From positions 13,660 through 77,659 of the forward strand of contig CAKVHV010000004.1 in assembly GCA_934754475.1 (NCBI GenBank): DNA of 64,000 nt, given 5' to 3'. The notes beneath the pieces are model-generated. The model saw only the letters and a list, made by a program, of their open reading frames with translations. It was not told where the DNA came from and did no database searches. The translations under genes and the position numbers were made by a program. Shown here piece after piece: positions 1 to 64,000 of the stretch (positions within the stretch are counted from its first letter, which is position 1; every line of letters begins with the position of its first letter). The DNA comes from an uncultured Clostridia bacterium. GTDB lineage: Bacteria; Bacillota; Clostridia; Christensenellales; UBA1242.

Positions 1-1
1 T

Positions 2-214
2 GGTAGAACATTGCATCCAGACAACGTAGGCTCAGGTTCGGCTAGTTATGGACTAACAGACACTTTGGGAAGAATGCACGCAGATGCTCAATTTGCTGGT
101 TCGTCTTCCGTTCCTGCTCACGTAGACATGATGGGATATATTGGAATGGGCAACAACCCTATGGTTGGAGCAACAGTTTCTCTTGCTGTTAAGTCTTTTG
201 AAGCACTTAAGTAA
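2..214 (+). CDS. C-terminal fragment of a CDS cut by the window edge; possibly a GGGtGRT-family protein
   Basis: Frame is open from the window edge (first codons G-R-T-L-H-P) to TAA at 212-214. Conserved-looking Gly/Ser/Met-rich tail. Family name recalled from memory only. An intrinsic terminator follows. Confidence 0.45.
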   Translation, partial: GRTLHPDNVGSGSASYGLTDTLGRMHADAQFAGSSSVPAHVDMMGYIGMGNNPMVGATVSLAVKSFEALK

Positions 215-239
215 GATTATGTAAACAATATCTACTATT

Positions 240-273
240 AAGCGAAACCCAGTGGGGTTCGCTTAATTTTTTT
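240..273 (+). terminator. Rho-independent terminator
   Basis: Hairpin aagcgaaaccc / ggggttcgctt followed by a T7 run. Confidence 0.8.
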
Positions 274-398
274 AGTCATTTTAAAAATCATATAAAATAT
301 TTATAGAGTTTTATATAAATGTTTTAATTACATATTTCATTTAGCAAATTTTATTAATAAGTATTGATTTTAATTTGTTTTTGTTATATTATCATAAT

Positions 399-707
399 AT
401 GGATAAGTTGTATAAATTAATAGATGATAAAGGAAAAGAATATTTAAGTAAAGACAAAGGAAAGTATGGCGGATACAACGGAAAAGAAAAAATTTATGGT
501 CGACTAGATTGCAAAAGGGCTAATTCTTGGATTGAAAAGGGCTATTATGTGGACAAAAGGGTATTTTTTGCAAGCGAGTATGATGCCGTCATGGCTGGAT
601 TTAGACCATGTGGTTGTTGTATGAGAGAGCAGTATCTATTGTGGAAAAGTGACCCTATCAAATTTAAAGAAAGCATTATAAATCAAGATAAAGACATAGA
701 AATGTAG
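399..707 (+). CDS. Small Ada-type zinc-binding domain protein (hypothetical)
   Basis: Segment YGRLDCKRANSWIEKGYYVDKRVFFASEYDAVMAGFRPCGCC resembles the Ada N-terminal metal-binding domain pattern (C...ENRVFF...A..AGFRPC..C). The tracked ORF starts at TTG 375; ATG 399 is preferred. Confidence 0.5.
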   Translation: MDKLYKLIDDKGKEYLSKDKGKYGGYNGKEKIYGRLDCKRANSWIEKGYYVDKRVFFASEYDAVMAGFRPCGCCMREQYLLWKSDPIKFKESIINQDKDIEM

Positions 708-720
708 TATTAAATTTATA

Positions 721-768
721 AAAAAGAAGGAACATTGCATTAATTTGCTTTGTTCCTTCTTTTTTTTG
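721..768. terminator. Bidirectional terminator between convergent genes
   Basis: Stem agaaggaaca (724-733) / tgttccttct (751-760), flanked by an A-run and a T8 run. Confidence 0.75.
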
Positions 769-800
769 TTTACATATTAAATTCATACTCAATTAAGAAA

Positions 801-3218
801 TTATACAATCACATTAAATATTTTGCCTGGGACAAAGATTACTTTTTTGATTGTTTCAACATTTTTGAGTGTTTCGATGTTAGTTTTGGCAAGGCTCAAA
901 AGTTCGTCTTGAGTTATATCTTTGGAAACTTTGAGAACACCTTTGAGTTTTCCATTAACTTGAACTGGAATTTCGATTTCGGAAAGTACTAGTTTGCTTT
1001 CGTCAACTTCTGGGAAGGTCTCATTTGCGATGTCCCCACCAAAGACTCTTTCGTAAATTTCGCTTGTGATATGTGGTGCAAGTGGATTTAGACAAATTAG
1101 GAAGTCTTTAAGTTCTTGACGAGTAATATATCCGTCTTCCTTGATAGTTTTGATAAATATCATACAAGCACTAATTGCAGTATTTAATTTTAGATTTTCG
1201 TAGTCTTCGGAGACTTTTTTGATAAGAGTATTAAGTGCATAGGCATGTTTGTCCGAAACACCGCCGTCTCTTACTATATCTTGAAGTTTCCAGACTCTAT
1301 CTAGGAAGTTAACAATTCCGTCAATTCCATTGAATGTCCACATACAATTGTCTTCGTATCCAGCCAAAAATTGAATGTGCATTCTTGTAACATCAGCGCC
1401 ATATTTTTCTACAACAGACAATGCAGACACACCATTCTTGGATGACTTGCTCATCTTTTTGCCTTCGTCATCAAGTATTAGTCCGCTACCCATTTTTCTA
1501 ATAAATGGGTCACGAGATGGAGCAACACCGATTTCATACAAGAAATTTTGCCAGAAGAATGCATACAAAACGTGTCTTGTAATATGTTCTGTGCCACCAG
1601 TATAACAGTCTACACTACCCCAATATTTGAGTTTTTCGGTATCTGCCAAAGCATTTGGATTGTGTGGGTCACAATATCTTAGCCAATACCAAGACGAACC
1701 CGCCCAGTTTGGCATAGTATCTGTTTCACGTCTAGCATCACCGCCACATTTAGGACATTTTGTATGAACAAAACTATCTATTTTAGATAGTGGACTATCC
1801 CCCATTTCATTTGGAAGATAATCGTTTGTTTCGGGAAGAAGAAGTGGCAAATCTTTTTCGTCAAGCGGAACTATTCCACACTTATCGCAAAATACAACTG
1901 GGAAAGGTTCGCCCCAATAACGTTGACGATTGAAAGGCCAATCTTGCATTTTGTAATTGATTTGAACACGACCAAATCCATTTTTGACGATAAGGTCAGT
2001 TATTTGTTTTTTGGCATCAAGGACACTAAGTCCAGTGAATTTATCTGAATTTAACATTTTGGAGTTTTTGGAGATGTATTCGAGTTTTTCTACCGCTTGA
2101 TTTGAAATATCTCCGTCTATTACTTGAATCATAGGAATATTATGCTCTTTTGCAAACTCATAGTCTCTTTGGTCGTGAGCAGGAACAGCCATTACAGCAC
2201 CAGTTCCATAATTTCCAAGTACATAATCTCCTAGATACAATGGCACTCTTTTGTTATTTAGTGGGTTAATTGCATAGAGTCCAACTAGTTTACAGCCGGA
2301 TTTATCTTTGACTTGGCTAATTCTATCAAACTCACTTTTGAGTGCGGTTTTTTCTCTGTATTTCATAACTTCGTCCATATTCTCAATTTTATCTTTGAGA
2401 CTATCCACCAAACTATGTTCTGGGGCAAGGACCACATAGGTTATTCCATAAACAGTTTCAATACAAGTTGTAAAGATTTTAACTTGAGACAACTCAACTC
2501 CATTTTCATCTACAACAGGCATACTAAGTTCGACACCTTCGCTCTTGCCTATCCAGTTGCGTTGTGCTTCTTTGAGATTGTCTGCCATTTGGATATTGTC
2601 GATATTTTTGAGTAGTTTTTCGGAGTACTCTTTCATCTTCAAAAACCAAACATCTCTATCTACTTGAATTACATCGTTTCCGCATCTATCGCACTTTCCG
2701 CCTTGGCTATCTTCGTTTGAAAGAACTGTCTTACAAGTTTTGCAAAAGTTTACATGACCTTTTTGTTTGTATGCCTTGTCGTTTTTGAGTAATTGCAAAA
2801 ATATCCATTGAGTCCATTTGTAATAATCTGGGTCACTTGTACAAAAAGTTCTTGTCCAGTCAAACGAAAGTCCCAATTTTTTGAAACTATCTAGTATCTT
2901 TTTCATTCCGTCTTGAACGAATTGCTTTGGGTTTGTGCCATATTTAATAGCAGCATTCTCGGCAGGCAAGCCAAAACTATCTCCACCAATTGGGAACAAT
3001 ACATTGTAGCCTTTGAATCTTTTGTATCTAGCAAGTGCATCGGACGGAACAGTGCCTTTTAGGTGTCCCATATGCAAAGTTCCGCTTGTGTTTGGAAATT
3101 CATATAGCATATAATACTTTGGCTTAGTTGGGTGAAAATCCACCGCTCTAAAGTTTGGTTCGTTTTCCCATCTATCTTGCCATTTCTTTTCTACTTCTCT
3201 AAAATTATATTCTGACAT
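801..3218 (-). CDS. leuS: Leucine--tRNA ligase
   Basis: 805 aa. Class I HIGH-type motif (TLHMGHLKG) and KMSKS (KMSKSSKNG); full-length bacterial LeuRS architecture with the CP1 editing insertion. Confidence 0.97.
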   Translation of the reverse strand: MSEYNFREVEKKWQDRWENEPNFRAVDFHPTKPKYYMLYEFPNTSGTLHMGHLKGTVPSDALARYKRFKGYNVLFPIGGDSFGLPAENAAIKYGTNPKQFVQDGMKKILDSFKKLGLSFDWTRTFCTSDPDYYKWTQWIFLQLLKNDKAYKQKGHVNFCKTCKTVLSNEDSQGGKCDRCGNDVIQVDRDVWFLKMKEYSEKLLKNIDNIQMADNLKEAQRNWIGKSEGVELSMPVVDENGVELSQVKIFTTCIETVYGITYVVLAPEHSLVDSLKDKIENMDEVMKYREKTALKSEFDRISQVKDKSGCKLVGLYAINPLNNKRVPLYLGDYVLGNYGTGAVMAVPAHDQRDYEFAKEHNIPMIQVIDGDISNQAVEKLEYISKNSKMLNSDKFTGLSVLDAKKQITDLIVKNGFGRVQINYKMQDWPFNRQRYWGEPFPVVFCDKCGIVPLDEKDLPLLLPETNDYLPNEMGDSPLSKIDSFVHTKCPKCGGDARRETDTMPNWAGSSWYWLRYCDPHNPNALADTEKLKYWGSVDCYTGGTEHITRHVLYAFFWQNFLYEIGVAPSRDPFIRKMGSGLILDDEGKKMSKSSKNGVSALSVVEKYGADVTRMHIQFLAGYEDNCMWTFNGIDGIVNFLDRVWKLQDIVRDGGVSDKHAYALNTLIKKVSEDYENLKLNTAISACMIFIKTIKEDGYITRQELKDFLICLNPLAPHITSEIYERVFGGDIANETFPEVDESKLVLSEIEIPVQVNGKLKGVLKVSKDITQDELLSLAKTNIETLKNVETIKKVIFVPGKIFNVIV

Positions 3219-3321
3219 AAAAAAATATCCTTCAATAAAAAATTCAAGGATATTTTAGCATATTATTAATATAATTTCAAGCAATGTTAATTATTTAAAC
3301 AAAGTTAATTTGACAAAACTA

Positions 3322-4869
3322 TTAACATTCAAGTTTATTAAACTTTTTTTTGCCATTCGTAAATAGTAGCACTATAGCCAAAACAGCAAGTACTCCATAT
3401 ATAGATAGTGTTATGTAGAAAGTTATAGCCAAACTTAAATTACAAAGATTTAAAATAACTGGAATTATAACTAAGAATAGTCCCAAAAACATAGTTACAA
3501 TCAAACTAAGGCTTTGTTTGACAACTTGGGCTTCTGTCTCCCAATTGAGTTTTGGAAGAAGCAAATTTATATACGTTCCGCCAAAAGACAGAATAACACA
3601 AAGTAAATTAGGCAGTGTCAAAATCATAATCCATTCAAGCACCCCAGCCTTCAAAGACAAGCACACAACTATACTAGTTAGAATTTCAACCGGGAAGAAA
3701 ATAATCATATTAATTAGGCTTTTTGAAAGCAAAATAGTATTTGTATTAGCGGGAGTGCTTCGCAAAATCCAAAGATATTTTCCTTCCAAAGAAATCATTA
3801 CGCAACTAATAAGTGTCATTGATGACATGAAAAGATATATAAGTGTTAAAATTGCAAACATAGTAGTTTTGTCAAGCATAAATATATCATAAAAACTCAT
3901 GCCTTTGATAGCAACATAAACGGAGAGAATTACAAGCATAATTGGACCAATAACTGTGTTTATCATAAGAATTGGAGTTGTAAAATATTTTTTGATTTCC
4001 TTAGACAAAAGTCCATTAAATTTGCTTGGACTGGAAAACTTAACTTGTGAGCCTTTGTCTTTGTAAGACAAAAATGTCTTGCCAAAAATAAGCGAATACA
4101 AACAAACACCAAGTGCAAAAATTCCGAATATCATAAGGCTTAGATAGACTAGACAAAGCAAGTTGTTTTCTGTCATAAGCCTAACACACCAACCGATAAA
4201 GAAATTCTTGTTTAAAAAGGCATCAATTGTAGTAAAGTCTTGCAAACCCATATTTGCAGAATTGTATACATATATTGCAACAAATCCGCCAAATAGAATT
4301 AATGCAAATACAGTTTTGATAACATTAGAATATTTGAATCTATTGAATAGTCGCACTATCAAAAAATTGAGAATATAATTAATTCCAACACCCAAAAGTG
4401 GCATCGTTATAAGCAAGAATATTCCCCAAAGAATTACACTTGCCGAAGCACCAAAATAAACAGAGTAAAGCACAAGAGTTGGAATTACTATCATGCTATC
4501 TAGCACTAAATTAAATAGATACTTTGAGAGTGTTTTGGCAATAACTATGTCAACCTTTTTGATTGGCATCGAAAGAAGCAAATCACTATCATTAGTCTTA
4601 GACTTTTCACTTATGCTTTGAAATGCCAAAACTAGCACAAGCAAGACCAAAACTTGAACCGAATTAAACAAAGGAATTTGTTTGAGTCCAATTTCAGACA
4701 TCACTTGAAACAAGCCTTTAATCTGCAAAGCAAAAACTGCACAAATCCCGACATAAACCAAGGCACAGATTGAAATTATTAGTCCAACCTTTTTTCTTGC
4801 ACGTTTTCCTTGCAAAGCACCAAGCATACAATTAAAACTATTTTTAAGAAGTATACCTAAATTTTTCAT
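3322..4869 (-). CDS. ABC exporter permease (polytopic, about 12 TM)
   Basis: 515 aa, almost entirely hydrophobic helices. Start overlaps the stop of the upstream ABC ATPase gene (4866-4869). Confidence 0.7.
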   Translation of the reverse strand: MKNLGILLKNSFNCMLGALQGKRARKKVGLIISICALVYVGICAVFALQIKGLFQVMSEIGLKQIPLFNSVQVLVLLVLVLAFQSISEKSKTNDSDLLLSMPIKKVDIVIAKTLSKYLFNLVLDSMIVIPTLVLYSVYFGASASVILWGIFLLITMPLLGVGINYILNFLIVRLFNRFKYSNVIKTVFALILFGGFVAIYVYNSANMGLQDFTTIDAFLNKNFFIGWCVRLMTENNLLCLVYLSLMIFGIFALGVCLYSLIFGKTFLSYKDKGSQVKFSSPSKFNGLLSKEIKKYFTTPILMINTVIGPIMLVILSVYVAIKGMSFYDIFMLDKTTMFAILTLIYLFMSSMTLISCVMISLEGKYLWILRSTPANTNTILLSKSLINMIIFFPVEILTSIVVCLSLKAGVLEWIMILTLPNLLCVILSFGGTYINLLLPKLNWETEAQVVKQSLSLIVTMFLGLFLVIIPVILNLCNLSLAITFYITLSIYGVLAVLAIVLLFTNGKKKFNKLEC

Positions 4870-5573
4870 TGTGCGACTCCTAGGAATACTTCTTCCAAAC
4901 TCTTGTCTTTTTTGATTTCAGACATAGTTCCGCACTTAACAATTTTTCCGTCCATAATAATTGCAACTTTGTTACAAAGTTTTTCGGCGACTTCCAAAAC
5001 GTGTGTCGAAAAGAATATTGCCCCGCCATTCTTACAAAATTCTTTCATAATTTCTTTGACTTCAAAACTAGCCTTTGGGTCAAGTCCAACAAATGGCTCA
5101 TCAAGAATTAGTAATTTTGGTTCGTGAATTAGACTTGCAATAATTACAAGTTTTTGACGCATACCATGTGAATAATTGCTAATTGGTGTAGTTAAATCTT
5201 TTTCTAGCCCCAATATTTCGCTATATTTTTTGGTTCTTACAATTCTATCTTGTTTGGATACTCTAAATATATCTGCAATTAGATTTATGTATTGAATACC
5301 AGTTAGATTGTTATAAATATCCGGATTATCCGGGATATATGCTATCATTGACTTGACTTTCATAGAATCGGACTTAACGGACACTCCGTCAACCAAAATA
5401 TCTCCCGAAGTAATTTCGTTAATTCCAACTATGCTTTTGATAGTAGTTGTTTTCCCCGCCCCATTAGGACCAATAAACGCAAATAAATCCCCACTTTCAA
5501 CATTTAAATTGATATCACTTGCTCCAACCTTTCCATTTGGATATACTTTTGAAAAATTTTTAATTTCTAACAT
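4866..5573 (-). CDS. ABC transporter ATP-binding protein
   Basis: Walker A GPNGAGKTT, signature-like YSHGMRQK, Walker B LLILDEP, H-loop STHV. Confidence 0.92.
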   Translation of the reverse strand: MLEIKNFSKVYPNGKVGASDINLNVESGDLFAFIGPNGAGKTTTIKSIVGINEITSGDILVDGVSVKSDSMKVKSMIAYIPDNPDIYNNLTGIQYINLIADIFRVSKQDRIVRTKKYSEILGLEKDLTTPISNYSHGMRQKLVIIASLIHEPKLLILDEPFVGLDPKASFEVKEIMKEFCKNGGAIFFSTHVLEVAEKLCNKVAIIMDGKIVKCGTMSEIKKDKSLEEVFLGVAQ

Positions 5574-5779
5574 TATTTTTGGTCTCCTACTTTGAATATT
5601 TCTTCGGCAAATTTGATATAATCATCATATTTGGCTATTGCCAAGCCTTTGGATTTGTCACCTAGTAACAAAAGTGTATCTCCGTCTTTGATTCCAAATA
5701 CATCACGTGCTTCCTTTGGAATTACTATTTGACCTTTGCTTGTGACTTTTGTAGTCCACAAAAATTTATCTTTTTCCAA
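5573..5779 (-). CDS. AbrB/MazE/SpoVT-type DNA-binding protein
   Basis: 68 aa. KVTSKGQIVIPKEARDVFGIKDGDTLLLL matches the swapped-hairpin SpoVT/AbrB domain pattern. One-base overlap with the ABC ATPase start. Confidence 0.75.
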   Translation of the reverse strand: MEKDKFLWTTKVTSKGQIVIPKEARDVFGIKDGDTLLLLGDKSKGLAIAKYDDYIKFAEEIFKVGDQK

Positions 5780-5813
5780 ATTTAAAATCTCCTTTTAATT
5801 ATATATGTATTTC

Positions 5814-5840
5814 GTCTTACTTTTCTTACATTTCTTACTT
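5814..5840 (-). promoter_or_regulatory. Three 9-bp-phased direct repeats (plus-strand TCTTAC, minus-strand GTAAGA); candidate operator
   Basis: TCTTAC at 5814, 5823 and 5832. The array lies immediately downstream of the -10 box of the operon promoter. Confidence 0.4.
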
Positions 5841-5869
5841 AATTTTAAAACTATTTTTAAATATTGTCA
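5841..5869 (-). promoter_or_regulatory. Sigma-70-type promoter of the abrB-like/ABC operon
   Basis: On the minus strand: TTGACA (5864-5869), 17-nt spacer, TAAAAT (5841-5846). Confidence 0.65.
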
Positions 5870-6023
5870 ATTGAAATAACAAAAAAGATATTTCGTTTTG
5901 AGCAAATTATTTAGTTTGCTTTTAATTGAAATATCTTTTTTGATAACATTAAATTTTTAATCTTAAGCCCATAAATTATGATTTAAACTCACAATTTATT
6001 TAACACATTTTTTAAATCTTATT

Positions 6024-6359
6024 TTAACGCAAAATTTCGGACTCAAAGTATTGTTCTTGAAATTCGGTTAATGCTCTAATTTGGTCGTCAGTATAATTTC
6101 TTCCGTCTTTCATAACAACTAATTTGTCGTCATCATCATTGGTTCGATGAATAATTGCTATAACCTTGCCTGTAAATTCGTCAAGTGGTTTGTGTTCACC
6201 CAAAACATAAGCATCAAGTTCTTCGCCATCACCCGAAATCGTGCCCGGGATATATCCATAATTTACAGGATATACAAATCCATGCTTTGGATGTACACTT
6301 CCAAGTTTTCTATCCATTTTGACGTTAACAATTTTTCCTAGATATTCTAAATTATTCAT
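6024..6359 (-). CDS. Short family-I inorganic pyrophosphatase-like protein
   Basis: 111 aa. YPVNYGYIPGTISGDGEELDAYVL matches the PPase Y-P-x-N-Y-G-x-I-P...D-G-D-x-x-D-x-x-V-L core. Shorter than canonical Ppa. Confidence 0.6.
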   Translation of the reverse strand: MNNLEYLGKIVNVKMDRKLGSVHPKHGFVYPVNYGYIPGTISGDGEELDAYVLGEHKPLDEFTGKVIAIIHRTNDDDDKLVVMKDGRNYTDDQIRALTEFQEQYFESEILR

Positions 6360-6368
6360 AAATTATCC

Positions 6369-7298
6369 TTATGCTTTGTTTGCACTCATAAATACATTTT
6401 TTAGTTTGTGGTCAACAACAGATTTAACTAATTTCATGCCTTCTTCGTTATATTTTCTAAGGTCGATTGTATCTGGATTTTCGCTTAGATATTTTCTAAT
6501 TCCGGCAGTGAAACTTATTCTTAAATCGCTATCTGTATTAACTTTGCAGACAGCCATGCTACAAGCTTTCTTAAGTAATTCATCAGGAACACCCTTGGCA
6601 TTGTCTAATTTTGCACCATATTCAATTGCAAGTTTGACCATATCTTGTGGAATTGAACTAGCACCATGCAAAACAATTGGGAAGTTTGGAAGAAGTTTGG
6701 AGACTTCTTCTAAGATATCAAATCTGAGATGTGGCTCGCCTTTGAATTTAACTGGGCCATGGCTTGTTCCAATTGCAATAGCTAGACTATCTACATTTGT
6801 TGCCTTGACAAATTCGTATGCTTCGGTAGGATTTGTATACTTAGCATCTTCGTCACTAGCACTTATTTCGTCTTCAACACCCGCAAGAACTCCAATCTCT
6901 GCTTCGACTGTTACATTTCTTGCATGTGCATACTCAACTACTCTTTTTGTAAGTGCGATATTTTCTTCCTTTGGCAAACTTGAAGCATCTATCATAACAT
7001 TTGTAAATCCAGCATCAATTGCATTTTTGCAATCTTCAAAAGTCTTGCCATGGTCAAGATTAAGACAAACTGGAACAGTCATATCTTTGACATAATCTTT
7101 GGCAATATCCGCAAGAACCTTTGCTCCTGCATACTTGATAGCACCTGTTGAGCATTGAATAATAACTGGACTTTTGTTTTCTTCGGCTGACGAAAGAATT
7201 GCTTTGAGCATTTCGATATTAACAAAGTTAAAAGCCCCCACGCCATAATTTCCAACTAAGGCATTATGTAAAATTTCTTTTGAATTTTGTAATTCCAT
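6369..7298 (-). CDS. fba: Class II fructose-1,6-bisphosphate aldolase
   Basis: 309 aa. Typical class II motifs (LNLDHG, SLAIAIGTSHG, VLHGASS). Confidence 0.92.
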   Translation of the reverse strand: MELQNSKEILHNALVGNYGVGAFNFVNIEMLKAILSSAEENKSPVIIQCSTGAIKYAGAKVLADIAKDYVKDMTVPVCLNLDHGKTFEDCKNAIDAGFTNVMIDASSLPKEENIALTKRVVEYAHARNVTVEAEIGVLAGVEDEISASDEDAKYTNPTEAYEFVKATNVDSLAIAIGTSHGPVKFKGEPHLRFDILEEVSKLLPNFPIVLHGASSIPQDMVKLAIEYGAKLDNAKGVPDELLKKACSMAVCKVNTDSDLRISFTAGIRKYLSENPDTIDLRKYNEEGMKLVKSVVDHKLKNVFMSANKA

Positions 7299-7507
7299 AA
7301 AAATCTCCTTAAAATCAAATTCGATTACTTTATATTTTATAACAAAATTCTTTTTCTCCCAACAAAAATGAATATTTGATTGAAATTTTTTGTATAAATT
7401 ATAGAGTGGCTTTGTTTTTTATTTGTTTTTTTTTGGAAATTAAGATAGAATATATATGTAAAAGAATAAATAAAACCAAATGTAAAAAAATAATTTAAGG
7501 TGAAAAA

Positions 7508-8401
7508 ATGAAAATAGCGTTTTTAATTCCAGTATTAGATGAAATTAATATTGAAAAAACTTATAATAGAATAAACGAAGCTTGTGATATAGAACACGAT
7601 GTATTTTTTGCAATTAATGGCAAATTAAATAGTTTCTTTACTCAAGTTAGAACAACCTTTCTTAGCGATTCGTCCGTCAAAGCCTTTATGGTTGATAGAC
7701 CGGTTAATGAACACAAACTAATTACACTTGGAATGGAACTAACCGAAGATTATGATGCTACAATTATATATTCCGGCAAGGAACTTCCTAATGTTGATGT
7801 AATCAAAGCCTTCATAGCTAGTTGGAAGGCTGGCAACAAAATTGTATATCTTAAAAAAGAATATTCGGGATTTAAAAAACTTGGTGTTAATATTAAACGT
7901 GGTTTTTACAAAATGGGTGTTTCTATGCTTGGAATATTTAAAGATAGATGTGCCGAAACAGATATTCAGTTGCTTGATAACGATGTAGTCAAGACAATTA
8001 ATCAATTGCCACAAAAAAATAGACAACTAAGAGTTCTTGATAGTTTTGTAGGCTATCCTACTGATGTAATTCAACTTGAAATTGATAGCAAGATGAAAGA
8101 AAACAAAAACTACGACGAAAAAATCAAAGCATACAAGGTTTGTGGAATTATATCTTTGATTAGTTTGATACTAGCAATTGCGCTTATTGGACTTGGAATT
8201 GTGGGTGCGGTTATGCGTTGGGAAATCCCTGCACTTTTGTATGTAACATTCTTTGTGGTTGGAATATTTGGACTAATATTATCATTTGTGTTCGCCATTA
8301 AGAAAACGTTGCATTATAGGGTCGGTCAAGTATTTGAAGTTGCCGAACTCAAAGATTTAAGCAACAAACTAGAAAAATACAACATTTCAAACAAAAATTA
8401 A
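7508..8401 (+). CDS. GtrB-like (GT2 fold, two C-terminal TM helices) protein with degenerate catalytic motifs
   Basis: Overall layout and several blocks resemble polyprenyl-phosphate glycosyltransferases. The DDGS and DxD positions read AINGK and YSGKE. Two C-terminal TM helices. Confidence 0.35.
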   Translation: MKIAFLIPVLDEINIEKTYNRINEACDIEHDVFFAINGKLNSFFTQVRTTFLSDSSVKAFMVDRPVNEHKLITLGMELTEDYDATIIYSGKELPNVDVIKAFIASWKAGNKIVYLKKEYSGFKKLGVNIKRGFYKMGVSMLGIFKDRCAETDIQLLDNDVVKTINQLPQKNRQLRVLDSFVGYPTDVIQLEIDSKMKENKNYDEKIKAYKVCGIISLISLILAIALIGLGIVGAVMRWEIPALLYVTFFVVGIFGLILSFVFAIKKTLHYRVGQVFEVAELKDLSNKLEKYNISNKN

Positions 8402-8424
8402 CCCAAAAAAAGTATCTAATTTTG

Positions 8425-9621
8425 TTAGATACTTTTTTCATTTTTTTCGTCTCTTTTGTTAATCTTATAAAACTTGAACATATTATATAGCATTTGAGAA
8501 TATTCATCGCCATATTGTTCGGCTTCAAGTGGATATCTAAATCTTTTGCCCGACGGACTAAACACAAATGAATTATTATAAAAATCTCTTTTTAGTTTTA
8601 GGTCAAGCAATTCTTTTTTGGAAGCCAAAGTTTCCCCTAGTGCCGAAAGGCTCTTTTCAAAATACTTAAGTTCATCGTCTACAAACAATTCTTCGTCAAC
8701 TTGATTTGAAATAAATTCATAATCTCTGTGAGTGTAAGCATTTTCGTCTGTTAGTTTTGGCTTGAAAAACTGTCTGACACTAATTCGTGCAAGTCTTTCG
8801 ATTGGACAGAAATAATATAGCATAAAATCGGCATAGTTGCTAAAATCAGTAATTGTATAAATTTCTTCGCCGATATGTGCTGGAAAAATAGGTGTAATGA
8901 AATTTTTTGCACGCAAAATGTCGTTGCACAACTTATTGCTAATATGTTCATCCTTTCCAGTCTTGTAATTATGCAAATTCCCCATAATTTTCATATCCAT
9001 TATGGCTTTAATACAAGACTTAGATGCTTTCCACGTTTCAACCTTTTCATCAGAAATTCCATGATAAGTTGTAAGTAGATTTGGAATAATATCATTTTCT
9101 ATTCTATAAAAATCTTTGACATGAGTAAACTCGTGATAAAGAATTTTTAGAAGTTCCAGTCCCGGAGCATTAGTAAGTTTATCCAAATTAACAAAAACCC
9201 TATTTGAGTCAGGAAGGAATGAGCCTAAAATATTTTGGCTATGAAGTCTAGCATCATTTGAAATCATCAAAAGTTTTGGTTTGCAAGGCTCATCGCCAAA
9301 AAAGTAGTCGGTATACATATTAATGATTTTTATTTTGTCTTCTAACTTTGCCAAATCCCAAACGCCACTTAAGAAGCAATTAGAAATATCTTCTAGTTTT
9401 GGAGAAAAGAACTCAACCTTATCTCCCATGCCTTTTTTGAGAATTAACTTTCCGTCATTGCTATTTAAAATATGCTCAAGTAGTTGGTCATTGACTGATG
9501 TATAAGATAGTTTGTCTTTGACTGGCAGATGTTCAATAAAATAACTATAATTTTTGAGAGTTTTGGGAACAATCATTCGTGACAAAGTAAGTTTAGACAA
9601 AGAATAGTTAGTTTCACTCAT
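8425..9621 (-). CDS. Hypothetical protein with HExxH zinc-metallopeptidase motif
   Basis: 398-aa uninterrupted ORF. Single HExxH (LYHEFTHV). No signal peptide or TM helix seen. Confidence 0.6.
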   Translation of the reverse strand: MSETNYSLSKLTLSRMIVPKTLKNYSYFIEHLPVKDKLSYTSVNDQLLEHILNSNDGKLILKKGMGDKVEFFSPKLEDISNCFLSGVWDLAKLEDKIKIINMYTDYFFGDEPCKPKLLMISNDARLHSQNILGSFLPDSNRVFVNLDKLTNAPGLELLKILYHEFTHVKDFYRIENDIIPNLLTTYHGISDEKVETWKASKSCIKAIMDMKIMGNLHNYKTGKDEHISNKLCNDILRAKNFITPIFPAHIGEEIYTITDFSNYADFMLYYFCPIERLARISVRQFFKPKLTDENAYTHRDYEFISNQVDEELFVDDELKYFEKSLSALGETLASKKELLDLKLKRDFYNNSFVFSPSGKRFRYPLEAEQYGDEYSQMLYNMFKFYKINKRDEKNEKSI

Positions 9622-9827
9622 GATTATATCCCCCTTTTTAGATTTTCTTTAGTTTAGCACAGACAAATCAGTAATTCAATAAAAAATATCAAATTAATGC
9701 TATTTTTTGAAAATATTATAATAAAATACACTAAGTTTGGGGCAGTTTTAAAAAAAAAATCAATAAAATTGTATCAAACTTACAAAATTGAAACATAATT
9801 TTTTATGAGTTTATTTAAGGAGAAATT

Positions 9828-10946
9828 ATGTTAAATAGAGTAAGCAGAGAAAGAGAACTTTCTCAAAAATTAGTTAACTATTCGTGCAATGTTAAAAAGG
9901 GCGAAAAAGTACTTATAACTTATAGCGATACACCAAGTAGTTTTATTGAAATCTTGATTGAAGATATTTCCAAATGCGGAGCAATCCCCATTCCTTTTAG
10001 GCTAGACAAGATAATCAAACGCAGACTTTTGCTTAATTCAAAAGACGAAAATTTTGAATACTTCAAACAAATTGTTTTGCCTATTATGCAAAGTGTTGAT
10101 GCGGTTATTTTGATTAGTGGGAGTTTTAATAACTTTGAACTAAGCGACATTCCGACCGAAACTATGACTAGTTTTAACAAAATTTATGTTGAACCCGTTC
10201 ACTTCAAAGTCAGGTGCCAAAAAAAGTGGGTTCTTCTTAGATACCCTACTCCAAGTTTTGCTCAAAGCACCATGCAAAGTAGCGAAAAATTTTATGAATA
10301 CTTTTTTGATGTATGTACGCTTAATTATCAAGAACTAAACAAAAAAATGACACCACTCAAAGAATTGCTTGAAAAAACGGATAAAGTAAGAATTGTTGCA
10401 CCTGACACGGATTTGAGTTTTTCAATCAAAGGCATGCCCGCAATTAAATGCAGTGGAGAATGTAATATTCCTGATGGTGAAATATATTCTTGCCCGCTAA
10501 AGACAAGTGTTAATGGCAAAATAAAATTTAATATTCCCGCTATTGACAACGGATTTGAGTTTAGAGATATTTTTCTTAAATTTGAAAATGGAAAGATTGT
10601 AGATTTTGATTGCAATCTAAAAAACGAGTTTAAAAATATTTTGGATACAGACGAAGGCTCTAGATATTTGGGTGAATTTGCATTTGGACTTAATCCATAT
10701 TGTACAAGTCCCATTAAAGATATTTTGTTTGACGAAAAAATGTCAAGTTCTATCCACCTTGCAATTGGCGCTAGTTATGAAGATTGTTACAACGGAAATA
10801 ATAGCGCTGTACATTTGGATTTGATTTTGAAGTTAAGCCAAGAGTTTGGCGGTGGCAAAATATACTTTGACGACAAGTTAATTTATGAAAATGGCAAATT
10901 TATTTGTCCTAATTTAGTTGATTTAAATCCCGAAAACTTGTTATAA
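9828..10946 (+). CDS. M29-family aminopeptidase (AmpS/PepS-like)
   Basis: 372 aa. N-terminal KKGEKVLITYSD and C-terminal YLGEFAFGLNP / SIHLAIG blocks typical of M29 aminopeptidases. AGGAG RBS. Confidence 0.8.
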   Translation: MLNRVSRERELSQKLVNYSCNVKKGEKVLITYSDTPSSFIEILIEDISKCGAIPIPFRLDKIIKRRLLLNSKDENFEYFKQIVLPIMQSVDAVILISGSFNNFELSDIPTETMTSFNKIYVEPVHFKVRCQKKWVLLRYPTPSFAQSTMQSSEKFYEYFFDVCTLNYQELNKKMTPLKELLEKTDKVRIVAPDTDLSFSIKGMPAIKCSGECNIPDGEIYSCPLKTSVNGKIKFNIPAIDNGFEFRDIFLKFENGKIVDFDCNLKNEFKNILDTDEGSRYLGEFAFGLNPYCTSPIKDILFDEKMSSSIHLAIGASYEDCYNGNNSAVHLDLILKLSQEFGGGKIYFDDKLIYENGKFICPNLVDLNPENLL

Positions 10947-10982
10947 TATAATTGTAATGGAATAATCCATTTTTAAAATTAA

Positions 10983-12005
<1,023 letters not shown>

Positions 12006-12185
12006 TTTGTAAACAAATATATTTTGTTTTACTAATATATTTTGTTACTAATTAAAAATAGGTTCTGCCAAAAAAAATTAATAGAAAGCATATAGATTGA
12101 AGTAAGTTAATAATATTTAAATATTCTAACTAAAAATTAAATTTATATGTTCCTATAACTTTATGAATGAAAATGGAAATAAAAC

Positions 12186-12215
12186 CCAGATTGTTTAGGC
12201 AATCTGGATTTTTTT
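12186..12215 (+). terminator. Rho-independent terminator of gap
   Basis: ccagattg / caatctgg stem followed by a T7 run. Confidence 0.75.
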
Positions 12216-12303
12216 AAATACTTGTAACTATTTAGTAAATGAAACAACAAAAAGACACCTTAAAATCAAAAACATTAAAGTTTTAAATCAAGGTGTCTTG
12301 TTT

Positions 12304-14439
12304 TTAGTTTGTAAATCTTTTTAAATCAGTCTTTTTGGCATAAAGCAAACGTTTGATAATATGATTAAATGATTGAGCATTTCTAACCGCATAAAAATGA
12401 TATTTGCCTTTCTTTTTGTAGATAATAAGGTCGTTTTCTTCCCTATTTAGACAATGGTGGATTCCGCCGATTCCCGAAAGTATCTCTTGATATGCACCCA
12501 TGCCAAATACACCTATGTATAGAGTTTGTCCTTCTTTGATTATTGGCAACTTAAATTTGTCACGTGACTGATAATAATAAACATCGTCTCCGTCACAAGT
12601 GTTTCCCGCAAGTCTAACTTCAACTTGCTCATTTTCAACCAAGTTTATTGGCAAAATCAAAAATTCTTCGCCAAGTGCCCAAGTGTTTGGCAAACTTGTC
12701 ATAAGACTATCATTTATTAAATACCAAGGATTATCGTCCGACTTAACCGCTTCGACCTTGTAAATATTAAAACAAGCATCAGACACTGTATATCTGCCAT
12801 TTTCTTGAATTATATCTGGCTCTTTGGCATTATACTTTGTGGATAAGTTTTTCAATAAATCAATTGTGTTTTGGACAAATCCATGATAATCGTATTCGTT
12901 AATCTTGTCATAAGGACAACCGCCACCGATGTCAAAATATTTGATAGTTTTAATTCTGCTTGAGAATTTTGCATAGATTTCAAAAGCTTTTTCAAAATTG
13001 ATGTCAAATTTATCTTTGTCAAATAGTGAGCCACGTTGATGATAATGAATGGTCGTAAAGTTAAGCATTGGATTTTGTTTGTATGTATCTGCGACATACT
13101 CAATCTCATTTTCATACAATCCAAATCTATCGTATTTAGCGATTTTGTCATTATGATTATATAAACTTACTAGTTTTACTCTTGTTCCAATCTCAATTGG
13201 ATTTTTAAATTTGTAATTAAGCAAATGCTCGTACTCAAAGACACTATCTACAATATCCAATATTTGATAGCCTTTGTCGACCATTTTGCATATTAACTTT
13301 AGATACTCTGGGTCTTTGATGCCATTGCAAATAACTTTTTTTCGTTTGACTGTTTTTGTATCAAAAATTCTTTTGACAAGCATTAAGTCTGTATAACTTG
13401 ATACTTCGTAAAAATCCGAATACACACCCGCTGTTACTACGTTTTCGGCATAATAACTAGCCTTGTTTGCATTTGCATAATAATACTTGCCATTGTATCC
13501 GCTCTTTTTAATCATTGTCTGAAATTCGTGTTTTAAAGATAGTATTCTCTCTCTTATCATATTTGGAAAGCCGACTTTGAGTGGATTGCCATATTTTTTA
13601 ACAAGGTCAAGCAAGTTGATATTTTTGTAATACAAGACATTATTTTTGTAAGACAAATAACGTTTGTGGAAAAAGTTATCCTTTGGACTAACAATCGTCA
13701 AGCATCTAATAGAACCGCCGAGTTTATAAAACTCATCAAGATTTATTTCATGCACCACATAACCCATTTTTTCAAACACTCTTTTGATTCTAGGGCTTGG
13801 GCTTGATATAAACAAATTATTCTTAATAATTATAAAGTTTGTATTAAAGTTTTCGAACTCGTCCTTTGTCAAAGAAACAACTTCGTAATTTTTTTGTAAG
13901 TACTTATAGTCGTCAGCATCAATACCCGGCTTATATGCAAAAACCGTTCCGTCAAGTTCATTTAAGACACAATCCAAATGCAAAATATTTTTGGCAAGTC
14001 TTATAGGCTTAATCTTAAGATTTGTAAGGTCGCTCAAAGTCTCCAAAGACTTAGAACTAGTACGATTTCCGACACCTACAAAAACTTCTTCGTCGGTCTC
14101 AACAACATCCCCACCTTCAATTGTAGAAGAAAATTCATGATCAAAATCAATTATGTCATTTAGTTTTTCTGGCTCACCAGACCTAACATGCTCTTTCATC
14201 TTACATCTATAGATTTTGTTGTCTAAGAAAAATGCAGTGTCTCTTACAAAAGTTTGTTCTGGCAAATTATCTTCTGGTTCAAGAAATTTAACTTCGTCAT
14301 ACTTACTTAAATATGTACACATATTTTTGTGTTGTTGTTTGAGCCTTTCGACATCAATCGTTCCTTTGAAAGATTTCTTTTCATTTATATTAATTGGCTC
14401 GCCTTTGACAAACTTATCCGGTTCACAAACAAAAATCAT
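12304..14439 (-). CDS. Fusion protein: N-terminal pentein (DDAH/amidinotransferase-fold) domain plus C-terminal PLP-dependent Orn/DAP/Arg-type decarboxylase
   Basis: Residues 1-255: IEGGDVV, HLDC, GGSIRCLT (C-terminal nucleophile motif of guanidino-modifying enzymes). Residues ~256-711: ANANKAS (PLP Lys-like), FDIGGGCPY, GNTCDGDD. Confidence 0.7.
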   Translation of the reverse strand: MIFVCEPDKFVKGEPININEKKSFKGTIDVERLKQQHKNMCTYLSKYDEVKFLEPEDNLPEQTFVRDTAFFLDNKIYRCKMKEHVRSGEPEKLNDIIDFDHEFSSTIEGGDVVETDEEVFVGVGNRTSSKSLETLSDLTNLKIKPIRLAKNILHLDCVLNELDGTVFAYKPGIDADDYKYLQKNYEVVSLTKDEFENFNTNFIIIKNNLFISSPSPRIKRVFEKMGYVVHEINLDEFYKLGGSIRCLTIVSPKDNFFHKRYLSYKNNVLYYKNINLLDLVKKYGNPLKVGFPNMIRERILSLKHEFQTMIKKSGYNGKYYYANANKASYYAENVVTAGVYSDFYEVSSYTDLMLVKRIFDTKTVKRKKVICNGIKDPEYLKLICKMVDKGYQILDIVDSVFEYEHLLNYKFKNPIEIGTRVKLVSLYNHNDKIAKYDRFGLYENEIEYVADTYKQNPMLNFTTIHYHQRGSLFDKDKFDINFEKAFEIYAKFSSRIKTIKYFDIGGGCPYDKINEYDYHGFVQNTIDLLKNLSTKYNAKEPDIIQENGRYTVSDACFNIYKVEAVKSDDNPWYLINDSLMTSLPNTWALGEEFLILPINLVENEQVEVRLAGNTCDGDDVYYYQSRDKFKLPIIKEGQTLYIGVFGMGAYQEILSGIGGIHHCLNREENDLIIYKKKGKYHFYAVRNAQSFNHIIKRLLYAKKTDLKRFTN

Positions 14440-14520
14440 AATTTTCTCCTAAGTAAATTTAAAACTTGAATTTAGTATACCACATGAGACAAAACAATAC
14501 TACTAATTGAACAATATTAC

Positions 14521-14547
14521 AAAAAAATCCCTAGCAAAACTAGGGAT
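14521..14547 (-). terminator. Rho-independent terminator of the metal ATPase gene
   Basis: atccctag / ctagggat stem, followed on the minus strand by a T-run. Confidence 0.75.
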
Positions 14548-14556
14548 AAAATTTAT

Positions 14557-16596
14557 TTAATCTTTAATTTTGTAAGTGAGTACTCTTAGCGAATTTAGAA
14601 TTGCAAGCAACGTTACTCCCACATCTGCAAAAACCGCAAGAAGCATTCCTGTAATTCCTAATGCACCAAGAATTAAGAATGTAAGTTTTGTAACTCCTGC
14701 AAAAATAATATTTTCAAGCACTATCTTTTTGGTGCGTTTAGAAATCTTGATTAAGTCGGGAATACGTTTAAGATTATCATCGGCAATTACTACATCACTA
14801 CTTTCAATTGTTGCTTGACTGCCCATAATCCCCATACTAATACCAACATCCGAAAGAGTCAATGCTGGGGCATCATTTATTCCGTCACCTACAAAGGCAA
14901 CAGTTTTGCCTTTCTTTTTTTCATCTTCCAAAATATTAAATTTGTCTTGTGGCATAAGTTCAGCATGATAAGAATCAATGCCAATTTCTGAGCATACTTT
15001 TTTGGCAATAGACTTGTTGTCTCCAGTTAACATCATAGACGAAATATTTAATTTCTTGAGATTTTCTACCATTTCATACGAACTAGATTTGACCTTGTCT
15101 TGCAAATATATTGAGCCTATAAGTTTGCCCGATTTCAAAACATCAACTTGAGTGTATCCTTTGGAATTTAAACTTCTTCCAACAAAATATTTATCTTTCT
15201 TAATTTCAAATTCTATACCTTTTCCAGCAACTTCATGATAGTTTTTGGCAATACACTTAGATTTTTTGTCATAAAACCCACATATTGCTTTTGCAATAGG
15301 ATGCAATGAATTTTGTTCACCAGCGACTACAATTTCAAGCAAATCGCTTTCTTTTGTTCCTTGAGCAGTTTCTACTTTAAATACTTCAAAGTCGCCAGTT
15401 GTCAAAGTGCCGGTCTTGTCAAGAAGGATTTCATCAATGCTTGCACATGTATCAAGATAGTTGCTACCCTTAATCAAAATTCCTTGTTTGCTACATCTAC
15501 CAATACCAGAGAAATAACTAAGCGGAACAGAAATAGCAAAGGCACAAGGGCAAGATACAACCAAGAATATTAGTCCCCTATAAATCGCTGTATTTATATT
15601 TCCAAGCACAGCCCAAGTAATTCCCCAGACTACAAAAGAAAGTATTATTACACCTAGTGTATAGTAACTAGAAAACTTGGATATAAAGGTTTCGGTCTTG
15701 GACTTTTTGTTTGTAGCATTGCTAACTAAATTCAAAATCTTGCTAACTGTACTATCTGTATATTTGCTTGTAGCCTTAATTTTAAGCACACCATCCAAAA
15801 CAATACTTCCGGACGGAACACTATCATTAACATTTACGTTAACTGGAATACTCTCACCGGTCAAATGACGTTTGTCTATATTGCAATTTCCGTCTACAAT
15901 AACCCCATCAACTGGAATTTTTTCTCCGGGTTTAACAACAATTATATCTCCAACTTCAACTTGCTCAGGCTTAACTTTTTCTTCCTTGTCGCCTTTGAAA
16001 ATTACTGCATACTCAGGTTGAGTATTAATAAGTGCAGATATACTCTTTCTCGAATAATTAACCGCTCTTGATTCAAGCATTTTGCCTAGTGTATAAAGTG
16101 CAATAACCATTAACCCTTCCATGCTTTCATTCAAAGCACATGCACCAATAATGGAAATCGTAACCAACGTGTTTTCGTCTAGTTTTAGATGAATTGATTG
16201 ATGAATTGCCTTGAAATATGTCTTGTAACCCATAAGTAGCAAACTAGTTATAAGCATTGTAAAATATAACCATGTAGGCATAGGTTTGACAAATAAAATT
16301 ATGAGTCCAAGCACAAGTCCTACCGAATACAATATTACATCCAAGAGTTTGACAGGCTCGTCGTGAGTATGCTCGTGTTCTTGAGATATTCTTACGTCGG
16401 GATTGACTTGTTTAATTGTTTTATTGATATTTTTAAGAGTGCTAAGCAACTTGTCGTCTTCAATTTCTAAATAAAGTTTGCTTGTAGAAAAATTAATACT
16501 TGCACTAATGACACCATCAACCTTTTGTAAATACTTTTCAAGTGTCAAAGCGCAATGCCCACAATCCAAACCAGTTATATTATATTCTTTTTTCAT
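14557..16596 (-). CDS. Heavy-metal (Cd/Zn-type) translocating P1B-type ATPase
   Basis: N-terminal HMA domain (GLDCGHCA), CPC in a TM helix (VSCPCAF), DKTGTLT, HP motif (SLHPIA), GDGINDAP. Confidence 0.9.
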   Translation of the reverse strand: MKKEYNITGLDCGHCALTLEKYLQKVDGVISASINFSTSKLYLEIEDDKLLSTLKNINKTIKQVNPDVRISQEHEHTHDEPVKLLDVILYSVGLVLGLIILFVKPMPTWLYFTMLITSLLLMGYKTYFKAIHQSIHLKLDENTLVTISIIGACALNESMEGLMVIALYTLGKMLESRAVNYSRKSISALINTQPEYAVIFKGDKEEKVKPEQVEVGDIIVVKPGEKIPVDGVIVDGNCNIDKRHLTGESIPVNVNVNDSVPSGSIVLDGVLKIKATSKYTDSTVSKILNLVSNATNKKSKTETFISKFSSYYTLGVIILSFVVWGITWAVLGNINTAIYRGLIFLVVSCPCAFAISVPLSYFSGIGRCSKQGILIKGSNYLDTCASIDEILLDKTGTLTTGDFEVFKVETAQGTKESDLLEIVVAGEQNSLHPIAKAICGFYDKKSKCIAKNYHEVAGKGIEFEIKKDKYFVGRSLNSKGYTQVDVLKSGKLIGSIYLQDKVKSSSYEMVENLKKLNISSMMLTGDNKSIAKKVCSEIGIDSYHAELMPQDKFNILEDEKKKGKTVAFVGDGINDAPALTLSDVGISMGIMGSQATIESSDVVIADDNLKRIPDLIKISKRTKKIVLENIIFAGVTKLTFLILGALGITGMLLAVFADVGVTLLAILNSLRVLTYKIKD

Positions 16597-16958
16597 TTTT
16601 CCAACTCTCCTAAGTGACTTAGTCCCATTTCAAAAATAGTCTTAACATGTTCGTCCGCCAAACTATAAAATATTTCTTTGCCATTTTTTTCGGATTTAAT
16701 TAGTTTGTTATCCTTCAAAAATTTAAGTTGATGAGATATTGCCGACTTTGTCATTTGAAGTGCATAAGCAATATCGCAGACACACATGCTCCCCACTTCG
16801 TCAAGTGCACAAATAATCTTAAGTCTAGTTACGTCCGCAAATGTCTTGAAGAATGTTGACATCATATCGAAAATTTCTATTTTATCTATTGCACTCTGTG
16901 CTTGTGCTACATGACTCTCATGAAGACAAGTGCAATCACAAACATTTTTGTTTTCCAT
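16593..16958 (-). CDS. ArsR/SmtB-family metalloregulator (CadC-like)
   Basis: 121 aa. N-terminal Cys cluster (CDCTC), CVCD plus winged-helix segment MTKSAISHQLKFLK. Overlaps the ATPase start. Confidence 0.85.
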   Translation of the reverse strand: MENKNVCDCTCLHESHVAQAQSAIDKIEIFDMMSTFFKTFADVTRLKIICALDEVGSMCVCDIAYALQMTKSAISHQLKFLKDNKLIKSEKNGKEIFYSLADEHVKTIFEMGLSHLGELEK

Positions 16959-17093
16959 TTATACTCCTCTTAATTATTCCCAAGCTACAAAGCAATAAGT
17001 CAATTTATATGCTTACTTAAATTTAATATTTAAATATTTTGTTTAAATCTAAACCAAATAAACTACACAATTGATTTAAAACTTTTGTTTATG

Positions 17094-17153
17094 GTTGAAT
17101 ATTTACTCAACTATTATACTGTCATTATAGTTGAATAATTACTCAATTGTCAA
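17094..17153 (-). promoter_or_regulatory. cadC promoter with two ArsR-type operators
   Basis: On the minus strand: TTGACA (17148-17153), 18-nt spacer, TATAAT (17124-17129). The near-palindrome GTTGAATAWTTACTCAA occurs twice (17130-17147 fills the spacer; 17094-17111 lies just downstream of -10). Confidence 0.6.
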
Positions 17154-17322
17154 CCGTTTTAAAAAAGTTTTTTTAAAATCTTAGAATAAGGAATATTTAT
17201 ATATTTGCACATGCACACATGCACAAATACACAAACAAAAAAACTTGGATAATATGCAATACACTGCACACAAATTATCCAAGTTTATAATTAAATAAAT
17301 ATATAAAATAAATTTTAATCAA

Positions 17323-18396
17323 TTAAAAAACTTCTTCAATAACTCCACCGCCAAGACAATGTGTGTCGTCATAGAACACAACATATTGTCCCGGAGTTAC
17401 TGCACGTTGTTTTTCTACAAAGTTTACAACCACTCTATCTTTTTCAATTTTAACTAGTACTTTTTGGTCGGGTTGTCTATATCTAAATTTTGCAAAACAC
17501 TCAAATTCGCTATCTTTTGGTTTTTTTGGAATCCAGTTGATTTTGTAAGATATTAGTCCATTTGAGAATAATTCTTCGCCTTCACCTTGGGAAACAATAA
17601 GTTTGTTATCCTTAACGTTTTTGTCAACAACATACCATCTATTGCCATTCCCACCGCTCATTCCGCCAATATTTAAACCTTTTCGTTGACCAAGAGTATA
17701 ATAAATTACACCTTCGTGAGTGCCTACTTTTTTGCCATTCAAATCTACAATATCACCTTTTTTGCAAGGCAAGTAGTTTTTCAAAAACTGTCTAAATCTT
17801 CGCTCACCAATAAAGCATATGCCCGTACTATCTTTTTTCTCAGCAGTGGAAAGCCCATACTTTTCAGCTATTTTTCTTACATCGGGTTTGAGCATATCTC
17901 CAAGCGGAAACATGACTTTTGAGAGTTGGTCTTGGTTTAACTGATTGAGAAAATATGTTTGGTCTTTGTTTGTATCTTTGGCTTTGCATAGATAAGTTAG
18001 TCCGTCAATTCTTTCTACTTTTGCATAGTGACCGGTTGCAATATAGTCAGCGCCCATAGACATTGCATAATCAAGGAAAGGTCCAAATTTAATTTCTCTA
18101 TTGCATAAAACATCTGGGTTTGGAGTTCTTCCTTTTTCGTATTCTTCCAAGAAAAACTTAAATACTCTATCCAAGTAATCTTTGGCAAAGTTAACCGAAA
18201 AATACGGAATTCCAATTTTGTTACACACTCTCTTGACATCTTCGTAATCGTTAACAGACGTGCAAACTCCGTTGTCATCGTCTTCTTCCCAATTGTGCAT
18301 AAAGAGTCCAATTACTTCGTAGCCTTGTTCTTTGAGTAGTGCTGCAGCGACCGAACTATCCACACCGCCCGACATTCCTACAACAACTTTTGTCAT
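17323..18396 (-). CDS. mnmA: tRNA-specific 2-thiouridylase
   Basis: 357 aa. PP-loop SGGVDSSV; typical MnmA length and blocks. Confidence 0.95.
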   Translation of the reverse strand: MTKVVVGMSGGVDSSVAAALLKEQGYEVIGLFMHNWEEDDDNGVCTSVNDYEDVKRVCNKIGIPYFSVNFAKDYLDRVFKFFLEEYEKGRTPNPDVLCNREIKFGPFLDYAMSMGADYIATGHYAKVERIDGLTYLCKAKDTNKDQTYFLNQLNQDQLSKVMFPLGDMLKPDVRKIAEKYGLSTAEKKDSTGICFIGERRFRQFLKNYLPCKKGDIVDLNGKKVGTHEGVIYYTLGQRKGLNIGGMSGGNGNRWYVVDKNVKDNKLIVSQGEGEELFSNGLISYKINWIPKKPKDSEFECFAKFRYRQPDQKVLVKIEKDRVVVNFVEKQRAVTPGQYVVFYDDTHCLGGGVIEEVF

Positions 18397-18863
18397 TTTT
18401 TATCTCCTTTTTCGGCGAGAACTACTGGCACTTTGAACCTGCGGAAAATTACATTCAAAATATCACAAATCCAAAGCAGAATATTAATCGCAAAACACGT
18501 AAATGTTATTTCATAAAATATTCTAAACACAAGTACAGAATCTAGTGTAGGTATACTTAGTTTTAATATAAGCAAAATTATTGAAACGACTGTACTAATT
18601 AGAGAGAAAGTTCCCCTAATATTACGCTTGACATAATAGTGATTAACTCCAATAAAACCCAAGAATATTGTATACATAAGAAGTGCTATCTTGTTTACAT
18701 CACTTGGCACATCGGTTGTAAAGTACACCAAATCAGACATGTCGTTCTTTCGATACTGGCTTACTTTTTTGTTGCTAGCGTTGTTGACTTGTTCGTCTGT
18801 CACACCACAATATTTACAAAGTTGACCTTGCACCATTTTTGCACCACAAATAGGACATCTCAT
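18393..18863 (-). CDS. Zinc-ribbon plus TM2-domain membrane protein
   Basis: N-terminal CPICG...CKYCG ribbon. TM2-like LMYTIFLGFIGVNHYYVKRNIRG. Overlaps the mnmA start. Confidence 0.7.
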   Translation of the reverse strand: MRCPICGAKMVQGQLCKYCGVTDEQVNNASNKKVSQYRKNDMSDLVYFTTDVPSDVNKIALLMYTIFLGFIGVNHYYVKRNIRGTFSLISTVVSIILLILKLSIPTLDSVLVFRIFYEITFTCFAINILLWICDILNVIFRRFKVPVVLAEKGDKK

Positions 18864-18995
18864 AGTGTTACTCCTTTTATCTTAATTTTACCAAGAAAAA
18901 CAACTCAAATAAATGAGTGTTTATTTAAAATTTATTTACTTAAATATTTTAACATATTTTATATTTTGATACAATCAAAAATTCTCTAAATAAAT

Positions 18996-19024
18996 ATATC
19001 CACTTGGGAATTCCAAGTGGATAT
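18996..19024 (-). terminator. Terminator closing the T4SS-like cluster
   Basis: 12-bp perfect stem atatccacttgg / ccaagtggatat with a 5-nt loop, starting 5 nt after the stop of the 80-aa gene. A U-rich tract follows on the minus strand. Confidence 0.7.
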
Positions 19025-19029
19025 TTAAA

Positions 19030-19272
19030 TTAATTGTTGCCCGAAATTATTTTTTTGATTTCTTTTAGATTAGCAAGTGTTAGTTCCTCGTCAATCTCTC
19101 TATATGCATTTTTGAACGCATTTCTAATTTCTTCTCTCACGTTTGGTTTTTCAAGTGCTATGTCTCTGACTTTTTTTGCAAATGCCAAAACATCTTCTTT
19201 TGTTGTAATATCTACTTCTTTGATAATTCTTTCGATTATTTCAAACTTGTATACATTAGGATTTTTTGCCAT
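19030..19272 (-). CDS. Hypothetical small helical protein (80 aa), last gene of the T4SS-like cluster
   Basis: Intact ORF, Lys/Glu-rich, no TM. Co-directional with and tightly spaced after the 113-aa gene. Confidence 0.6.
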   Translation of the reverse strand: MAKNPNVYKFEIIERIIKEVDITTKEDVLAFAKKVRDIALEKPNVREEIRNAFKNAYREIDEELTLANLKEIKKIISGNN

Positions 19273-19287
19273 AATTAATTCCTTCTT

Positions 19288-19629
19288 TTACTTTTCCAAT
19301 TCTTTATCTAAATTCAAGTACTTTGCTTTTAGTTTTTTAAGAACATCATCTGCTTTTAAAATTTCATTTTCAGTCTTTTCCATTGACTCCAAAGTGCTTG
19401 CCATTTCCGCCAAGTTCTTTTGTTCTTCGGCACTAGGAATACGACCATTGCCATATGCTCTTTCATACTTTTTAAGCAAGTTTTTCATAAAGTTAACATA
19501 AGTCGCACTATATTTGCTTCTCAAAGATTGTTCGATAGACACATCTTGTTCTTCATCTTCCAAACTTTCTAAGAATTTGACGTCCTTGTCATCTTCGCCA
19601 AAAAATTCGTCACTAATAATTTTATCCAT
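19288..19629 (-). CDS. Hypothetical acidic helical protein (113 aa)
   Basis: Intact ORF with GGGGAG RBS and its own consensus promoter upstream. Acidic N-terminus, coiled-coil-like C-terminus. Confidence 0.6.
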   Translation of the reverse strand: MDKIISDEFFGEDDKDVKFLESLEDEEQDVSIEQSLRSKYSATYVNFMKNLLKKYERAYGNGRIPSAEEQKNLAEMASTLESMEKTENEILKADDVLKKLKAKYLNLDKELEK

Positions 19630-19661
19630 AAATATTTCTCCCCATAAATTTGATTATACAT

Positions 19662-19690
19662 ATTTTACACCAAATATATAGTCTTGTCAA
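19662..19690 (-). promoter_or_regulatory. Consensus promoter for the two small genes
   Basis: On the minus strand: TTGACA (19685-19690), 17-nt spacer, TAAAAT (19662-19667). Confidence 0.6.
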
Positions 19691-19709
19691 TATGGGATTT
19701 TAAGGTTTT

Positions 19710-22700
19710 TTAGGAACCCATTTCATTATCTGCTTCAAAGTTTTTTCTTTGTTCTTCCAATTTCTTTTTTTCTTCTTGACTAAGATTATCAGTTTCCACA
19801 GTTTCTTTTGAAGTTTCGTCTTCAATTTTTTCAGATTCTTCGCATGTTGTCACATTATCCGGAGATAATAATTCAGCATTTGCATCTAGTTGGTCAAATG
19901 TTGGTCCATATTTTTTTGAAAATTGAACACATAATTGTGTGATTTTTCCTATCATGCTTGTAAATCTTGCATCATTTGCAATCAACGCTTGAACTTCACT
20001 TGCATTTTCACAATCATTCAAACTCTTCATCATATCATCAGTAATCAAATTGCCTATTTGGCAACCATTAGACCATTCTGTAGTGATTGATATAATAGTG
20101 CCTAGTGCATAAGTACTCATATCCTTAAGCACAGTTGCCACTTCTTGTTTACGACCTTCAAAAGGTCCAGAATTTGGACAATGAGCAATAACTTGTTGAT
20201 ACTTCAATGCACCATTATATGGCATGCCAGTGTTAGCAACTTTTTCTTCAATTGCCTTGCTAATCTCTCTTTTATATGCCTCATAGGCTTTTTCGAGTGT
20301 AACAGCTACACCATATTTAACACCATCTTTATCCATGTCAATTTGTTTATCAGTTATATAGTTAAATACTTCTACTACATCGCCTAATTGTTTTCTTGCT
20401 GTTTCATCTAAATTAGTTAAATTTGTAGAATTCGAACCCAACAAAAGTCCTATTCCCGCCCCCAACAATTTGTATGTATCAAAAGTTTTGTCTGCTATGC
20501 GCAAAAAGTTGCTTGGAGTCTCAGTATTTGCTGTTTTATCTTCTTCCCCACGTGCTTTTTCTTCGTCATTTACATGAGTCTCTTCGGTTTTGCCGTCTTC
20601 AGAGTCAGATTCAGATTTTTCTTCGTCAGGATTTTTGGATTCTTCGTCACCTGCTGTTTTCTCGTCATCAGTTTTTTCTGTATCTGCGGTTTCACCCGAA
20701 TTGTCCGATTTTTCGTCGCTAGGATTAGCGGGGTCAGTCTCTGGAGATGTCTTATCATCGTTAGTATCCAAATTACTTTGGTCATCTGCACCTTTGTCTT
20801 GACTATCTTTGCCATCAGTTCCAGGAGTTTTTGGAGCATCACTTCCGTTTTTTGCTCTCAAACGAGCACGGTCATCTGCAGTAAAACCAAACTGGTCGGT
20901 TACCTTATCTTCTCTAATCATGGTATTCTCTATCATTTTGAGCCAATCATCAATGATTTTTTCAGTTGTTTTTCCGCAATAAGGTTTAAATTTCTTTATC
21001 CAACCAGCAGTATCAAAAGCGGCATTCTTTTGACCATATTTACGCCAAGTGTATTTTTTTGCATCGTCATTTTGTTCTTCTTCGTCATCTTTTTCTTGGG
21101 CGGTTGGGTTACCATTTTTTTCTTGACCTGATATTCCTGACGCTTTTTCTCTTTCGTAATTTTCAATAAATTGTCTCTGTTCAGGAGTCAATTTATTTTC
21201 ATCCATGTTTTTGAGAGCATTATAACGGGAATCAGCTTCTAATTGTTTTTGTAACTTTGTATGTCTGCTAGCTTCTGTTTCTGTTTTTGCCTTGTTTGTA
21301 TATGTATTATTTGTTTTGTCTGTATTTCTGCCTACTTTGTTAACCAAATTAAACAATTCTTCATCACTGAGTGTTTCGATATTCACATTACCATCTGTCA
21401 ATGATTTGTTAACACCATCATTTACAGCCATAGCATAGTCTAATGCTCTATCGTGATTTGCTTTGTAAACATCTCTATTTTTAAATCCGTCACAAGCATC
21501 AACAAATATATCAATATCAAAATTAGGGTCACTAATAGCACCCGAAATCAAACCTTTGATTTCTGGCAATTCTCTTCTTACTTCGTCGGTAAGACCAATT
21601 AGACCATCGTTGTCGATAGCTCGATTGTATAGACCAACGATATCAGCCATTGATTTGTCTGGGAATCTATCTCTAAGCTTTTTTTCAAGTCTTTTGTAAA
21701 CATTATCTTCACTTGATGTATAGATACGTTCAAATCTTCGATAAATATTGTATTTTTCAATCGCTTCGATGATGTCTTGATTATTTTCGTCTTGAGCCAA
21801 GATATTTAAAATATCGTAGTCTTCGAGTTCTGATGCCGATTTCAAGATTTCTTCGGTTTGAGATTGTCTTTTCCCTTTTGAAGGTGTCATTCCCAAGTAT
21901 TCCGCATTTACCGAATTAACTACTTCAGCAAAAGTGCCATTTTTGAAAAACTCTTCAAGTGCTGGATAAATAAACTTAGTATAAGCACCTTCTACGATAT
22001 GGTTCTCACCAAGTTCAAGTTGATAAACACCAGTAGTTGGGTTCATTTTTACATTCAAAAATTCGCAATTGCCAAAGTTTTTCAAAAGAGTGCCGATACT
22101 TTTGGCAACATCTTCTCTACTTAAATCCGGTGTACTTTCAAGTATTTTTTCAATTGCTGTTTTTTGGAAACTTGAAACCAATTGCACTTCGGCTTTGGCT
22201 CTAAGCAATTCGCTATAAAGCCTAGATTGTTCGGGATTAAGAGTAGATACTCCCATATCTCTAAATCTATCTAATTGTTGGTCGTATTCACGCAAAACAT
22301 CAGTTATCTCAGAGTAGCCTTCAAATTGTGTGGCTGATTCAAGATTATGAGCATATGCTACTTCGGTCAAGTCTTCAAGTCTCTTGAGTGTCAAGCCTTT
22401 GAGATATCTATTTGAGCCAAACTCGTCGCCAAGTGCATTTTCAATAATGTCTTGTGCTTGTTCACTTAGTCTATCTCTAAATAGACTAGCTAGTGCTAGT
22501 TTGGTTGCATCAGTTCTAACTTTGGAGTTCTCGGTTAGTTCAAATGCTTTCCATTCGGAACTATCCATATTATAGATTAAATCTGCTTTTTCGATACTAG
22601 CATTTATATCCGACATTTCCTTTCTATAACGGAATCTATCGGCTAAACTAAGTTTTGGTTTTGCAAGTTGTTTGTATAGTTCAAAAATACCTTGAGCGGT

Positions 22701-23501
22701 TATAACTGTTCCATTTCTATCTTCGCCATGAACATTTAGATAATTATCTAGGAAACTTTGGATTTGTTCATTTGGGATTTTGAAAGGTTGAACTTGACCA
22801 TTTTGGTCGTAATATTCAAGACCATTATTATTTTCTTGACTCGAAATTACCCATTGGTCGGTCGATTCGTCAAATTCAAGAGTTGTTCCGCAGAATTTAA
22901 GCGCTCTAACAACTTCCAAATCCATTTGACGTTCACTTTTTTGGTTGATTTGCAAATCGTCTTGTGAAATTAATTTTGCATAAGCATCAAGTCCAAAAGA
23001 GTGCGCTTCATTAGCACCAAGAATGGATTTATCCATACTCTTTAGGCTCTTTGTAATTGCTTCAAAGGCTTTGAGATATTCTTCGTGAACAGTCGCCATG
23101 GCTGGATTACTTAGTTTGTAAGCTTGCGACTCGTATCTTTTGACAATAGCAGTTGCACGGCTCAAAAAGTTAAGGACTTTTTTGAGTTCCTTTGGACTAT
23201 AATTCTTGTAACTATCTTCTTTTAAAAACTCAACGTCTTTTAGTCCAGAAAATTGAGCCATATCCTTGGTTCTATCCACAAAGCTACTTATTGCACCGCC
23301 TACTTTGGCAAGAAGTTCGACTTTGTTGTTTGACCAAGTTGACAATCTATCATATTTAGTGTCTTTTCTGATTTTTTGTCCCAAAGTCGATTCCTTTTCA
23401 CCCAAGTAAAAAGTATCTACTCTATCATAAGTATGCTTTGAATACTTCACCAATTTTTTGAGAAGTTTTTGAGAGTCTAACTCTAATTTTTCTTTTGCCA
23501 T
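19710..23501 (-). CDS. Giant T4SS-associated protein B (1263 aa), function unknown
   Basis: Uninterrupted ORF, AAGGCGG RBS. No signal peptide or TM helix and no catalytic motif recognised. Polyacidic tract near residues 880-980. Shares a ~135-aa module with the 1760-aa protein. Confidence 0.8.
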   Translation of the reverse strand: MAKEKLELDSQKLLKKLVKYSKHTYDRVDTFYLGEKESTLGQKIRKDTKYDRLSTWSNNKVELLAKVGGAISSFVDRTKDMAQFSGLKDVEFLKEDSYKNYSPKELKKVLNFLSRATAIVKRYESQAYKLSNPAMATVHEEYLKAFEAITKSLKSMDKSILGANEAHSFGLDAYAKLISQDDLQINQKSERQMDLEVVRALKFCGTTLEFDESTDQWVISSQENNNGLEYYDQNGQVQPFKIPNEQIQSFLDNYLNVHGEDRNGTVITAQGIFELYKQLAKPKLSLADRFRYRKEMSDINASIEKADLIYNMDSSEWKAFELTENSKVRTDATKLALASLFRDRLSEQAQDIIENALGDEFGSNRYLKGLTLKRLEDLTEVAYAHNLESATQFEGYSEITDVLREYDQQLDRFRDMGVSTLNPEQSRLYSELLRAKAEVQLVSSFQKTAIEKILESTPDLSREDVAKSIGTLLKNFGNCEFLNVKMNPTTGVYQLELGENHIVEGAYTKFIYPALEEFFKNGTFAEVVNSVNAEYLGMTPSKGKRQSQTEEILKSASELEDYDILNILAQDENNQDIIEAIEKYNIYRRFERIYTSSEDNVYKRLEKKLRDRFPDKSMADIVGLYNRAIDNDGLIGLTDEVRRELPEIKGLISGAISDPNFDIDIFVDACDGFKNRDVYKANHDRALDYAMAVNDGVNKSLTDGNVNIETLSDEELFNLVNKVGRNTDKTNNTYTNKAKTETEASRHTKLQKQLEADSRYNALKNMDENKLTPEQRQFIENYEREKASGISGQEKNGNPTAQEKDDEEEQNDDAKKYTWRKYGQKNAAFDTAGWIKKFKPYCGKTTEKIIDDWLKMIENTMIREDKVTDQFGFTADDRARLRAKNGSDAPKTPGTDGKDSQDKGADDQSNLDTNDDKTSPETDPANPSDEKSDNSGETADTEKTDDEKTAGDEESKNPDEEKSESDSEDGKTEETHVNDEEKARGEEDKTANTETPSNFLRIADKTFDTYKLLGAGIGLLLGSNSTNLTNLDETARKQLGDVVEVFNYITDKQIDMDKDGVKYGVAVTLEKAYEAYKREISKAIEEKVANTGMPYNGALKYQQVIAHCPNSGPFEGRKQEVATVLKDMSTYALGTIISITTEWSNGCQIGNLITDDMMKSLNDCENASEVQALIANDARFTSMIGKITQLCVQFSKKYGPTFDQLDANAELLSPDNVTTCEESEKIEDETSKETVETDNLSQEEKKKLEEQRKNFEADNEMGS

Positions 23502-23542
23502 TATTATGACCGCCTTAAATTAATTTTTGTGCATTTTTTAAA

Positions 23543-26500
23543 CTATTGCATATTTTCCAATTTTATTCTATTAAAGTATTGTTCAAAAGCCTTTTGACAA
23601 GACGAAACACCTTCACGATAGAATACGTCACGATTAAGAGCTTTTTGCATATCTGTTGGAGTCTTGAGTCTATTGACTGTTTCGACTACTGTTGAAATAT
23701 TGTCTCCAATTTTGAAGATATTTCCGTTGTTACTTAGGTTAATTGAAGAGAACTTGGCAATAAGGTTTATGCCCAATTCTTCGGAGTTAAGTATATTTGC
23801 TACTTCTTCCAAATTCTTAACAATTTCTGCAAATTCTTCGGTTGCTTCGAGTTCCTTGACAACATAAGCAAATGGACCTAGTTCGTGTTCTTTGTCTATA
23901 ATAAATCTAAACAAATATTGTTCGACAAAGCCCTTGATATTACATCTAATTGTTTGATTGTTAGGAAGTGCAATTTCCAAGTCTTTTTCTTCGCTATCTA
24001 TGCTTGGCAAAGTTCCACAAAGACCCAAAATTTGTCTTAGTTTGTCTACTGTGTCTTGCAAAGAAATATATTTATCGTCCTTGACTGCTTTTTCAAAGCC
24101 ATCATAAATACCCTTGAAAATTACGTCTATGTTTTTGATTTTGATACGTTCTTTTTGTTCTTCTTCTTGAGTTTCATCGTCTTGTTTTTGTTTTTCTTCC
24201 ATAGTTACGACTTTTTCGGTGTTGAGTTCAAAGTACTCAGCCATTTCAAGTTCGTAACCATTTATGTATTCTTTGTCTCTTATTTGAGCAAGCAAGGTTG
24301 TTCTTAATTCCTTTTTCTTGTCGGCAAAGAACTCTTCGAGTTCAGGGCAAACAATTCGTTTGTCTTCGCCATACTTTTCAAACAAGTCGTTTAGAGCAAA
24401 GTACATAAATAATCTTTCGTAGTGTTCGATTTCTTCGATTGAACTATAAATTTCTGGATGTGGATTAACCAAGTCTTCACTCATTGTATTAAAGCCACTT
24501 TCCAAAGTTTCAATAGTTTCCTTCTTTTCGTCAGTAGTTTTTCTATCAAAACTATTTGATTCCATAAGCATACGATTGATATAAAGCATTCGATTGAAAT
24601 ATAGCGATGCGTCGTCATTAATTGCATCAATAAAGTCGATATATCTTTCGCATCTTGACATCATAACATTACGAATAACCGAAGTGATTTCAAGTCTAAC
24701 GTCTTCGCTCAAATCACTAAAGTATGAATTAATCTTACTTAAACTCAAAATATCTTTTTCATAAAAATCTTCTTTGAGATGAGTTTTGTCTTTTTCAAGA
24801 GCATACTTTCTTCCAAAGGCAAGTAGTAATGCAAAATCAAGAAGTCTTGTTTTGTCTAGTACAAAGCCCGGACGAACGTACCATTTGTCGTCGTCGTAGT
24901 TGTAATTTGCTTCGTTTTCGTCACGTTTTTCTTTTTCCTTGCTAGCAAACTTAACCAAAGGAACTATTGGAGTTTTGGTTTCTTCGTACAAAACTGTTGC
25001 TTTGACGTCAATTTTTTCTCTTAATGCGTCAACCAAGTTTTCCATAAACTTGACACCCGAAGCCAAATAATATGGTTTGAGTTTTAGTAGCAACTTGTTG
25101 TAACCCCCATTGAATTTGTAGAGTACTCCAAATAGATTTGTTACATCACTCTTCAAATCCATATCTTCGTTTCGAGTTGTAACGATGTCGTTTTGCTCGT
25201 AAGATAGAACTTTGTTAAACTTGATATTTGTATCGGCATTTTCTTTTTGTTTAAAGTATATGCTACGTGGATAAGTACCAAGTCCACTATCCTTGTTATC
25301 TTCGTTTTGAATGATGACATTTTGACCTTTGATAGAAAAACTCAAATAGTCAAGTAGTCTGCTTTGGATTTGTTCTTTGTCAATCTTAACTGTTGGAATT
25401 TCGTTGTTTTCGATACGAGTAATAAGCGAACTTACATAAGTTTGTTTCATCTTGCTGGAATATTCTTCGTAAGTGCGTCTAACGTTTGCATCAGCCGAAA
25501 TTGTCTTGACAAGGGTTGCAATCAACTCACAACTCTTGATAACACCAGACTTAATTTTTTCTGGAACATATGATTCCAAATCGCCTTGGAATTTGTGTTC
25601 TATCAAATCTTTGAGTAAATCAAAATTAACCGAACTTATCAAATCGTTATAGTCACTAATTACAATATCAAGCATATTTTGTGGAACATACTTGGTCAAG
25701 AATTTTCTTAAATCAGATTTGTAATCAAACACAGCCAAATTGCTATCAAGAGTGCTAAGACCAGATTTTGCCATAGCATTTTTGACATAACGAATGTGCA
25801 TATCGGATATGATTTGTTCTGGGGTTTGGATTTGTGCTTTTTTGGTCTCCAAATATGAGTACAAGATATTGTTGTTTGTGAGCAACAAGAATTTGTATCT
25901 ATCATAAGTTGCATAGTCTTCCAAGTAATTTCCGTATGTGGTTACACCTTTGTTTTCAAATCCAACAACAAACGGAATAACACAAGGCTCAATTCCTTCG
26001 CTGAATGTATCAAAAGCCTGATAGTCTCTATTATACATTGGAACATTTGGAACTTGCATACTAGGCATCATGTAGCCCATTGGAGCAATTCCAACAACTC
26101 CGGTTGGAGCGCCCATGCCTACAACTCCCGGCATAGCACCAACTACACCACCAACTTGATTGCCACCAATAGGAGCAGTTTGATTAAATTGAGAGCCACC
26201 ATTTGAATTAGAACCGCTAGGTGCTGTAGCCCCTGCATTGCCATTAGCATTTGTATTTGAATTTGTTGGAGTAACACCGCCATTTGAAGCACCCGCACCA
26301 GAAATATTGTTTTGACCAAAATTGCTTGGGGCTTTTTTGGCATAAGTCTCTCTAGTTGGAAGTTCGTCGTTGTTTCCAAGAATAATAGGAGATGCACCAC
26401 CAACTGTTCCAATACTTCTAGCAAAAGTTGGTGATTTTGCAAACTCAGTGCTTTCGCCTAGGTTATTTAGTACTCCCACACCACCTGCATTGCCGACAAT

Positions 26501-28825
26501 ACTGCCATAAGCATTGATATAAGCATTTGCGGATTTGATTCTTTCTTCCTTTTGAGACTTTTTGAGTGCTTCACGGATTTTGTTTTCTTCCAAAATCTTT
26601 TGATGACTTTCGTCACTAATCCTTGCGGCCGTGGACTCAATTGTCTTGTCGACTTGCGAAAGTTTCTCTTCACGTCTAACAGGTTTCTCGTTTGGTTTTT
26701 GATAGTAATACATAACTTTGCCTTTGTCGAAAGCAAAATTAATGTCTGGAACTTCGGACAAAGTTTCTTTCAAAATACTAAGTTTTTCGTCAATAGAAAC
26801 TTTTGAATTTGACATACTTGCCTTATCATAAGCATCGTTAAGTTTGGATTTGACAAGTTCTTTTTGAGATTTTGCATATAGAAGCAAAATTCTAAAGTTA
26901 TTTTTTGATTTAATCAAGTCTTCTTTGGATTCACGATACTCGATATTTCCAATCTTTTGAGTAATGTCGTCAATCTGTGCTTGATAATAAGCGATTTGCT
27001 GATTGCTGTCTTTGGCTTTGTCATAAGACAACTTTTCTATCAAATCTTCGTATTGTTTCTTTTTTGTTATATATTCATTTTGGTCGTCTTGTTGAAGAAG
27101 GAATATTTTTTCCTTACGCAAATAATCAACAGTATAATTGTCGATTATGTCTTGAACAAACGCACGCATATCTTGAATCGAAGAATGTAATACATTTATA
27201 ATACGGAATGCGTTGTCTTCGATTCTCTCTACTCTAAGCCTGTTTACTTTGATTTCGTCCAAATCAATATCTAAGCCAAAATCTCTAGAAATATCCCCAA
27301 TTCTATAATCACTTATGTTTAGTTGGTCAGGAGACAAAATGTCGCCTTCATTTAAGAACTCTTCCATCATATCGCCAATAACAAGTCTCTTGGCTTGTTG
27401 TTTGATATGAACTCTATTTGAACCTTCGTCACGTTTGTCTTTGTTGGAGTAGTATTCGGCTTCAAAAATCTTTTGGAAGTTCTTCCACTCTTCGGCATTA
27501 CGACTATACTTTCTTATCGCATCCTTAAAGTATGCCTTGGCATTACGATTGTTGTTCATTGTTCCAAACAAATCGCTAAGTTCGGTTGCACTACGTGAGT
27601 TGATTCCCAAACTCTTTTCGGCTTCGTTGATGTAAGCAATAAACACTTGTCCCGGAGTTATGTACTTACGAGTTTCAATTGGCTGATTTAGGAAAGTATC
27701 AAGGAATTTGTTACAAGCCTTTTTGCTTAGAGCAAATGCTTTTTCTTGTTTGCCGATATAATACTTAATTCCGTTTCCGTTATTTGTGTTTTTGACAATA
27801 TAAATTCCAAGTTCGTCTTTGTCAACACTAACACCCACATAACTAAGTGCAGCAACTATATCAAAATCTTGTTGTTCTTTGTTTTTCTTAATCTCGCTTT
27901 CGATGTTTTTCTCAGTTGGGACATCTTCGTAGCCTTCGAGACAAACGTCATCAAAAATTGTTGTAGCGGTCTTAATATTGACGGTGTCGACTACTTTTTG
28001 TTTGTTCAAAATTGGCAAGTACTTTCCAAGAACGATATTATAAACAGCGACTTTTTCGATTTCGTCGTTGACCATTTCAACTGGCGCACGATTTTCCTTG
28101 AGTGCATCAATTTTTCTTAAAACTTTGTAACGATAGTTAAGAATACGCACTATATTTCCAAGCATCTTGGCCGAAATATCTTCAATGTCATTTATTTGGT
28201 CGGGAAGGTCGATGTATTCACTCTCGTCAACATAGTCCGGCATGTCTTCGTCCGATTCAAATTCGCTACCTGCCAAGTTTTCGTCTTCCTTAGCATCAGG
28301 TTCGTCGTTTGAATTTTTGTCAGTTACATCTGAACTTTCAGCATCGGCACTCTCCAAATCTTCCTTGGAAGTTTCGTCTGTGTCGGTGTCATTTTCGTCA
28401 GTATTTGGCTCGTCTGTGTTGGAGTCGTTTTCGTCTTTGTCAGCACTTGACTCTTGAGAATCGGCTTGTTTATCCTTATTAGAGTCCAAAGACTCTTCGT
28501 CAGACTTCTTGCCAGTCTTTTCGATGTCTTCCATAACTCCGTCAACCGCTTTTAGTAGGTTATCCAAAACATCGTAATCGGAATCCTGATTAAGACTATC
28601 TAATTTAATATTTGCTAGATATGTATTAATGATTTTGAGTAGAGTTAATTTGTCTTTTGGCCACGAAAACAAAGGGGTATCGAGTTTGAGACTGGCTATA
28701 ATTCCCCTTTTGTACTTGAGTGTGGCTTTGGTATCATTAAGATAATCAAAGTAATTCTTTAGTTTTTTGTTTCCATTTTTCTTCAATATTGTCACTTTGC
28801 ACCCCACAAAATTTGTAAGACTCAT
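23543..28825 (-). CDS. Giant T4SS-associated protein A (1760 aa), function unknown
   Basis: Uninterrupted ORF with its own promoter. Polyacidic tract at residues ~105-215, Gly/Asn/Ala/Pro-rich tract at ~770-900. No signal peptide or TM helix and no catalytic motif recognised. Confidence 0.8.
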   Translation of the reverse strand: MSLTNFVGCKVTILKKNGNKKLKNYFDYLNDTKATLKYKRGIIASLKLDTPLFSWPKDKLTLLKIINTYLANIKLDSLNQDSDYDVLDNLLKAVDGVMEDIEKTGKKSDEESLDSNKDKQADSQESSADKDENDSNTDEPNTDENDTDTDETSKEDLESADAESSDVTDKNSNDEPDAKEDENLAGSEFESDEDMPDYVDESEYIDLPDQINDIEDISAKMLGNIVRILNYRYKVLRKIDALKENRAPVEMVNDEIEKVAVYNIVLGKYLPILNKQKVVDTVNIKTATTIFDDVCLEGYEDVPTEKNIESEIKKNKEQQDFDIVAALSYVGVSVDKDELGIYIVKNTNNGNGIKYYIGKQEKAFALSKKACNKFLDTFLNQPIETRKYITPGQVFIAYINEAEKSLGINSRSATELSDLFGTMNNNRNAKAYFKDAIRKYSRNAEEWKNFQKIFEAEYYSNKDKRDEGSNRVHIKQQAKRLVIGDMMEEFLNEGDILSPDQLNISDYRIGDISRDFGLDIDLDEIKVNRLRVERIEDNAFRIINVLHSSIQDMRAFVQDIIDNYTVDYLRKEKIFLLQQDDQNEYITKKKQYEDLIEKLSYDKAKDSNQQIAYYQAQIDDITQKIGNIEYRESKEDLIKSKNNFRILLLYAKSQKELVKSKLNDAYDKASMSNSKVSIDEKLSILKETLSEVPDINFAFDKGKVMYYYQKPNEKPVRREEKLSQVDKTIESTAARISDESHQKILEENKIREALKKSQKEERIKSANAYINAYGSIVGNAGGVGVLNNLGESTEFAKSPTFARSIGTVGGASPIILGNNDELPTRETYAKKAPSNFGQNNISGAGASNGGVTPTNSNTNANGNAGATAPSGSNSNGGSQFNQTAPIGGNQVGGVVGAMPGVVGMGAPTGVVGIAPMGYMMPSMQVPNVPMYNRDYQAFDTFSEGIEPCVIPFVVGFENKGVTTYGNYLEDYATYDRYKFLLLTNNNILYSYLETKKAQIQTPEQIISDMHIRYVKNAMAKSGLSTLDSNLAVFDYKSDLRKFLTKYVPQNMLDIVISDYNDLISSVNFDLLKDLIEHKFQGDLESYVPEKIKSGVIKSCELIATLVKTISADANVRRTYEEYSSKMKQTYVSSLITRIENNEIPTVKIDKEQIQSRLLDYLSFSIKGQNVIIQNEDNKDSGLGTYPRSIYFKQKENADTNIKFNKVLSYEQNDIVTTRNEDMDLKSDVTNLFGVLYKFNGGYNKLLLKLKPYYLASGVKFMENLVDALREKIDVKATVLYEETKTPIVPLVKFASKEKEKRDENEANYNYDDDKWYVRPGFVLDKTRLLDFALLLAFGRKYALEKDKTHLKEDFYEKDILSLSKINSYFSDLSEDVRLEITSVIRNVMMSRCERYIDFIDAINDDASLYFNRMLYINRMLMESNSFDRKTTDEKKETIETLESGFNTMSEDLVNPHPEIYSSIEEIEHYERLFMYFALNDLFEKYGEDKRIVCPELEEFFADKKKELRTTLLAQIRDKEYINGYELEMAEYFELNTEKVVTMEEKQKQDDETQEEEQKERIKIKNIDVIFKGIYDGFEKAVKDDKYISLQDTVDKLRQILGLCGTLPSIDSEEKDLEIALPNNQTIRCNIKGFVEQYLFRFIIDKEHELGPFAYVVKELEATEEFAEIVKNLEEVANILNSEELGINLIAKFSSINLSNNGNIFKIGDNISTVVETVNRLKTPTDMQKALNRDVFYREGVSSCQKAFEQYFNRIKLENMQ

Positions 28826-28885
28826 GTGTGCGTTAGTCTTAAGAAATACTACTTTCCCAGCATACTAACATACTTATACATGTTT

Positions 28886-28914
28886 AGTTTACCACACTTG
28901 AGTTGTTTTTACAA
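28886..28914 (-). promoter_or_regulatory. Promoter for the giant-protein genes
   Basis: On the minus strand: TTGTAA (28909-28914), 17-nt spacer, TAAACT (28886-28891). Same -10 hexamer as the pilin-like gene promoters. Confidence 0.5.
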
Positions 28915-28948
28915 ATTTTTTAATATATAAATATATTAAAATACAAAA

Positions 28949-29012
28949 AAACCAACGATATTTTTAGGTCAAAACCCCCAAAGGAATTGGTTGTTTTTGA
29001 AATCGTTGGTTT
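28949..29012 (-). terminator. Terminator/attenuator after virB4
   Basis: 11-bp stem aaaccaacgat / atcgttggttt with a structured ~42-nt loop, followed on the minus strand by TTTTTTGTATTTT. Confidence 0.55.
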
Positions 29013-29018
29013 GATTAA

Positions 29019-31703
29019 TTAAATATTTGAGTTGAGTGCTGTCAGATAATTTGGATTATTAAACAAGTCTTTGGTTACATTCAACGCTTCGATTTGAACG
29101 GTTGTTCTGTTCATAGGTCCAGTAATTAAGAAACACTGACCACGACGAGCGGTAACTATGGAGTTCTGCTCTTCGGTGTTGATACCACCGGCATTACGAT
29201 AAAGTGTAATCAAGTCATTAATATCGGCTGGTGCCAAGGACATGATAATTGAGTACTGACAAGCATTAATAACTGCTGTACTTTGTTGGGCAATTTCTTC
29301 GGAGCCTACAAAGTCTTTGATATTCTGTGTAATGATAATTTGCATACCATTATATTTACGAATACGTTTAGCCATTTGCGCCATAAAGTCTAGCGCTATA
29401 GGGAATTTTTTGTTAATGAATACGTGTGCTTCATCAACCGCAACTATAATTCTTCGGTGGTCTTCTTCGAGTTCTTGGTCGGCAAAGTACTTCAAGTTAA
29501 AGTCACGGTTTTTGATAATTTCACTATCCAAATATTTAAATACCAAAAGCATCTGCGCATTGGCAATAATATCGTTACGGTTAGATATAAGTGAACGGAA
29601 CGAGAAACAACAGAAATTTTCGTTGGTCTTAATGGATGTATAACCATTCCATAGGTTGGAGTTACGTCCACCTGTTCCGAATTTCTCAATAAACATACGT
29701 ACTGTTTGTAGGTTTTTGAGATGGTATTCATTGGTTTCAGTTTCTAGTTTACTGTCAACAAGTGCTAACATATCGTCAAAAATTGGGAAGTCGGATGCTT
29801 GAAGGTCGGCGATATTAACACCAGAGTCAATACCCTTTGACCTATAAAGTTCGGCAGTAAGTGAGTTAAGCATTTCAAACGCATCGGTATTAATTCCCGG
29901 CAAAATCAGTCTATAAAATTGCTCCATAAACTGCAAGTGTTCAGCAAAGTCATCAGATGCTTGACCTTCTTCGGATTCAAGTGTTGCATAGATGTGGAAT
30001 GGATTGAATATACCATTTGTCGAGTTACCAACGTCTATTATCTTTCCACCTAGATTGTGACAAAGTATTTCGTACTCGTTTTCTGGGTCAAGAATAAATA
30101 TACGTGTATTATCCGCTGCAAAGTTTGTAAGCAAGGTCTTGGTACAATAAGATTTACCCGAACCAGACTTACCTATAATCATCATGTTTGAATTAACTCT
30201 TTCGTTGTTACGTGCAAAGAAGTTTGCAAATACTGGATATTGGTTGTAACCTATATAAATTCCCCTTTCGTCGTGCAATGTAGTTGAGATAAATGGGAAA
30301 CATGCAGCAAGCGAACTGGTTTGGATTCCACGTCCATATTGTTTGGAAAGTTTGTCCAAACGAGAAATATTACTAGATATAAATCCGTCGACTTGTCTTG
30401 CAAAGTTTTCGGCATACTTAAAGCCATTTTGTCTTAGTATCGCTCTAACTTCCTTTTTAACAGATTCTTTGGCTACAATGTGAACGGTCGTATTAAACAA
30501 TTGTTCATTTGCACCCTTGATACCTTTGAGCAATTCTTTGAGTGTATCTACGTGGTTTTGCACTTCGATTTTCATAGATGCTCTTAGGTCTTTTTGTAAT
30601 CTATTTTCCATTTCCATAAGAGACTTATCTAGGTCTTTTTCGGCTTTGTATCTATCAATTGGGCTAATATTAACCACAACTCTACTTTCATCCAAAGCAA
30701 ATATTGGATATGCCCAAGCATTAGGCACTTCAATAGGATAATCTGTTACACTAAATATTCTAAAAGTTTCACCGTCAATCTTGGTGGTTTTAAGACCAAA
30801 TTTAACTTCGTCTGGGTATACCCAGCTTGGTTTTTCCTTGATAGGTATAAGTTCAATTTCCCTTTCGTCAAAGTCTGTACAAAAGGTAGATTTCATAAAT
30901 ACATACAAGTCATCACCAGTAATAATGTTTGTATAAATTGGTGCAACCGAACTTTCCAAAGTTGCAACTATACCATTAATAGTATTATTAAGTGCATCTC
31001 TATCTGTATCATATACGACAATATAATAGTGGTCTTTGATAATCTTTTCGGTGTGGTTCATGTAGTTGATTGCCTGCAATCTCTCTTCGAATACCGGCGC
31101 ACGACTATCAAGCTCTTCCTTGGAATAAAGTCCCCTATCTGCCATGTCTTGCAAGGTATTATAACGATAGTCTTCGTAACTTGCCATGTTGTCAAGTAGC
31201 ATAGGTTTTTTGGTCTTGACAATTGACATTTGTTGGGTTAGATTTAGACGTTGTATTGCTTGCGAAAAGCAATTAATAACCATGTTTTGTCTATCTTCGG
31301 CGAGCAAGCCAAACGACATAGGAAATATCTCAACAACCATTCCATAATAATCACCAAATTTAAGAAATTTATCGGTGTTCAAATCGTCAAATGGCATGAT
31401 GTTTTTGATGTTTGTATTGCCTTTGTCTTTCTTGCTATACTTTTTGTGGTATGCCAAGTATCTAAAACTTAGAACCAAGGCAAAATACAACCTAATTCCG
31501 TCACCCATTTCAAAGAATAGCATTATCCACAATGCCAAAAAGAATACTGCCAAATATATATTGTATACAAGTTTGTCAAAAATGTTTGTGGTCACAAGTG
31601 CAACAGCAATTCCCGCACCCACAAGCATTAGCAGTACATCAAATATTGTAAAATTTCTAAAAACCGTAGTTTTTACTTTGGTTTTTCTTGGAATAAATCT
31701 CAT
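29019..31703 (-). CDS. virB4: VirB4/TraE-type T4SS ATPase with N-terminal membrane anchor
   Basis: 894 aa. Two N-terminal TM helices, Walker A IIGKSGSGKSY, Walker B IIVAVDEAHVF. GGAGAA RBS. Confidence 0.85.
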   Translation of the reverse strand: MRFIPRKTKVKTTVFRNFTIFDVLLMLVGAGIAVALVTTNIFDKLVYNIYLAVFFLALWIMLFFEMGDGIRLYFALVLSFRYLAYHKKYSKKDKGNTNIKNIMPFDDLNTDKFLKFGDYYGMVVEIFPMSFGLLAEDRQNMVINCFSQAIQRLNLTQQMSIVKTKKPMLLDNMASYEDYRYNTLQDMADRGLYSKEELDSRAPVFEERLQAINYMNHTEKIIKDHYYIVVYDTDRDALNNTINGIVATLESSVAPIYTNIITGDDLYVFMKSTFCTDFDEREIELIPIKEKPSWVYPDEVKFGLKTTKIDGETFRIFSVTDYPIEVPNAWAYPIFALDESRVVVNISPIDRYKAEKDLDKSLMEMENRLQKDLRASMKIEVQNHVDTLKELLKGIKGANEQLFNTTVHIVAKESVKKEVRAILRQNGFKYAENFARQVDGFISSNISRLDKLSKQYGRGIQTSSLAACFPFISTTLHDERGIYIGYNQYPVFANFFARNNERVNSNMMIIGKSGSGKSYCTKTLLTNFAADNTRIFILDPENEYEILCHNLGGKIIDVGNSTNGIFNPFHIYATLESEEGQASDDFAEHLQFMEQFYRLILPGINTDAFEMLNSLTAELYRSKGIDSGVNIADLQASDFPIFDDMLALVDSKLETETNEYHLKNLQTVRMFIEKFGTGGRNSNLWNGYTSIKTNENFCCFSFRSLISNRNDIIANAQMLLVFKYLDSEIIKNRDFNLKYFADQELEEDHRRIIVAVDEAHVFINKKFPIALDFMAQMAKRIRKYNGMQIIITQNIKDFVGSEEIAQQSTAVINACQYSIIMSLAPADINDLITLYRNAGGINTEEQNSIVTARRGQCFLITGPMNRTTVQIEALNVTKDLFNNPNYLTALNSNI

Positions 31704-31788
31704 TTTTTATTCTCCATTTTTCATATGTGCATATGCACATAAATTTTTATGAATAGTTGGGAAAATCCCAACTATTCATTAATTTAAA

Positions 31789-34434
31789 TTATTTGCCAAG
31801 TGTATTTTTAAGTTCTTCCAAAGCTTTGTGAAGTTCAGATAACAACTTAGCATTACCTTCTTGACCCCACTTCTTGAGTTGGTCTTGAAGCATAGATTCA
31901 AGTTCACTTGCCTTAGCATTTTTCTTAATAGCGTCTGCCAAACTCTTTTTGAAGTCTTCCAATCCATCAAAATGCACTTGATATTCGGATTTGTTCTCTA
32001 CATCAAATTTTCCACCAGTTGGAGCAACGATATTCGAATTCAAAGCACGCATTTGATTAATATAGTATTTTGCACCATCTTCATCACCATGTTCTTTTGC
32101 CTTATTAAATGCTACAGCTAATTTATCTAATTGTTTATTCAAATCTTGATTTGCAATTTCAACTTTTTGAACCAATGCAGTTTGAATCATTTGAGCTTGT
32201 TGTGTTCTTTTTTCTCCTATCCAACCTGCATTACGTTTGTTGTAAGCTGCTTCCGCCTTGTCTGCTTTAGCTTTGGCAGCATTATCTAACATCTGTTTGC
32301 CTTCAGGACTAACACTATTGGCATCAGTATAAGCCTTTTGATATTGTTCAGGTATTTTTTGCATCGAACTAGGTGCTAACGCTTTCCATGCTGCACCAAA
32401 ACCAAATGTATTGTTAATAGTATCTCCTGCCATTTTTCTTAATGCTTCGCCAGCCATATGTCGTTTTGCAGCTCTATTGACAGATTTTTCTTTAGATTTT
32501 TTATCTTCTTCTTGATAATAATCGTCTGTTAGTAAAGCTCTCTTTGCCTTTTTGTTTCCACTTTCTTCTATCTCTTTTCTCGCTGAATTTTTAGCATCGG
32601 ATTTATTCTTTAATTCTCTTCGAGAACCTATAACATCATTACGTGCGTTTTCAACCGCGGCGACTTGGTCTTTATACTCTTGACTATCCTTAGTATATAC
32701 GTTGTCAGCTTCCATCTGTTTTAATTTATCACTTTCTTCCCTAAATTTACTTTCATTTGCTGTCACATTCTTCTTGGCAACTGATTCTTCGTCAGCAGCT
32801 GTTTGATATTTTTGATACTCTTCGGAATTCCTACCACCTTTGTTGATTTTTTTACCTACCCATCGTGCACCCTTATCAATAGCATCAATTCCTTTACCAG
32901 GCAATCCTACAACTGCATCAACTCCTTTTCTAATACCGCCACCAACTTTGTCTGCAAGTCTTCCAGCTGCACCGCCTGTAAGTTTATTAGCAAGACCACC
33001 TGCTCCTTTGGCTGCACCAAGTGCAAGTTTTCCGGCACCCATGGCAACACTACCGCCTACTGCAACTGCTTTTTGTAGGCCTGCTGTGGCTTCTTTGGCT
33101 AGACCTGCACCATCGGCTGCAGCATTGCCACCACCAAAGTAACTACCCATATCGCCTGCGAGTTTTTCAATCATTAAACATCCTACAATTACCATAAGAG
33201 ATTTAACAAGTCCAACCATAAATGAATTTGGGAATGGGAGTGCTGTAAAGTCTCCAGTGAATGTAATATCAATTTCGAGCATTACTCGAACAATTGTAAA
33301 GAATATATTCATGGATATGACTATTCCATAGGCAGATAATGCCTTAGACATAAAGCTACTTCGCCATGAGCCAAGGTTATCTTTGACTGGCGCCATACCG
33401 ACCGCCAGTGGCATGACAATAAATAATGCTGTACACCTATACAATCTATCAATCATTCCAAAACAGCAGTTAAATAAACATTTTAGAATCAAACACCCTG
33501 CAAAGATTAAAACAAGATAATTTACTTCAAATGGATTGTAAAATTTGACAACCGCATTAAGGTCGGAATATTTTAATGTCACCCCCGCCATAAAGTTTTC
33601 TTCAATAAAGACTCTATTTGAAGGGTCTCCTAGTTTCACACTTTCCATTAAGGATTTCTCATCGCTATCAAATAGTTCTCTCAACCCCATCGTAAATCCT
33701 TCGGTAATCGCCAACGACACTCCCGCTCCGATTAATTCGCCAGCATTAGCACCATCACCAAAATCAACTCCGATTTCTTCGAGTGCTTTTGCAAGTGTCC
33801 CTGGTTCTTTAAGCATTGCAGTACTAGCGGATGTTACCCAAAGGCAACCACTAATTCTAGCATTTTCACCACCACCAGTGGCTGTGTCAATTAACTCCAA
33901 AACTTGGTTTCCAATAAATACACCAAGCACAACCATAATAGGTATCATTAGCATGTTTACAAGAGCCTTGAAAGATTTGTTGAGAATAGTAGTTTTTGAA
34001 TTGTTTGCACCTTCAGTCGTATACTCGACTTTTACGATTTGGAATACCGTTGTAATCATAAGTAGGAATATTCCGACAATTGCACAAGCAAAGAATACAT
34101 CAAGAACATCTTTGTGCGTAATAAATTGCAATAGCAAGTCGCCACTTTTTCCATTGAGTGAAAATTCGGCTCCCATAGTTCCATTATTACTACTAAGTCC
34201 CGCCAATGCTCTAAACAGCACTTCTACAAAGTCAATAAGTTTGAGAATAAAAACAGACAATTCGTAAAATAATGCAGCGCCAAAATACTGAATAACAGTT
34301 ATTACAACTTGCAAAAGAACCTTAATAACTGGCACAAGTATATTTTGAATAAGCGTACTAAAAACAAAATTAAGAACCTTGTTAAGCAATTCGCCAAGTC
34401 CCGAAAGGAGTCCTAACATTCTAGATATTCCCAT
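31789..34434 (-). CDS. VirB6/TrbL-like polytopic membrane protein with Gly/Ala linker and long coiled-coil tail
   Basis: 881 aa. About 450 aa of multiple TM helices, a GGGNAAADGAG...GGAAG linker, then ~350 aa rich in Lys/Glu/Ala/Asn. AGGAGA RBS. Confidence 0.65.
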   Translation of the reverse strand: MGISRMLGLLSGLGELLNKVLNFVFSTLIQNILVPVIKVLLQVVITVIQYFGAALFYELSVFILKLIDFVEVLFRALAGLSSNNGTMGAEFSLNGKSGDLLLQFITHKDVLDVFFACAIVGIFLLMITTVFQIVKVEYTTEGANNSKTTILNKSFKALVNMLMIPIMVVLGVFIGNQVLELIDTATGGGENARISGCLWVTSASTAMLKEPGTLAKALEEIGVDFGDGANAGELIGAGVSLAITEGFTMGLRELFDSDEKSLMESVKLGDPSNRVFIEENFMAGVTLKYSDLNAVVKFYNPFEVNYLVLIFAGCLILKCLFNCCFGMIDRLYRCTALFIVMPLAVGMAPVKDNLGSWRSSFMSKALSAYGIVISMNIFFTIVRVMLEIDITFTGDFTALPFPNSFMVGLVKSLMVIVGCLMIEKLAGDMGSYFGGGNAAADGAGLAKEATAGLQKAVAVGGSVAMGAGKLALGAAKGAGGLANKLTGGAAGRLADKVGGGIRKGVDAVVGLPGKGIDAIDKGARWVGKKINKGGRNSEEYQKYQTAADEESVAKKNVTANESKFREESDKLKQMEADNVYTKDSQEYKDQVAAVENARNDVIGSRRELKNKSDAKNSARKEIEESGNKKAKRALLTDDYYQEEDKKSKEKSVNRAAKRHMAGEALRKMAGDTINNTFGFGAAWKALAPSSMQKIPEQYQKAYTDANSVSPEGKQMLDNAAKAKADKAEAAYNKRNAGWIGEKRTQQAQMIQTALVQKVEIANQDLNKQLDKLAVAFNKAKEHGDEDGAKYYINQMRALNSNIVAPTGGKFDVENKSEYQVHFDGLEDFKKSLADAIKKNAKASELESMLQDQLKKWGQEGNAKLLSELHKALEELKNTLGK

Positions 34435-34685
34435 TTTCCATTTCTCCTAAAAAATATTCCAAAAGTAATGCACTCAAATATACTTAAAAACAAACCAAAT
34501 CTTAAGATAGTCTGAAAGATTATTTAGGCACACTTACTTAGATTACATAATATATATATTTATCTTATCCTATTTCGACAAAAAAAACAAATTATTTTAA
34601 TATTATTTTTAATAATATTTTATTAATGTCATCAAATCTCGTAAAATCTAAAGTGCACTTTAATTTTAACGGAACACAAGTTCAC

Positions 34686-34722
34686 AAAAAAAGACAAGAA
34701 TTAAATTTCTTGTCAGTTTTTT
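34686..34722. terminator. Terminator after pilin-like gene 1
   Basis: gacaagaa / ttcttgtc stem flanked by an A7 run and a T6 run. Confidence 0.7.
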
Positions 34723-34820
34723 GTTTTATTGAAAATCTAAGATGCAAAATTCTAATGTTAAATCAAATTATTAATACAAAATCAAATAGTCTAATAAAAA
34801 TTCAAAACATTAATTTTTGC

Positions 34821-35150
34821 TTAGGCATCAGCACCTTTCATATATCCAAACATTTGTGGAATAAGCGAATCCCACTGGATAGCATAGCATAGCGTTATCA
34901 AAAGTATCAAAACTATTGCACCAATGAGAGTATTAATCATTCTTTTTTTGTTTTCGGCACGTTTTTCGTCACTCTCAGACTTTGCATACTGAACACCAAG
35001 AAAGATTACATAAATGATTGCAAACAAGCCAAGCACACTAAGACATGGACCTACAATGTTTTCCAAAACTTGATTAACTTTAGCCGCAGTTTGACCAAGC
35101 CTATCGTAGCTTGCCAAAAGTCTTGACATATTAAGCAACAAATTCTTCAT
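34821..35150 (-). CDS. VirB2/TrbC-topology pilin-like protein, paralog 1
   Basis: 109 aa from ATG 35150 (GGAGAG RBS). N-terminal leader-like segment, two hydrophobic helices split by the charged loop YAKSESDEKRAENKKR. Clear paralog of 35434-35793. Confidence 0.7.
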   Translation of the reverse strand: MKNLLLNMSRLLASYDRLGQTAAKVNQVLENIVGPCLSVLGLFAIIYVIFLGVQYAKSESDEKRAENKKRMINTLIGAIVLILLITLCYAIQWDSLIPQMFGYMKGADA

Positions 35151-35181
35151 ATTACTCTCCAAAATATTTTTACTTACACAA

Positions 35182-35210
35182 AGTTTATTAAAAAAATTGG
35201 TTTTAGTCAA
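35182..35210 (-). promoter_or_regulatory. Promoter of pilin-like gene 1
   Basis: On the minus strand: TTGACT (35205-35210), 17-nt spacer, TAAACT (35182-35187). Near-identical to the promoter of paralog 2. Confidence 0.6.
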
Positions 35211-35250
35211 CTAATTTTATATGGGTACAAACGATTTTGTAGCATTAAAC

Positions 35251-35288
35251 ACAAAAAAATCCTGCTTGGCTTAGAAAAAAGCAGGATT
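35251..35288 (-). terminator. Terminator after pilin-like gene 2
   Basis: aatcctgctt / aagcaggatt stem followed on the minus strand by a T-run. Confidence 0.7.
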
Positions 35289-35433
35289 TAAAACCACATA
35301 GAATTGGGGTATGTAACAAGCATAAACCAGCTGCGAACATATAAAAAGCTAATCTATGCCTAACTGCTACACGTTTTATCTATGAAGTTTCCAAAAAAGT
35401 ATAATATCCGAGTTTACGGGATTTTTTAATTTA

Positions 35434-35793
35434 TTATGCAGTCCATTTGTTGAAGCCACTAACAATTGAACCCCAGTCAAGAGCATAACATAGAGCAGCA
35501 CCAGCAACGATAATTACGCCACCAATAACTGCACCAATTAGTCTTCCTTGAACTTCTTTACGTTTAGAAGCGTCTTCTGCTCTAGCATATTGAACACCAA
35601 GATAAATTGCATAACCAATTGCAGCAATACCTAGTACTGTGAATATTGGACCCATTACCCAGTTAAATATTTTGTTTACACCTTCAACAACATCTGTTAT
35701 ATCTGTTATTGTACCTTTGTCCCTAACAGGGTCTTCTCTCAAAACATTATTACCAGTAACAGCCATTGCTAATTTAAATAAAAAGTTTTTCAT
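35434..35793 (-). CDS. VirB2/TrbC-topology pilin-like protein, paralog 2
   Basis: 119 aa, GGAGAA RBS. MKNFLFKLAMAVTG leader-like N-terminus, two hydrophobic helices split by YARAEDASKRKEVQGR. Shares GP..VLG..AI.Y.I.LGVQYA...LIGA...LCYA..W.S with paralog 1. Confidence 0.7.
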   Translation of the reverse strand: MKNFLFKLAMAVTGNNVLREDPVRDKGTITDITDVVEGVNKIFNWVMGPIFTVLGIAAIGYAIYLGVQYARAEDASKRKEVQGRLIGAVIGGVIIVAGAALCYALDWGSIVSGFNKWTA

Positions 35794-35833
35794 TTTTTCT
35801 GTTCTCCGTATTTTTTTATTTTAACTTACCCAA

Positions 35834-35862
35834 AGTTTATTAAAAAATTCGTGTCAAGTCAA
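35834..35862 (-). promoter_or_regulatory. Promoter of pilin-like gene 2
   Basis: On the minus strand: TTGACT (35857-35862), 17-nt spacer, TAAACT (35834-35839). Confidence 0.6.
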
Positions 35863-35978
35863 CTAAAATTATGTAGTTTTTGCAAAAATATGTAAAATTT
35901 TTTGATTTTGTGTACATTGATTGCCAAAAATAGATTATTTTGAATATAAAAATTTTTGTGGTAATCTTGTGCTAGTGT

Positions 35979-36007
35979 TTGACACAACTAGCAAAAATAT
36001 ATATACT
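35979..36007 (+). promoter_or_regulatory. Promoter of the coupling-protein gene
   Basis: TTGACA (35979-35984), 17-nt spacer, TATACT (36002-36007). The -35 box sits inside the palindrome GCTAGT-N10-ACTAGC (35971-35992). Confidence 0.55.
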
Positions 36008-36102
36008 ACTAATGAAATTTGTATATATTTAATACAAAAATATCTTGTATATTTAAGTAAAAATTATTTTTGTGTATGGCACAAAAAGATAAGGATGGAA
36101 AA

Positions 36103-38157
36103 ATGGCAGACAAGAAAAAAGATGAAGCGAGTTTTGGAACTAAATTCAAAAAAATATTTGGTGCATTTATATTTTGCCTAATTGGTGTAGTAATAGGTTC
36201 GTATATAATTTCTAGTTTTTTTGCATTTGGAACACTCAAGATTGGAAATTTTGGTGAAATATTTGCTAATCAGCAATTTAAGTCAATATTTATGATAATA
36301 TCTCTAATTGCACTTGTTGTAATGTTAATTATGTTTAGCAATCACGCATTCAAGTTTAACGAAAAGCCAAAAGCCAAGGTTGAGACCAAGGGTGGAATAT
36401 CCAAGTATTATGATACACACTGGATAACCAACGAAGAACTCAAGACCAACCCAGACTTTAAATTCCACTACTACGAAGACTTGCATAGGTCGGACAACAT
36501 TGGTATTCCAATTAGAGCGGAACTAATTAACGGGCGACTTAATGTCAACATGTACAAGCCAATTCACACACTTGTAATTGGTACAACTGGTGCTGGTAAA
36601 ACTACACAGTTTATTGACCCAACCGTTCAAATACTTAGTGAATCTCATGCTAAGCCTTGTATAGTTGTAACCGACCCTAAGGGTGAAATTTATGACAACC
36701 ACAGCGAGAAACTCAGAAAGAATGGATACCGAGTACTTACATTTGACTTGAAAGAGCCATTTAAGAGTGCATGCTGGAATCCGATGACGAGAGCATATGA
36801 ACTCAATGAGCGAGCAATGAATCTTAATCGTGAAGTTGTTGTTCACCACAATGATGACCCAAGAGACTTTAGCCTAAAGTGTGTAAGTCAAGTATACTAT
36901 GGCGAATGGTACGAATTTGACGGATTTGCATTTTCGGATATACAAACACTTAATTCACACCAAGCATCACTTAAGCAAATTCTCAAGACCGAAGCATTTG
37001 AAGAACTCAAAGATATAGCATCGGTTTTGTGTCCAATTGAAAGTAGCCAAGACCCTATTTGGGACAGGGGCGCTAGAGACTTGGTTTTGGGAACAATGCT
37101 TGCGATGCTTGAAGACAGCGAAAATCCTGAACTTGGGATGACCAAGGACAAATTTAATTTTTATAACTTAGCACAGATTTTGGCACTCAAAGACAATGAT
37201 GCCTACAACCCATTCAAGACTTTGACCGAATATTTCCAAGGCAGAGACGAACACAGCAAAGCCACACAACTAGCCAATCAAGTACTCACCAATGCCGACA
37301 AGACCAAGATGTCTTATATGGGTATTGTTGCAAATCGTATGGGTTTGTTTAGTGATATGGGTGTATGTTATGCCACATCAGTAAACGAAATGGACCTTAA
37401 GACATTCACCGACCAGCCTACTGCTATATTTATCAAAATCCCTGATGAAAAGACTACCCGTCACCCAATTGCTACAATGTTTGTATCGCAATTATACAAA
37501 ATACTAGTTGATGTAGCCAACAAACGTGGCGGTGAACTACCAAAAACCGTATACTTCCTACTAGATGAATTTGGTAACATGCCTAAGATTGAAAACTTTG
37601 AAACAATTATTACTGTTGCTAGATCTCGTAAGATATTCTTTACATTAATCTTGCAATCATATGCACAGCTTACCATTAAGTATGGTCAAGACGTAAGTGC
37701 GACTGTCAAAGACAACTGTAACATTCATATATTTATCGCATCCAACGATGACGGAACTAAGGAAGAATTTAGTAAACGTTGCGGTAACATTTCTGTTGAG
37801 ACCGAAACCACATCTGTTAGCAAGGGTGGCGAAGAAGGTGCGAAAGAAAGCAAGTCTGTCAACGTTCAACTTGACACTCGTCCACTTATTTATCCAGCCG
37901 AACTTGGAGCGCTCAAACCTAACTCTGGTGAATGTATAGTTTCAATTCTTCAACGTAACCCAATTAGAGCGGTATTCACTCCTAGTTACAAGTGTTCGGT
38001 TTATGATATGTCCAAAGCCCCTGCCGACAACAGTCTACCTAATCAGCTTGACGAAAGCAAGGCTTACTACGACATTCGTATCCGTAATCAAAAGGTTCTC
38101 AGAAAAGCTCCCGCTAATCCAAATGGTGGTAGCAATAACAACCCATTTGATTTCTAA
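36103..38157 (+). CDS. virD4: VirD4/TraG-type T4SS coupling protein
   Basis: N-terminal TM helices, Walker A IGTTGAGKTT, Walker B VYFLLDEFGNMP. The tracked ORF starts at TTG 36070; ATG 36103 has the best RBS (AAGGA plus 7 nt); ATG 36076 is also possible. Confidence 0.85.
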   Translation: MADKKKDEASFGTKFKKIFGAFIFCLIGVVIGSYIISSFFAFGTLKIGNFGEIFANQQFKSIFMIISLIALVVMLIMFSNHAFKFNEKPKAKVETKGGISKYYDTHWITNEELKTNPDFKFHYYEDLHRSDNIGIPIRAELINGRLNVNMYKPIHTLVIGTTGAGKTTQFIDPTVQILSESHAKPCIVVTDPKGEIYDNHSEKLRKNGYRVLTFDLKEPFKSACWNPMTRAYELNERAMNLNREVVVHHNDDPRDFSLKCVSQVYYGEWYEFDGFAFSDIQTLNSHQASLKQILKTEAFEELKDIASVLCPIESSQDPIWDRGARDLVLGTMLAMLEDSENPELGMTKDKFNFYNLAQILALKDNDAYNPFKTLTEYFQGRDEHSKATQLANQVLTNADKTKMSYMGIVANRMGLFSDMGVCYATSVNEMDLKTFTDQPTAIFIKIPDEKTTRHPIATMFVSQLYKILVDVANKRGGELPKTVYFLLDEFGNMPKIENFETIITVARSRKIFFTLILQSYAQLTIKYGQDVSATVKDNCNIHIFIASNDDGTKEEFSKRCGNISVETETTSVSKGGEEGAKESKSVNVQLDTRPLIYPAELGALKPNSGECIVSILQRNPIRAVFTPSYKCSVYDMSKAPADNSLPNQLDESKAYYDIRIRNQKVLRKAPANPNGGSNNNPFDF

Positions 38158-38212
38158 AAATTTGACACAAAGTAATTTTATAAATTCTATTTTAATATTG
38201 TTTAGGAAACAC

Positions 38213-38247
38213 AAAAAAACTTTACCAAGCTTGGTAAAGTTTTTTTA
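38213..38247. terminator. Terminator after the coupling-protein gene
   Basis: Perfect palindrome ctttaccaagcttggtaaag flanked by an A7 run and a T7 run. Confidence 0.8.
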
Positions 38248-38318
38248 ACGCCAATGTTTTATTAATATAACATACTAAAGTATCGAGTGAGTGTTTATTT
38301 GTAACATTACTAACTAAA

Positions 38319-38408
38319 GTATCGGTTGAGTACTCGAAAAAATTTTTGCTAAGGCTTCGGCTTCGCCTGCAGAAATCGCAAAAATCTTTTTCTGTGTCTT
38401 CCCGATAC
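38319..38408 (+). repeat. Structured repeat element, copy 1
   Basis: Outer stem gtatcgg / ccgatac. Conserved internal blocks GAGTACTCG and CTGTGTCTTCCC. A 14-bp A/U-rich inner stem (38336-38349 / 38378-38392, one bulged C). UUCG-capped tip. Confidence 0.55.
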
Positions 38409-38792
38409 GGATATTATTGGGAGTTGTTGGTAAGCAGTCCAAAGAAATATTTGCCAGCAACTAATGAAGATTTTGTATCACATATATAATATTATCGGAA
38501 GTTGAGAGTAGCACAAATGTTTACATTTGTATTACCGAAACGACGACGAATTCAATCTATGTAACCACGATATAATCGTGGGCTTTGCGATAGCAAATTG
38601 TTTTGTGAATACAATGAACAAAGCAACATTACATAGATTATATTAGTTTTATTAGTAAAATAAGAAAATTCAAATAATAGCACTTTGTCTAACAAATTAG
38701 CAAGTCAAAAACTTGTAATTATGTAATCGTATCATTATCATAACTTTTAAATAAAAAATTTCAAAAACAAACTCAAAGTCTATTTGGTGGTT

Positions 38793-38875
38793 TGCGGGGA
38801 AGACGCAGGGGAAAATTTGAGAACTCTGCGTCAGCACAGTGGGGCAAATTTTTCACGAGTACTCCACCCGCATAC
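38793..38875 (-). repeat. Structured repeat element, copy 2 (inverted relative to copy 1)
   Basis: The reverse complement aligns with copy 1: gcggg / cccgc outer stem (compensatory relative to atcgg / ccgat), and GGAGTACTCG, GAAAAATTTG / CAAATTTTC and CTGCGTCTTCCCC blocks. Enclosed by the 13-bp stem 38759-38771 / 38885-38897, with a T-run after it on the minus strand. Confidence 0.55.
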
Positions 38876-38939
38876 ATAAGCCAATTTGTTTTTGAAATAA
38901 AATTCTTACAATATAACTTGTAACTTGCAAATCTAATTT

Positions 38940-40103
38940 TTAAATCACGCGGGTTTCGTTAACACCTACTGCGAAACCGCATGGACTAGCACATTTGTAG
39001 CCCGGGAACGTACACCTACTGCCTTTGAGATAATTCCTTAGTTCTTCGGCACGTGGATGAACTTTGACACGCAAAGCATTCTCGTATTTTTTGAGCGTCT
39101 CACTTGTAATTTGATTAATCTCTAGTTGTGCAAAAGTACATTTTCTCTCATACATTTTAAGTACGAAATTATCTAGTGTACCCATTTCGGTTACGTCTAG
39201 TAATGTCGCTTGTGGATAGATATTTCCCAAAGATTTGATGTCGTCTATCCAAAGTCTAGTCAAATCTTCGTTGTCTCTAATGATTGGCGGAACGTAGTAT
39301 TCGTCGGTTAGGTTCATTGTGTAGTTTAGAGTACGATGTCTTTGTGCTTGGGCTAGTTCGGCAAAACTCGCTTTGTAAGTCGTACAATACACATCGCCAA
39401 AGTATTCTTCATAAGCCTTGTCGTCAGCAAAAAGACTCAAGTGCCTATTTTTGTCGTTTACACAAAGCATAGTATCGTAATATCTTGTCTCTTTGAATTT
39501 GGTTATAAGTTCGCTCAGTGCGGATGCTACTTTGGTTTCAAAGTCGGACTTGTTTTCTTTGTCAACAAAGTTTTGCATAAAGGCTATTAGGTAGTTAAAT
39601 TGTCTATAAGTGGTTGAATACACCATTGAAGTCGGAGTGAATACCGACAATACGTATCTAGCATTTTCTTGAGCTAATTTTTCTATTCGGCTTGGGGTCA
39701 AAAATTGTGGATAGTCGTTGTTATATTTCTTTTGGATACGGGTTTTGAAAATATCTATCCATTTTTGATAAATCGCCTTTTCTTTTTCTGACATAACCAT
39801 TTTTGTATATCTTGCGGACTTTTCGCTAGTTGTATACTGGTGTTCGTTGTTTAGAATCATGGCGACTATTTTTGGAACATCGCTTAGATACATCGAAATC
39901 ATTTCGTGGTCATAGACACTATGGTGACCATTTGATTTGGTCATCATTACACGTTTGGCAGTTTTTGATTTGTCTTCGCTTACCAAATCGTCAAAGGTAG
40001 ATGCCATGTAGCACACCCCTGCCGACTTCCCGCTAAAGTCGTCAAATTCTGATTTGTCAGCATTATATCCAACACAAGTTGTTGCAATAACTTTTAAATC
40101 CAT
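38940..40103 (-). CDS. thyX: FAD-dependent thymidylate synthase, atypical internally duplicated form
   Basis: 387 aa. Two ThyX-like halves. Half 1 has GHHSVYDH and NEH-QY-T-TSEK-S-A-RY (ThyX motif spacing, but RHR replaced). Half 2 has QRHR and TFAQLEIN. Sits 11 nt downstream of tmk. Confidence 0.7.
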   Translation of the reverse strand: MDLKVIATTCVGYNADKSEFDDFSGKSAGVCYMASTFDDLVSEDKSKTAKRVMMTKSNGHHSVYDHEMISMYLSDVPKIVAMILNNEHQYTTSEKSARYTKMVMSEKEKAIYQKWIDIFKTRIQKKYNNDYPQFLTPSRIEKLAQENARYVLSVFTPTSMVYSTTYRQFNYLIAFMQNFVDKENKSDFETKVASALSELITKFKETRYYDTMLCVNDKNRHLSLFADDKAYEEYFGDVYCTTYKASFAELAQAQRHRTLNYTMNLTDEYYVPPIIRDNEDLTRLWIDDIKSLGNIYPQATLLDVTEMGTLDNFVLKMYERKCTFAQLEINQITSETLKKYENALRVKVHPRAEELRNYLKGSRCTFPGYKCASPCGFAVGVNETRVI

Positions 40104-40114
40104 AATTTATCCTT

Positions 40115-40804
40115 TTAATTATTATTTTCATAATTATTTATATCTTGTCTAACCGAATTATACACGTCGTTTGCAATATCTTCGATGCTACGAAGATTGC
40201 CACCTTCCACACAAGAAATTCTTGTCCAGCCATATTTTTGGCACATATACTTTCCCGAATTATATGCGTGAAGCAAGTGGTCGGGATTTTGTTCGTGAAT
40301 ATCTTTTTGGGTGTTAGCCTTAAGCCCAACTCTTTCGTGTGCAAGTCTCATACTAACTTCGACTGGAACATCTAGGAAAATAACTTTGTTTGGACGTGGG
40401 AGTTTGAGAGTATCGTACTCCAAGTTTTCTAACCAATCGCAATATTTGTCTACTTGGGACAAATCTCTTATCTTTCCCGCTTGATGAAGCATATTTGATG
40501 TTACATATCTATCAAAAACTATTATTCCGCCCGACTGATAAAAATCTTTTAAATCTTTTTGATAAGTGCAAAGTCTATCGGTGGCAAAAAGCACTCCAGC
40601 CTGATAAGCATCCAAGGAATTATCGTCATTTCCAAACTCACCACCCAAGTACATTTTGACAGGTTCGCTACTTGGACTTGAGTAATTTGGAAAACTCTGT
40701 CTACGCACTCTATGTCCATCACCAACTAGTCTTTCAATTAGTCTTTCGGTCTGAGTTTGTTTTCCGCACCCGTCCGTTCCTTCAATTACAATTATATAGC
40801 CCAT
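40115..40804 (-). CDS. tmk: dTMP (thymidylate) kinase
   Basis: 229 aa. P-loop IVIEGTDGCGKQTQ and DRY-type motif (FDRYVTS). Confidence 0.9.
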   Translation of the reverse strand: MGYIIVIEGTDGCGKQTQTERLIERLVGDGHRVRRQSFPNYSSPSSEPVKMYLGGEFGNDDNSLDAYQAGVLFATDRLCTYQKDLKDFYQSGGIIVFDRYVTSNMLHQAGKIRDLSQVDKYCDWLENLEYDTLKLPRPNKVIFLDVPVEVSMRLAHERVGLKANTQKDIHEQNPDHLLHAYNSGKYMCQKYGWTRISCVEGGNLRSIEDIANDVYNSVRQDINNYENNN

Positions 40805-40909
40805 TACGAATCTCCTAATATTTTGATTAGTATATCACAACTATGTTTTTTATCAAAGCAAAAGCCTACAAAAAAATGAAGTGAACTAACAAGTCCACTT
40901 CAATAAATA

Positions 40910-43642
40910 TTAATTTTGGCTATCTACTTCGTTCTGTTCTTCTGCTACAAAATTTTGTATCTTTTTTTGTTTGTTTTTCTTAATTAAATACTCGATGAAT
41001 TTTTGGAGTTCAACAAGTGGAATTATTGCAAAAGCACAGCCGATTGCGATAAATAATTCGCTTACACTTAGCATTGTTGTTCCAAAGAAGGTTTGAACTG
41101 CTGGAATAAATGTTAGAGCTGTTAGACCAGCACCCAATACAAATGAAAGATTTAACATTCTATTTTTGAATGGATTGGAAGTAAACAACGAATGTGTAAG
41201 TGACCTACTATTATAACTATGGAATAGTTGGATTAGACAAAGAGTTACAAATGCCATAGTCATAGCAACTTGGTGATTAACAATTCCGTCACTCAAAACA
41301 TATCCACCGATACAGAACGATAGCATTGTAAGTGCGGTTTGGATAAAGCCTTGAATTAAAATATTCTTTCCGGTATGCCCTGCAAATAGTGATGCATTCG
41401 CCTTTCTTGGTGGCTGATTCATTATGTCTTTTTCGACACGTTCACAGCCGAGTGCAAGTGCCGGGAAGGAGTCGGTTACTAGATTTACCCAAAGTATCAT
41501 AACCGCACTCAAAAATTCTACTTTTAAGAATATTGTTGTAATAAACAAACACAAAACTTCGGCGATATTTGCACTCAACAAATATTGAACCGCTTTTTTG
41601 ATATTAGAATAAACCTTTCTGCCTTCTTCAACCGCCGCAATAATGGTTGCAAAGTTGTCGTCAGCAAGAACTATATCCGCAGCACCCTTGCTAACGTCAG
41701 TGCCCGTTATACCCATGCCTATTCCAATATCTGCAGTCTTAATAGATGGAGCATCGTTTACACCATCGCCTGTCATTGCAACAATTATATTGAATGTCTT
41801 GTAAGCATTGACAATTCTAACTTTGTTTTCGGGACTAACTCTTGCAAATACTTTGTATTTTTTCAAGTCTCTTAGGAATTCTTCGTCGGTGAGTTTGTCT
41901 AGTTCAGCACCAGTTATTGCCTTGTCACCCTTTCTATAAATTCCAATTTGAGTTGCAATCGCAACCGCAGTATCCAAGTGGTCACCAGTAATCATAATGG
42001 CTGTCATGCCCGCTTTTCTACAAGTTGCAACCGCACCTTCTACTTCCTTTCGTGGTGGGTCTATCATTCCAACAAGCCCTACAAAGATTAAATCTTCTTC
42101 GAGTTTGTCGTGGTCATTTAGATGAGTTGATTTGTATGCCAAGCCTAACACTCTTAGTGCGTTTGAACCCATTTCCTTGTTGGCTTTCTTGAGTTCTAAC
42201 TTGTCTTCTTCGGTTATATTCCTAACCTTATCTAAAACCAAAATTTTTGTACATCGTTGCAAAAGCATATCAAAAGCACCTTTGGTGTAAGATACTTTTT
42301 CGTCATCTTTGTTTAGATGCACAGTGGTCATTAGTTTTCGTTTGCTATCAAAAGGAATTTCGTCAATTCTTTCGTCATAACTTTTGAGTTCTTTGACATT
42401 AATGCCAATTTTTTTGGCATATGCTACAAGTGCTGTTTCTGTTGGGTCACCAACAAGTTCTTCGTCCATTTTTTCTTCGGTGTCATTACAAAGAACCATG
42501 CCTTGAATTAACATGTTTACACTATTATCTAGTACTTTTTCTTCTTTGTAGAATAGTCCCATGGATGAAGTATAAAATTCTTTGACTGTCATTTTGTTAA
42601 GAGTTAGAGTTCCGGTTTTGTCCGAACAAATAACTTCACAACATCCCAAAGTTTCAACTGCTGGAAGGTTTTTGACAATTGCCTTTCTTTCGCTCATTCG
42701 TTTAACACCAATTGCAAGTACAATAGTTACAACTGCTGGAAGCCCTTCAGGGATGGCAGCAACTGCAATTGCAACGGCTGTCATAAATGAACTAATAATT
42801 GAATCAACAACATTGTTACTTGTGCTTAGTGAATTAATAATTCCCGCTACAAATATTACAAGGGCAATTCCAAGAACAATTATAGATAGTAGTTTGGCTG
42901 TTTTGGCAAGTTGTTTTTGAAGTGGTGTATCGCTCTTTTCTTGAGTATTTAACATTCCGGCGATTTTGCCAACTTCGGTTTTCATGCCGGTGTTTACAAC
43001 AATTCCCATTCCCCTGCCATAAGTTACAACACCAGTACTATAAGCCATATTTTTTCTATCGCCCAAAGGTGTCGCATCGTCTAGTTGAACTGAGCAGTCT
43101 TTTTCGCTAGGAACACTCTCTCCGGTCAAGGTTGACTCTTGGATTTTGAGTGATTTGGTTAGAATTAATCTTAGGTCGGCTGGCACAACATCGCCCGCTT
43201 CCAAAATAACTATATCGCCTATAACTATATCTTCACATTTTATTTTTGTAATTTCGCCATTTCTCAAAACCTTGGCATTAGGTTTGTTCATTTTGGTCAG
43301 TTCTTTCATCGCCTGGTCGGCTTTGCTTTCTTGAACAGTTCCAATTACTGCATTGACAATTACAATCAAAAGAATTATTCCACTATCAATAAGTTCGGTG
43401 TAGTTCTTTTCTACAATAGCAATAACCGCCGAAATAAGTGCAGCAAATAGCAAGACTATTATCATCAAATCTTTCATTTGAGCAAAGAATCTTTGAAACC
43501 AAGATTTCGACTTGCCTTCTTCCAAAGCATTTTTGCCATATCTTGAAAGTCTCGCTTCGGCTTCGTCTTGACTAAGACCTTTCTCGCTTGAATTTAATTT
43601 TTGATATGTCTCTTCTACGGATAAATTATGATATTCTTTCAT
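40910..43642 (-). CDS. P2-type (Ca2+-type) cation-transporting ATPase
   Basis: 910 aa. TGES, DKTGTLT, MITGDH, TGDGVNDAP; 10-TM layout typical of SERCA/PMCA-like bacterial pumps. Confidence 0.88.
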   Translation of the reverse strand: MKEYHNLSVEETYQKLNSSEKGLSQDEAEARLSRYGKNALEEGKSKSWFQRFFAQMKDLMIIVLLFAALISAVIAIVEKNYTELIDSGIILLIVIVNAVIGTVQESKADQAMKELTKMNKPNAKVLRNGEITKIKCEDIVIGDIVILEAGDVVPADLRLILTKSLKIQESTLTGESVPSEKDCSVQLDDATPLGDRKNMAYSTGVVTYGRGMGIVVNTGMKTEVGKIAGMLNTQEKSDTPLQKQLAKTAKLLSIIVLGIALVIFVAGIINSLSTSNNVVDSIISSFMTAVAIAVAAIPEGLPAVVTIVLAIGVKRMSERKAIVKNLPAVETLGCCEVICSDKTGTLTLNKMTVKEFYTSSMGLFYKEEKVLDNSVNMLIQGMVLCNDTEEKMDEELVGDPTETALVAYAKKIGINVKELKSYDERIDEIPFDSKRKLMTTVHLNKDDEKVSYTKGAFDMLLQRCTKILVLDKVRNITEEDKLELKKANKEMGSNALRVLGLAYKSTHLNDHDKLEEDLIFVGLVGMIDPPRKEVEGAVATCRKAGMTAIMITGDHLDTAVAIATQIGIYRKGDKAITGAELDKLTDEEFLRDLKKYKVFARVSPENKVRIVNAYKTFNIIVAMTGDGVNDAPSIKTADIGIGMGITGTDVSKGAADIVLADDNFATIIAAVEEGRKVYSNIKKAVQYLLSANIAEVLCLFITTIFLKVEFLSAVMILWVNLVTDSFPALALGCERVEKDIMNQPPRKANASLFAGHTGKNILIQGFIQTALTMLSFCIGGYVLSDGIVNHQVAMTMAFVTLCLIQLFHSYNSRSLTHSLFTSNPFKNRMLNLSFVLGAGLTALTFIPAVQTFFGTTMLSVSELFIAIGCAFAIIPLVELQKFIEYLIKKNKQKKIQNFVAEEQNEVDSQN

Positions 43643-43901
43643 GAAAACTCCATGTGTAAAATTTTTACTTTTTCATTTTAACAAAAAAAAATACATTTGT
43701 GAAATAAAACAAAGTATGTTTATGTGTACATTTGTAAATTTGATAACTTTTAAATTAAGTATATTTTAAATTTCTATTAAAACAGTAATTTTAAATGTGC
43801 CGAACATAAGTTAATACTAAGTCAACTATCCAACATACATTTTTGAATATTCAACATCAAAATTATATGACAAATTTATTATATTTTGTTAAAATAAAAG
43901 T

Positions 43902-44585
43902 ATGAAAATATCTGGATTTCAAAAATTATCTTTGGTTGATTATGACGGGCATATAACTGCTACAATTTTTGTTAGCGGTTGTAATTTTGCATGCCCATTT
44001 TGTCATAACGCAGGGCTTGTCAAAAATCTTGAACCCGAAATAAATAGTGAAGATGTGCTTGGTTATTTACAAAAAAGATTTGGACTAATTGACGGGGTAT
44101 GTATAAGTGGTGGCGAACCTACTTTGTACAAAGATTTGCCCGACTTTATCAAAACTATAAAAAATATAGGCTACTCAGTCAAACTCGACACAAACGGGAC
44201 AAATCCAGAAACAATTAAATTCTTGGTTGAAAACAAACTTATTGACTATATTGCTATGGATATCAAAAACTCCCTACCCGATTACATCAGAACAATTGGC
44301 AAAGATTATGATATGAATAGAATTACTGAAAGTATTGAGTATATTATGAACTGCGGGATTGATTATGAATTTAGAACCACACTTGTAAATGAACTGCACT
44401 CTTTTGACGACATCAAACAAATAGCAAAATTAATATGTGGTGCAAAAAAATATTGTTTGCAAAAATTCATTGACTCTGGGAATTGTTTGTCTAGTGGACT
44501 AACAGAAGTTCCAAAGTCAAAAGCAATAGAATATCAAGAATATCTCAAAAAATATATTCCTAACACTTTGCTTAGGGGTTACTAA
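43902..44585 (+). CDS. nrdG: Anaerobic ribonucleoside-triphosphate reductase activating protein (radical SAM)
   Basis: 227 aa. CNFACPFCHN cluster motif and GGEPT. Located next to nrdD. Confidence 0.85.
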   Translation: MKISGFQKLSLVDYDGHITATIFVSGCNFACPFCHNAGLVKNLEPEINSEDVLGYLQKRFGLIDGVCISGGEPTLYKDLPDFIKTIKNIGYSVKLDTNGTNPETIKFLVENKLIDYIAMDIKNSLPDYIRTIGKDYDMNRITESIEYIMNCGIDYEFRTTLVNELHSFDDIKQIAKLICGAKKYCLQKFIDSGNCLSSGLTEVPKSKAIEYQEYLKKYIPNTLLRGY

Positions 44586-44636
44586 AAAAACATTATGCTT
44601 TTAACATAAATTGTTAGAAAACATAATGTTTTTTCT

Positions 44637-45545
44637 TTATTTAATTGAATACAAATAATTACAAGCCTGTGTTGCGGAGATTGCTCCGTCGCACATTGCT
44701 GTTGTTACTTGTCTAACCGACTTCTTTCGAGTGTCGCCCGCTACAAACAGACCTTCGGTTTTGGTCTTTGTAGTCTCATCTGAGTCAAAGTAGCCAAATT
44801 CATCCAAATCCGCCAAATTTTCAAATTTCTTGTTATCTGGAATTTGACCGATTGCAACAAACAAAGGTGTTCCACTTATTTCAAACTGAGTTTTGTCAGA
44901 CTTTTCAAACACTATTGACTCAAGGTCGCTATCGCCTTTGAGTGCAATTGTTTTTGAGTTTCTGATTATATTTATATTTGATTTGTTTTCAACCAACTTT
45001 ACAAGTGCTTGGTCACCAAAGAATTTGTCAAACATAATAACTAAATTAACCTTGGAACATATGTCGCTTAGCATCAAAGCATATTGCAAAGCGGTGTTCC
45101 CGTCACCTACTAGAGTAACTTCTTTGTCTTTGTAAAATGGACCATCACAGATTGCACAATAATAAACTCCATGACCTATTAATTTGTCTTCGTTTGGCAA
45201 TTTGAGTTTGCGGTGTTTGACACCATTAGCGATTATAACCGAATATCCTTGATACTCGCCAAATTCACCAGTAAGTGTAAATACGTTGTCTTGTTTTTCG
45301 ATTTTGGAGATATTATCAAACTCAAAATCTACACCAAGTTCGCTTATTTGGTCAAACAACTCTTCGCTTAGTTTCTCACCCGAAACTTGTTTTTTGGTTG
45401 GATAGTTTTCAACTTTTGGGGATTGTGCTATTTGACCGCCGATGCTTGAATTTTCGATAAGCAAAGTTGTTTTGTTATTTCGCAAAGCGTACAGGCAGGC
45501 TGTCATGCCTGCCATTCCGCCACCAATTACTATTATGTCGTACAT
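44637..45545 (-). CDS. trxB: Thioredoxin-disulfide reductase-type flavoprotein
   Basis: 302 aa. FAD motif GGGMAG and redox CAICDG. The start codon lies 1 nt after the nrdD stop. Confidence 0.85.
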   Translation of the reverse strand: MYDIIVIGGGMAGMTACLYALRNNKTTLLIENSSIGGQIAQSPKVENYPTKKQVSGEKLSEELFDQISELGVDFEFDNISKIEKQDNVFTLTGEFGEYQGYSVIIANGVKHRKLKLPNEDKLIGHGVYYCAICDGPFYKDKEVTLVGDGNTALQYALMLSDICSKVNLVIMFDKFFGDQALVKLVENKSNINIIRNSKTIALKGDSDLESIVFEKSDKTQFEISGTPLFVAIGQIPDNKKFENLADLDEFGYFDSDETTKTKTEGLFVAGDTRKKSVRQVTTAMCDGAISATQACNYLYSIK

Positions 45546-45546
45546 T

Positions 45547-47913
45547 CTATTTCCTTTCTTCGATATAACGTCTTATTTCACTTGCATTATCATAAACTTG
45601 AACACCATCTTTGGTTGGAACAAGTAGAGTTGGTGCTTTGGTTACTCCGCACGCTTTTGTAAATTCAGCATTGTCTTCAGCGTCAACAACATCGTATTTG
45701 ATTTTTGCTTTGTCTAGTAGCATCTTTGCCATTTTGCAATTTGGACAAGTTTTTGTCGAGAACAAAGTAATATTTTCTAATTTTTGTTCGTGACAATCAC
45801 TGCATTCACAAGTCTCAGCACTTAGTTTTGTCTTAAGTTTGCTATTTGCAATATCATAAGTTTTTCTTTCTTTGAATTCTTCGGACTTGCCATCGTTCCA
45901 GTTTTGAACTGGTCTATAATATCCTGTTATTCTTGAATAAACTTCGGCTGGAGCACCACATTCTGGGCAATTGAAATGTTCACCTGCCAAATATCCATGT
46001 GTCTTGCACACTGAATATGTTGGAGAAATGGTGTAATATGGAAGTTTGTAGTTTTCGGCAATTTTTTTAACCAAGTTCATTGTAACCTTCCAGTCTTCCA
46101 ATTTTTCACCCAAGAAAGCATGGAATACAGTGCCTGATGTATACAAAGTTTGAAGTTCGTCTTGAATATCCAAGGCTTCGAAAATATCTGAAGTAAAGTC
46201 TACTGGCAAATGTGAACTATTTGTATAGTATGGAACATTGTTATCTTTGCTAGCAGTAATAATGTCTGGGTATCTTTCTCTATCGTGTTTTGCAAGTCTA
46301 TATGAAGTACTTTCGGCTGGAGTTGCTTCCAAGTTGTATAGGTCTCCATATTTTTCTTGATAGTCACTTAGTCTATCTCTCATATGATTAAGAACTTTCT
46401 TAGTAAACTCTTGAGCAGTTTTGTGAGTCAAATCTTCGCCAATCCAAATTGCGTTTAGACATGCTTCGTTCATTCCAACAAGTCCAATTGTTGAGAAGTG
46501 ATTATTAAATGTTCCCAAATATCTCTTTGTATAAGGATATAGACCATATTCCAAAAGTTTGGTTATAATTTCTCTCTTTGTTTTGAGCGACCTTGCCGAA
46601 ATATCCATCATCTTGTCTAGTCTTTCAAAGAACTCATCTTCGGTCTTAGATAGATATGCTATTCTTGGCATATTAATTGTAACAACGCCGACACTTCCCG
46701 TGCTTTCGCCCGAACCAAAGTAACCACCAGATTTTTTTCTTAGTTCTCTCAAATCTAGTCTTAGTCTACAACACATACTTCTTACATCGCTAGGTTCCAT
46801 ATCTGAGTTGATGTAGTTTGAAAAATATGGTGTGCCATATTTGGTTGTCATTTCAAATAATAGTTTGTTGTTTTCGGTCTCTGACCAATCGAAATCACGA
46901 GTTATTGAGTAAGTTGGAATTGGATATTGGAAGCCCCTGCCATTAGCATCGCCTTCAATCATGATTTCAATAAATGCTTTGTTAACCATTGCCATTTCTT
47001 TTTGACAATCTTTGTATTTAAAGTTTTGTTCCTTGCCACCAACGATTGCATTAAGTTCTGCCAAGTCATTTGGAACAACCCAGTCAAGAGTTATGTTTGT
47101 AAATGGCGCTTGAGTTCCCCATCTTGATGGAGTATTAACACCATAAATAAAACTCTGAATACATTGTTTAACTTCTTTGTAACTTAAATTGTCTATCTTA
47201 ACAAAAGGAGCAAGATAAGTATCAAAAGACGAGAATGCTTGAGCGCCCGCCCATTCGTTTTGCATAATGCCTAGGAAATTAACCATTTGGTTGCAAAGTG
47301 TAGACAAGTGTCCGGCTGGCTTAGATGTAATCTTTCCTGGAACTCCGCCAAGACCTTCCATGATAAGTTGTTTCAAACTCCAACCTGCACAATATCCTGT
47401 AAGCATACTCAAATCGTGAATGTGAATATCTGCATTCTTGTGTGCTTGTTCGATTTCTTTGTCGTAAACTTCGCTTAGCCAGTAGTTAGCGGTGATTGCA
47501 CCAGAGTTACTAAGAATTAATCCACCAACAGAATATGTTACTGTTGAATTTTCCTTGACTCTCCAATCGGCAAAGTTAAGATATTTGTCAACTGTTTGCT
47601 TGTAGTCCATCATTGTATTTTGGATATTTCTTACTTTCTCATGGTCACGTCTATATAATATATATGCTTTGGCAACATTCTCATAGCCATTGGTCATAAG
47701 AACCTTTTCAACTATATCTTGAATGTCTTCTACACTAGGAATTTTGTCTTCGAATTGTTCCATAAGATTAAGCTCAGTTATTTTTGCCATTTTCTTACAG
47801 TCTTTGATTTCGCCATCTCCAAGCGATATCATAGCCTTGGCTATAGCATTTTCAACCTTGCCAATATCATAATCAACTAATCTTCCGTCTCTTTTTCTTA
47901 CTTTGGTAATCAT
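45547..47913 (-). CDS. nrdD: Anaerobic (class III) ribonucleoside-triphosphate reductase with C-terminal glutaredoxin/NrdH-like domain
   Basis: 788 aa. N-terminal ATP-cone, Zn ribbon CKTHGY...CPECG, glycyl-radical motif RITGYYRP. The last ~80 aa form a thioredoxin-fold domain with CPNC. Confidence 0.92.
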   Translation of the reverse strand: MITKVRKRDGRLVDYDIGKVENAIAKAMISLGDGEIKDCKKMAKITELNLMEQFEDKIPSVEDIQDIVEKVLMTNGYENVAKAYILYRRDHEKVRNIQNTMMDYKQTVDKYLNFADWRVKENSTVTYSVGGLILSNSGAITANYWLSEVYDKEIEQAHKNADIHIHDLSMLTGYCAGWSLKQLIMEGLGGVPGKITSKPAGHLSTLCNQMVNFLGIMQNEWAGAQAFSSFDTYLAPFVKIDNLSYKEVKQCIQSFIYGVNTPSRWGTQAPFTNITLDWVVPNDLAELNAIVGGKEQNFKYKDCQKEMAMVNKAFIEIMIEGDANGRGFQYPIPTYSITRDFDWSETENNKLLFEMTTKYGTPYFSNYINSDMEPSDVRSMCCRLRLDLRELRKKSGGYFGSGESTGSVGVVTINMPRIAYLSKTEDEFFERLDKMMDISARSLKTKREIITKLLEYGLYPYTKRYLGTFNNHFSTIGLVGMNEACLNAIWIGEDLTHKTAQEFTKKVLNHMRDRLSDYQEKYGDLYNLEATPAESTSYRLAKHDRERYPDIITASKDNNVPYYTNSSHLPVDFTSDIFEALDIQDELQTLYTSGTVFHAFLGEKLEDWKVTMNLVKKIAENYKLPYYTISPTYSVCKTHGYLAGEHFNCPECGAPAEVYSRITGYYRPVQNWNDGKSEEFKERKTYDIANSKLKTKLSAETCECSDCHEQKLENITLFSTKTCPNCKMAKMLLDKAKIKYDVVDAEDNAEFTKACGVTKAPTLLVPTKDGVQVYDNASEIRRYIEERK

Positions 47914-47966
47914 ATTGTTCTCCTTGAATAAGTTAAATTTTGTTTAGTTACACAAATGCCTGTCAA

Positions 47967-48014
47967 AACATATATGTTGTGTTTCTGCAATTAGGTTATC
48001 ACTACATATTGTAT
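47967..48014 (-). promoter_or_regulatory. Two candidate NrdR boxes upstream of nrdD
   Basis: On the minus strand, ATACAATATGTAGTGA (47999-48014; 13/16 to acaCwAtATaTwGtgt) and ACACAACATATATGTT (47967-47982; 12/16). The centres are 32 bp apart. Confidence 0.45.
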
Positions 48015-48163
48015 TTCGTCAAGCAATTTTAATCACAAAAATAAAATAAATTTTCTTGCAAAATTTGTTATAATTATAAAAAAAATGTCAAAAAAAGTAG
48101 TCAACTTTAAATATTGGCTACTTTTGATTGTTTTTATGTTTGAATACTCAAAATATCCAAAAA

Positions 48164-49063
48164 TTAGTTAACAGAAACTACCCCTAAAATGCCAGCATCG
48201 TTGCCTAATTTGGCAGAAGTTATCAAAACTTCGTTGGAATTTTTGTATCCAAAATGTTTATTTTTGCATAAAGAAACAGTTTTCTCTATAATTTTTGGAG
48301 CATAAGATAGTCCGCCACCAATTAAAATTACGTTTGGACGGAAGATATTACATAGATTTAGTAGATACTCAGACAAGTCATAAGTATATTCGTCCACAAT
48401 TTTTTTGGCACACTCGTCACCATTTAAATATGCTTTTTCAATAGAACTCGCTGTAATGTTTTCTTGATTGCTAAGCGACGAAGGCATTGTGCTTATAATT
48501 TCCTTTGCTCTTAGGGATAGTGCTATAGCCGACAGATATTTTTCTGCACAACCACGTCTTCCACAGTTACAAGCAATCCCGCCATTATACATTGTAACAT
48601 GTCCTAGTTCTCCTGCACCGCCAGTTCCTGTATATAATTTGTTATTAATAATAATTCCCCCACCAATTCCTGTGCCGATTGTAATTAGTATTACATTATC
48701 ATATCCTTTGCCAGCACCAAGTGTGTGTTCGGCTAGAACCGCCATATCCGCATCATTTTTGACATAAGTCTTAATGCCAAAATGATTAGTCAATATTTCA
48801 GCTAATTTACAATTAAATAGTTTTAGATTTGCACTTTCCTTAATAATCCCGTCAATTACAATTCCCGGACAACCTACTCCAAGTTTTTGTATATCACTTG
48901 TCTTTAGACTATGTTTGGAAATTATCAAGTTTACTAGTTTTTTGACCTGATTTACAACATCGTCTTTGTCGGTTGGCTCTACAATTTTATCTACAATAGT
49001 CTTATTTTTAATAAGTCCAATTTTTAAGTTTGTCCCACCAATATCTACACCAATTAAATACAT
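48164..49063 (-). CDS. ROK-family glucokinase
   Basis: GVDIGGTNLK ATP motif and Zn motif CNCGRRGCAEKY. Start moved to ATG 49063 (AAGGA RBS); the longer tracked ORF would overlap the upstream gene. Confidence 0.85.
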   Translation of the reverse strand: MYLIGVDIGGTNLKIGLIKNKTIVDKIVEPTDKDDVVNQVKKLVNLIISKHSLKTSDIQKLGVGCPGIVIDGIIKESANLKLFNCKLAEILTNHFGIKTYVKNDADMAVLAEHTLGAGKGYDNVILITIGTGIGGGIIINNKLYTGTGGAGELGHVTMYNGGIACNCGRRGCAEKYLSAIALSLRAKEIISTMPSSLSNQENITASSIEKAYLNGDECAKKIVDEYTYDLSEYLLNLCNIFRPNVILIGGGLSYAPKIIEKTVSLCKNKHFGYKNSNEVLITSAKLGNDAGILGVVSVN

Positions 49064-49076
49064 AATTATTCCTTTT

Positions 49077-50255
49077 TTATGCCACCAAAATTTTTCTATT
49101 TTCCAAATACTTTTCAAACGAAAGTGAAAGTGTAGATGGCATATCTTCACCACACGTAAAGTTATAAGTCAAATCTGGATTTTCCAAATTAAACTCCAAG
49201 CCACTTCCCAAATTTAGAGTTATTAGTCCATTTGTGTCATTTCTATAAACTTTGAGATTGCTGTCATATCCGGACAAAATATTCAAAGTCTCGGGATGTG
49301 GGTGTTTGAATTTATTTTTGAACCCACACTGAATAACAGCATACTCAGGGTCAATTGACTCAATAAACTCAGAAGTTGTTGCATTTCTACTTCCATGATG
49401 TCCCACTTTCAAAACATCTACATTGTTTGAACTGCCATAATTATCTACATACTCAGAGAGCATTTTTTCTTCGGCATCGCCAGTAAACATAATAGTTTTG
49501 TCTCTAAATTTAAGCATTACTAGTGGTGAATAGTTATTTGGGTCGGAATATTTAACTTGAGATTTGTCCGCAACTGGAGTCAAAAAGTCAAAAGTATAAG
49601 TGTATTCAGTTCCATTAAAGACAACTTTATTTGAAAAGTCGCTATCTTTGTTGACTATTTCGACTGGGCATTTTTCGTTGTAAGCAGACACCATAAAGTT
49701 TGCATAAACTTGAGATGTTGCTACATATCCACCTTCGGTTTTTGTATTGAAGTCACTAGTCAAACTAGAACTTATGGAATTGTCGCTATAATTATTTGGT
49801 CTAAATATATACTTGATTTCATAAGTGTCAATAACCCACGACATATTCCCTACGTGGTCAGAGTCGGCATGAGTCAAAAGCAAATAATCAAACTTTTGGA
49901 TATTCTTGCTATCGGTAAAATTCTTAATTGCGTTTTTTGCACTATTACTTTTGTCTCCACTGTCGATTATCATATTTTTGCCATCGGGAAGTTCTACAAT
50001 CATTGAGTCACCCTGCCCAACATTCAAAAAATTAACTTTAATATCTTTGAGTGTGCTAACTTCGGTCACATATCCGCCGGCTGTAGAGAGTGTTGGCTCT
50101 TCACCTTTTTTGAAAAACTTATCTAGCCAGCCTTTGTAATAAGCAAAGAATAATAGTCCAATAATTATAATCAGCAAAATAGTGACAAGCACAATATTTT
50201 TTCCTACAAACTTGCCGACTTTTTGTTTTTGTCTTTTTGTTAATCTCTTTGCCAT
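49077..50255 (-). CDS. Membrane-anchored ComEC/Rec2-type metallo-beta-lactamase-fold hydrolase, without the competence channel domain
   Basis: Single N-terminal TM helix, then an MBL domain (VGQGDS, THADSDHVGN, VGHHGS). Start at ATG 50255 with an AAGGAG RBS. Confidence 0.7.
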   Translation of the reverse strand: MAKRLTKRQKQKVGKFVGKNIVLVTILLIIIIGLLFFAYYKGWLDKFFKKGEEPTLSTAGGYVTEVSTLKDIKVNFLNVGQGDSMIVELPDGKNMIIDSGDKSNSAKNAIKNFTDSKNIQKFDYLLLTHADSDHVGNMSWVIDTYEIKYIFRPNNYSDNSISSSLTSDFNTKTEGGYVATSQVYANFMVSAYNEKCPVEIVNKDSDFSNKVVFNGTEYTYTFDFLTPVADKSQVKYSDPNNYSPLVMLKFRDKTIMFTGDAEEKMLSEYVDNYGSSNNVDVLKVGHHGSRNATTSEFIESIDPEYAVIQCGFKNKFKHPHPETLNILSGYDSNLKVYRNDTNGLITLNLGSGLEFNLENPDLTYNFTCGEDMPSTLSLSFEKYLENRKILVA

Positions 50256-50449
50256 AATTCTCCTTTTTATGTTAAGCATAAAACTATTTATATTTTTATA
50301 TAAAATACTCAAGTTTGTCAAACAATGTGCAACGAAAAAAATTTATTTTAAATGTTTTGAAATTTTGAAAAACTAATATATACTAATTATATCTTTTGTG
50401 AAAGATACTTAATTTCACTACTATTTTTTAAGCTTAAAGGAGAATACTT

Positions 50450-51355
50450 ATGAAAAAAGACGTAATAATAGATTGCGACCCAGGGATTGATGATGCAATA
50501 GCACTTGCACTTGCAACATATTCAAAAAATTTAAACATTAAACTTATCACCACTGTATGCGGGAATGTAACAATAGACAAGATTACAAAAAACACTCTTA
50601 ATTTTTTGCAAGCAATTAATGTAAGAGACATTCCTGTTGCAATTGGTGCTGAAAAACCTATTGCTAGACAAAAAGACAACACAATTCAAGCGCACGGTAA
50701 ATCTGGACTTGGTGATTGGAAGTTCCCAAAATGCGAACTAAAACCTTGCAAAGAAAATGCAGTTGAAAAGATGCACGAAGTACTAGTTAATGCAGACAAA
50801 AAGATAATAATAATTGCTTTGGGACCTGTAACTAATATTGCAATGCTACTTATGAAGTATCCCGAAGTCAAGGAAAAAATTGATTACATTTTGTTTAGTG
50901 GCGGACTACTTCTTGACAATCAAAATAGTAGATATATAGGATTTAATGTAATGCAAGACCCCGAAGCTACTGATGTAGTTTGGAAGTCGGGAGTTAAACT
51001 TGTTGTTTGTCCTAGCGACCATGGTCATTATGCTTATCTTAACCGCAAGGAAATTGAAAAGACAGATAAAATTGGCAAGACTGGTCACATGCTACACGAA
51101 ATTTACAAGAGTTACAAAGATACACATGTAGCGGTTGGAATTGCTTCGCACGATGCTTGTGCTGTTGCATATGCTATTAATCCAAAAATCTTTAAGACAG
51201 AAGAAATGTATACTTATGTTAATTTCTTGAAAAAAGAAAAAACAGCAGTGCTTAATTTTGATATAACCCAAAAACCAAATACACTAGTTGTTACATACAT
51301 GGATGGCAAAAAATACAAAGATATGTATTTCAAGACTCTCAAGAAAATGCCTTAA
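50450..51355 (+). CDS. Nucleoside hydrolase (IUNH family)
   Basis: 301 aa. N-terminal DCDPGIDDAIAL aspartate cluster. AGGAGA RBS. Confidence 0.88.
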   Translation: MKKDVIIDCDPGIDDAIALALATYSKNLNIKLITTVCGNVTIDKITKNTLNFLQAINVRDIPVAIGAEKPIARQKDNTIQAHGKSGLGDWKFPKCELKPCKENAVEKMHEVLVNADKKIIIIALGPVTNIAMLLMKYPEVKEKIDYILFSGGLLLDNQNSRYIGFNVMQDPEATDVVWKSGVKLVVCPSDHGHYAYLNRKEIEKTDKIGKTGHMLHEIYKSYKDTHVAVGIASHDACAVAYAINPKIFKTEEMYTYVNFLKKEKTAVLNFDITQKPNTLVVTYMDGKKYKDMYFKTLKKMP

Positions 51356-51403
51356 TTTAATATCAAAAAAGAACTCCATTTAAATATTGGAGTTCTTTTT
51401 TAT

Positions 51404-53767
51404 TTACATTTTAAGGCTAATGTCATTTTTTGCAAAAGTATCTATAACTAATTTGTGGAAGTTTTCAATCTCTTCGCCAGATAGAGTTCTATCTGCCCTG
51501 CCTATAACATAATGAAGAGTGTAACTCAAATAGTCATTGTTGTTATCAAAAATATCAAGCAAAGATACTTTGTAGTTAATATCTGAATTTATAGAATTAG
51601 CAATTTTTTCAATCTCGCTATAATTCATATTTTTGTTTATTAGGAAGTTGAAGTCAAGTTCGCTTACTGGATATTTAGAAACTGTCTCAAATGAAACCAC
51701 TTGTTTTGGAACAGTGATGAGTTTTGTAAAGTCAATCTCAGAAGTTACAATTTGGCACTTGCCAATAAGACTACTTGTTGCTGGATGAATCATTCCAATA
51801 AATCCAATATTTAGGTCTCCCGCATAAATATCATAATAATTAACAGGCGACATGTAATTGTCTTTTGGCTCGGATTTAACAAACTTGATTGGTGTCAAAA
51901 GAACTTCGTTACATGTATATTCTAACATTTCTTTGAGTTCTACTAGTCTTTGGACATTCTCATTTTTGTTATACAAAGTTACACATAATTTTTTGTGTTC
52001 AATACTTTGGTTATTTCCGTCCAGTCCCACAACCGCACTGCCTATTTCAAATACACCAAAGTCGCTATAGTCTTCCTTGTTGTCAATGACCGCTTTGAGT
52101 TGAGATGGAACAAGAGTTGAACGTAATTCGTCGTTGTATTTTTGCAAAGAATTAATAACTCTAAGATAACTAGTAGGCTTAATTCCAAGCATTTTGTTTG
52201 TCTCATAGTCGTACCACAAATATGTGTGGATTTCGCTTAGATTAAACTTGGTTGCAAGTGTATATTTAATATCATATTCGTCGGCAATTTTTCGTTGTAA
52301 ATCTACTGGAATAACATCCATGTTACAACTCTTTGGCTTAATATTATCGTAGCCATAAATACGACCAACTTCTTCGACGATATCTGGTTTTCCCTGAATA
52401 TCCTTGGTTGCTCTAAAAGACGGAACGTCAATTTGCAAGTTGCCATTTCCAAGTCTAGTTACTTCAAAATCAAGTGCTCTAAGAGTATTTACTACAAACT
52501 CTTCGTCAAGTTCAACACCCATGTAGTTATTTATATAATCCATTGAAATCTCAATAGTCTTTTTGTCATAATGGAAGTTGTAAACATCGGTTATATCCGA
52601 AGTCACCACCGCACCACTATCTATCTTTTGAACAAGATAAATATAACGAGCAAGTGCAGTCATAGTAAGTTCGGGGTCAAGAGATTTTTCGTATCTAGCA
52701 CTTGCTTCGGTTCTTAGTCCCAAAGCGGTTGCTGTACGTCTAACCTTGGCTGGATGGAAACATGCAGATTCAATAAGTACACTATTTGTATTATCCTTTA
52801 TTTCGCTATCTAGTCCGCCCATTACACCCGCAACTGCTGAGATTTCACCATTTCCAAGTATAACCATTGTATCCTTTGGAAGTACTCTTTCGGTATTGTC
52901 GAGAGTTACAAATTTAGTATCGCTTTCAACATTTTTGACTTCAATACTTTTGACCAAGTCATTATTAAATGCGTGCATTGGTTGACCAAGTTCTAGCATT
53001 ACATAATTAGTAACATCGGCAAGCATATTAATTGCTCTCATGCCTGTATAGAAAAGTCTAATTTGCATTTCCATTGGAGATACATTTTTTGAAATTCCAG
53101 ACATTGTAGCAGATGTATATCTAAAGCAAGTATCAGAATTAACTTTTATGTCTAACTTATCCAAATTTGATGTGTCTTTTTCAAACACATCAAGTTTTTT
53201 GAGTGGTCTTCCGGTTAGTGCCGAAATTTCTCTTGCAATTCCATAATGTCCCCAAAGGTCAGGTCTATTTGTCAAACTCTTGTTGTCTATTTCAAAAACA
53301 ATATCTTCAATAGACAATATTTCCTTGACATCAACACCCAATTTTGTGTTGGCATCAAACTCATAAAGTCCACTATGGTCATCCGAAATTCCAAGTTCTT
53401 TGGCACTACAACACATTCCATTAGATGTAACTCCCGCCAAATTAGCAGGTGCAATTGTCATGCCAGCAATAGTAGCACCAATTGTAGCCAAAGGCACAAT
53501 CATGCCAACTCTTACATTTGGAGCGCCACAAACTATATCTACAATTTCGTCACCTTTATCCACTTTGAGAATATGTAGTTTATTAGACTTTGGGTGGTTT
53601 TCAACACTAATTATCTTGGCAGTTACGACACCACTTAAGTCTTTGCCTTTTTCTTCAATTCCTTCGATTTCAGCAACAGCAAGAGTAAATCTATTTTTAA
53701 TAAGATTAATAATATCTATGCCGTCCAAATCAACAAAGTCTTTTATCCAATTTAATGAAATATACAT
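51404..53767 (-). CDS. pheT: Phenylalanine--tRNA ligase beta subunit
   Basis: 787 aa. N-terminal tRNA-binding domain, B3/4 and B5 blocks. Immediately downstream of pheS. Confidence 0.95.
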   Translation of the reverse strand: MYISLNWIKDFVDLDGIDIINLIKNRFTLAVAEIEGIEEKGKDLSGVVTAKIISVENHPKSNKLHILKVDKGDEIVDIVCGAPNVRVGMIVPLATIGATIAGMTIAPANLAGVTSNGMCCSAKELGISDDHSGLYEFDANTKLGVDVKEILSIEDIVFEIDNKSLTNRPDLWGHYGIAREISALTGRPLKKLDVFEKDTSNLDKLDIKVNSDTCFRYTSATMSGISKNVSPMEMQIRLFYTGMRAINMLADVTNYVMLELGQPMHAFNNDLVKSIEVKNVESDTKFVTLDNTERVLPKDTMVILGNGEISAVAGVMGGLDSEIKDNTNSVLIESACFHPAKVRRTATALGLRTEASARYEKSLDPELTMTALARYIYLVQKIDSGAVVTSDITDVYNFHYDKKTIEISMDYINNYMGVELDEEFVVNTLRALDFEVTRLGNGNLQIDVPSFRATKDIQGKPDIVEEVGRIYGYDNIKPKSCNMDVIPVDLQRKIADEYDIKYTLATKFNLSEIHTYLWYDYETNKMLGIKPTSYLRVINSLQKYNDELRSTLVPSQLKAVIDNKEDYSDFGVFEIGSAVVGLDGNNQSIEHKKLCVTLYNKNENVQRLVELKEMLEYTCNEVLLTPIKFVKSEPKDNYMSPVNYYDIYAGDLNIGFIGMIHPATSSLIGKCQIVTSEIDFTKLITVPKQVVSFETVSKYPVSELDFNFLINKNMNYSEIEKIANSINSDINYKVSLLDIFDNNNDYLSYTLHYVIGRADRTLSGEEIENFHKLVIDTFAKNDISLKM

Positions 53768-53777
53768 AATTTACTCC

Positions 53778-54803
53778 TTACTTAATTTTTGCTTGTTTTA
53801 GTTCTTTGAGTTTGCAACCATTCATTACTCTAATGGTTGAAATATTTTTGTTCATCATAGCGAGTCTACTTAGTCCCAAACCAAACGCAAATCCTTGGTA
53901 TTTATTAGTATCAATTCCGCCCATTTTGAGAACTTCGGGATGAATCATTCCACATGGGCAAAGTTCAATCCAGCCACCTTGTTTACAAACTTTGCAACCC
54001 TTTCCACCACAATATGGACACGAGCAATCAAGTTCAAAACTAGGTTCGGTAAATGGGAAAAATCCCGGTCTTAGTCTTACATCAATTTCCTTGCCGAAAA
54101 CTTCGGTTAACATTGTTTTCATAAAGAAAATTAGATTGGCAATATTAATGTTTTCGTCAATCACCATTCCTTCGCATTGCCAGAATGTTGTATCATGAGA
54201 TGCATCAACCGCTTCGTTACGATAACATCTACCTGGGAAAATGGCTCTAAGTGGTGCACCATATTTCTTCATAACCCTATTTTGGTTTGCCGAAGTGTGA
54301 GTTCTAAGAACCTGACCGTTGTCTAGCCAGAAAGTATCTTGAGTATCCCTTGCTGGGTGGTCCTTTGGAACATTAACTGCTTCAAAGTTGTTGTATTCGG
54401 TTTCAACTTCAAATCCGTCTTCAACGATAAAGCCCATTGACCTAAATACTTCAATAACCTTTTTGGAAGCAATTGTAATTGGATGCAAACTACCCATTTC
54501 TTTGGAATATGGCACTGTTAAATCAACAAGCTTTGTATTTTTAAGTTTGTTTTCAAGCATCTTTCTTTGAATTTTGTCTTTTAGATTTTGAAGTCCAGTT
54601 TCAATTGTAACTTTTAGTTTGTTAACCGCTTCACCATAAGACTTTTTCTGGTCATTTGGAATATCCTTAATTTGTTTCATAGCATCAGTCACTTGACCAT
54701 TTTTGCCCAAAAATTCAAGTCTTAGGCTATCCAAGTCTTCGTTGGATTTTGCGTCATTTATTTTGTTTTGGAATTTTTGTAAAATTTCTTCAATCTTTGT
54801 CAT
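53778..54803 (-). CDS. pheS: Phenylalanine--tRNA ligase alpha subunit
   Basis: 341 aa from ATG 54803 (GGAGAG RBS). Class II motifs (FPGRCYR, GFAFGLGLSRL). The 23 extra codons of the tracked ORF are the T-box terminator region. Confidence 0.95.
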   Translation of the reverse strand: MTKIEEILQKFQNKINDAKSNEDLDSLRLEFLGKNGQVTDAMKQIKDIPNDQKKSYGEAVNKLKVTIETGLQNLKDKIQRKMLENKLKNTKLVDLTVPYSKEMGSLHPITIASKKVIEVFRSMGFIVEDGFEVETEYNNFEAVNVPKDHPARDTQDTFWLDNGQVLRTHTSANQNRVMKKYGAPLRAIFPGRCYRNEAVDASHDTTFWQCEGMVIDENINIANLIFFMKTMLTEVFGKEIDVRLRPGFFPFTEPSFELDCSCPYCGGKGCKVCKQGGWIELCPCGMIHPEVLKMGGIDTNKYQGFAFGLGLSRLAMMNKNISTIRVMNGCKLKELKQAKIK

Positions 54804-54817
54804 AATCTCTCCTTTTC

Positions 54818-55078
54818 TAAAAAAATCCCTATGGCAAATAGCCATAGGGACGAATTTTAATCGTGGTACCACCCTAGTTCAAAAGGTTAAACCTTTTCTC
54901 AATTTCAGTTTGTGTCACGGCAAACCAACCCGTCTAGTCATTTCCTACTAGCAACTCCAATGTGCGAAATTCGTATGTGTACTAACTTCAAATTACTTTC
55001 AGCCGGTGGTAATTTGTCTCTGGAATATTTAAGTATTACACAAACTACTAATATACATTATCTTAGCATTTTGAAACT
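54818..55078 (-). promoter_or_regulatory. T-box riboswitch leader (Phe) of pheST
   Basis: On the minus strand: AGGGTGGTACCACG T-box sequence (54862-54875), terminator stem tccctatggc / gccataggga (54826-54850) plus U-run, AGAGA bulge motif in stem I, and candidate UUC specifier at 54966-54968 followed by G. Confidence 0.85.
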
Positions 55079-55084
55079 AATGTA

Positions 55085-55113
55085 ATTTTAGCATGCTCAA
55101 GTGCTTATGTCAA
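55085..55113 (-). promoter_or_regulatory. Promoter of the pheST T-box leader
   Basis: On the minus strand: TTGACA (55108-55113), 17-nt spacer, TAAAAT (55085-55090). Confidence 0.65.
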
Positions 55114-55249
55114 CAGTTTTGGTCAAATCTCAATAACAAAGTTTTGAAGTTTGTTGTAAGCCCAAAAAAATAAAAAGCCCAAAGGCAAAGAAATACTACT
55201 AAATTTTAAAATTGCAAACAAATAAACAAAATAACCGCATACTATGAAG

Positions 55250-55278
55250 TAGACAAAATAAATATCTTAGGATATAGT
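55250..55278 (+). promoter_or_regulatory. Candidate promoter of the Cys-rich peptide gene
   Basis: TAGACA (55250-55255), 17-nt spacer, TATAGT (55273-55278). Confidence 0.4.
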
Positions 55279-55307
55279 TTGTCTAAAAAACTTTAGGAGA
55301 AATAGAT

Positions 55308-55442
55308 ATGGGAAGATTTAACACGGGTTGCGGGTGCAATTGTTGTAGATTCACTTGCCCTTGTGCCAACCCATTTGTAATTGTAAACAGATGTGGTTTT
55401 TCAACAGTAATTGTTAACGCTACAAATACAACTACATTATAA
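55308..55442 (+). CDS. Cys-rich 44-aa peptide (MGRFNTGCGCNCCRFTCPCANPFVIVNRCGFSTVIVNATNTTTL)
   Basis: Below the 60-aa cutoff of the ORF track. AGGAGA RBS at 55295-55300, 7 nt before the ATG. Own terminator directly after TAA. 7 Cys in 44 residues. Confidence 0.6.
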   Translation: MGRFNTGCGCNCCRFTCPCANPFVIVNRCGFSTVIVNATNTTTL

Positions 55443-55445
55443 TCT

Positions 55446-55504
55446 AAAAAATAGCGAAAGTTAAAGTTCACCTTGTGGCAAGCTTTGAAATTCGCTATTT
55501 TTTT
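55446..55504 (+). terminator. Terminator of the Cys-rich peptide gene
   Basis: Long imperfect hairpin aaaaaatagcgaa ... ttcgctatttttt ending in a T-run. Confidence 0.6.
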
Positions 55505-55628
55505 GTCATAAAAAATATAGTAATATCATAAAATTTATTGTTAACTACGCTATACAAATTTGTTGTATAATTTTAACTTGGTTTTTTTGACAAATTTAAA
55601 TAGTTTCAAAAAACATTTAAAAAATAAA

Positions 55629-55657
55629 TTGACAACTTTCGACAATTTGTATAAAAT
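55629..55657 (+). promoter_or_regulatory. Consensus promoter of the 70-aa membrane protein gene
   Basis: TTGACA (55629-55634), 17-nt spacer, TAAAAT (55652-55657). Confidence 0.65.
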
Positions 55658-55697
55658 ATAAACGCATTTATTTAAAATTAAATTTAAGGAGAATATT

Positions 55698-55910
55698 ATG
55701 GCAAGTACAAAAAGATATTTTGGTCTAAGCTGGGTAGTTTGTTTAATCTTAGCAATCATCCCTATTACAAATGTTATTTGCGGAATTATCACTAGAGCGC
55801 AAAGGGGAAATATTCTAGGAGTTATTCTAAACATAATCTTAGCCCCAATCTTTTACATTATCGACCTTGTTACAATGATAATCGCAAGAGATATTACAAT
55901 TTTGGCTTAA
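55698..55910 (+). CDS. Small hydrophobic membrane protein (70 aa, 2-3 TM)
   Basis: AAGGAG RBS, strong promoter, terminator directly downstream. Family not recognised. Confidence 0.65.
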   Translation: MASTKRYFGLSWVVCLILAIIPITNVICGIITRAQRGNILGVILNIILAPIFYIIDLVTMIIARDITILA

Positions 55911-55928
55911 TTTAAATTAGTTTTAAAA

Positions 55929-55968
55929 CAAAAAAACTTGTTTTATATAAACAAGTTTTTTTGTTTTT
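55929..55968. terminator. Bidirectional terminator
   Basis: aaaaaacttgtt / aacaagtttttt stem flanked by A-runs and T-runs. Confidence 0.75.
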
Positions 55969-55990
55969 TATGTAATTGTTTAAAAAGTTT

Positions 55991-57250
55991 TTAATAGATA
56001 TACAAGAACAAATCTTCGACCATCATAAGCATTCCCAAAACAACTATAGGGACCAAATATGAGTATTTAAATTTGGATTCGGGATTTTTGCGTTTGTAAT
56101 CCGCAATTAACATTACAAACATAAGAACAAATAACAAAGACCCTACAATTCCCAATTGGTAAATTAGAGATATATAGAAGTTGTGTGCAGACATTGATGC
56201 AACCAAGCCCGCACCAAAGCCACGGCCAAAGACTATAACAATTGGGTTTTCAAACATATAAGTTACTACGGTTGACCAAAGTTTGTATCTACCAGTAGTC
56301 ATAACGTCAATAAACTTTTTGTCGCCTTCCATGTCAGTTCCCCAACCACCCACAAATCTATTAAGATAAGTAGACAAAAAGTCACCCTTGACAACAAACA
56401 TCAAAATTAACCCCACACAAATTAACACAATCAGCCAAGTAATTTTCCACTTGTATCTACAAATTAAATAACCCAAAAGTATCAAAAACAAAATTCCAAA
56501 TAGAATCATAAATGTCTTTGAGAAAGTCGAAAGTCCAAGAACCGCAAAAATTATGTAAGCAATAATATCATTCCATTCAAATCTATTCTGCAAAAGAAAA
56601 ATTGTAAGTAAACTTAATGAAATTTCACAAACCATAGCAAGGGCGTTTGGATTCATAAGCAAAGCAGAAAAACGAATAAAGTCTTCGCCCATTCCCCAAA
56701 GAACTTTGTCGTGTATATATGGGGATACATAATATGTTAGATAAAAACCCGCTGAAATAATAAGACCTATTGCTAGCACATTTAGATTAAATTTAAGATT
56801 TAGTGTTTCTTTGTAGTTTGTAAATAAATATATTAGCAGAACAAGACCTACACTTATCCCTAATTTTAGCACAAGCATAGAGTTATACTCGCCAATTGGG
56901 AGCAATGAATAAATTGTAAAAGCCAGTATGCTAAGTAGCACGTACAGACTAAATCGTTTTTTATCAAAGAACAACATAATAATATAGTTCTTAATCAAAA
57001 ACGCCAAAACGCAACCAAATAATAGATATACTCCCAAATAATCGTCAATCCCACAAAATGGAACGCAGAAAACAAGGTAAGAGAAACCGTATTGACGTTT
57101 GTCAAATATTATTGCCACCAACACCAAAAAGAATACAAGATATGAGAGTTTTGGGACAAAGCAATTAACAAAAAAAAGTATTGCAAGCAGTCCGCAATTA
57201 AAAACTAGTCTATTGTCTATGTAATACTTTTTTACTCTATCAATATTCAT
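55991..57250 (-). CDS. O-antigen ligase / Wzy_C-family polytopic membrane protein
   Basis: 419 aa, about 11 TM helices. SAHNFYISLIYQLGIVG matches the Wzy_C H-N-x-Y-L...G-i-x-G block. Confidence 0.7.
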   Translation of the reverse strand: MNIDRVKKYYIDNRLVFNCGLLAILFFVNCFVPKLSYLVFFLVLVAIIFDKRQYGFSYLVFCVPFCGIDDYLGVYLLFGCVLAFLIKNYIIMLFFDKKRFSLYVLLSILAFTIYSLLPIGEYNSMLVLKLGISVGLVLLIYLFTNYKETLNLKFNLNVLAIGLIISAGFYLTYYVSPYIHDKVLWGMGEDFIRFSALLMNPNALAMVCEISLSLLTIFLLQNRFEWNDIIAYIIFAVLGLSTFSKTFMILFGILFLILLGYLICRYKWKITWLIVLICVGLILMFVVKGDFLSTYLNRFVGGWGTDMEGDKKFIDVMTTGRYKLWSTVVTYMFENPIVIVFGRGFGAGLVASMSAHNFYISLIYQLGIVGSLLFVLMFVMLIADYKRKNPESKFKYSYLVPIVVLGMLMMVEDLFLYIY

Positions 57251-57261
57251 AATCTAAGTAG

Positions 57262-57972
57262 TTATTTCTTTTCTTCTTTAATAGCACCAAATCGTCTATC
57301 TCGGCTTTGGTATTCAAGTAGTGCTTTGTAAAGCTGTTTGCTATTGAATGCCGGCCAATGAACTTTTGGAAAATAAAATTCCGCATAAGCAACTTGCCAT
57401 AACATAAAGTTGCTAAGACGTTGTTCCCCACTAGTTCTTATCATAAAATCAACTGGTGGTTGGCCACGTGTGAACAAGTGGTCAGATATGACTTGTCTAG
57501 TGACATTTTCAATTTTTTCTTCAATAATCTTGTTAACCGCAATTACTAGTTCGTCTTGACCCGAATAGTTTATGCCAAGATTTAATATAAATTTTGTTCT
57601 ATCTTTAGTTAAATCCATAAGATTTTGGGCTTTTTTGGCAATATCTTCGGGAAGTCCACTCATATCACCCATAAGATTAAATCTTGTTTCGGGGTACTTT
57701 TTTAAAAACCCTTTTCCTAAGTATTTTCTAAATAAATCCATAAGATAGTTTACTTCGTCATTTGGTCTATTCCAATTTTCTGTAGAAAAGGCATAAACAC
57801 TGACTATTGGGATTCCATAGCCATAAAAACACTCTTTAATATTTTTTTCGAGCCTACTAAGTCCCGCCTTGTGACCAAGCGACCTAATTAATCCCCTACT
57901 TTTTGCCCATCTTCCATTTCCGTCAATAATAAACGCAATGTGTGTAGGCAATTTCTTCAATTCTTTTTGCAT
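57262..57972 (-). CDS. uppS: Undecaprenyl-diphosphate synthase (cis-isoprenyl transferase)
   Basis: 236 aa. HIAFIIDGNGRWA, RTSGEQRLSNFMLWQ. Confidence 0.93.
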   Translation of the reverse strand: MQKELKKLPTHIAFIIDGNGRWAKSRGLIRSLGHKAGLSRLEKNIKECFYGYGIPIVSVYAFSTENWNRPNDEVNYLMDLFRKYLGKGFLKKYPETRFNLMGDMSGLPEDIAKKAQNLMDLTKDRTKFILNLGINYSGQDELVIAVNKIIEEKIENVTRQVISDHLFTRGQPPVDFMIRTSGEQRLSNFMLWQVAYAEFYFPKVHWPAFNSKQLYKALLEYQSRDRRFGAIKEEKK

Positions 57973-58156
57973 ATATACTCACTTTTTAGAAAATTTTTAA
58001 TATTTATTTAAGTAATAGTTTTTAACCCCAAACCAATCAATATAATCGGTAGGTTTTTTGGATACTATCTTTGGTAGTTTAACAAATTAATTGCCACTAA
58101 GTCAATTAAATCTGTTATGTATAAACTTATTCATCCGCCTGATTCGAACTCGTTTT

Positions 58157-59689
58157 TTATTTCTTTTTGAATTTATTTCTTGCAAAATTTTTTAGCATAG
58201 CAAATAGTTCTTTGAACTCTTTGGTTGGAAGATACGCCACAACTAATAGTGAGCCACTAATCAATATGCATACTGCAAATTTGGCAATAAGCAACCATAT
58301 GCTACCATCAGGAATAAACGAACACACAAAGTATGTAATAACACAAACCGCACACATTATCAAAAAGTCAATCAAGTATCTAACAAAATAGCTCTTTACA
58401 CTTCGCTTGAAGTAATGTTTGTATAGAATAAGTGGCTCCCACCAGAATGGTGCAACCAAAGTACTAAAGATGGTACCAATAAAAATACCATTAATTCCTA
58501 TCAATTTTACAAGAACAATAGAAACTACCAAATTAACAAGTGCTTCAACAATTGGTTGCCATTTATTATACCAAAATAAACCCGCAGCATCTTTGAACAC
58601 ATTGACGCCAGTCCTCATCCTCGTAAAATAAAAACTAAGACAAATAATAATAACTGTGGAAAATTCCAACATATATTCTCCGCCCCCAGTCCATTTAGTA
58701 ATAAATGGCTGGAAAAGCGTTATCAAGCAAACAAAACTAAAAGCAGTTAATAAACAAAATATAAAATTAATTAACTTAAATTTATCATAAACATATTCCT
58801 TGTTTGAACTAGCGATCAAATTTCCAACACTGGCCATTAAAGAATTGCTTATAAGAAGTATAACTGAAGATATTGAGGCTGTTATGAGATAATAATTTGA
58901 ATACGATCCAAGAATAGCAACTCCCAAAAATGCTGAGATTAAAATATTATCTGTAGAAAATACTACCGCACCACCAATTTTATGCATACTAAGAGCAGTG
59001 ACATTTTTAGTAATTTCTTTTTTTGTTTCTTTGTCAAGAGGCTGAACCTTACCTCTAATCTCAGGGAATAATTTATTTGCATAAACATGAATTAAAACGC
59101 ATTCAATTAGTGTAAACAAAATACTTATAGAAAAATACAAATAATAAATTTTAAATAAAATCAAAACAACAATCTGCACTATTGACATACTCACAATACA
59201 TATTGTTCTAATAATATTTTCAACATCATTGCGTTGGTAAGCAAAAAGCAGTGATCTCTTGTGTGCAGACCAATAACCAACCAAAGTGTACGCAAGATAC
59301 ATAATATACAAAATGTAAATATTAATATCTACAGTCACACCACCATTCATTAAATATTTAATAAACGGAGTTATTGCAAGACCAATAGTCCCTACGATTA
59401 TAGATATAATTATGTAAAATTTCTTGTATAAGTGTTCAAGCGATTTAATTTTCTCGACATCATTATCTGCAATAGGCTTGTACATACTAAACACTATTGC
59501 ACTTCCAATACCAAGTTCTGCCAAATTTAGAAAACTAAATATATTTGTAAATAACCCATTTAGTCCTAAATACTCCGCCCCCATATAATAAATGAGAACA
59601 GTTCGCAAAACGAATTGCAACAAGAGATTTGTTACAAATTTTATAATATTAAATATTAAATTTTTTCTAATATTTTGAGTTCGTGTCAT
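58157..59689 (-). CDS. Wzx-type (MOP superfamily) polysaccharide flippase
   Basis: 510 aa, about 14 TM helices. Position within a glycan locus; overlaps the stop of the upstream GT2 gene. Confidence 0.7.
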   Translation of the reverse strand: MTRTQNIRKNLIFNIIKFVTNLLLQFVLRTVLIYYMGAEYLGLNGLFTNIFSFLNLAELGIGSAIVFSMYKPIADNDVEKIKSLEHLYKKFYIIISIIVGTIGLAITPFIKYLMNGGVTVDINIYILYIMYLAYTLVGYWSAHKRSLLFAYQRNDVENIIRTICIVSMSIVQIVVLILFKIYYLYFSISILFTLIECVLIHVYANKLFPEIRGKVQPLDKETKKEITKNVTALSMHKIGGAVVFSTDNILISAFLGVAILGSYSNYYLITASISSVILLISNSLMASVGNLIASSNKEYVYDKFKLINFIFCLLTAFSFVCLITLFQPFITKWTGGGEYMLEFSTVIIICLSFYFTRMRTGVNVFKDAAGLFWYNKWQPIVEALVNLVVSIVLVKLIGINGIFIGTIFSTLVAPFWWEPLILYKHYFKRSVKSYFVRYLIDFLIMCAVCVITYFVCSFIPDGSIWLLIAKFAVCILISGSLLVVAYLPTKEFKELFAMLKNFARNKFKKK

Positions 59690-60671
59690 ATGCTCTTTTT
59701 AATTTATATAATATTTTAAGAAGCGAAAAACAATTATGATATATTAATTTAATTGATAATCTTTTTATTTTCCCTTTGGTATGCTTTAATCTGATTTTAT
59801 AGTTGTTTTTTATTTTTAATGTTTTAAGAAACTCGCTAGTCTTAACATACTTTAACAACTCACTTTTATTTGGAGCAAAAATGCAGTCTAATACACACAT
59901 TTCATACAATCTAAACGAATAATCTTTGTAGTAATCGTCACCAACTAGAGGCTTTATTAACTCAAGTGCCTCTTTGGCCATTTTTATGCGCTGTTCTACT
60001 TTAGCAAGTGAATAAGAATGAACAACACTGTCATTTCTTTGAAAATAATTATATAGACATTCCTTTACGACTGAAATTTTTGTATTTTTTTTGATTAAGT
60101 TTAAATTAAATAATAAATCCTCACCACTAAAAAAATCTTGTGAAAAACGATGATCCCCTATAAAACTTCTGCGATACAAAAGTCTCCAAATATTTCCGAA
60201 AGAATTATCTACGAACATAACATCAGGGATACTTTTTAACTTTTCATCATTTACATGTAAAATAGATTCATCCATCATTTTTTTTATGTCGTTTTTGTAC
60301 AATAAATTATATCCACTCATCGCAATATCGCATCGATTTTTAACAATAGATTTATGTAACAATTCATACATGTTAGTTTCAATGCAATCGTCACTATCCA
60401 CAAAAGCAATAAACTCACCTTGAGAAAATTCCAAACCTGTATTACGAGCCGCTGAAACGCCCGCATTATTTTTGTGTATAACTTTAATTCTATTGTCTCT
60501 CTTCGCATACTCATCGCAAATCTTTGGACAACTATCAGGACTCCCATCGTCCACTAGAATTATTTCTAAATTTCTATAAGTTTGATTAAGTATGCTATCC
60601 ACACATCTATGCAAATACTTTTCAACTTTATAGACAGGAACTATAACCGAAATTAAATCATTTTGTTTCAT
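59667..60671 (-). CDS. Family 2 glycosyltransferase
   Basis: ISVIVPVYKVEKYLHRCVDSILNQTYRNLEIILVDDGSPD plus DSDD. Start set at the second ATG (60671) after the AAGGAA RBS. Confidence 0.88.
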   Translation of the reverse strand: MKQNDLISVIVPVYKVEKYLHRCVDSILNQTYRNLEIILVDDGSPDSCPKICDEYAKRDNRIKVIHKNNAGVSAARNTGLEFSQGEFIAFVDSDDCIETNMYELLHKSIVKNRCDIAMSGYNLLYKNDIKKMMDESILHVNDEKLKSIPDVMFVDNSFGNIWRLLYRRSFIGDHRFSQDFFSGEDLLFNLNLIKKNTKISVVKECLYNYFQRNDSVVHSYSLAKVEQRIKMAKEALELIKPLVGDDYYKDYSFRLYEMCVLDCIFAPNKSELLKYVKTSEFLKTLKIKNNYKIRLKHTKGKIKRLSIKLIYHNCFSLLKILYKLKRAYDTNSKY

Positions 60672-60679
60672 CATTTCCT

Positions 60680-61777
60680 TTATAACCTTTCTTCTAAAAT
60701 ATCTGCTATTTGTTTGCAAGCAGTCCCGTCTCCATATGGATTTTGGGCGTGACTCATTTTCTCATATTCTTCTTTGTTTTCTAGTAATAATTTAAAATTG
60801 TCGTATATTACTTGCTCATTGGTTCCAACCAACTTTAGAGTACCTGCCTTAATACCCTCAGGACGTTCAGTAGTGTCTCTCATTACTAGTACTGGTTTAC
60901 CAAGTGATGGAGCTTCTTCCTGAATACCACCACTATCTGTCAATATCATATAACTACGAGCCAAGAAATTATGAAAATCAATTACTTCAAGAGGTTCTAT
61001 TATTCTAATTCTATTGTCATCTCCAAGAATTTTATTAGCTGTTTCTCTAACCACTGGATTCATATGAATTGGATAAATTACTTTTACGTCTGCATGCTCG
61101 TCAACTATACGTCTTATTGCTCTAAACATATTTTCCATAGGTTCACCCAAATTCTCTCTGCGATGGGCAGTAAGCATTATAAGCCTACTTCCCTTAGCCC
61201 ATTCAAGATTTTCATTGAAATAATCATCACGTACTGTGGTTTTTAAAGCATCTATTGCAGTATTTCCAGTAATAAACATAGTGTTTAAATCCTTGCCCTC
61301 ATTTAATAAATTTTGTTTAGATAATTCTGTAGGACAAAAGTTAAATCTAGAAACTATACTTACTGCCTGTCTATTAAATTCTTCTGGCCAAGGCGATTCT
61401 AGATTATATGTACGCAACCCTGCCTCCACATGTCCTACCGGAATGTGACAATAAAAACAAGCAAGCGCAGAAACAAATGTTGTTGAAGTGTCACCATGCA
61501 CCAACACTACATCCGGTTTTTCTTTATCCAATACCTCTTTAATTCTTTCAAGGATATTAACTGTTACATCAAATAAAGACTGTTTATCTTTCATGATATC
61601 CAAGTCATAATCTGGAACAACACTAAAAACATTTAAAACTTGGTGCAACATCTCTCTATGCTGACCAGTCACACAAACAATCGTTTCCAAATTCTTCCTA
61701 GTTTTTAATTCCTTAACAAGTGGACACATCTTAATCGCCTCGGGACGTGTCCCAAATACTAACATTACTTTTTTCAT
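60680..61777 (-). CDS. wecB: UDP-N-acetylglucosamine 2-epimerase (non-hydrolysing)
   Basis: 365 aa. VFGTRPEAIKMCPL, HVEAGLRT, TDSGGIQEEAPSLGKPVLVMR. Confidence 0.92.
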   Translation of the reverse strand: MKKVMLVFGTRPEAIKMCPLVKELKTRKNLETIVCVTGQHREMLHQVLNVFSVVPDYDLDIMKDKQSLFDVTVNILERIKEVLDKEKPDVVLVHGDTSTTFVSALACFYCHIPVGHVEAGLRTYNLESPWPEEFNRQAVSIVSRFNFCPTELSKQNLLNEGKDLNTMFITGNTAIDALKTTVRDDYFNENLEWAKGSRLIMLTAHRRENLGEPMENMFRAIRRIVDEHADVKVIYPIHMNPVVRETANKILGDDNRIRIIEPLEVIDFHNFLARSYMILTDSGGIQEEAPSLGKPVLVMRDTTERPEGIKAGTLKLVGTNEQVIYDNFKLLLENKEEYEKMSHAQNPYGDGTACKQIADILEERL

Positions 61778-62931
61778 TTTTTAATCTCCAAATACAGTTG
61801 TTTAAGTTCTCTGCAAAACTTTTGCGCAGAATAATTTTCCACGACAAAATTTCTTGCATTGTTACATTTGTTTAAGTCTGATTGTTCCTTTAAATACATT
61901 TTCATTTTTTCTGCCAAGTCTGTATAATTTTTATTTTGAAAAAAACAAACATTTCCACTATTCCCAGCCCATGTGGTAGATGGTATATCGCTTATTATAC
62001 AAGGCAACCCAAACCCCAGCGCCTCTGCAATACCATACGAAAATGTCTCAAAGTAACTAGCCGAAATAAAGCAATTAATTTGCTTTAGAAAATCATTAAT
62101 GTTCGCGAATGTATCTAAGACAATAACTTTATTTGACTTAATTAAATCAGAATAATCTTTAGATATTATTGATTTTGTAGTTTTTGAACAAATTAATTTG
62201 ACCTGAAAGTCATTATTTCCCTTATATAGTTCCCTTGTAGCATTTAACACCTCATACAATCCCTTAGGAACTCTTGTAACAATTGATCCAAAACATTTGA
62301 TGTCTTTATTAAAAGTTCTGTTCTGTCCTAAATAATTGAAATCGACTCCGTTTGTAACTTGCCTAATATTTTTTTTGTATTTCAAAAATCCACATAGTTG
62401 TAAATAAGAGTAATCGCTTACAGCCACCAATTTTGAATACTTTAAAATTTTATTATATTTTAATTTAATTAATTTCAATTTCGTATATCTAATAATTGGA
62501 TTCTTTATCGTTTTGTATGAATCTATTAACGCATCGTGAAAGTGAACAAATGAACGCAGAGATAATTCTTTAGCCAATTCATTACAAATGAAATCATACT
62601 CTTCAAAATGTGAATGAATAATAGTAACTTTTTCTTTAATCAAAATTTCTTTTAGTTGTTTTTTTATGGTCCCATTACTACCAAAAAAGATGGACCTTAT
62701 GTAAGAAGTGAGTTTTTTTAGTTTTTGAGTTTCAGGATTTTCGATAAAATACACTATGTGATTTTGTTTAAATTCATTCATAAAACCCAAATTTTCAGAT
62801 GCCTTTGGAAACACATAAATTATTTCAAAAATTTTTGCTTCTCCACTTTTTTTTTCAAAAAGTTCCAGAGATCTTATGAATTCTCCTTTGAATTCACATA
62901 TAAGTGAACACACATAGCATATTTTATCCAT
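61774..62931 (-). CDS. GT-B fold (family 4-like) glycosyltransferase
   Basis: 385 aa. E-x7-E block ETFSYGIAEALGFGLPCI. Contains an A9 tract at codons 26-29 (62847-62855). Confidence 0.8.
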   Translation of the reverse strand: MDKICYVCSLICEFKGEFIRSLELFEKKSGEAKIFEIIYVFPKASENLGFMNEFKQNHIVYFIENPETQKLKKLTSYIRSIFFGSNGTIKKQLKEILIKEKVTIIHSHFEEYDFICNELAKELSLRSFVHFHDALIDSYKTIKNPIIRYTKLKLIKLKYNKILKYSKLVAVSDYSYLQLCGFLKYKKNIRQVTNGVDFNYLGQNRTFNKDIKCFGSIVTRVPKGLYEVLNATRELYKGNNDFQVKLICSKTTKSIISKDYSDLIKSNKVIVLDTFANINDFLKQINCFISASYFETFSYGIAEALGFGLPCIISDIPSTTWAGNSGNVCFFQNKNYTDLAEKMKMYLKEQSDLNKCNNARNFVVENYSAQKFCRELKQLYLEIKK

Positions 62932-63658
62932 TTTTTCTTTTCCTTCTACGATTTACTATTTTACCGATTAACCCGAATGACACAAAATTTAAGCAACTTT
63001 TTATCGCCTTTTTAAATTTCGCCTTTCCAGTTAACCAACTCCCTGCAAACCAATGGATTGTATGCGTATTTGCCGTTATTCTTTTTTTATTTGTAATTAA
63101 ATCAATTGGACAAAAATAATCTTTTGGATAAAAAACAACATCGCCACAATCGGTTAAAGTATTATTTAAGTTTAACTTAGGATACATTCTTTTTGTTGTA
63201 TTAGTAATTTGAACAACATTAGTCTCCATGTTGAACGAACCGTCTTCATTTATAAATGTTTTCGTATCATAATCTTTTAAAAGTTCATTTACCCAAGCAC
63301 CATGTTTTTCACTTGCCATAATTCCAGTCGGTATGGTATCTTTATCTTCATAACCCGAAAATGCTTTGTTATCTAAAAAATCATCCAATGATTTAACAAC
63401 TTCAACATCGGTATCCATGTAAATTCCGCCAAAGTCATACATAACTTTTAGTCGGATATAATCCGAAACAAAAGCCCATTTTTTACTTTCATACGCTTGT
63501 TTACAATAATTATTTTGATTAATATCAAAGGTCGTTTCATCCCAACGCTTAATCTCATAATCGGGACAATATTTTTTCCAACTAGCAATACATTTCTCAG
63601 CAAGTGGGGTCAATGGCTTACCTCCTACCCACACATAATGAATAATTTTTGGTATCAT
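62924..63658 (-). CDS. DXD-type (GT32 / capsular-synthesis-like) glycosyltransferase
   Basis: 244 aa. IPKIIHYVWVGG and GGIYMDTDVEV. Confidence 0.8.
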   Translation of the reverse strand: MIPKIIHYVWVGGKPLTPLAEKCIASWKKYCPDYEIKRWDETTFDINQNNYCKQAYESKKWAFVSDYIRLKVMYDFGGIYMDTDVEVVKSLDDFLDNKAFSGYEDKDTIPTGIMASEKHGAWVNELLKDYDTKTFINEDGSFNMETNVVQITNTTKRMYPKLNLNNTLTDCGDVVFYPKDYFCPIDLITNKKRITANTHTIHWFAGSWLTGKAKFKKAIKSCLNFVSFGLIGKIVNRRRKRKNG

Positions 63659-64000
63659 ATATATCTCCTTTTTTTATTTTAGTACTTAAAAAGTAATATT
63701 TTTGGCTTTTAAAAATGAAGAATATTAACATTATAAAAATGAAAATATATTTTGTATAGAATAACATTTCTTCAATTGAAATTACTAGAAAAACCAATAC
63801 CGGCAAATAATTGATCATTTTCCTTGACAAATGATTTTTAAAAGAAACTAAATAAGCAATTACCAACATTAAGATTAACACACATCCTATAATGCCATAC
63901 TTATATAGCATGTCAACATAACCACTGTGCGTTCCTATATCCACTAATCTACTTGCAGATACGCCAACTCCAAACAAAATATTTACCATATTTTCTTTCC
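63618..64000 (-). CDS. Wzy/O-antigen-polymerase-like membrane protein, C-terminal part (gene runs off the window)
   Basis: Frame stays open upstream of the tracked Met to the window edge. THSGYVDMLYKYGIIG matches the Wzy_C block. Hydrophobic helices follow. Confidence 0.6.
   Translation of the reverse strand, partial: KENMVNILFGVGVSASRLVDIGTHSGYVDMLYKYGIIGCVLILMLVIAYLVSFKNHLSRKMINYLPVLVFLVISIEEMLFYTKYIFIFIMLIFFIFKSQKYYFLSTKIKKGDIYDTKNYSLCVGRR

What the first reader, a model, noticed from the sequence alone, without database searches (positions are those of the whole stretch)
19030..38157. Chromosomally embedded, relaxase-less minimal type IV secretion-like cluster with uncharacterised specific components
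Seen: nine genes lie between two strong terminators (18996-19024 and 38213-38247).

On the minus strand, in order:
- Two paralogous ~110-120-aa proteins with VirB2/TrbC-pilin topology.
- An 881-aa protein with a ~450-aa polytopic VirB6/TrbL-like half, a Gly/Ala linker and a ~350-aa coiled-coil tail.
- An 894-aa VirB4-type ATPase (two N-terminal TM helices, GKSGSGKS, VAVDEAH).
- 1760-aa and 1263-aa proteins with no motif I can recognise.
- 113-aa and 80-aa acidic helical proteins.

Divergent on the plus strand is a VirD4/TraG-type coupling ATPase (GTTGAGKTT, LLDEFGN).

Not seen in the cluster or its flanks:
- A relaxase (no HUH or Rep_trans-like motifs), integrase or DDE transposase.
- A VirB1-type hydrolase, or VirB8/TcpC-, VirB9- or VirB10-like proteins.
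- Flanking direct repeats, a tRNA target, or an obvious compositional break.

The neighbours are core genes (mnmA; thyX-tmk).

Established: VirB4 plus a coupling protein, VirB6 and VirB2 is the conserved T4SS core. Mollicutes ICEs have similarly stripped-down TraE/TraG sets but carry a DDE recombinase. T4SS-like machines are also used for non-conjugative, contact-dependent functions.

Inference: this is either an immobilised conjugation module or a dedicated DNA/protein translocation apparatus. More than half of its coding capacity (the two giant and two small proteins) has no described function.
Basis: partly seen in the sequence, partly recalled or inferred. Interest (0 to 1): 0.85.

Follow-up and report, generated by a model that had tools for sequence, protein, structure and literature searches.

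The report
Domesticated secretion machine in gut Clostridia
An uncultured lineage of gut Clostridia keeps a stripped-down conjugation-type (type IV) secretion machine as a fixed, strongly conserved chromosomal gene cluster with no mobility genes nearby, together with giant proteins of unknown fold, which suggests it has been repurposed for cell-to-cell interaction.

Summary
All nine ORFs, both bounding terminators and the motifs are at the stated coordinates. Profile HMMs support VirB4, VirD4, a VirB6-like protein and two VirB2-like pilins. The best-matching family is the Mycoplasma-ICE T4SS set (Mbov_0395/0396/0397), in the same gene order.

It does not look like an ICE.
- The 64-kb window contains only housekeeping genes. 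There is no relaxase, integrase, transposase, tRNA or flanking repeat, and codon usage matches the host.
- The VirB4 subfamily occurs in at least 509 species-level genomes of gut Clostridia MAGs, including Ca. Caccovivens of the reduced-genome family UBA1242.
- Eleven species share the window's flanks. Relatives with about 50% VirB4 identity still have the locus near fba.

VirB4, VirD4 and the 80-aa protein are more conserved than thyX and tmk. The pilins, VirB6, the 113-aa protein and the 1263-aa protein diverge 9-23 times faster than VirB4 (dN).

The 1760-aa and 1263-aa proteins are paralogues. They have no signal peptide or TM helix and are mostly helical, with no Pfam, NCBIfam, PDB or BFVD match. 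Only 10 relatives were found among 1.84 billion representative proteins.

Most likely this is a domesticated contact-dependent translocation apparatus, a Firmicutes parallel to the Patescibacteria T4SS. Its substrate, and whether a relaxase lies elsewhere in the genome, are unknown.

The parts
18996..19024 (-). Intrinsic terminator closing the long minus-strand operon (after the 80-aa gene)
   Evidence: 12-bp stem with 5 G-C pairs, followed by a T-rich tail. Also reported as inverted repeat I23.
19030..19272 (-). g80: conserved 80-aa helical, charge-neutral protein. It is the last gene of the operon and a conserved component of unknown role (candidate adaptor for the ATPases).
   Evidence: 96% identical to the closest species, L004 (dN 0.018, the lowest in the cluster). 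Found at the same position in 16 loci of types A and B. No Pfam, NCBIfam or PDB match.
19288..19629 (-). g113: acidic 113-aa protein that varies strongly between species. Candidate chaperone or partner of the neighbouring 1263-aa protein (inference only).
   Evidence: 33% identity to L004, and absent or unrecognisable in most sister loci. A promoter-like site TTGACA-17-TAAAAT lies at 19690..19662. No family hit.
19710..23501 (-). g1263: 1263-aa fast-evolving paralogue of g1760. No signal peptide or TM helix. Has acidic disordered stretches (about aa 780-1000).
   Evidence: hhalign of g1760 213-731 against g1263 97-533 gives probability 98.9%, E 1e-17. BLASTP gives E 2e-9. 28% identity to L004 but 92.9% within the species, with dN/dS 0.17. 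No Pfam, NCBIfam or PDB hit.
23543..28825 (-). g1760: 1760-aa lineage-specific giant protein. Mostly alpha-helical with small beta modules and two low-complexity linkers (aa 100-200 acidic; aa 800-930 Gly/Asn/Ala/Pro-rich). No signal peptide or TM helix.
   Evidence: AlphaFold2 on aa 930-1760 and on aa 200-800 both gave pLDDT 80. No Foldseek hit with E < 0.1 in PDB or BFVD. 46 clusters in the 5.8-billion-protein search, and 10 hits among 1.84 billion representatives. dN/dS 0.07 within the species.
29019..31703 (-). VirB4-type ATPase, membrane-anchored by two N-terminal TM helices (VirB3-like segment fused). Belongs to the Mbov_0397 (Mycoplasma ICE) family.
   Evidence: NF045975 at 597.9 bits (cut-off 590) over residues 5-881. 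PF19044 hit. PDB 4AG5 at 5e-38. Walker A and DEAH are intact in all full-length relatives. 95% identical to L004, dN 0.035.
31789..34434 (-). Extended VirB6-like polytopic membrane protein: a TM domain of about 440 aa, a Gly/Ala linker, and a hydrophilic tail of about 380 aa.
   Evidence: NF045848 at 98 bits and NF045889 at 71.5 bits, both above cut-off. Hydropathy. Fast-evolving: 44% identity to L004 (TM half 50%, tail 38%). The tail has no Pfam hit.
34693..34714 (-). Terminator between the pilin genes and virB6
   Evidence: 8-bp stem followed by TTTTTTT.
34821..35150 (-). VirB2-like pilin A. Probably 109 aa from the ATG at 35150; the mechanical ORF extends to a TTG at 35210.
   Evidence: PF18895 at 2.2e-9 and NF045849 at 47.5 bits (cut-off 40). 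Two TM segments. The start is inferred from the repeated promoter/leader and a GGAG ribosome-binding site.
35165..35220 (-). Promoter/leader repeat, copy 1 (TTGACT-17-TAAACT), upstream of pilin A
   Evidence: Direct repeat family D3, 82% identical to the copy at 35817-35872. Promoter-like site at 35210..35182.
35434..35793 (-). VirB2-like pilin B (119 aa)
   Evidence: PF18895 at 2.4e-6 (28.0 bits, cut-off 26.6). NF045849 at 35.6 bits, below its cut-off of 40. A hairpin plus T-run at about 35250-35290 follows the gene (read from the sequence).
35817..35872 (-). Promoter/leader repeat, copy 2, upstream of pilin B
   Evidence: promoter-like site at 35862..35834.
35979..36007 (+). Promoter-like site for the divergent virD4 gene (TTGACA-17-TATACT, 11 of 12 positions)
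   Evidence: This is a consensus match only.
36070..38157 (+). VirD4/TraG-type coupling ATPase with two N-terminal TM helices. The true start is probably the ATG at 36103.
   Evidence: PF02534 at 4e-53, PF12696 at 1.4e-32, PF10412 at 7e-26, and NF045973 at 305 bits (cut-off 250). PDB Cag5 at 3.8e-6. 92% identical to L004, dN 0.054.
38212..38247 (.). Bidirectional terminator after virD4
   Evidence: Perfect 17-nt palindrome flanked by A and T runs.

Best explanation
This is a chromosomally fixed, vertically inherited type IV secretion system. It descends from the Mollicutes-ICE-like branch of Gram-positive (monoderm) conjugation machines. It has been kept as a core organelle by an uncultured lineage of animal-gut Clostridia, known from Christensenellales-type MAGs and including the reduced-genome family UBA1242.

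Shown:
- It encodes a membrane-anchored VirB4 ATPase, a VirD4 coupling ATPase, an extended VirB6-like channel protein and two VirB2-like pilins. Each pilin gene has its own promoter and terminator.
- No mobility gene is nearby.
- The ATPases and the 80-aa protein are under stronger constraint than housekeeping enzymes. The membrane or exposed parts and one giant protein change fast between species.

Inferred mechanism:
- VirB6, VirB4 and VirD4 form the cytoplasmic-membrane translocon.
- The pilins, made in excess from their own promoters, build a fibre or conduit through the wall.
- VirD4 recruits cytoplasmic substrates and VirB4 powers their export towards another cell.
- The most likely substrates or distal components are the co-transcribed giant helical proteins g1760 and g1263, which have no Sec signal. 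The small proteins g113 and g80 may act as adaptors.
- The function is contact-dependent interaction with a partner or host cell rather than self-transfer of an element. This is analogous to the relaxase-less T4SS that Saccharibacteria need for epibiotic growth.
For: Component identity.

Kinship and shared gene order with Mycoplasma ICE and Spiroplasma plasmid T4SS (pilin-like, VirB6-like, VirB4, large protein).

Not mobile:
- The whole window is housekeeping, including leuS, pheST, nrdD, gap, fba and uppS.
- No tRNA and no att-like repeats.
- Host-like codon usage.

Ancient and vertical:
- At least 509 GTDB species genomes carry this VirB4 subfamily.
- Flanks identical to the window's, caATP-tmk-thyX on one side and, where the locus reaches that far (L001, L006, L011), TM2-mnmA on the other, recur across 11 type-A species.
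- At 53% VirB4 identity the cluster still abuts fba-M29-gap-TM2-mnmA. In the most distant type, fba is still about 3.5 kb away.
- VirB4 identity tracks housekeeping identity.

Selection:
- Against L004, dN is 0.035 for VirB4, 0.054 for VirD4 and 0.018 for g80, compared with 0.126 for thyX and 0.223 for tmk. It is 0.31-0.35 for the pilins, 0.55 for VirB6, 0.74 for g113 and 0.80 for g1263.
- Within the species, dN/dS is 0.07 for g1760 and 0.17 for g1263, so both are functional genes.
- ATPase motifs are intact in all full-length relatives.

Giants: they have no signal peptide or TM helix, are confidently folded but match no known fold, and are restricted to a narrow clade.

Export direction: a tightly linked, highly conserved VirD4 implies recruitment of cytoplasmic substrates (established role of T4CPs, reviewed in PMC12857230).

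Precedent: the chromosomal, relaxase-less, pilin-bearing monoderm T4SS that is essential in Saccharibacteria (PMC12102498 and PMC12857230).
Against: - No experimental or expression data exist for any gene here.
- That the giants are substrates is inference from position, lack of a Sec signal and evolutionary rate. They could instead be cytoplasmic scaffolds or unrelated passengers.
- A relaxase could be encoded elsewhere in the genome. Only 64 kb was visible.
- No wall hydrolase or VirB8-like protein was found, although the organism appears to have a wall: uppS, glycosyltransferases and an epimerase at 55991-61777, and SpoVT in a relative. How the wall is crossed is unexplained.
- Assignment of the window's own genome to a reduced-genome family is not shown. 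It carries fba and a ROK kinase-like gene, which PMC12306168 says UBA1242 lacks.
- In the most distant relatives VirB4 stands without pilin, VirB6 or VirD4 within 10 kb. The full machine may therefore not be universal.
Confidence: 0.55

Rival explanations
1. It is still a DNA-transfer machine: a chromosomally encoded conjugation or chromosomal-transfer system. This would resemble Mycoplasma chromosomal transfer or mycobacterial distributive transfer. It would let these bacteria exchange chromosomal DNA, with a relaxase encoded elsewhere or with relaxase-independent initiation.
For: - The closest relatives of VirB4, VirB6 and the pilins are Mycoplasma ICE proteins. Those systems mediate chromosomal transfer (PMC12857230).
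- VirD4 has the full DNA-transfer T4CP architecture, including TraG-D_C.
- Lineage-wide conservation would fit a recombination benefit for small genomes.
Against: - No relaxase, DDE recombinase, SSB or primase lies in the cluster or within 19-26 kb of it.
- The rapid divergence of the pilins, VirB6 and g1263 would hinder mating between species-level relatives, though it need not within a species.
- It does not explain the giant orphan proteins.
Confidence: 0.25
2. It is a DNA or nutrient uptake device. That is a ComB-like competence T4SS or an import channel, used by an auxotrophic bacterium to acquire nucleotides or macromolecules.
For: - The neighbours are nucleotide-salvage and synthesis genes: thyX, tmk, nrdD and a nucleoside hydrolase.
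- The UBA1242 family is reported to lack standard transporters (PMC12306168).
Against: - The known uptake T4SS (H. pylori ComB) works without a coupling protein (my own knowledge). Here VirD4 is adjacent and among the most conserved genes.
- In Saccharibacteria the essentiality of the T4SS is independent of DNA uptake (PMC12857230).
- Adjacency to the nucleotide genes is conserved only in the type-A clade.
Confidence: 0.08
3. It is an ordinary ICE or a decaying ICE remnant that happens to be integrated here.
For: All recognisable genes belong to conjugation families.
Against: - There is no integrase, relaxase, att repeat or tRNA target, and codon usage is ameliorated.
- The same flanks recur in 11 species, and synteny is deep.
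- All nine ORFs are intact, with dN/dS between about 0.0 and 0.17 within the species. The ATPases are more conserved than thyX and tmk.
Confidence: 0.04

Closest known systems
Mycoplasma/Mollicutes ICE (MICE) minimal T4SS: CDS5 (VirD4), CDS15/16/17 = Mbov_0395 pilin-like, Mbov_0396 VirB6-like, Mbov_0397 VirB4, followed by Mbov_0398/0399
   Same: - VirB4 passes the NCBIfam equivalog model for Mbov_0397 over its full length.
- The VirB6-like protein and one pilin pass the Mbov_0396/MMCAP2_0566 and Mbov_0395 models.
- The gene order is the same: pilin-like, polytopic TM protein, VirB4 with two N-terminal TM helices, large protein.
- Neither has a VirB1-like or VirB8-like component (PMC12857230).
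   Different: - Only about 25% identity.
- No DDE recombinase, no ICE ends and no other ICE genes. The position in the chromosome is fixed and the cluster is conserved across the lineage.
- Standard genetic code.
- The VirB6-like protein carries an extra tail of about 440 aa (Gly/Ala linker plus hydrophilic tail).
- The large downstream proteins are not homologous to Mbov_0398/0399/0400. They also lack the signal and TM anchors of Mbov_0399.
- The host appears to have a cell wall.
Patescibacteria (CPR) chromosomal T4SS, e.g. Southlakia epibionticum ML1 and Nanosynbacter lyticus TM7x
   Same: - Chromosomal, with no associated relaxase.
- Affinity to monoderm conjugation machinery.
- Tandem, divergent VirB2-like pilins detected with PF18895.
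- Found in bacteria proposed or known to depend on other cells (PMC12102498 and PMC12857230).
   Different: - Different phylum.
- CPR loci typically add TrsD, PrgI/VirB3 and peptidoglycan hydrolases. Their T4CP is usually unlinked and was not essential in ML1.
- Here VirD4 is adjacent and highly conserved, the VirB3-like segment is fused to VirB4, and giant orphan proteins follow VirB4.
- Whether the two VirB4 clades are sisters was not tested.
Canonical Gram-positive conjugative T4SS (MPF_FATA: pCF10 Prg/Pcf, ICEBs1 Con, C. difficile CTn2 CD1110/CD1115)
   Same: VirD4 passes the CD1115-family model (305 bits, cut-off 250). VirB4 aligns to the CD1110 family at 4e-44. The core of VirB4, VirD4 and VirB6 is shared.
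   Different: - VirB4 is far below the CD1110 cut-off (151 bits against 325).
- No relaxase, VirB1-type hydrolase (PrgK/CwlT/TcpG), VirB8-like protein (PrgL/ConB/TcpC) or LPXTG adhesin.
- It has VirB2-like pilins. The reviews state these are absent from Gram-positive T4SS apart from Patescibacteria.

Membership tests
Type IV secretion system (generic; CONJscan/TXSScan logic) | VirB4-family ATPase | tested here: met
   NF045975 at 597.9 bits (cut-off 590), PF19044 at 2.7e-18, PDB 4AG5 at 5e-38, Walker A and B intact.
Type IV secretion system (generic; CONJscan/TXSScan logic) | Type IV coupling protein (VirD4/TraG) | tested here: met
   PF02534 at 4e-53, PF12696, PF10412, NF045973 above cut-off, two N-terminal TM helices.
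Type IV secretion system (generic; CONJscan/TXSScan logic) | Additional mating-pair-formation components next to virB4 (VirB6, VirB2, VirB3) | tested here: met
   The VirB6-like protein passes NF045848 and NF045889. Both pilins pass PF18895. A VirB3-like double-TM segment is fused to VirB4. CONJscan profiles themselves were not available.
Conjugative system / ICE | Relaxase (MOB) and oriT | tested here: not met
   No relaxase domain in any scanned ORF of the 64-kb window. The rest of the genome could not be examined. oriT was not searched.
Conjugative system / ICE | Integrase or DDE recombinase, with att repeats or a tRNA target at the borders | tested here: not met
   No such domain. No tRNA. 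No border repeats.
Conjugative system / ICE | Variable presence among related genomes, and foreign composition | tested here: not met
   Same flanks in 11 species and deep synteny with fba, gap and mnmA. RSCU r = 0.95 with host genes. A presence/absence survey not biased by VirB4 selection could not be done; one search returned one locus.
Mycoplasma-ICE-type T4SS module (Mbov_0395-0397 families) | Proteins reach the NCBIfam curated cut-offs | tested here: met
   VirB4 597.9 bits (cut-off 590). VirB6-like 98 (cut-off 90) and 71.5 (cut-off 70). Pilin A 47.5 (cut-off 40). Pilin B at 35.6 is below 40.
Mycoplasma-ICE-type T4SS module (Mbov_0395-0397 families) | Companion ICE genes (Mbov_0398/0399/0400 and the CDS22 DDE recombinase) | tested here: not met
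   No NCBIfam hit for the four unknown proteins. HMMs of the giant-protein families do not hit Mbov_0398/0399/0400. No DDE domain in the window.
Patescibacteria-type chromosomal T4SS | Relaxase-less chromosomal locus with a tandem array of VirB2-like (PF18895) pilins | tested here: met
   Definition taken from PMC12102498.
Patescibacteria-type chromosomal T4SS | VirB4 inside the monophyletic Patescibacteria clade; TrsD and PrgI companions | not tested
   No CPR VirB4 sequence or CONJscan TrsD/PrgI profile was available. The pilin profile search returned only in-lineage hits among the 120 listed.

The most novel reading that the evidence does not exclude
A large, uncultured clade of gut Firmicutes has independently turned an ICE-derived, pilus-bearing T4SS into an indispensable 'lifestyle' organelle, as Patescibacteria did. 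It uses this organelle to inject or display clade-specific giant proteins of novel fold on partner cells. If so, these bacteria would be contact-dependent epibionts or parasites inside the animal gut, and VirB2-type pili would be an ancestral feature of a branch of monoderm T4SS rather than a CPR oddity.
Probability: 0.3. Interest if true: 0.85.

Novelty: new variant of a known kind. Interest (0 to 1): 0.7.

Why it matters
Recent reviews describe relaxase-less, chromosomal, pilin-bearing T4SS in single-membrane bacteria as unique to Patescibacteria, where the system is essential for epibiotic growth (PMC12857230, PMC12102498). This cluster shows the same design in Clostridia. It is conserved across at least 509 species-level genomes from human, ruminant, rabbit, deer and chicken guts.

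It matters for three reasons.
- It gives a concrete molecular handle on how poorly understood gut lineages, including the reduced-genome family UBA1242, might depend on other cells. The only metabolic survey of UBA1242 could only guess at 'hypothetical membrane proteins' (PMC12306168).
- It links Mollicutes ICE machinery, Firmicutes and possibly the origin of the CPR system.
- It exposes a family of giant proteins with confidently predicted but unmatched folds. They are candidate T4SS substrates in a Gram-positive organism, and very few such substrates are known.

I found no paper in the searchable library describing this system. NCBI's annotation pipeline already names individual genes.

Tried and rejected
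- Pfam and NCBIfam gave nothing for the four unknown proteins or the VirB6 tail, even at E up to 10.
- PDB sequence searches of g1760, g1263 and a g80 profile gave only chance-level hits.
- AlphaFold2 models of two g1760 segments (pLDDT 80) were searched with Foldseek against PDB and BFVD. No hit had E below 0.1.
- I tested whether the large proteins downstream of VirB4 in other sub-lineages are homologues of g1760 and g1263. These were the type-B proteins of 335-1872 aa and the type-C lipoprotein of more than 3300 aa. hhalign probability was below 1%, so the idea was rejected.
- I tested homology of the giants to Mycoplasma ICE Mbov_0398/0399/0400. There were no hits.
- A metagenome scan with ThyX, meant to find relatives that lack the cluster, returned a single same-species contig that ends before virD4. 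It was uninformative.
- A pilin profile search, meant to reveal whether the nearest outside relatives are CPR or Mollicutes, listed only in-lineage proteins.
- Rfam found nothing in the window or in the long virD4-thyX spacer.
- Strain-level cassette switching of g1263 was rejected: it is 92.9% identical in a same-species contig.
- dN/dS against the nearest species is only indicative because dS is saturated (above 1.2). The within-species estimates are more reliable, but the VirB4 segment covers only 111 codons.

Full report
**1. Observation**

The ORF map reproduces the nine genes exactly.
- Both bounding terminators are real: 19024..18996 on the minus strand, and a perfect 17-nt palindrome at 38212-38247.
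- A third terminator at 34714..34693 separates the pilin genes from virB6.
- Each pilin gene has its own copy of a 56-nt promoter/leader repeat containing TTGACT-17-TAAACT and a GGAG ribosome-binding site. Each is followed by a hairpin and T-run.
- The pilins are therefore separate, probably strongly expressed, transcription units.
- The rest of the minus strand (virB6, virB4, g1760, g1263, g113, g80) reads as one long operon. virD4 diverges from a near-consensus promoter.

Three corrections apply. Pilin A probably starts at 35150 (109 aa). VirD4 probably starts at 36103. The 80-aa protein is not acidic.

**2. Identity of the recognisable parts**

- VirD4 is an unambiguous coupling protein. 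It matches PF02534 at 4e-53, PF12696 and PF10412. It also matches the NCBIfam CD1115 family at 305 bits against a cut-off of 250.
- VirB4 passes, over its full length, the NCBIfam equivalog model for the Mycoplasma ICE ATPase Mbov_0397: 597.9 bits against a cut-off of 590. It reaches only 151 bits against the clostridial CD1110 model. Its C-terminal half matches the solved VirB4 domain 4AG5 at 5e-38.
- The 881-aa protein passes the Mbov_0396/MMCAP2_0566 models over residues 50-440.
- The two small proteins hit PF18895 (T4SS_pilin) and the Mbov_0395 'pilin-like' model.
- A tblastn search against 72,556 plasmids finds full-length relatives of VirB4 only in Mollicutes (Mesomycoplasma ICE, Spiroplasma plasmids), at about 25% identity.
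- The annotated Mycoplasma element has the same order: pilin-like, polytopic TM protein, VirB4 with two N-terminal TM helices, a 290-aa protein, then a 1220-aa protein.

**3. Whether it is mobile**

Every ORF of 100 aa or more that I scanned in the 64-kb window is housekeeping or of unknown function. The housekeeping set includes:
- translation and nucleotide genes: leuS, pheS and pheT, nrdD, trxB, thyX, tmk, mnmA and a nucleoside hydrolase;
- central metabolism: gap and fba;
- P-type ATPases;
- envelope genes: uppS and glycosyltransferases.

There is no relaxase, integrase or transposase. There is no tRNA and no border repeat. GC, GC3 and codon usage cannot be told apart from the housekeeping genes: RSCU r = 0.95, against 0.98 for a split-half control.

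**4. Distribution and synteny**

The 80 best hits (50-95% identity) are almost all animal-gut MAGs. NCBI labels them Clostridia, Clostridiales, Christensenella, Catabacter or Ca. Caccovivens. Ca. Caccovivens is placed by GTDB in family UBA1242, order Christensenellales (PMC8035907). UBA1242 is described as a lineage with genomes under 1 Mb that is presumed to depend on a partner. That description does not mention a T4SS (PMC12306168).

Three arrangements appear.

*Type A (11 species plus a fragment; VirB4 79-95% identical).*
- It is identical to the window, flanks included.
- The order is caATP-tmk-thyX, virD4 divergent, 2-3 pilins, virB6, virB4, g1760, g1263, (g113), g80, TM2-mnmA.

*Type B (13 loci; VirB4 50-67% identical).*
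- The order is 1-4 pilins, virD4, virB6, virB4, an unrelated large protein, then g80.
- The large protein is 335-1872 aa and has no signal peptide in the five I inspected.
- The cluster is followed by fba. In L049 the run continues fba, a 291-aa protein, peptidase M29, gap, TM2, mnmA. The same genes lie at 6369-12005 and 17323-18863 in the window.

*Type C (about 24 loci, including Caccovivens; VirB4 about 51% identical).*
- virB4 sits alone beside a lipoprotein-signal giant of more than 3300 aa.
- No pilin, VirB6 or VirD4 lies within 10 kb.
- fba is still 3.5 kb away.

The locus has therefore stayed in one housekeeping neighbourhood through divergence down to about 50% VirB4 identity. That argues for ancient chromosomal residence and vertical descent. 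Walker A is intact in all 80 VirB4 homologues. DEAH is intact in 79; the one exception is truncated by a contig end.

**5. Two-speed evolution**

Figures are amino-acid identity to the nearest species representative, L004.

| Protein | aa identity (%) | dN |
|---|---|---|
| g80 | 96 | 0.018 |
| VirB4 | 95 | 0.035 |
| VirD4 | 92 | 0.054 |
| ThyX | 82 | 0.126 |
| g1760 | 81 | 0.14 |
| Tmk | 72 | 0.223 |
| pilin A | 60 | 0.31 |
| pilin B | 53 | 0.35 |
| VirB6 | 44 | 0.55 |
| g113 | 33 | 0.74 |
| g1263 | 28 | 0.80 |

- dS is saturated in this comparison.
- The cytoplasmic motor and g80 are thus more constrained than two housekeeping enzymes.
- dN for the membrane or exposed parts and for g1263 and g113 is 9-23 times that of VirB4.
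- In a same-species contig (L084, 92.6% nucleotide identity), the VirB4 C-terminus is 100% identical, g1760 95.4% and g1263 92.9%.
- Within the species, dN/dS is about 0 for VirB4, 0.07 for g1760 and 0.17 for g1263. Housekeeping genes give 0.02-0.07 in another same-species contig.
- All are functional genes. There is no strain-level cassette switching. g1263 is simply less constrained.

**6. The unknown proteins**

- g1760 and g1263 have no signal peptide and no TM helix. They contain acidic or Gly/Asn/Pro-rich low-complexity linkers.
- They are collinear paralogues. hhalign gives probability 98.9% (E 1e-17) over about 400 residues, and a second block at 86%.
- AlphaFold2 models of g1760 residues 200-800 and 930-1760 are confident (mean pLDDT 80). 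They show long helices and helical bundles with small beta modules.
- Foldseek finds nothing below E 0.1 in PDB or BFVD.
- The family is tiny: 46 clusters in a 5.8-billion-protein search. An exhaustive phmmer search of 1.84 billion representative proteins gave 10 hits.
- The giants are not homologous to the large proteins that occupy the same position in type-B and type-C loci. Nor are they homologous to Mycoplasma Mbov_0398/0399/0400.
- g80 is conserved in position and sequence across types A and B but matches nothing known.

**7. Interpretation**

The evidence supports a domesticated T4SS, not an ICE and not a remnant.

A tightly linked and highly conserved VirD4 points to export of cytoplasmic substrates. 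The separately promoted, duplicated and fast-evolving VirB2-like pilins point to an extracellular fibre. Recent reviews say VirB2 pilins are absent from Gram-positive systems except in Patescibacteria.

My preferred model (confidence 0.55) has three parts.
- A VirB6/VirB4/VirD4 translocon sits in the membrane.
- A pilin conduit crosses the wall.
- The machine delivers or displays lineage-specific cargo on another cell. The Sec-less giants are the most likely cargo.

The giants' role is inference from position, lack of a Sec signal, evolutionary rate and replacement between sub-lineages.

The main rival (0.25) is chromosomally encoded DNA transfer of the Mycoplasma chromosomal-transfer kind. 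I cannot exclude it because only 64 kb of the genome was visible. Import (0.08) fits poorly with the conserved coupling protein. An ordinary or decaying ICE (0.04) is disfavoured by synteny, composition and selection.

**8. Caveats**

- The taxonomic link of this particular genome to UBA1242, or to genome reduction, is indirect. The window carries fba and a ROK kinase-like gene, which the UBA1242 survey reports as missing.
- The organism seems to have a wall, yet no VirB1-like hydrolase or VirB8-like protein was found.
- Type-C genomes may have lost or relocated most of the machine.
- No expression data were examined.

**9. Novelty**

The component families are known, and NCBI's pipeline already labels individual genes in these MAGs. 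I found no description of the system, its lineage-wide fixation or its giant companions in four full-text searches. I rate it a new variant of a known kind. It is a Firmicutes counterpart of the Patescibacteria T4SS, related to the Mollicutes ICE machinery.

Noticed in passing
window 12304-14439 (-): A 711-aa fusion protein. The N-terminal half has an arginine-deiminase/amidinotransferase fold (PF02274, PF19420). The C-terminal half is a PLP-dependent ornithine/arginine decarboxylase (PF02784, PF00278). This would be an unusual single-polypeptide route from arginine to polyamines.
   Followed up: no
window 38250-38940: The spacer between virD4 and thyX is 690 nt long. It is only 129-282 nt in the sister species L001 and L004. 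In the same-species contig L081, positions 38425-38900 are replaced by 258 unrelated nt. The spacer contains a GC-rich stretch (38786-38870) and a 30-nt tandem repeat (38263-38331). There is no Rfam match and no ORF homology.
   Followed up: partly
window 38940-40103 (-): ThyX is 387 aa, but the Thy1 domain covers only residues 26-170, at a weak E of 5e-14. The protein has the same or similar length (387-388 aa) in most type-A sister species. It is a long, divergent ThyX with an uncharacterised C-terminal half.
   Followed up: no
window 45547-47913 (-): The anaerobic ribonucleotide reductase NrdD carries a C-terminal glutaredoxin domain, fused in the same polypeptide.
   Followed up: no
L060:12751-22688 and about 23 other type-C loci (L042-L079): In Ca. 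Caccovivens-like genomes the conserved VirB4 gene stands alone beside a gene of more than 3300 aa that runs off the fetched locus. That protein has a lipoprotein signal (lipobox FVGC), is rich in Ser, Thr, Asn and Tyr, and has no Pfam domain. No pilin, VirB6 or VirD4 lies within 10 kb.
   Followed up: partly
window 6369-7298 and 48164-49153: The window carries a class-II fructose-bisphosphate aldolase and a ROK-family (glucokinase-like) gene. The published UBA1242 survey reports that the family lacks FBA and glucokinase. Either this genome belongs to a neighbouring family or that survey missed these genes.
   Followed up: no
window 6024-6359 (-): A 111-aa ORF matches only positions 31-111 of the 153-position inorganic pyrophosphatase profile. 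It may be a truncated or mis-started ppa gene.
   Followed up: no
L018:1-9644 and L021 (minus strand, upstream of VirB4): In another sub-lineage a 3214-aa protein is encoded divergently next to virB4. It has an N-terminal signal or TM segment and a Listeria-Bacteroides repeat (PF09479). Giant surface proteins recur beside this VirB4 family.
   Followed up: no

Follow-up and report, generated by a model that had tools for sequence, protein, structure and literature searches.

Several described systems of bacterial DNA resemble the locus analyzed here. The REP, BIME, and REPIN sequences of Proteobacteria, whose enzyme is RAYT (TnpA-REP), are non-autonomous, intergenic imperfect palindromes of 20-40 nt with a conserved head motif at the stem base, found in hundreds of copies (tens to hundreds). 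MITEs and modular repeats, such as the pneumococcal BOX and RUP, Correia elements, and ERIC, are small, non-coding, and hairpin-forming. PATEs, derived from IS200/IS605, are transposase-less and non-autonomous, with subterminal hairpins, and integron attC sites form imperfectly paired hairpins, 57-141 nt in length. REP/RAYT, IS200/IS605, and integron attC sites are all recognized as folded single-stranded hairpins. Origins of transfer likewise contain hairpins beside the nick site.

We analyzed a stretch of 64,000 nt from an uncultured Clostridia bacterium (hereafter, the window), in which virD4, the coupling-protein gene of a T4SS locus, and thyX converge on an oversized spacer. From the virD4 stop (38157) to the thyX stop (38940), this spacer measures 782 nt, as against ~780 nt in the original prediction. 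Approximately 640 nt of it (38275-38917) is probably a composite of lineage-specific palindromic repeat modules and neither a gene nor a part of the T4SS. Module A (stub, leader, 90-nt hairpin, and tail) faces module B across 334 nt of non-coding filler. The features, with comparison sequences designated by L numbers, are as follows:

38213-38246, no strand assigned: perfect 17-bp palindrome with A7/T7 flanks, a bidirectional intrinsic terminator read as that of virD4; kept in L002, L008, and L024.
38275-38293, plus strand: stub ctaaagtatcgagtGAGTG, a degenerate partial copy of the hairpin A 5' arm.
38294-38318, plus strand: leader tttatttgtaacattactaactaaa of module A; the same leader precedes hairpin A in L005, L008, and L011.
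38319-38408, plus strand: hairpin A (copy 1), ~90 nt, with outer stem, 5' motif, A/T inner stem, loop, and 3' motif.
38409-38423, plus strand: 3' tail ggatattattgggag of module A, identical behind every type A hairpin.
38424-38549, no strand assigned: variable non-coding filler, specific to the window; L008 has unrelated ~47 nt instead.
38550-38757, no strand assigned: non-coding inner segment, common to L008 (UBA11490) and, reversed, to the ULTU01 strain (L024).
38758-38898, minus strand: module B, with outer stem ATTTCAAAAACAAA / TTTGTTTTTGAAAT around hairpin B, then a U-run on the minus strand.
38790-38875, minus strand: hairpin B (copy 2), 86 nt, nested in the 14-bp stem of module B.
38899-38917, no strand assigned: right tail aaaattcttacaatataac, resembling the tail that follows module B in L011 (aaaatacttactataac).

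The 17-bp palindrome is a landmark that flanks the hairpin block and lies outside the element; in relatives with a short gap, this terminator probably also serves thyX. On the opposite side, the native thyX-proximal flank restarts at ~38918, an approximate boundary. The claim that the spacer holds no ORF above 25 codons is only loosely true, since counting TTG and GTG starts yields ~10 ORFs of 25-48 codons, one of which begins with ATG (38773-38877, minus strand, 34 aa) and lies within hairpin B. These ORFs are unconserved because the whole segment is missing from relatives. A promoter-like TTGAAA-16-TATGAT is found on the minus strand of the inner segment (38764-38737).

Both inverted ~90-nt copies described originally were recovered (38319-38408 on the plus strand and 38790-38875 on the minus strand), with the common blocks GGTTGAGTACTCG...CTGYGTCTTCCC. 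The pattern GAGTACTC-N45-75-GTCTTCCC has exactly two matches in 64 kb, at 38328-38403 (+) and 38797-38864 (-), and none in 100 shuffles, while a covariance model scored the copies at 97 and 84 bits (E ~1e-26 and ~1e-22, respectively) and detected nothing else in the window. Hairpin A combines an outer stem gtatcgg/ccgatac (38319-38325 / 38402-38408), the 5' motif GAGTACTCG (38328-38336), the 3' motif CTGTGTCTTCCC (38392-38403), an A/T inner stem with a bulged C, and a 28-nt loop. A C(UUCG)G motif is present in this loop (38354-38359), but minimum-energy folds do not place it at the tip, where a cap had been proposed. The stub upstream of hairpin A is orthologous to the sole piece found in the short-gap strain L002, and equivalent stubs precede most A and A' hairpins at other loci, as well as the type C hairpin of L010. 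The partial repeat predicted upstream of copy 1 is borne out by 80% identity between 38263-38292 and 38302-38331.

In hairpin B, the outer stem gtttgcggg/cccgcatac (38790-38798 / 38867-38875) has one mismatch, and the minus-strand motifs are GAGTACTC at 38857-38864 and CTGCGTCTTCCC at 38797-38808. The enclosing stem, put at 13 bp in the original prediction, is a perfect 14-bp stem (38758-38771 / 38885-38898), followed on the minus strand by UUUUUUAUUU; the same stem encloses every B hairpin (L005, L008, L011, L018, and L024). It is possible that module B and its U-run terminate thyX transcripts on the minus strand. The outer stems of the two copies differ by compensatory changes, as proposed. 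Ends A and B lie in inverted orientation; their arms measure 23 nt (83% match) and 22 nt (77% match).

Hairpins A and B belong to a small family of hairpins of 85-100 nt, with types A, A', B, and C. The stem base is invariant and asymmetric: the 5' GGTTGAGTACTCG pairs imperfectly with the 3' CTGYGTCTTCCCG, with bulges and two G-T/G-U pairs that are conserved. Each type has its own outer stem, inner stem, and loop, in which compensatory changes keep the pairing intact. In the hairpin alignment, 95.8% of cells are paired, compared to 40-56% when the partners are slid; double changes occur in 11 of 22 pairs, and none of 500 shuffles attained the observed covariation score. This covariation supports the hairpin fold. 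Both copies fold as a hairpin on either strand (z of -3.0 to -3.6 as RNA and -2.5 to -3.5 as DNA), and the folding energy reveals no strand preference, whether they are folded as RNA or as DNA. The conserved G-U-type pairs and loops also fit an RNA-level role, a counterpoint to a reading at the DNA level.

The family was found only in a narrow clade of uncultured Clostridia, at few unrelated intergenic loci. When 185,579 species genomes were scanned with a strict motif, only two MAGs had true matches (three loci apiece); six further matches were due to chance. Similarly, a scan of JGI metagenomes gave true matches in one assembly only, and motif scans of IMG/VR gave none. BLASTN of the 681-nt region in distant mode found no match among PLSDB plasmids or INPHARED phages, and a search of the literature on the motif and on REPIN/RAYT in Firmicutes brought up nothing relevant. 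By the strict pattern, copy number looks very low, at ~3 loci per genome (two MAGs), which is unusual for MITEs or REPs, and ~84 kb of the source contig carry one family locus only; the family appears low-copy, without the dozens of scattered copies considered originally. Besides the virD4/thyX spacer, members occupy a recF/dnaN-side spacer in both MAG species (L011 and L006) and a spacer upstream of a peptidase gene (L005/L018), the latter between divergent genes and upstream of a start codon. They are mostly convergent pairs around 0-1.2 kb of unrelated DNA, arranged as A(+)...B(-), A(+)...B(-)...C(-), C(+)...A'(-), or A'(+)...C(-).

The interior between paired hairpins is not conserved. Its length is 0 nt in L011 (1854-2040), 194 nt in L005, 312 nt in L008, and about 380-393 nt in the window, and the largest interior, 1.2 kb in L011 (2805-4200), carries an HTH ORF and a broken YpsA/SLOG gene. 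The inner segment is 85% identical to L008 and unrelated to the L005 and L011 interiors, and a BLAST search against the window found no second copy of the region's interior elsewhere in it. Identity to the sister species is 91-97% for most copies of modules A and B, versus 85% for the shared filler. Module A, taken as the 122 nt of 38302-38423, shares 93-97% identity with the sister-species copies, and hairpin A alone differs from them by 0-4 nt. The window also has the predicted 10-bp helix and its two G-U pairs (38423-38432 / 38452-38461), located in a 126-nt stretch that is missing from the orthologous element of UBA11490 (L008).

Six relatives with the same virD4/thyX synteny have spacers of 235, 258, 226, 253, 253, and 118 nt, with ThyX identities of 96, 82, 72, 72, 72, and 69%. 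A covariance model run on these six spacers (L002, L003, L004, L029, L030, and L031) found no hairpin, and no family member occurs at the more distant thyX loci with 72% and 69% ThyX identity. Conservation beside homologous clusters, set beforehand as a test of the original prediction, was not found.

Strains differ at this spacer. Three assemblies of one sister species, namely L002, L008 (MAG UBA11490), and L019/L024 (metagenome ULTU01), with thyX 98.9-99.4% and virD4 ends 99.4% identical, present three spacer states. (i) L002 has a 235-nt gap with the stub only, ctaaagtatcggttGAGTACT|aagacgtccactttag. (ii) L008 reads A(+)-inner-B(-)-C(-) and ends in ...GAGTACT|aagacatccactttag. (iii) ULTU01 reads B(+)-inner(reverse complement)-A(-)-C(-), an arrangement joined up from two contigs of a single metagenome. 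Every sequence used for comparison comes from a metagenome assembly, a kind of data prone to error at repeats; yet the same modules recur in four independent assemblies.

Junctions recur directly after GAGTACT (between L002 and L008, at the right-hand end of L011, and at stubs), and others recur at GGGA (the A/B fusion of L011) and GTTTGCGG (L005 versus L018). GAGTACT stands at both junctions of L008 and L011 relative to L002, but it is also an internal motif of the family, so that deletion by microhomology fits equally well. No target-site duplication is evident in the window, and neither clean duplications nor exact element ends could be defined; the 7-bp TTGTAAC of the window, a candidate duplication of this kind, was rejected since other copies have it within their conserved A leader. 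Two recombination routes were also rejected. An origin of the ULTU01 inversion by recombination between an A stub and A(-) predicts a stub(-) to the right of B, which is missing in L008 and in the window, and simple inversion by crossover at GAGTACTC is at odds with hairpins that all retain matched outer stems and include no A/B hybrids. As a separate consideration, the strain differences could come from recombination or deletion among resident repeats without true transposition.

We consider it likely that the spacer is filled by a patchwork of MITE/REP-BIME-like palindromes that are non-autonomous and are moved or rearranged as DNA. Two of the readings first offered, one invoking the ends of a mobile element that is not autonomous and the other a REP-like family, fit a repeat family that lies at several unrelated intergenic loci, mostly as convergent pairs, and that differs among conspecific strains in presence, content, and orientation at the same spacer. 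An enzyme encoded elsewhere would move or recombine the modules in trans, and, by analogy with known systems, this candidate enzyme may recognize the folded hairpin base in single-stranded DNA; microhomology deletions between repeated motifs would then erode the hairpin arrays. Pfam scans of the window ORFs and of the neighbors of the copies, together with precomputed Pfam annotations for 20 kb beyond each window end, identified no transposase, integrase, or HUH enzyme in the window, the additional 20 kb of source contig, or the 8-kb contexts of the other copies. The only gene-bearing copy, that of L011 with its HTH and YpsA/SLOG cargo, has no transposase either.

A rather improbable alternative, though one with several observations in its favor, is that the hairpins function chiefly at the RNA level, as 3'-UTR or terminator elements of a REP-like kind that stop read-through or shield mRNA 3' ends, with their spread being secondary. 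At the spacer in the window, L008, and ULTU01, the GAGTACTCG strand of every hairpin is the sense strand of the gene reading into it, and the two conserved pairs are G-U only on that strand. The U-run behind module B lies on the thyX strand, and the C(UUCG)G motif of loop A is kept between species. However, neither strand folds better than the other, hairpin A lacks a U-run, the L005/L018 copy sits between divergent genes upstream of a start codon, and close relatives manage with the shared 17-bp terminator alone. A function in RNA can also coexist with mobility, and it may be a by-product of mobility instead of a true rival.

Less is to be expected of site-specific recombination, either by attC-like folded sites that swap small cassettes or by inverted repeats of an invertible segment, which we regard as unlikely. 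The conserved, imperfect, asymmetric stem base with its variable center resembles attC architecture, convergent pairs enclose variable cargo, including the 1.2-kb gene-bearing segment, and junctions recur at the palindromic GAGTACTC. The A-inner-B block is oppositely oriented in two conspecific strains, but the inverted block of ULTU01 takes in leaders and tails and its flanks differ, which looks like reinsertion or a complex rearrangement rather than a simple flip; moreover, the flanking genes converge and present their 3' ends, so inversion would switch no promoter onto them. No recombinase gene lies near any copy, and outer stems are matched throughout, whereas a crossover at GAGTACTC should yield A/B hybrids. 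A bolder idea, to which we give little credence, is that the hairpins, folded as single strands, serve as the recombination sites of a system, undescribed in Clostridia, for cassette exchange or self-targeting insertion; its putative enzyme would cut beside the palindromic GAGTACTC at the hairpin base and then shuffle, invert, and load small segments, including the HTH/SLOG cargo, at few chromosomal hot spots.

It is very improbable that the whole 560-nt block is one large structured ncRNA, closed by pairing of the inverted copies. The fold predicted for a 591-nt RNA (z = -7.6) does join copy 1 to copy 2 by long-range pairing, and the region contains no convincing ORF; yet so strong a fold is expected of any inverted repeat. 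The interior is absent, unrelated, or gene-bearing in other family copies (L011 1854-2040, L005, and L011 2805-4200, respectively), and the block as a whole is missing from the six syntenic relatives. Rfam, including ROOL, GOLLD, OLE, raiA, and HEARO, gave no match to the whole window at the gathering threshold, and a search of 38100-39000 at E up to 10 returned sub-threshold noise that did not exceed 23 bits, the cut-offs being 35-440 bits. The reading as an oriT-like site of the neighboring T4SS has hardly any chance of being correct, despite the position next to virD4, given a T4SS locus kept without hairpins in L002, L003, L004, L029, L030, and L031, the same hairpins at loci unrelated to any T4SS (beside recF/dnaN and the peptidase gene), and no relaxase domain in the scanned ORFs.

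This result accounts for the unusually long, seemingly "empty" spacer and takes both the large ncRNA and the oriT off the list of candidates. It adds an apparently undescribed palindromic repeat family in a clade of uncultured gut Clostridia, with long hairpins, an invariant asymmetric base, covarying stems, low copy number, and, sometimes, cargo. As markers of hot spots where strains rearrange, the repeats can aid strain typing and flag likely assembly breaks. If an enzyme recognizing the hairpin base is found, the family would offer a compact system in which to study hairpin-directed DNA recombination in Firmicutes; failing that, it is ordinary selfish or repetitive DNA.

How, then, does the family compare with the systems introduced above? 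Like integron attC sites, it has conserved, imperfectly paired boxes at the stem base, bulged bases, a center variable in sequence and length, and variable cargo. In contrast to attC, the RYYYAAC/GTTRRRY boxes are absent, the conserved boxes being GGTTGAGTACTCG and CTGYGTCTTCCCG; the paired sites are mostly convergent instead of direct arrays, and the cargo is mostly non-coding. Same-strand neighbors are few, B(-)-C(-) in L008 and A(-)-C(-) in L019, with no adjoining integrase gene. Neither intI nor attI was found here, and the window and extended contig contain no integrase. With the IS200/IS605-derived PATEs, the family has in common breakpoints that recur by a fixed short motif, in addition to subterminal hairpins and a non-autonomous, transposase-less nature. 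However, both end hairpins of IS200/IS605 lie on one strand, whereas those of every pair here are inverted; the hairpins are also three to four times longer, and no TnpA or TnpB gene was found.

Closer likenesses exist to MITEs and to modular repeats. The ~640-nt block is a small non-coding element with inverted A/B ends and no conserved ORF, its inverted ends surround a variable core, and it is polymorphic in presence and absence between strains, like these elements; the modular A/B/C build is that of BOX. It departs from MITEs in its apparently very low copy number and in conserved sequence that is subterminal, at the stem base, with termini (outer stems) that differ between types; no target-site duplication could be defined. 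The locus contexts revealed no autonomous parent IS sharing these ends.

Finally, REP/BIME/REPIN sequences differ from the family in size (20-40 nt versus 85-100 nt here), in copies (hundreds versus few loci per genome), and in host (Proteobacteria versus a Clostridia lineage), and pairs here can bracket up to 1.2 kb of cargo; no RAYT (Y1 HUH) gene lies in the 8-20-kb contexts of the copies. What the two have in common is a non-autonomous, intergenic imperfect palindrome with a conserved motif at the stem base, often placed between convergent genes, where REP/BIME can act as terminators or mRNA stabilizers, and organized in alternating (inverted) orientation with variable spacers and mosaics of subtypes.

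The window lies within a 124.8-kb metagenome contig (ENA ERZ27286994) from an uncultured Clostridia/Christensenellales-like organism of low GC content (~34%), a placement based on the names carried by ThyX homologues and on the sequence's composition profile. Here, a VirD4-type coupling protein gene and a long-form thyX converge across a gap of 782 nt, with the following features:

36070-38157, plus strand: VirD4-type coupling protein gene, converging on thyX
38213-38246: perfect 17-bp palindrome flanked by A7 and T7, kept in all close relatives
38275-38293: stub, a partial copy of the 5' arm of hairpin A
38319-38408, plus strand: hairpin A, which with stub, leader and tail makes up module A
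38550-38757: inner segment, filler shared with two other loci (L008, L024)
38758-38771 / 38885-38898: perfect 14-bp stem enclosing hairpin B and delimiting module B
38790-38875, minus strand: hairpin B
38940-40103, minus strand: long-form thyX, facing virD4

The ThyX protein has 387 residues, with the Pfam Thy1 domain restricted to residues 26-170; its C-terminal half lies outside that domain and is uncharacterised. It has thousands of homologues, from Clostridia or Christensenellales where named. On the source contig, ~4-5 kb left of the window start (L026 16643-17192), a 71-aa ORF followed by a PemK-family toxin ORF likely forms a toxin-antitoxin pair, close to a GGGtGRT-domain protein.

The pattern GAGTACTC-N45-75-GTCTTCCC matches exactly two sites in 64 kb, 38328-38403 (+) and 38797-38864 (-), and none in shuffled sequence; the two inverted hairpin elements of the original prediction are thus real, and its enclosing stem, upstream partial repeat, C(UUCG)G motif and 10-bp G-U helix are all present. 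Its statement that no ORF exceeds 25 codons holds if TTG and GTG starts are disregarded, but not when they are counted. Both elements fold as hairpins on either strand, as RNA or DNA (z -2.5 to -3.6), with equal folding energy on the two strands. Aligning 14 distinct hairpins gave a consensus fold of 22 pairs with 95.8% of cells paired; sliding the 3' partners by 1-3 columns lowered this share to 40-56%. Both-sided changes occur in 11 of the 22 pairs and none of 500 shuffles reached the observed covariation score, although independent events are few because the hairpins represent three or four types. Pairing of the two conserved motifs gives an invariant helix that includes two G-U (G-T) pairs. 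The proposed covariation is therefore borne out by this alignment and extends past the two window copies.

A scan of 185,579 species, one genome apiece, with GAGTACTCG-N40-70-CTGYGTCTTCCC returned 12 loci, half of them chance matches to unrelated sequence that is GC-rich for the most part. The six true copies are confined to two MAGs, ‘Clostridiales bacterium UBA11490’ (L005, L008, L011) and an uncultured Clostridia MAG from the Hadza gut (L006, L010, L015). With the same pattern, JGI metagenomes gave true copies in the ULTU01 assembly only (L018, L019, L024), and the family is absent from IMG/VR, PLSDB and INPHARED. All hairpin types carry GGTTGAGTACTCG at the 5' base and CTGYGTCTTCCCG at the 3' base, while outer stem, inner stem and loop are type-specific; types A, B and C occur in the sister species of the window and a variant, A', in the Hadza MAG. 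Type B always lies inside a TTTCAAAAACAAA...TTTGTTTTTGAAA stem. A conserved leader and one or two stubs, each consisting of leader, 5' arm and a GAGTA-like motif before other DNA, precede most A and A' copies, and the type C hairpin of L010 likewise has two stubs.

The hairpins are usually arranged as convergent pairs with the GAGTACTCG motifs outward, solo hairpins being found at L015 and L018. The DNA between paired hairpins is unrelated across loci. It measures 194 nt in L005, 312 in L008 and 393 in the window; at L011 1854-2040 its length is 0 nt, A joining B directly through a GGGA microhomology, whereas at L011 2805-4200 A and B bracket 1.2 kb of gene-bearing cargo. This cargo (2957-4027) encodes a 104-aa ORF with a weak HTH_3 (XRE-like) match and a YpsA/SLOG-family gene, the latter split by an in-frame stop. 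Also in L011, an AT-rich 700-nt spacer (2050-2760) between recF and the gene preceding dnaN, flanked by two sets of hairpin modules, contains the DnaA-box-like sequence TGTGGATAA and may be origin-proximal.

The gene order nrdD...ATPase-tmk-thyX facing virD4-pilins-virB4 is kept in six relatives, with thyX/virD4 gaps of 235 (L002), 258 (L003), 226 (L004), 253 (L029), 253 (L030) and 118 nt (L031), and the covariance model of the hairpin family had no match in these six spacers. Alignment with L002, the closest relative, shows collinear flanks and a ~600-nt block exclusive to the window. The hairpin block is not a conserved part of the thyX/virD4 locus. In L003 (82% identity), the same spacer has, at 7344-7413, three tandem 23-nt units, TCAACTAAAAGATAGTTGnTTTT, each a small palindrome and different from the hairpin family.

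The thyX genes of L002, L008 and L019/L024 are mutually 98.9-99.4% identical and their virD4 3' ends 99.4%; the window represents a sister lineage (thyX ~92%, virD4 3' end ~97%). The three conspecific assemblies show three states of the spacer, listed here with that of the window:

L002: ctaaagtatcggttGAGTACT abutting aagacgtccactttag only
L008: stub, leader, A(+), inner segment, B(-), C(-)...GAGTACT, then aagacatccactttag
ULTU01: A 5'-arm stub, then B(+) and inner segment in reverse complement, then A(-)...C(-), an order inferred from two contigs (L024, L019), each breaking within the inner segment
Window: stub, leader, A(+), 126 nt unique to the window, shared inner segment, B(-), with neither C nor the right-hand piece found in L002

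Compared with the sister species, the window shows 93-97% identity in the 122-nt A module and 85% in the shared filler; for the B module, identity is 91-97% with L008 and L005 but 83% with the L024 segment, which is reversed. A second orthologous pair varies likewise, with a solo B(-) in L018 and an extra 311 nt in L005 (B stub, A, filler) bounded by the 8-nt repeat GTTTGCGG. At a third spacer, on the recF/dnaN side, both MAG species carry modules, but of different types (L011 versus L006). The block thus fits DNA that comes and goes, inverts and decays at the pace at which strains diverge, and therefore a non-autonomous mobile or recombinogenic repeat mosaic. Two of the original readings, ends of a non-autonomous mobile element and REP-like elements, gain support from the repeat family at several loci, its convergent pairs and the varying spacer among conspecific strains.

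Junctions recur directly after GAGTACT, as cleavage or strand exchange there would produce. They would be explained equally well by slippage between copies of the one 7-8-mer that never varies in the family; being palindromic, this motif serves as a direct repeat whichever way it lies. Neither the window, nor a further 20 kb of its contig, nor the neighbourhoods of other copies showed a mobilising enzyme, and clean ends and target duplications were not definable for the copies; enzyme-driven mobility is therefore something we infer.

A side role in RNA is plausible from the sequence: each hairpin of the thyX/virD4 spacer has its motif strand on the sense strand of the gene reading in, and module B with its U-run would end thyX transcripts. 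However, relatives manage with the shared palindrome alone (38213-38246 in the window), by its sequence a textbook bidirectional terminator and, in short-gap strains, the sole one between virD4 and thyX. The block is neither a conserved RNA gene nor a T4SS component: a large structured ncRNA finds no support, the block being absent from six syntenic relatives and the DNA between hairpins unrelated, and neither does an oriT, since those relatives keep the T4SS gene order without hairpins. The T4SS-like cluster itself (19710-38157) encodes a VirB4-like ATPase, VirD4, two T4SS_pilin ORFs, an 881-aa ORF and two giant ORFs of 1263 and 1760 aa that lack Pfam matches; no relaxase domain turned up in the ORFs scanned. 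Relatives as distant as 69% ThyX identity share the synteny of this cluster with thyX-tmk-ATPase-nrdD, so it looks like a stable chromosomal system rather than an integrated conjugative element.

REP/RAYT, IS200/IS605 and integron systems recognise their sites as folded single-stranded DNA. By analogy, the invariant, asymmetric, imperfectly paired stem base, the free variation elsewhere and the bulged bases of our hairpins resemble such sites, and there is a slim chance that they mark an as yet undescribed system of hairpin-directed recombination. The family, a tidy new one, is unusual in some respects and was met only within one narrow clade of uncultured bacteria. It differs from REPs in size and copy number, and from MITEs in that no target duplication could be defined and no parent IS was found; its hairpin architecture recalls attC sites, but without core boxes, direct arrays or intI, and the same-strand end hairpins of IS200/IS605 are missing. 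As it falls short of each on defining features, we file it with palindromic repeats and MITEs in kind but outside every named family, closest in its working to REP/BIME mosaics or modular MITEs such as the pneumococcal BOX.
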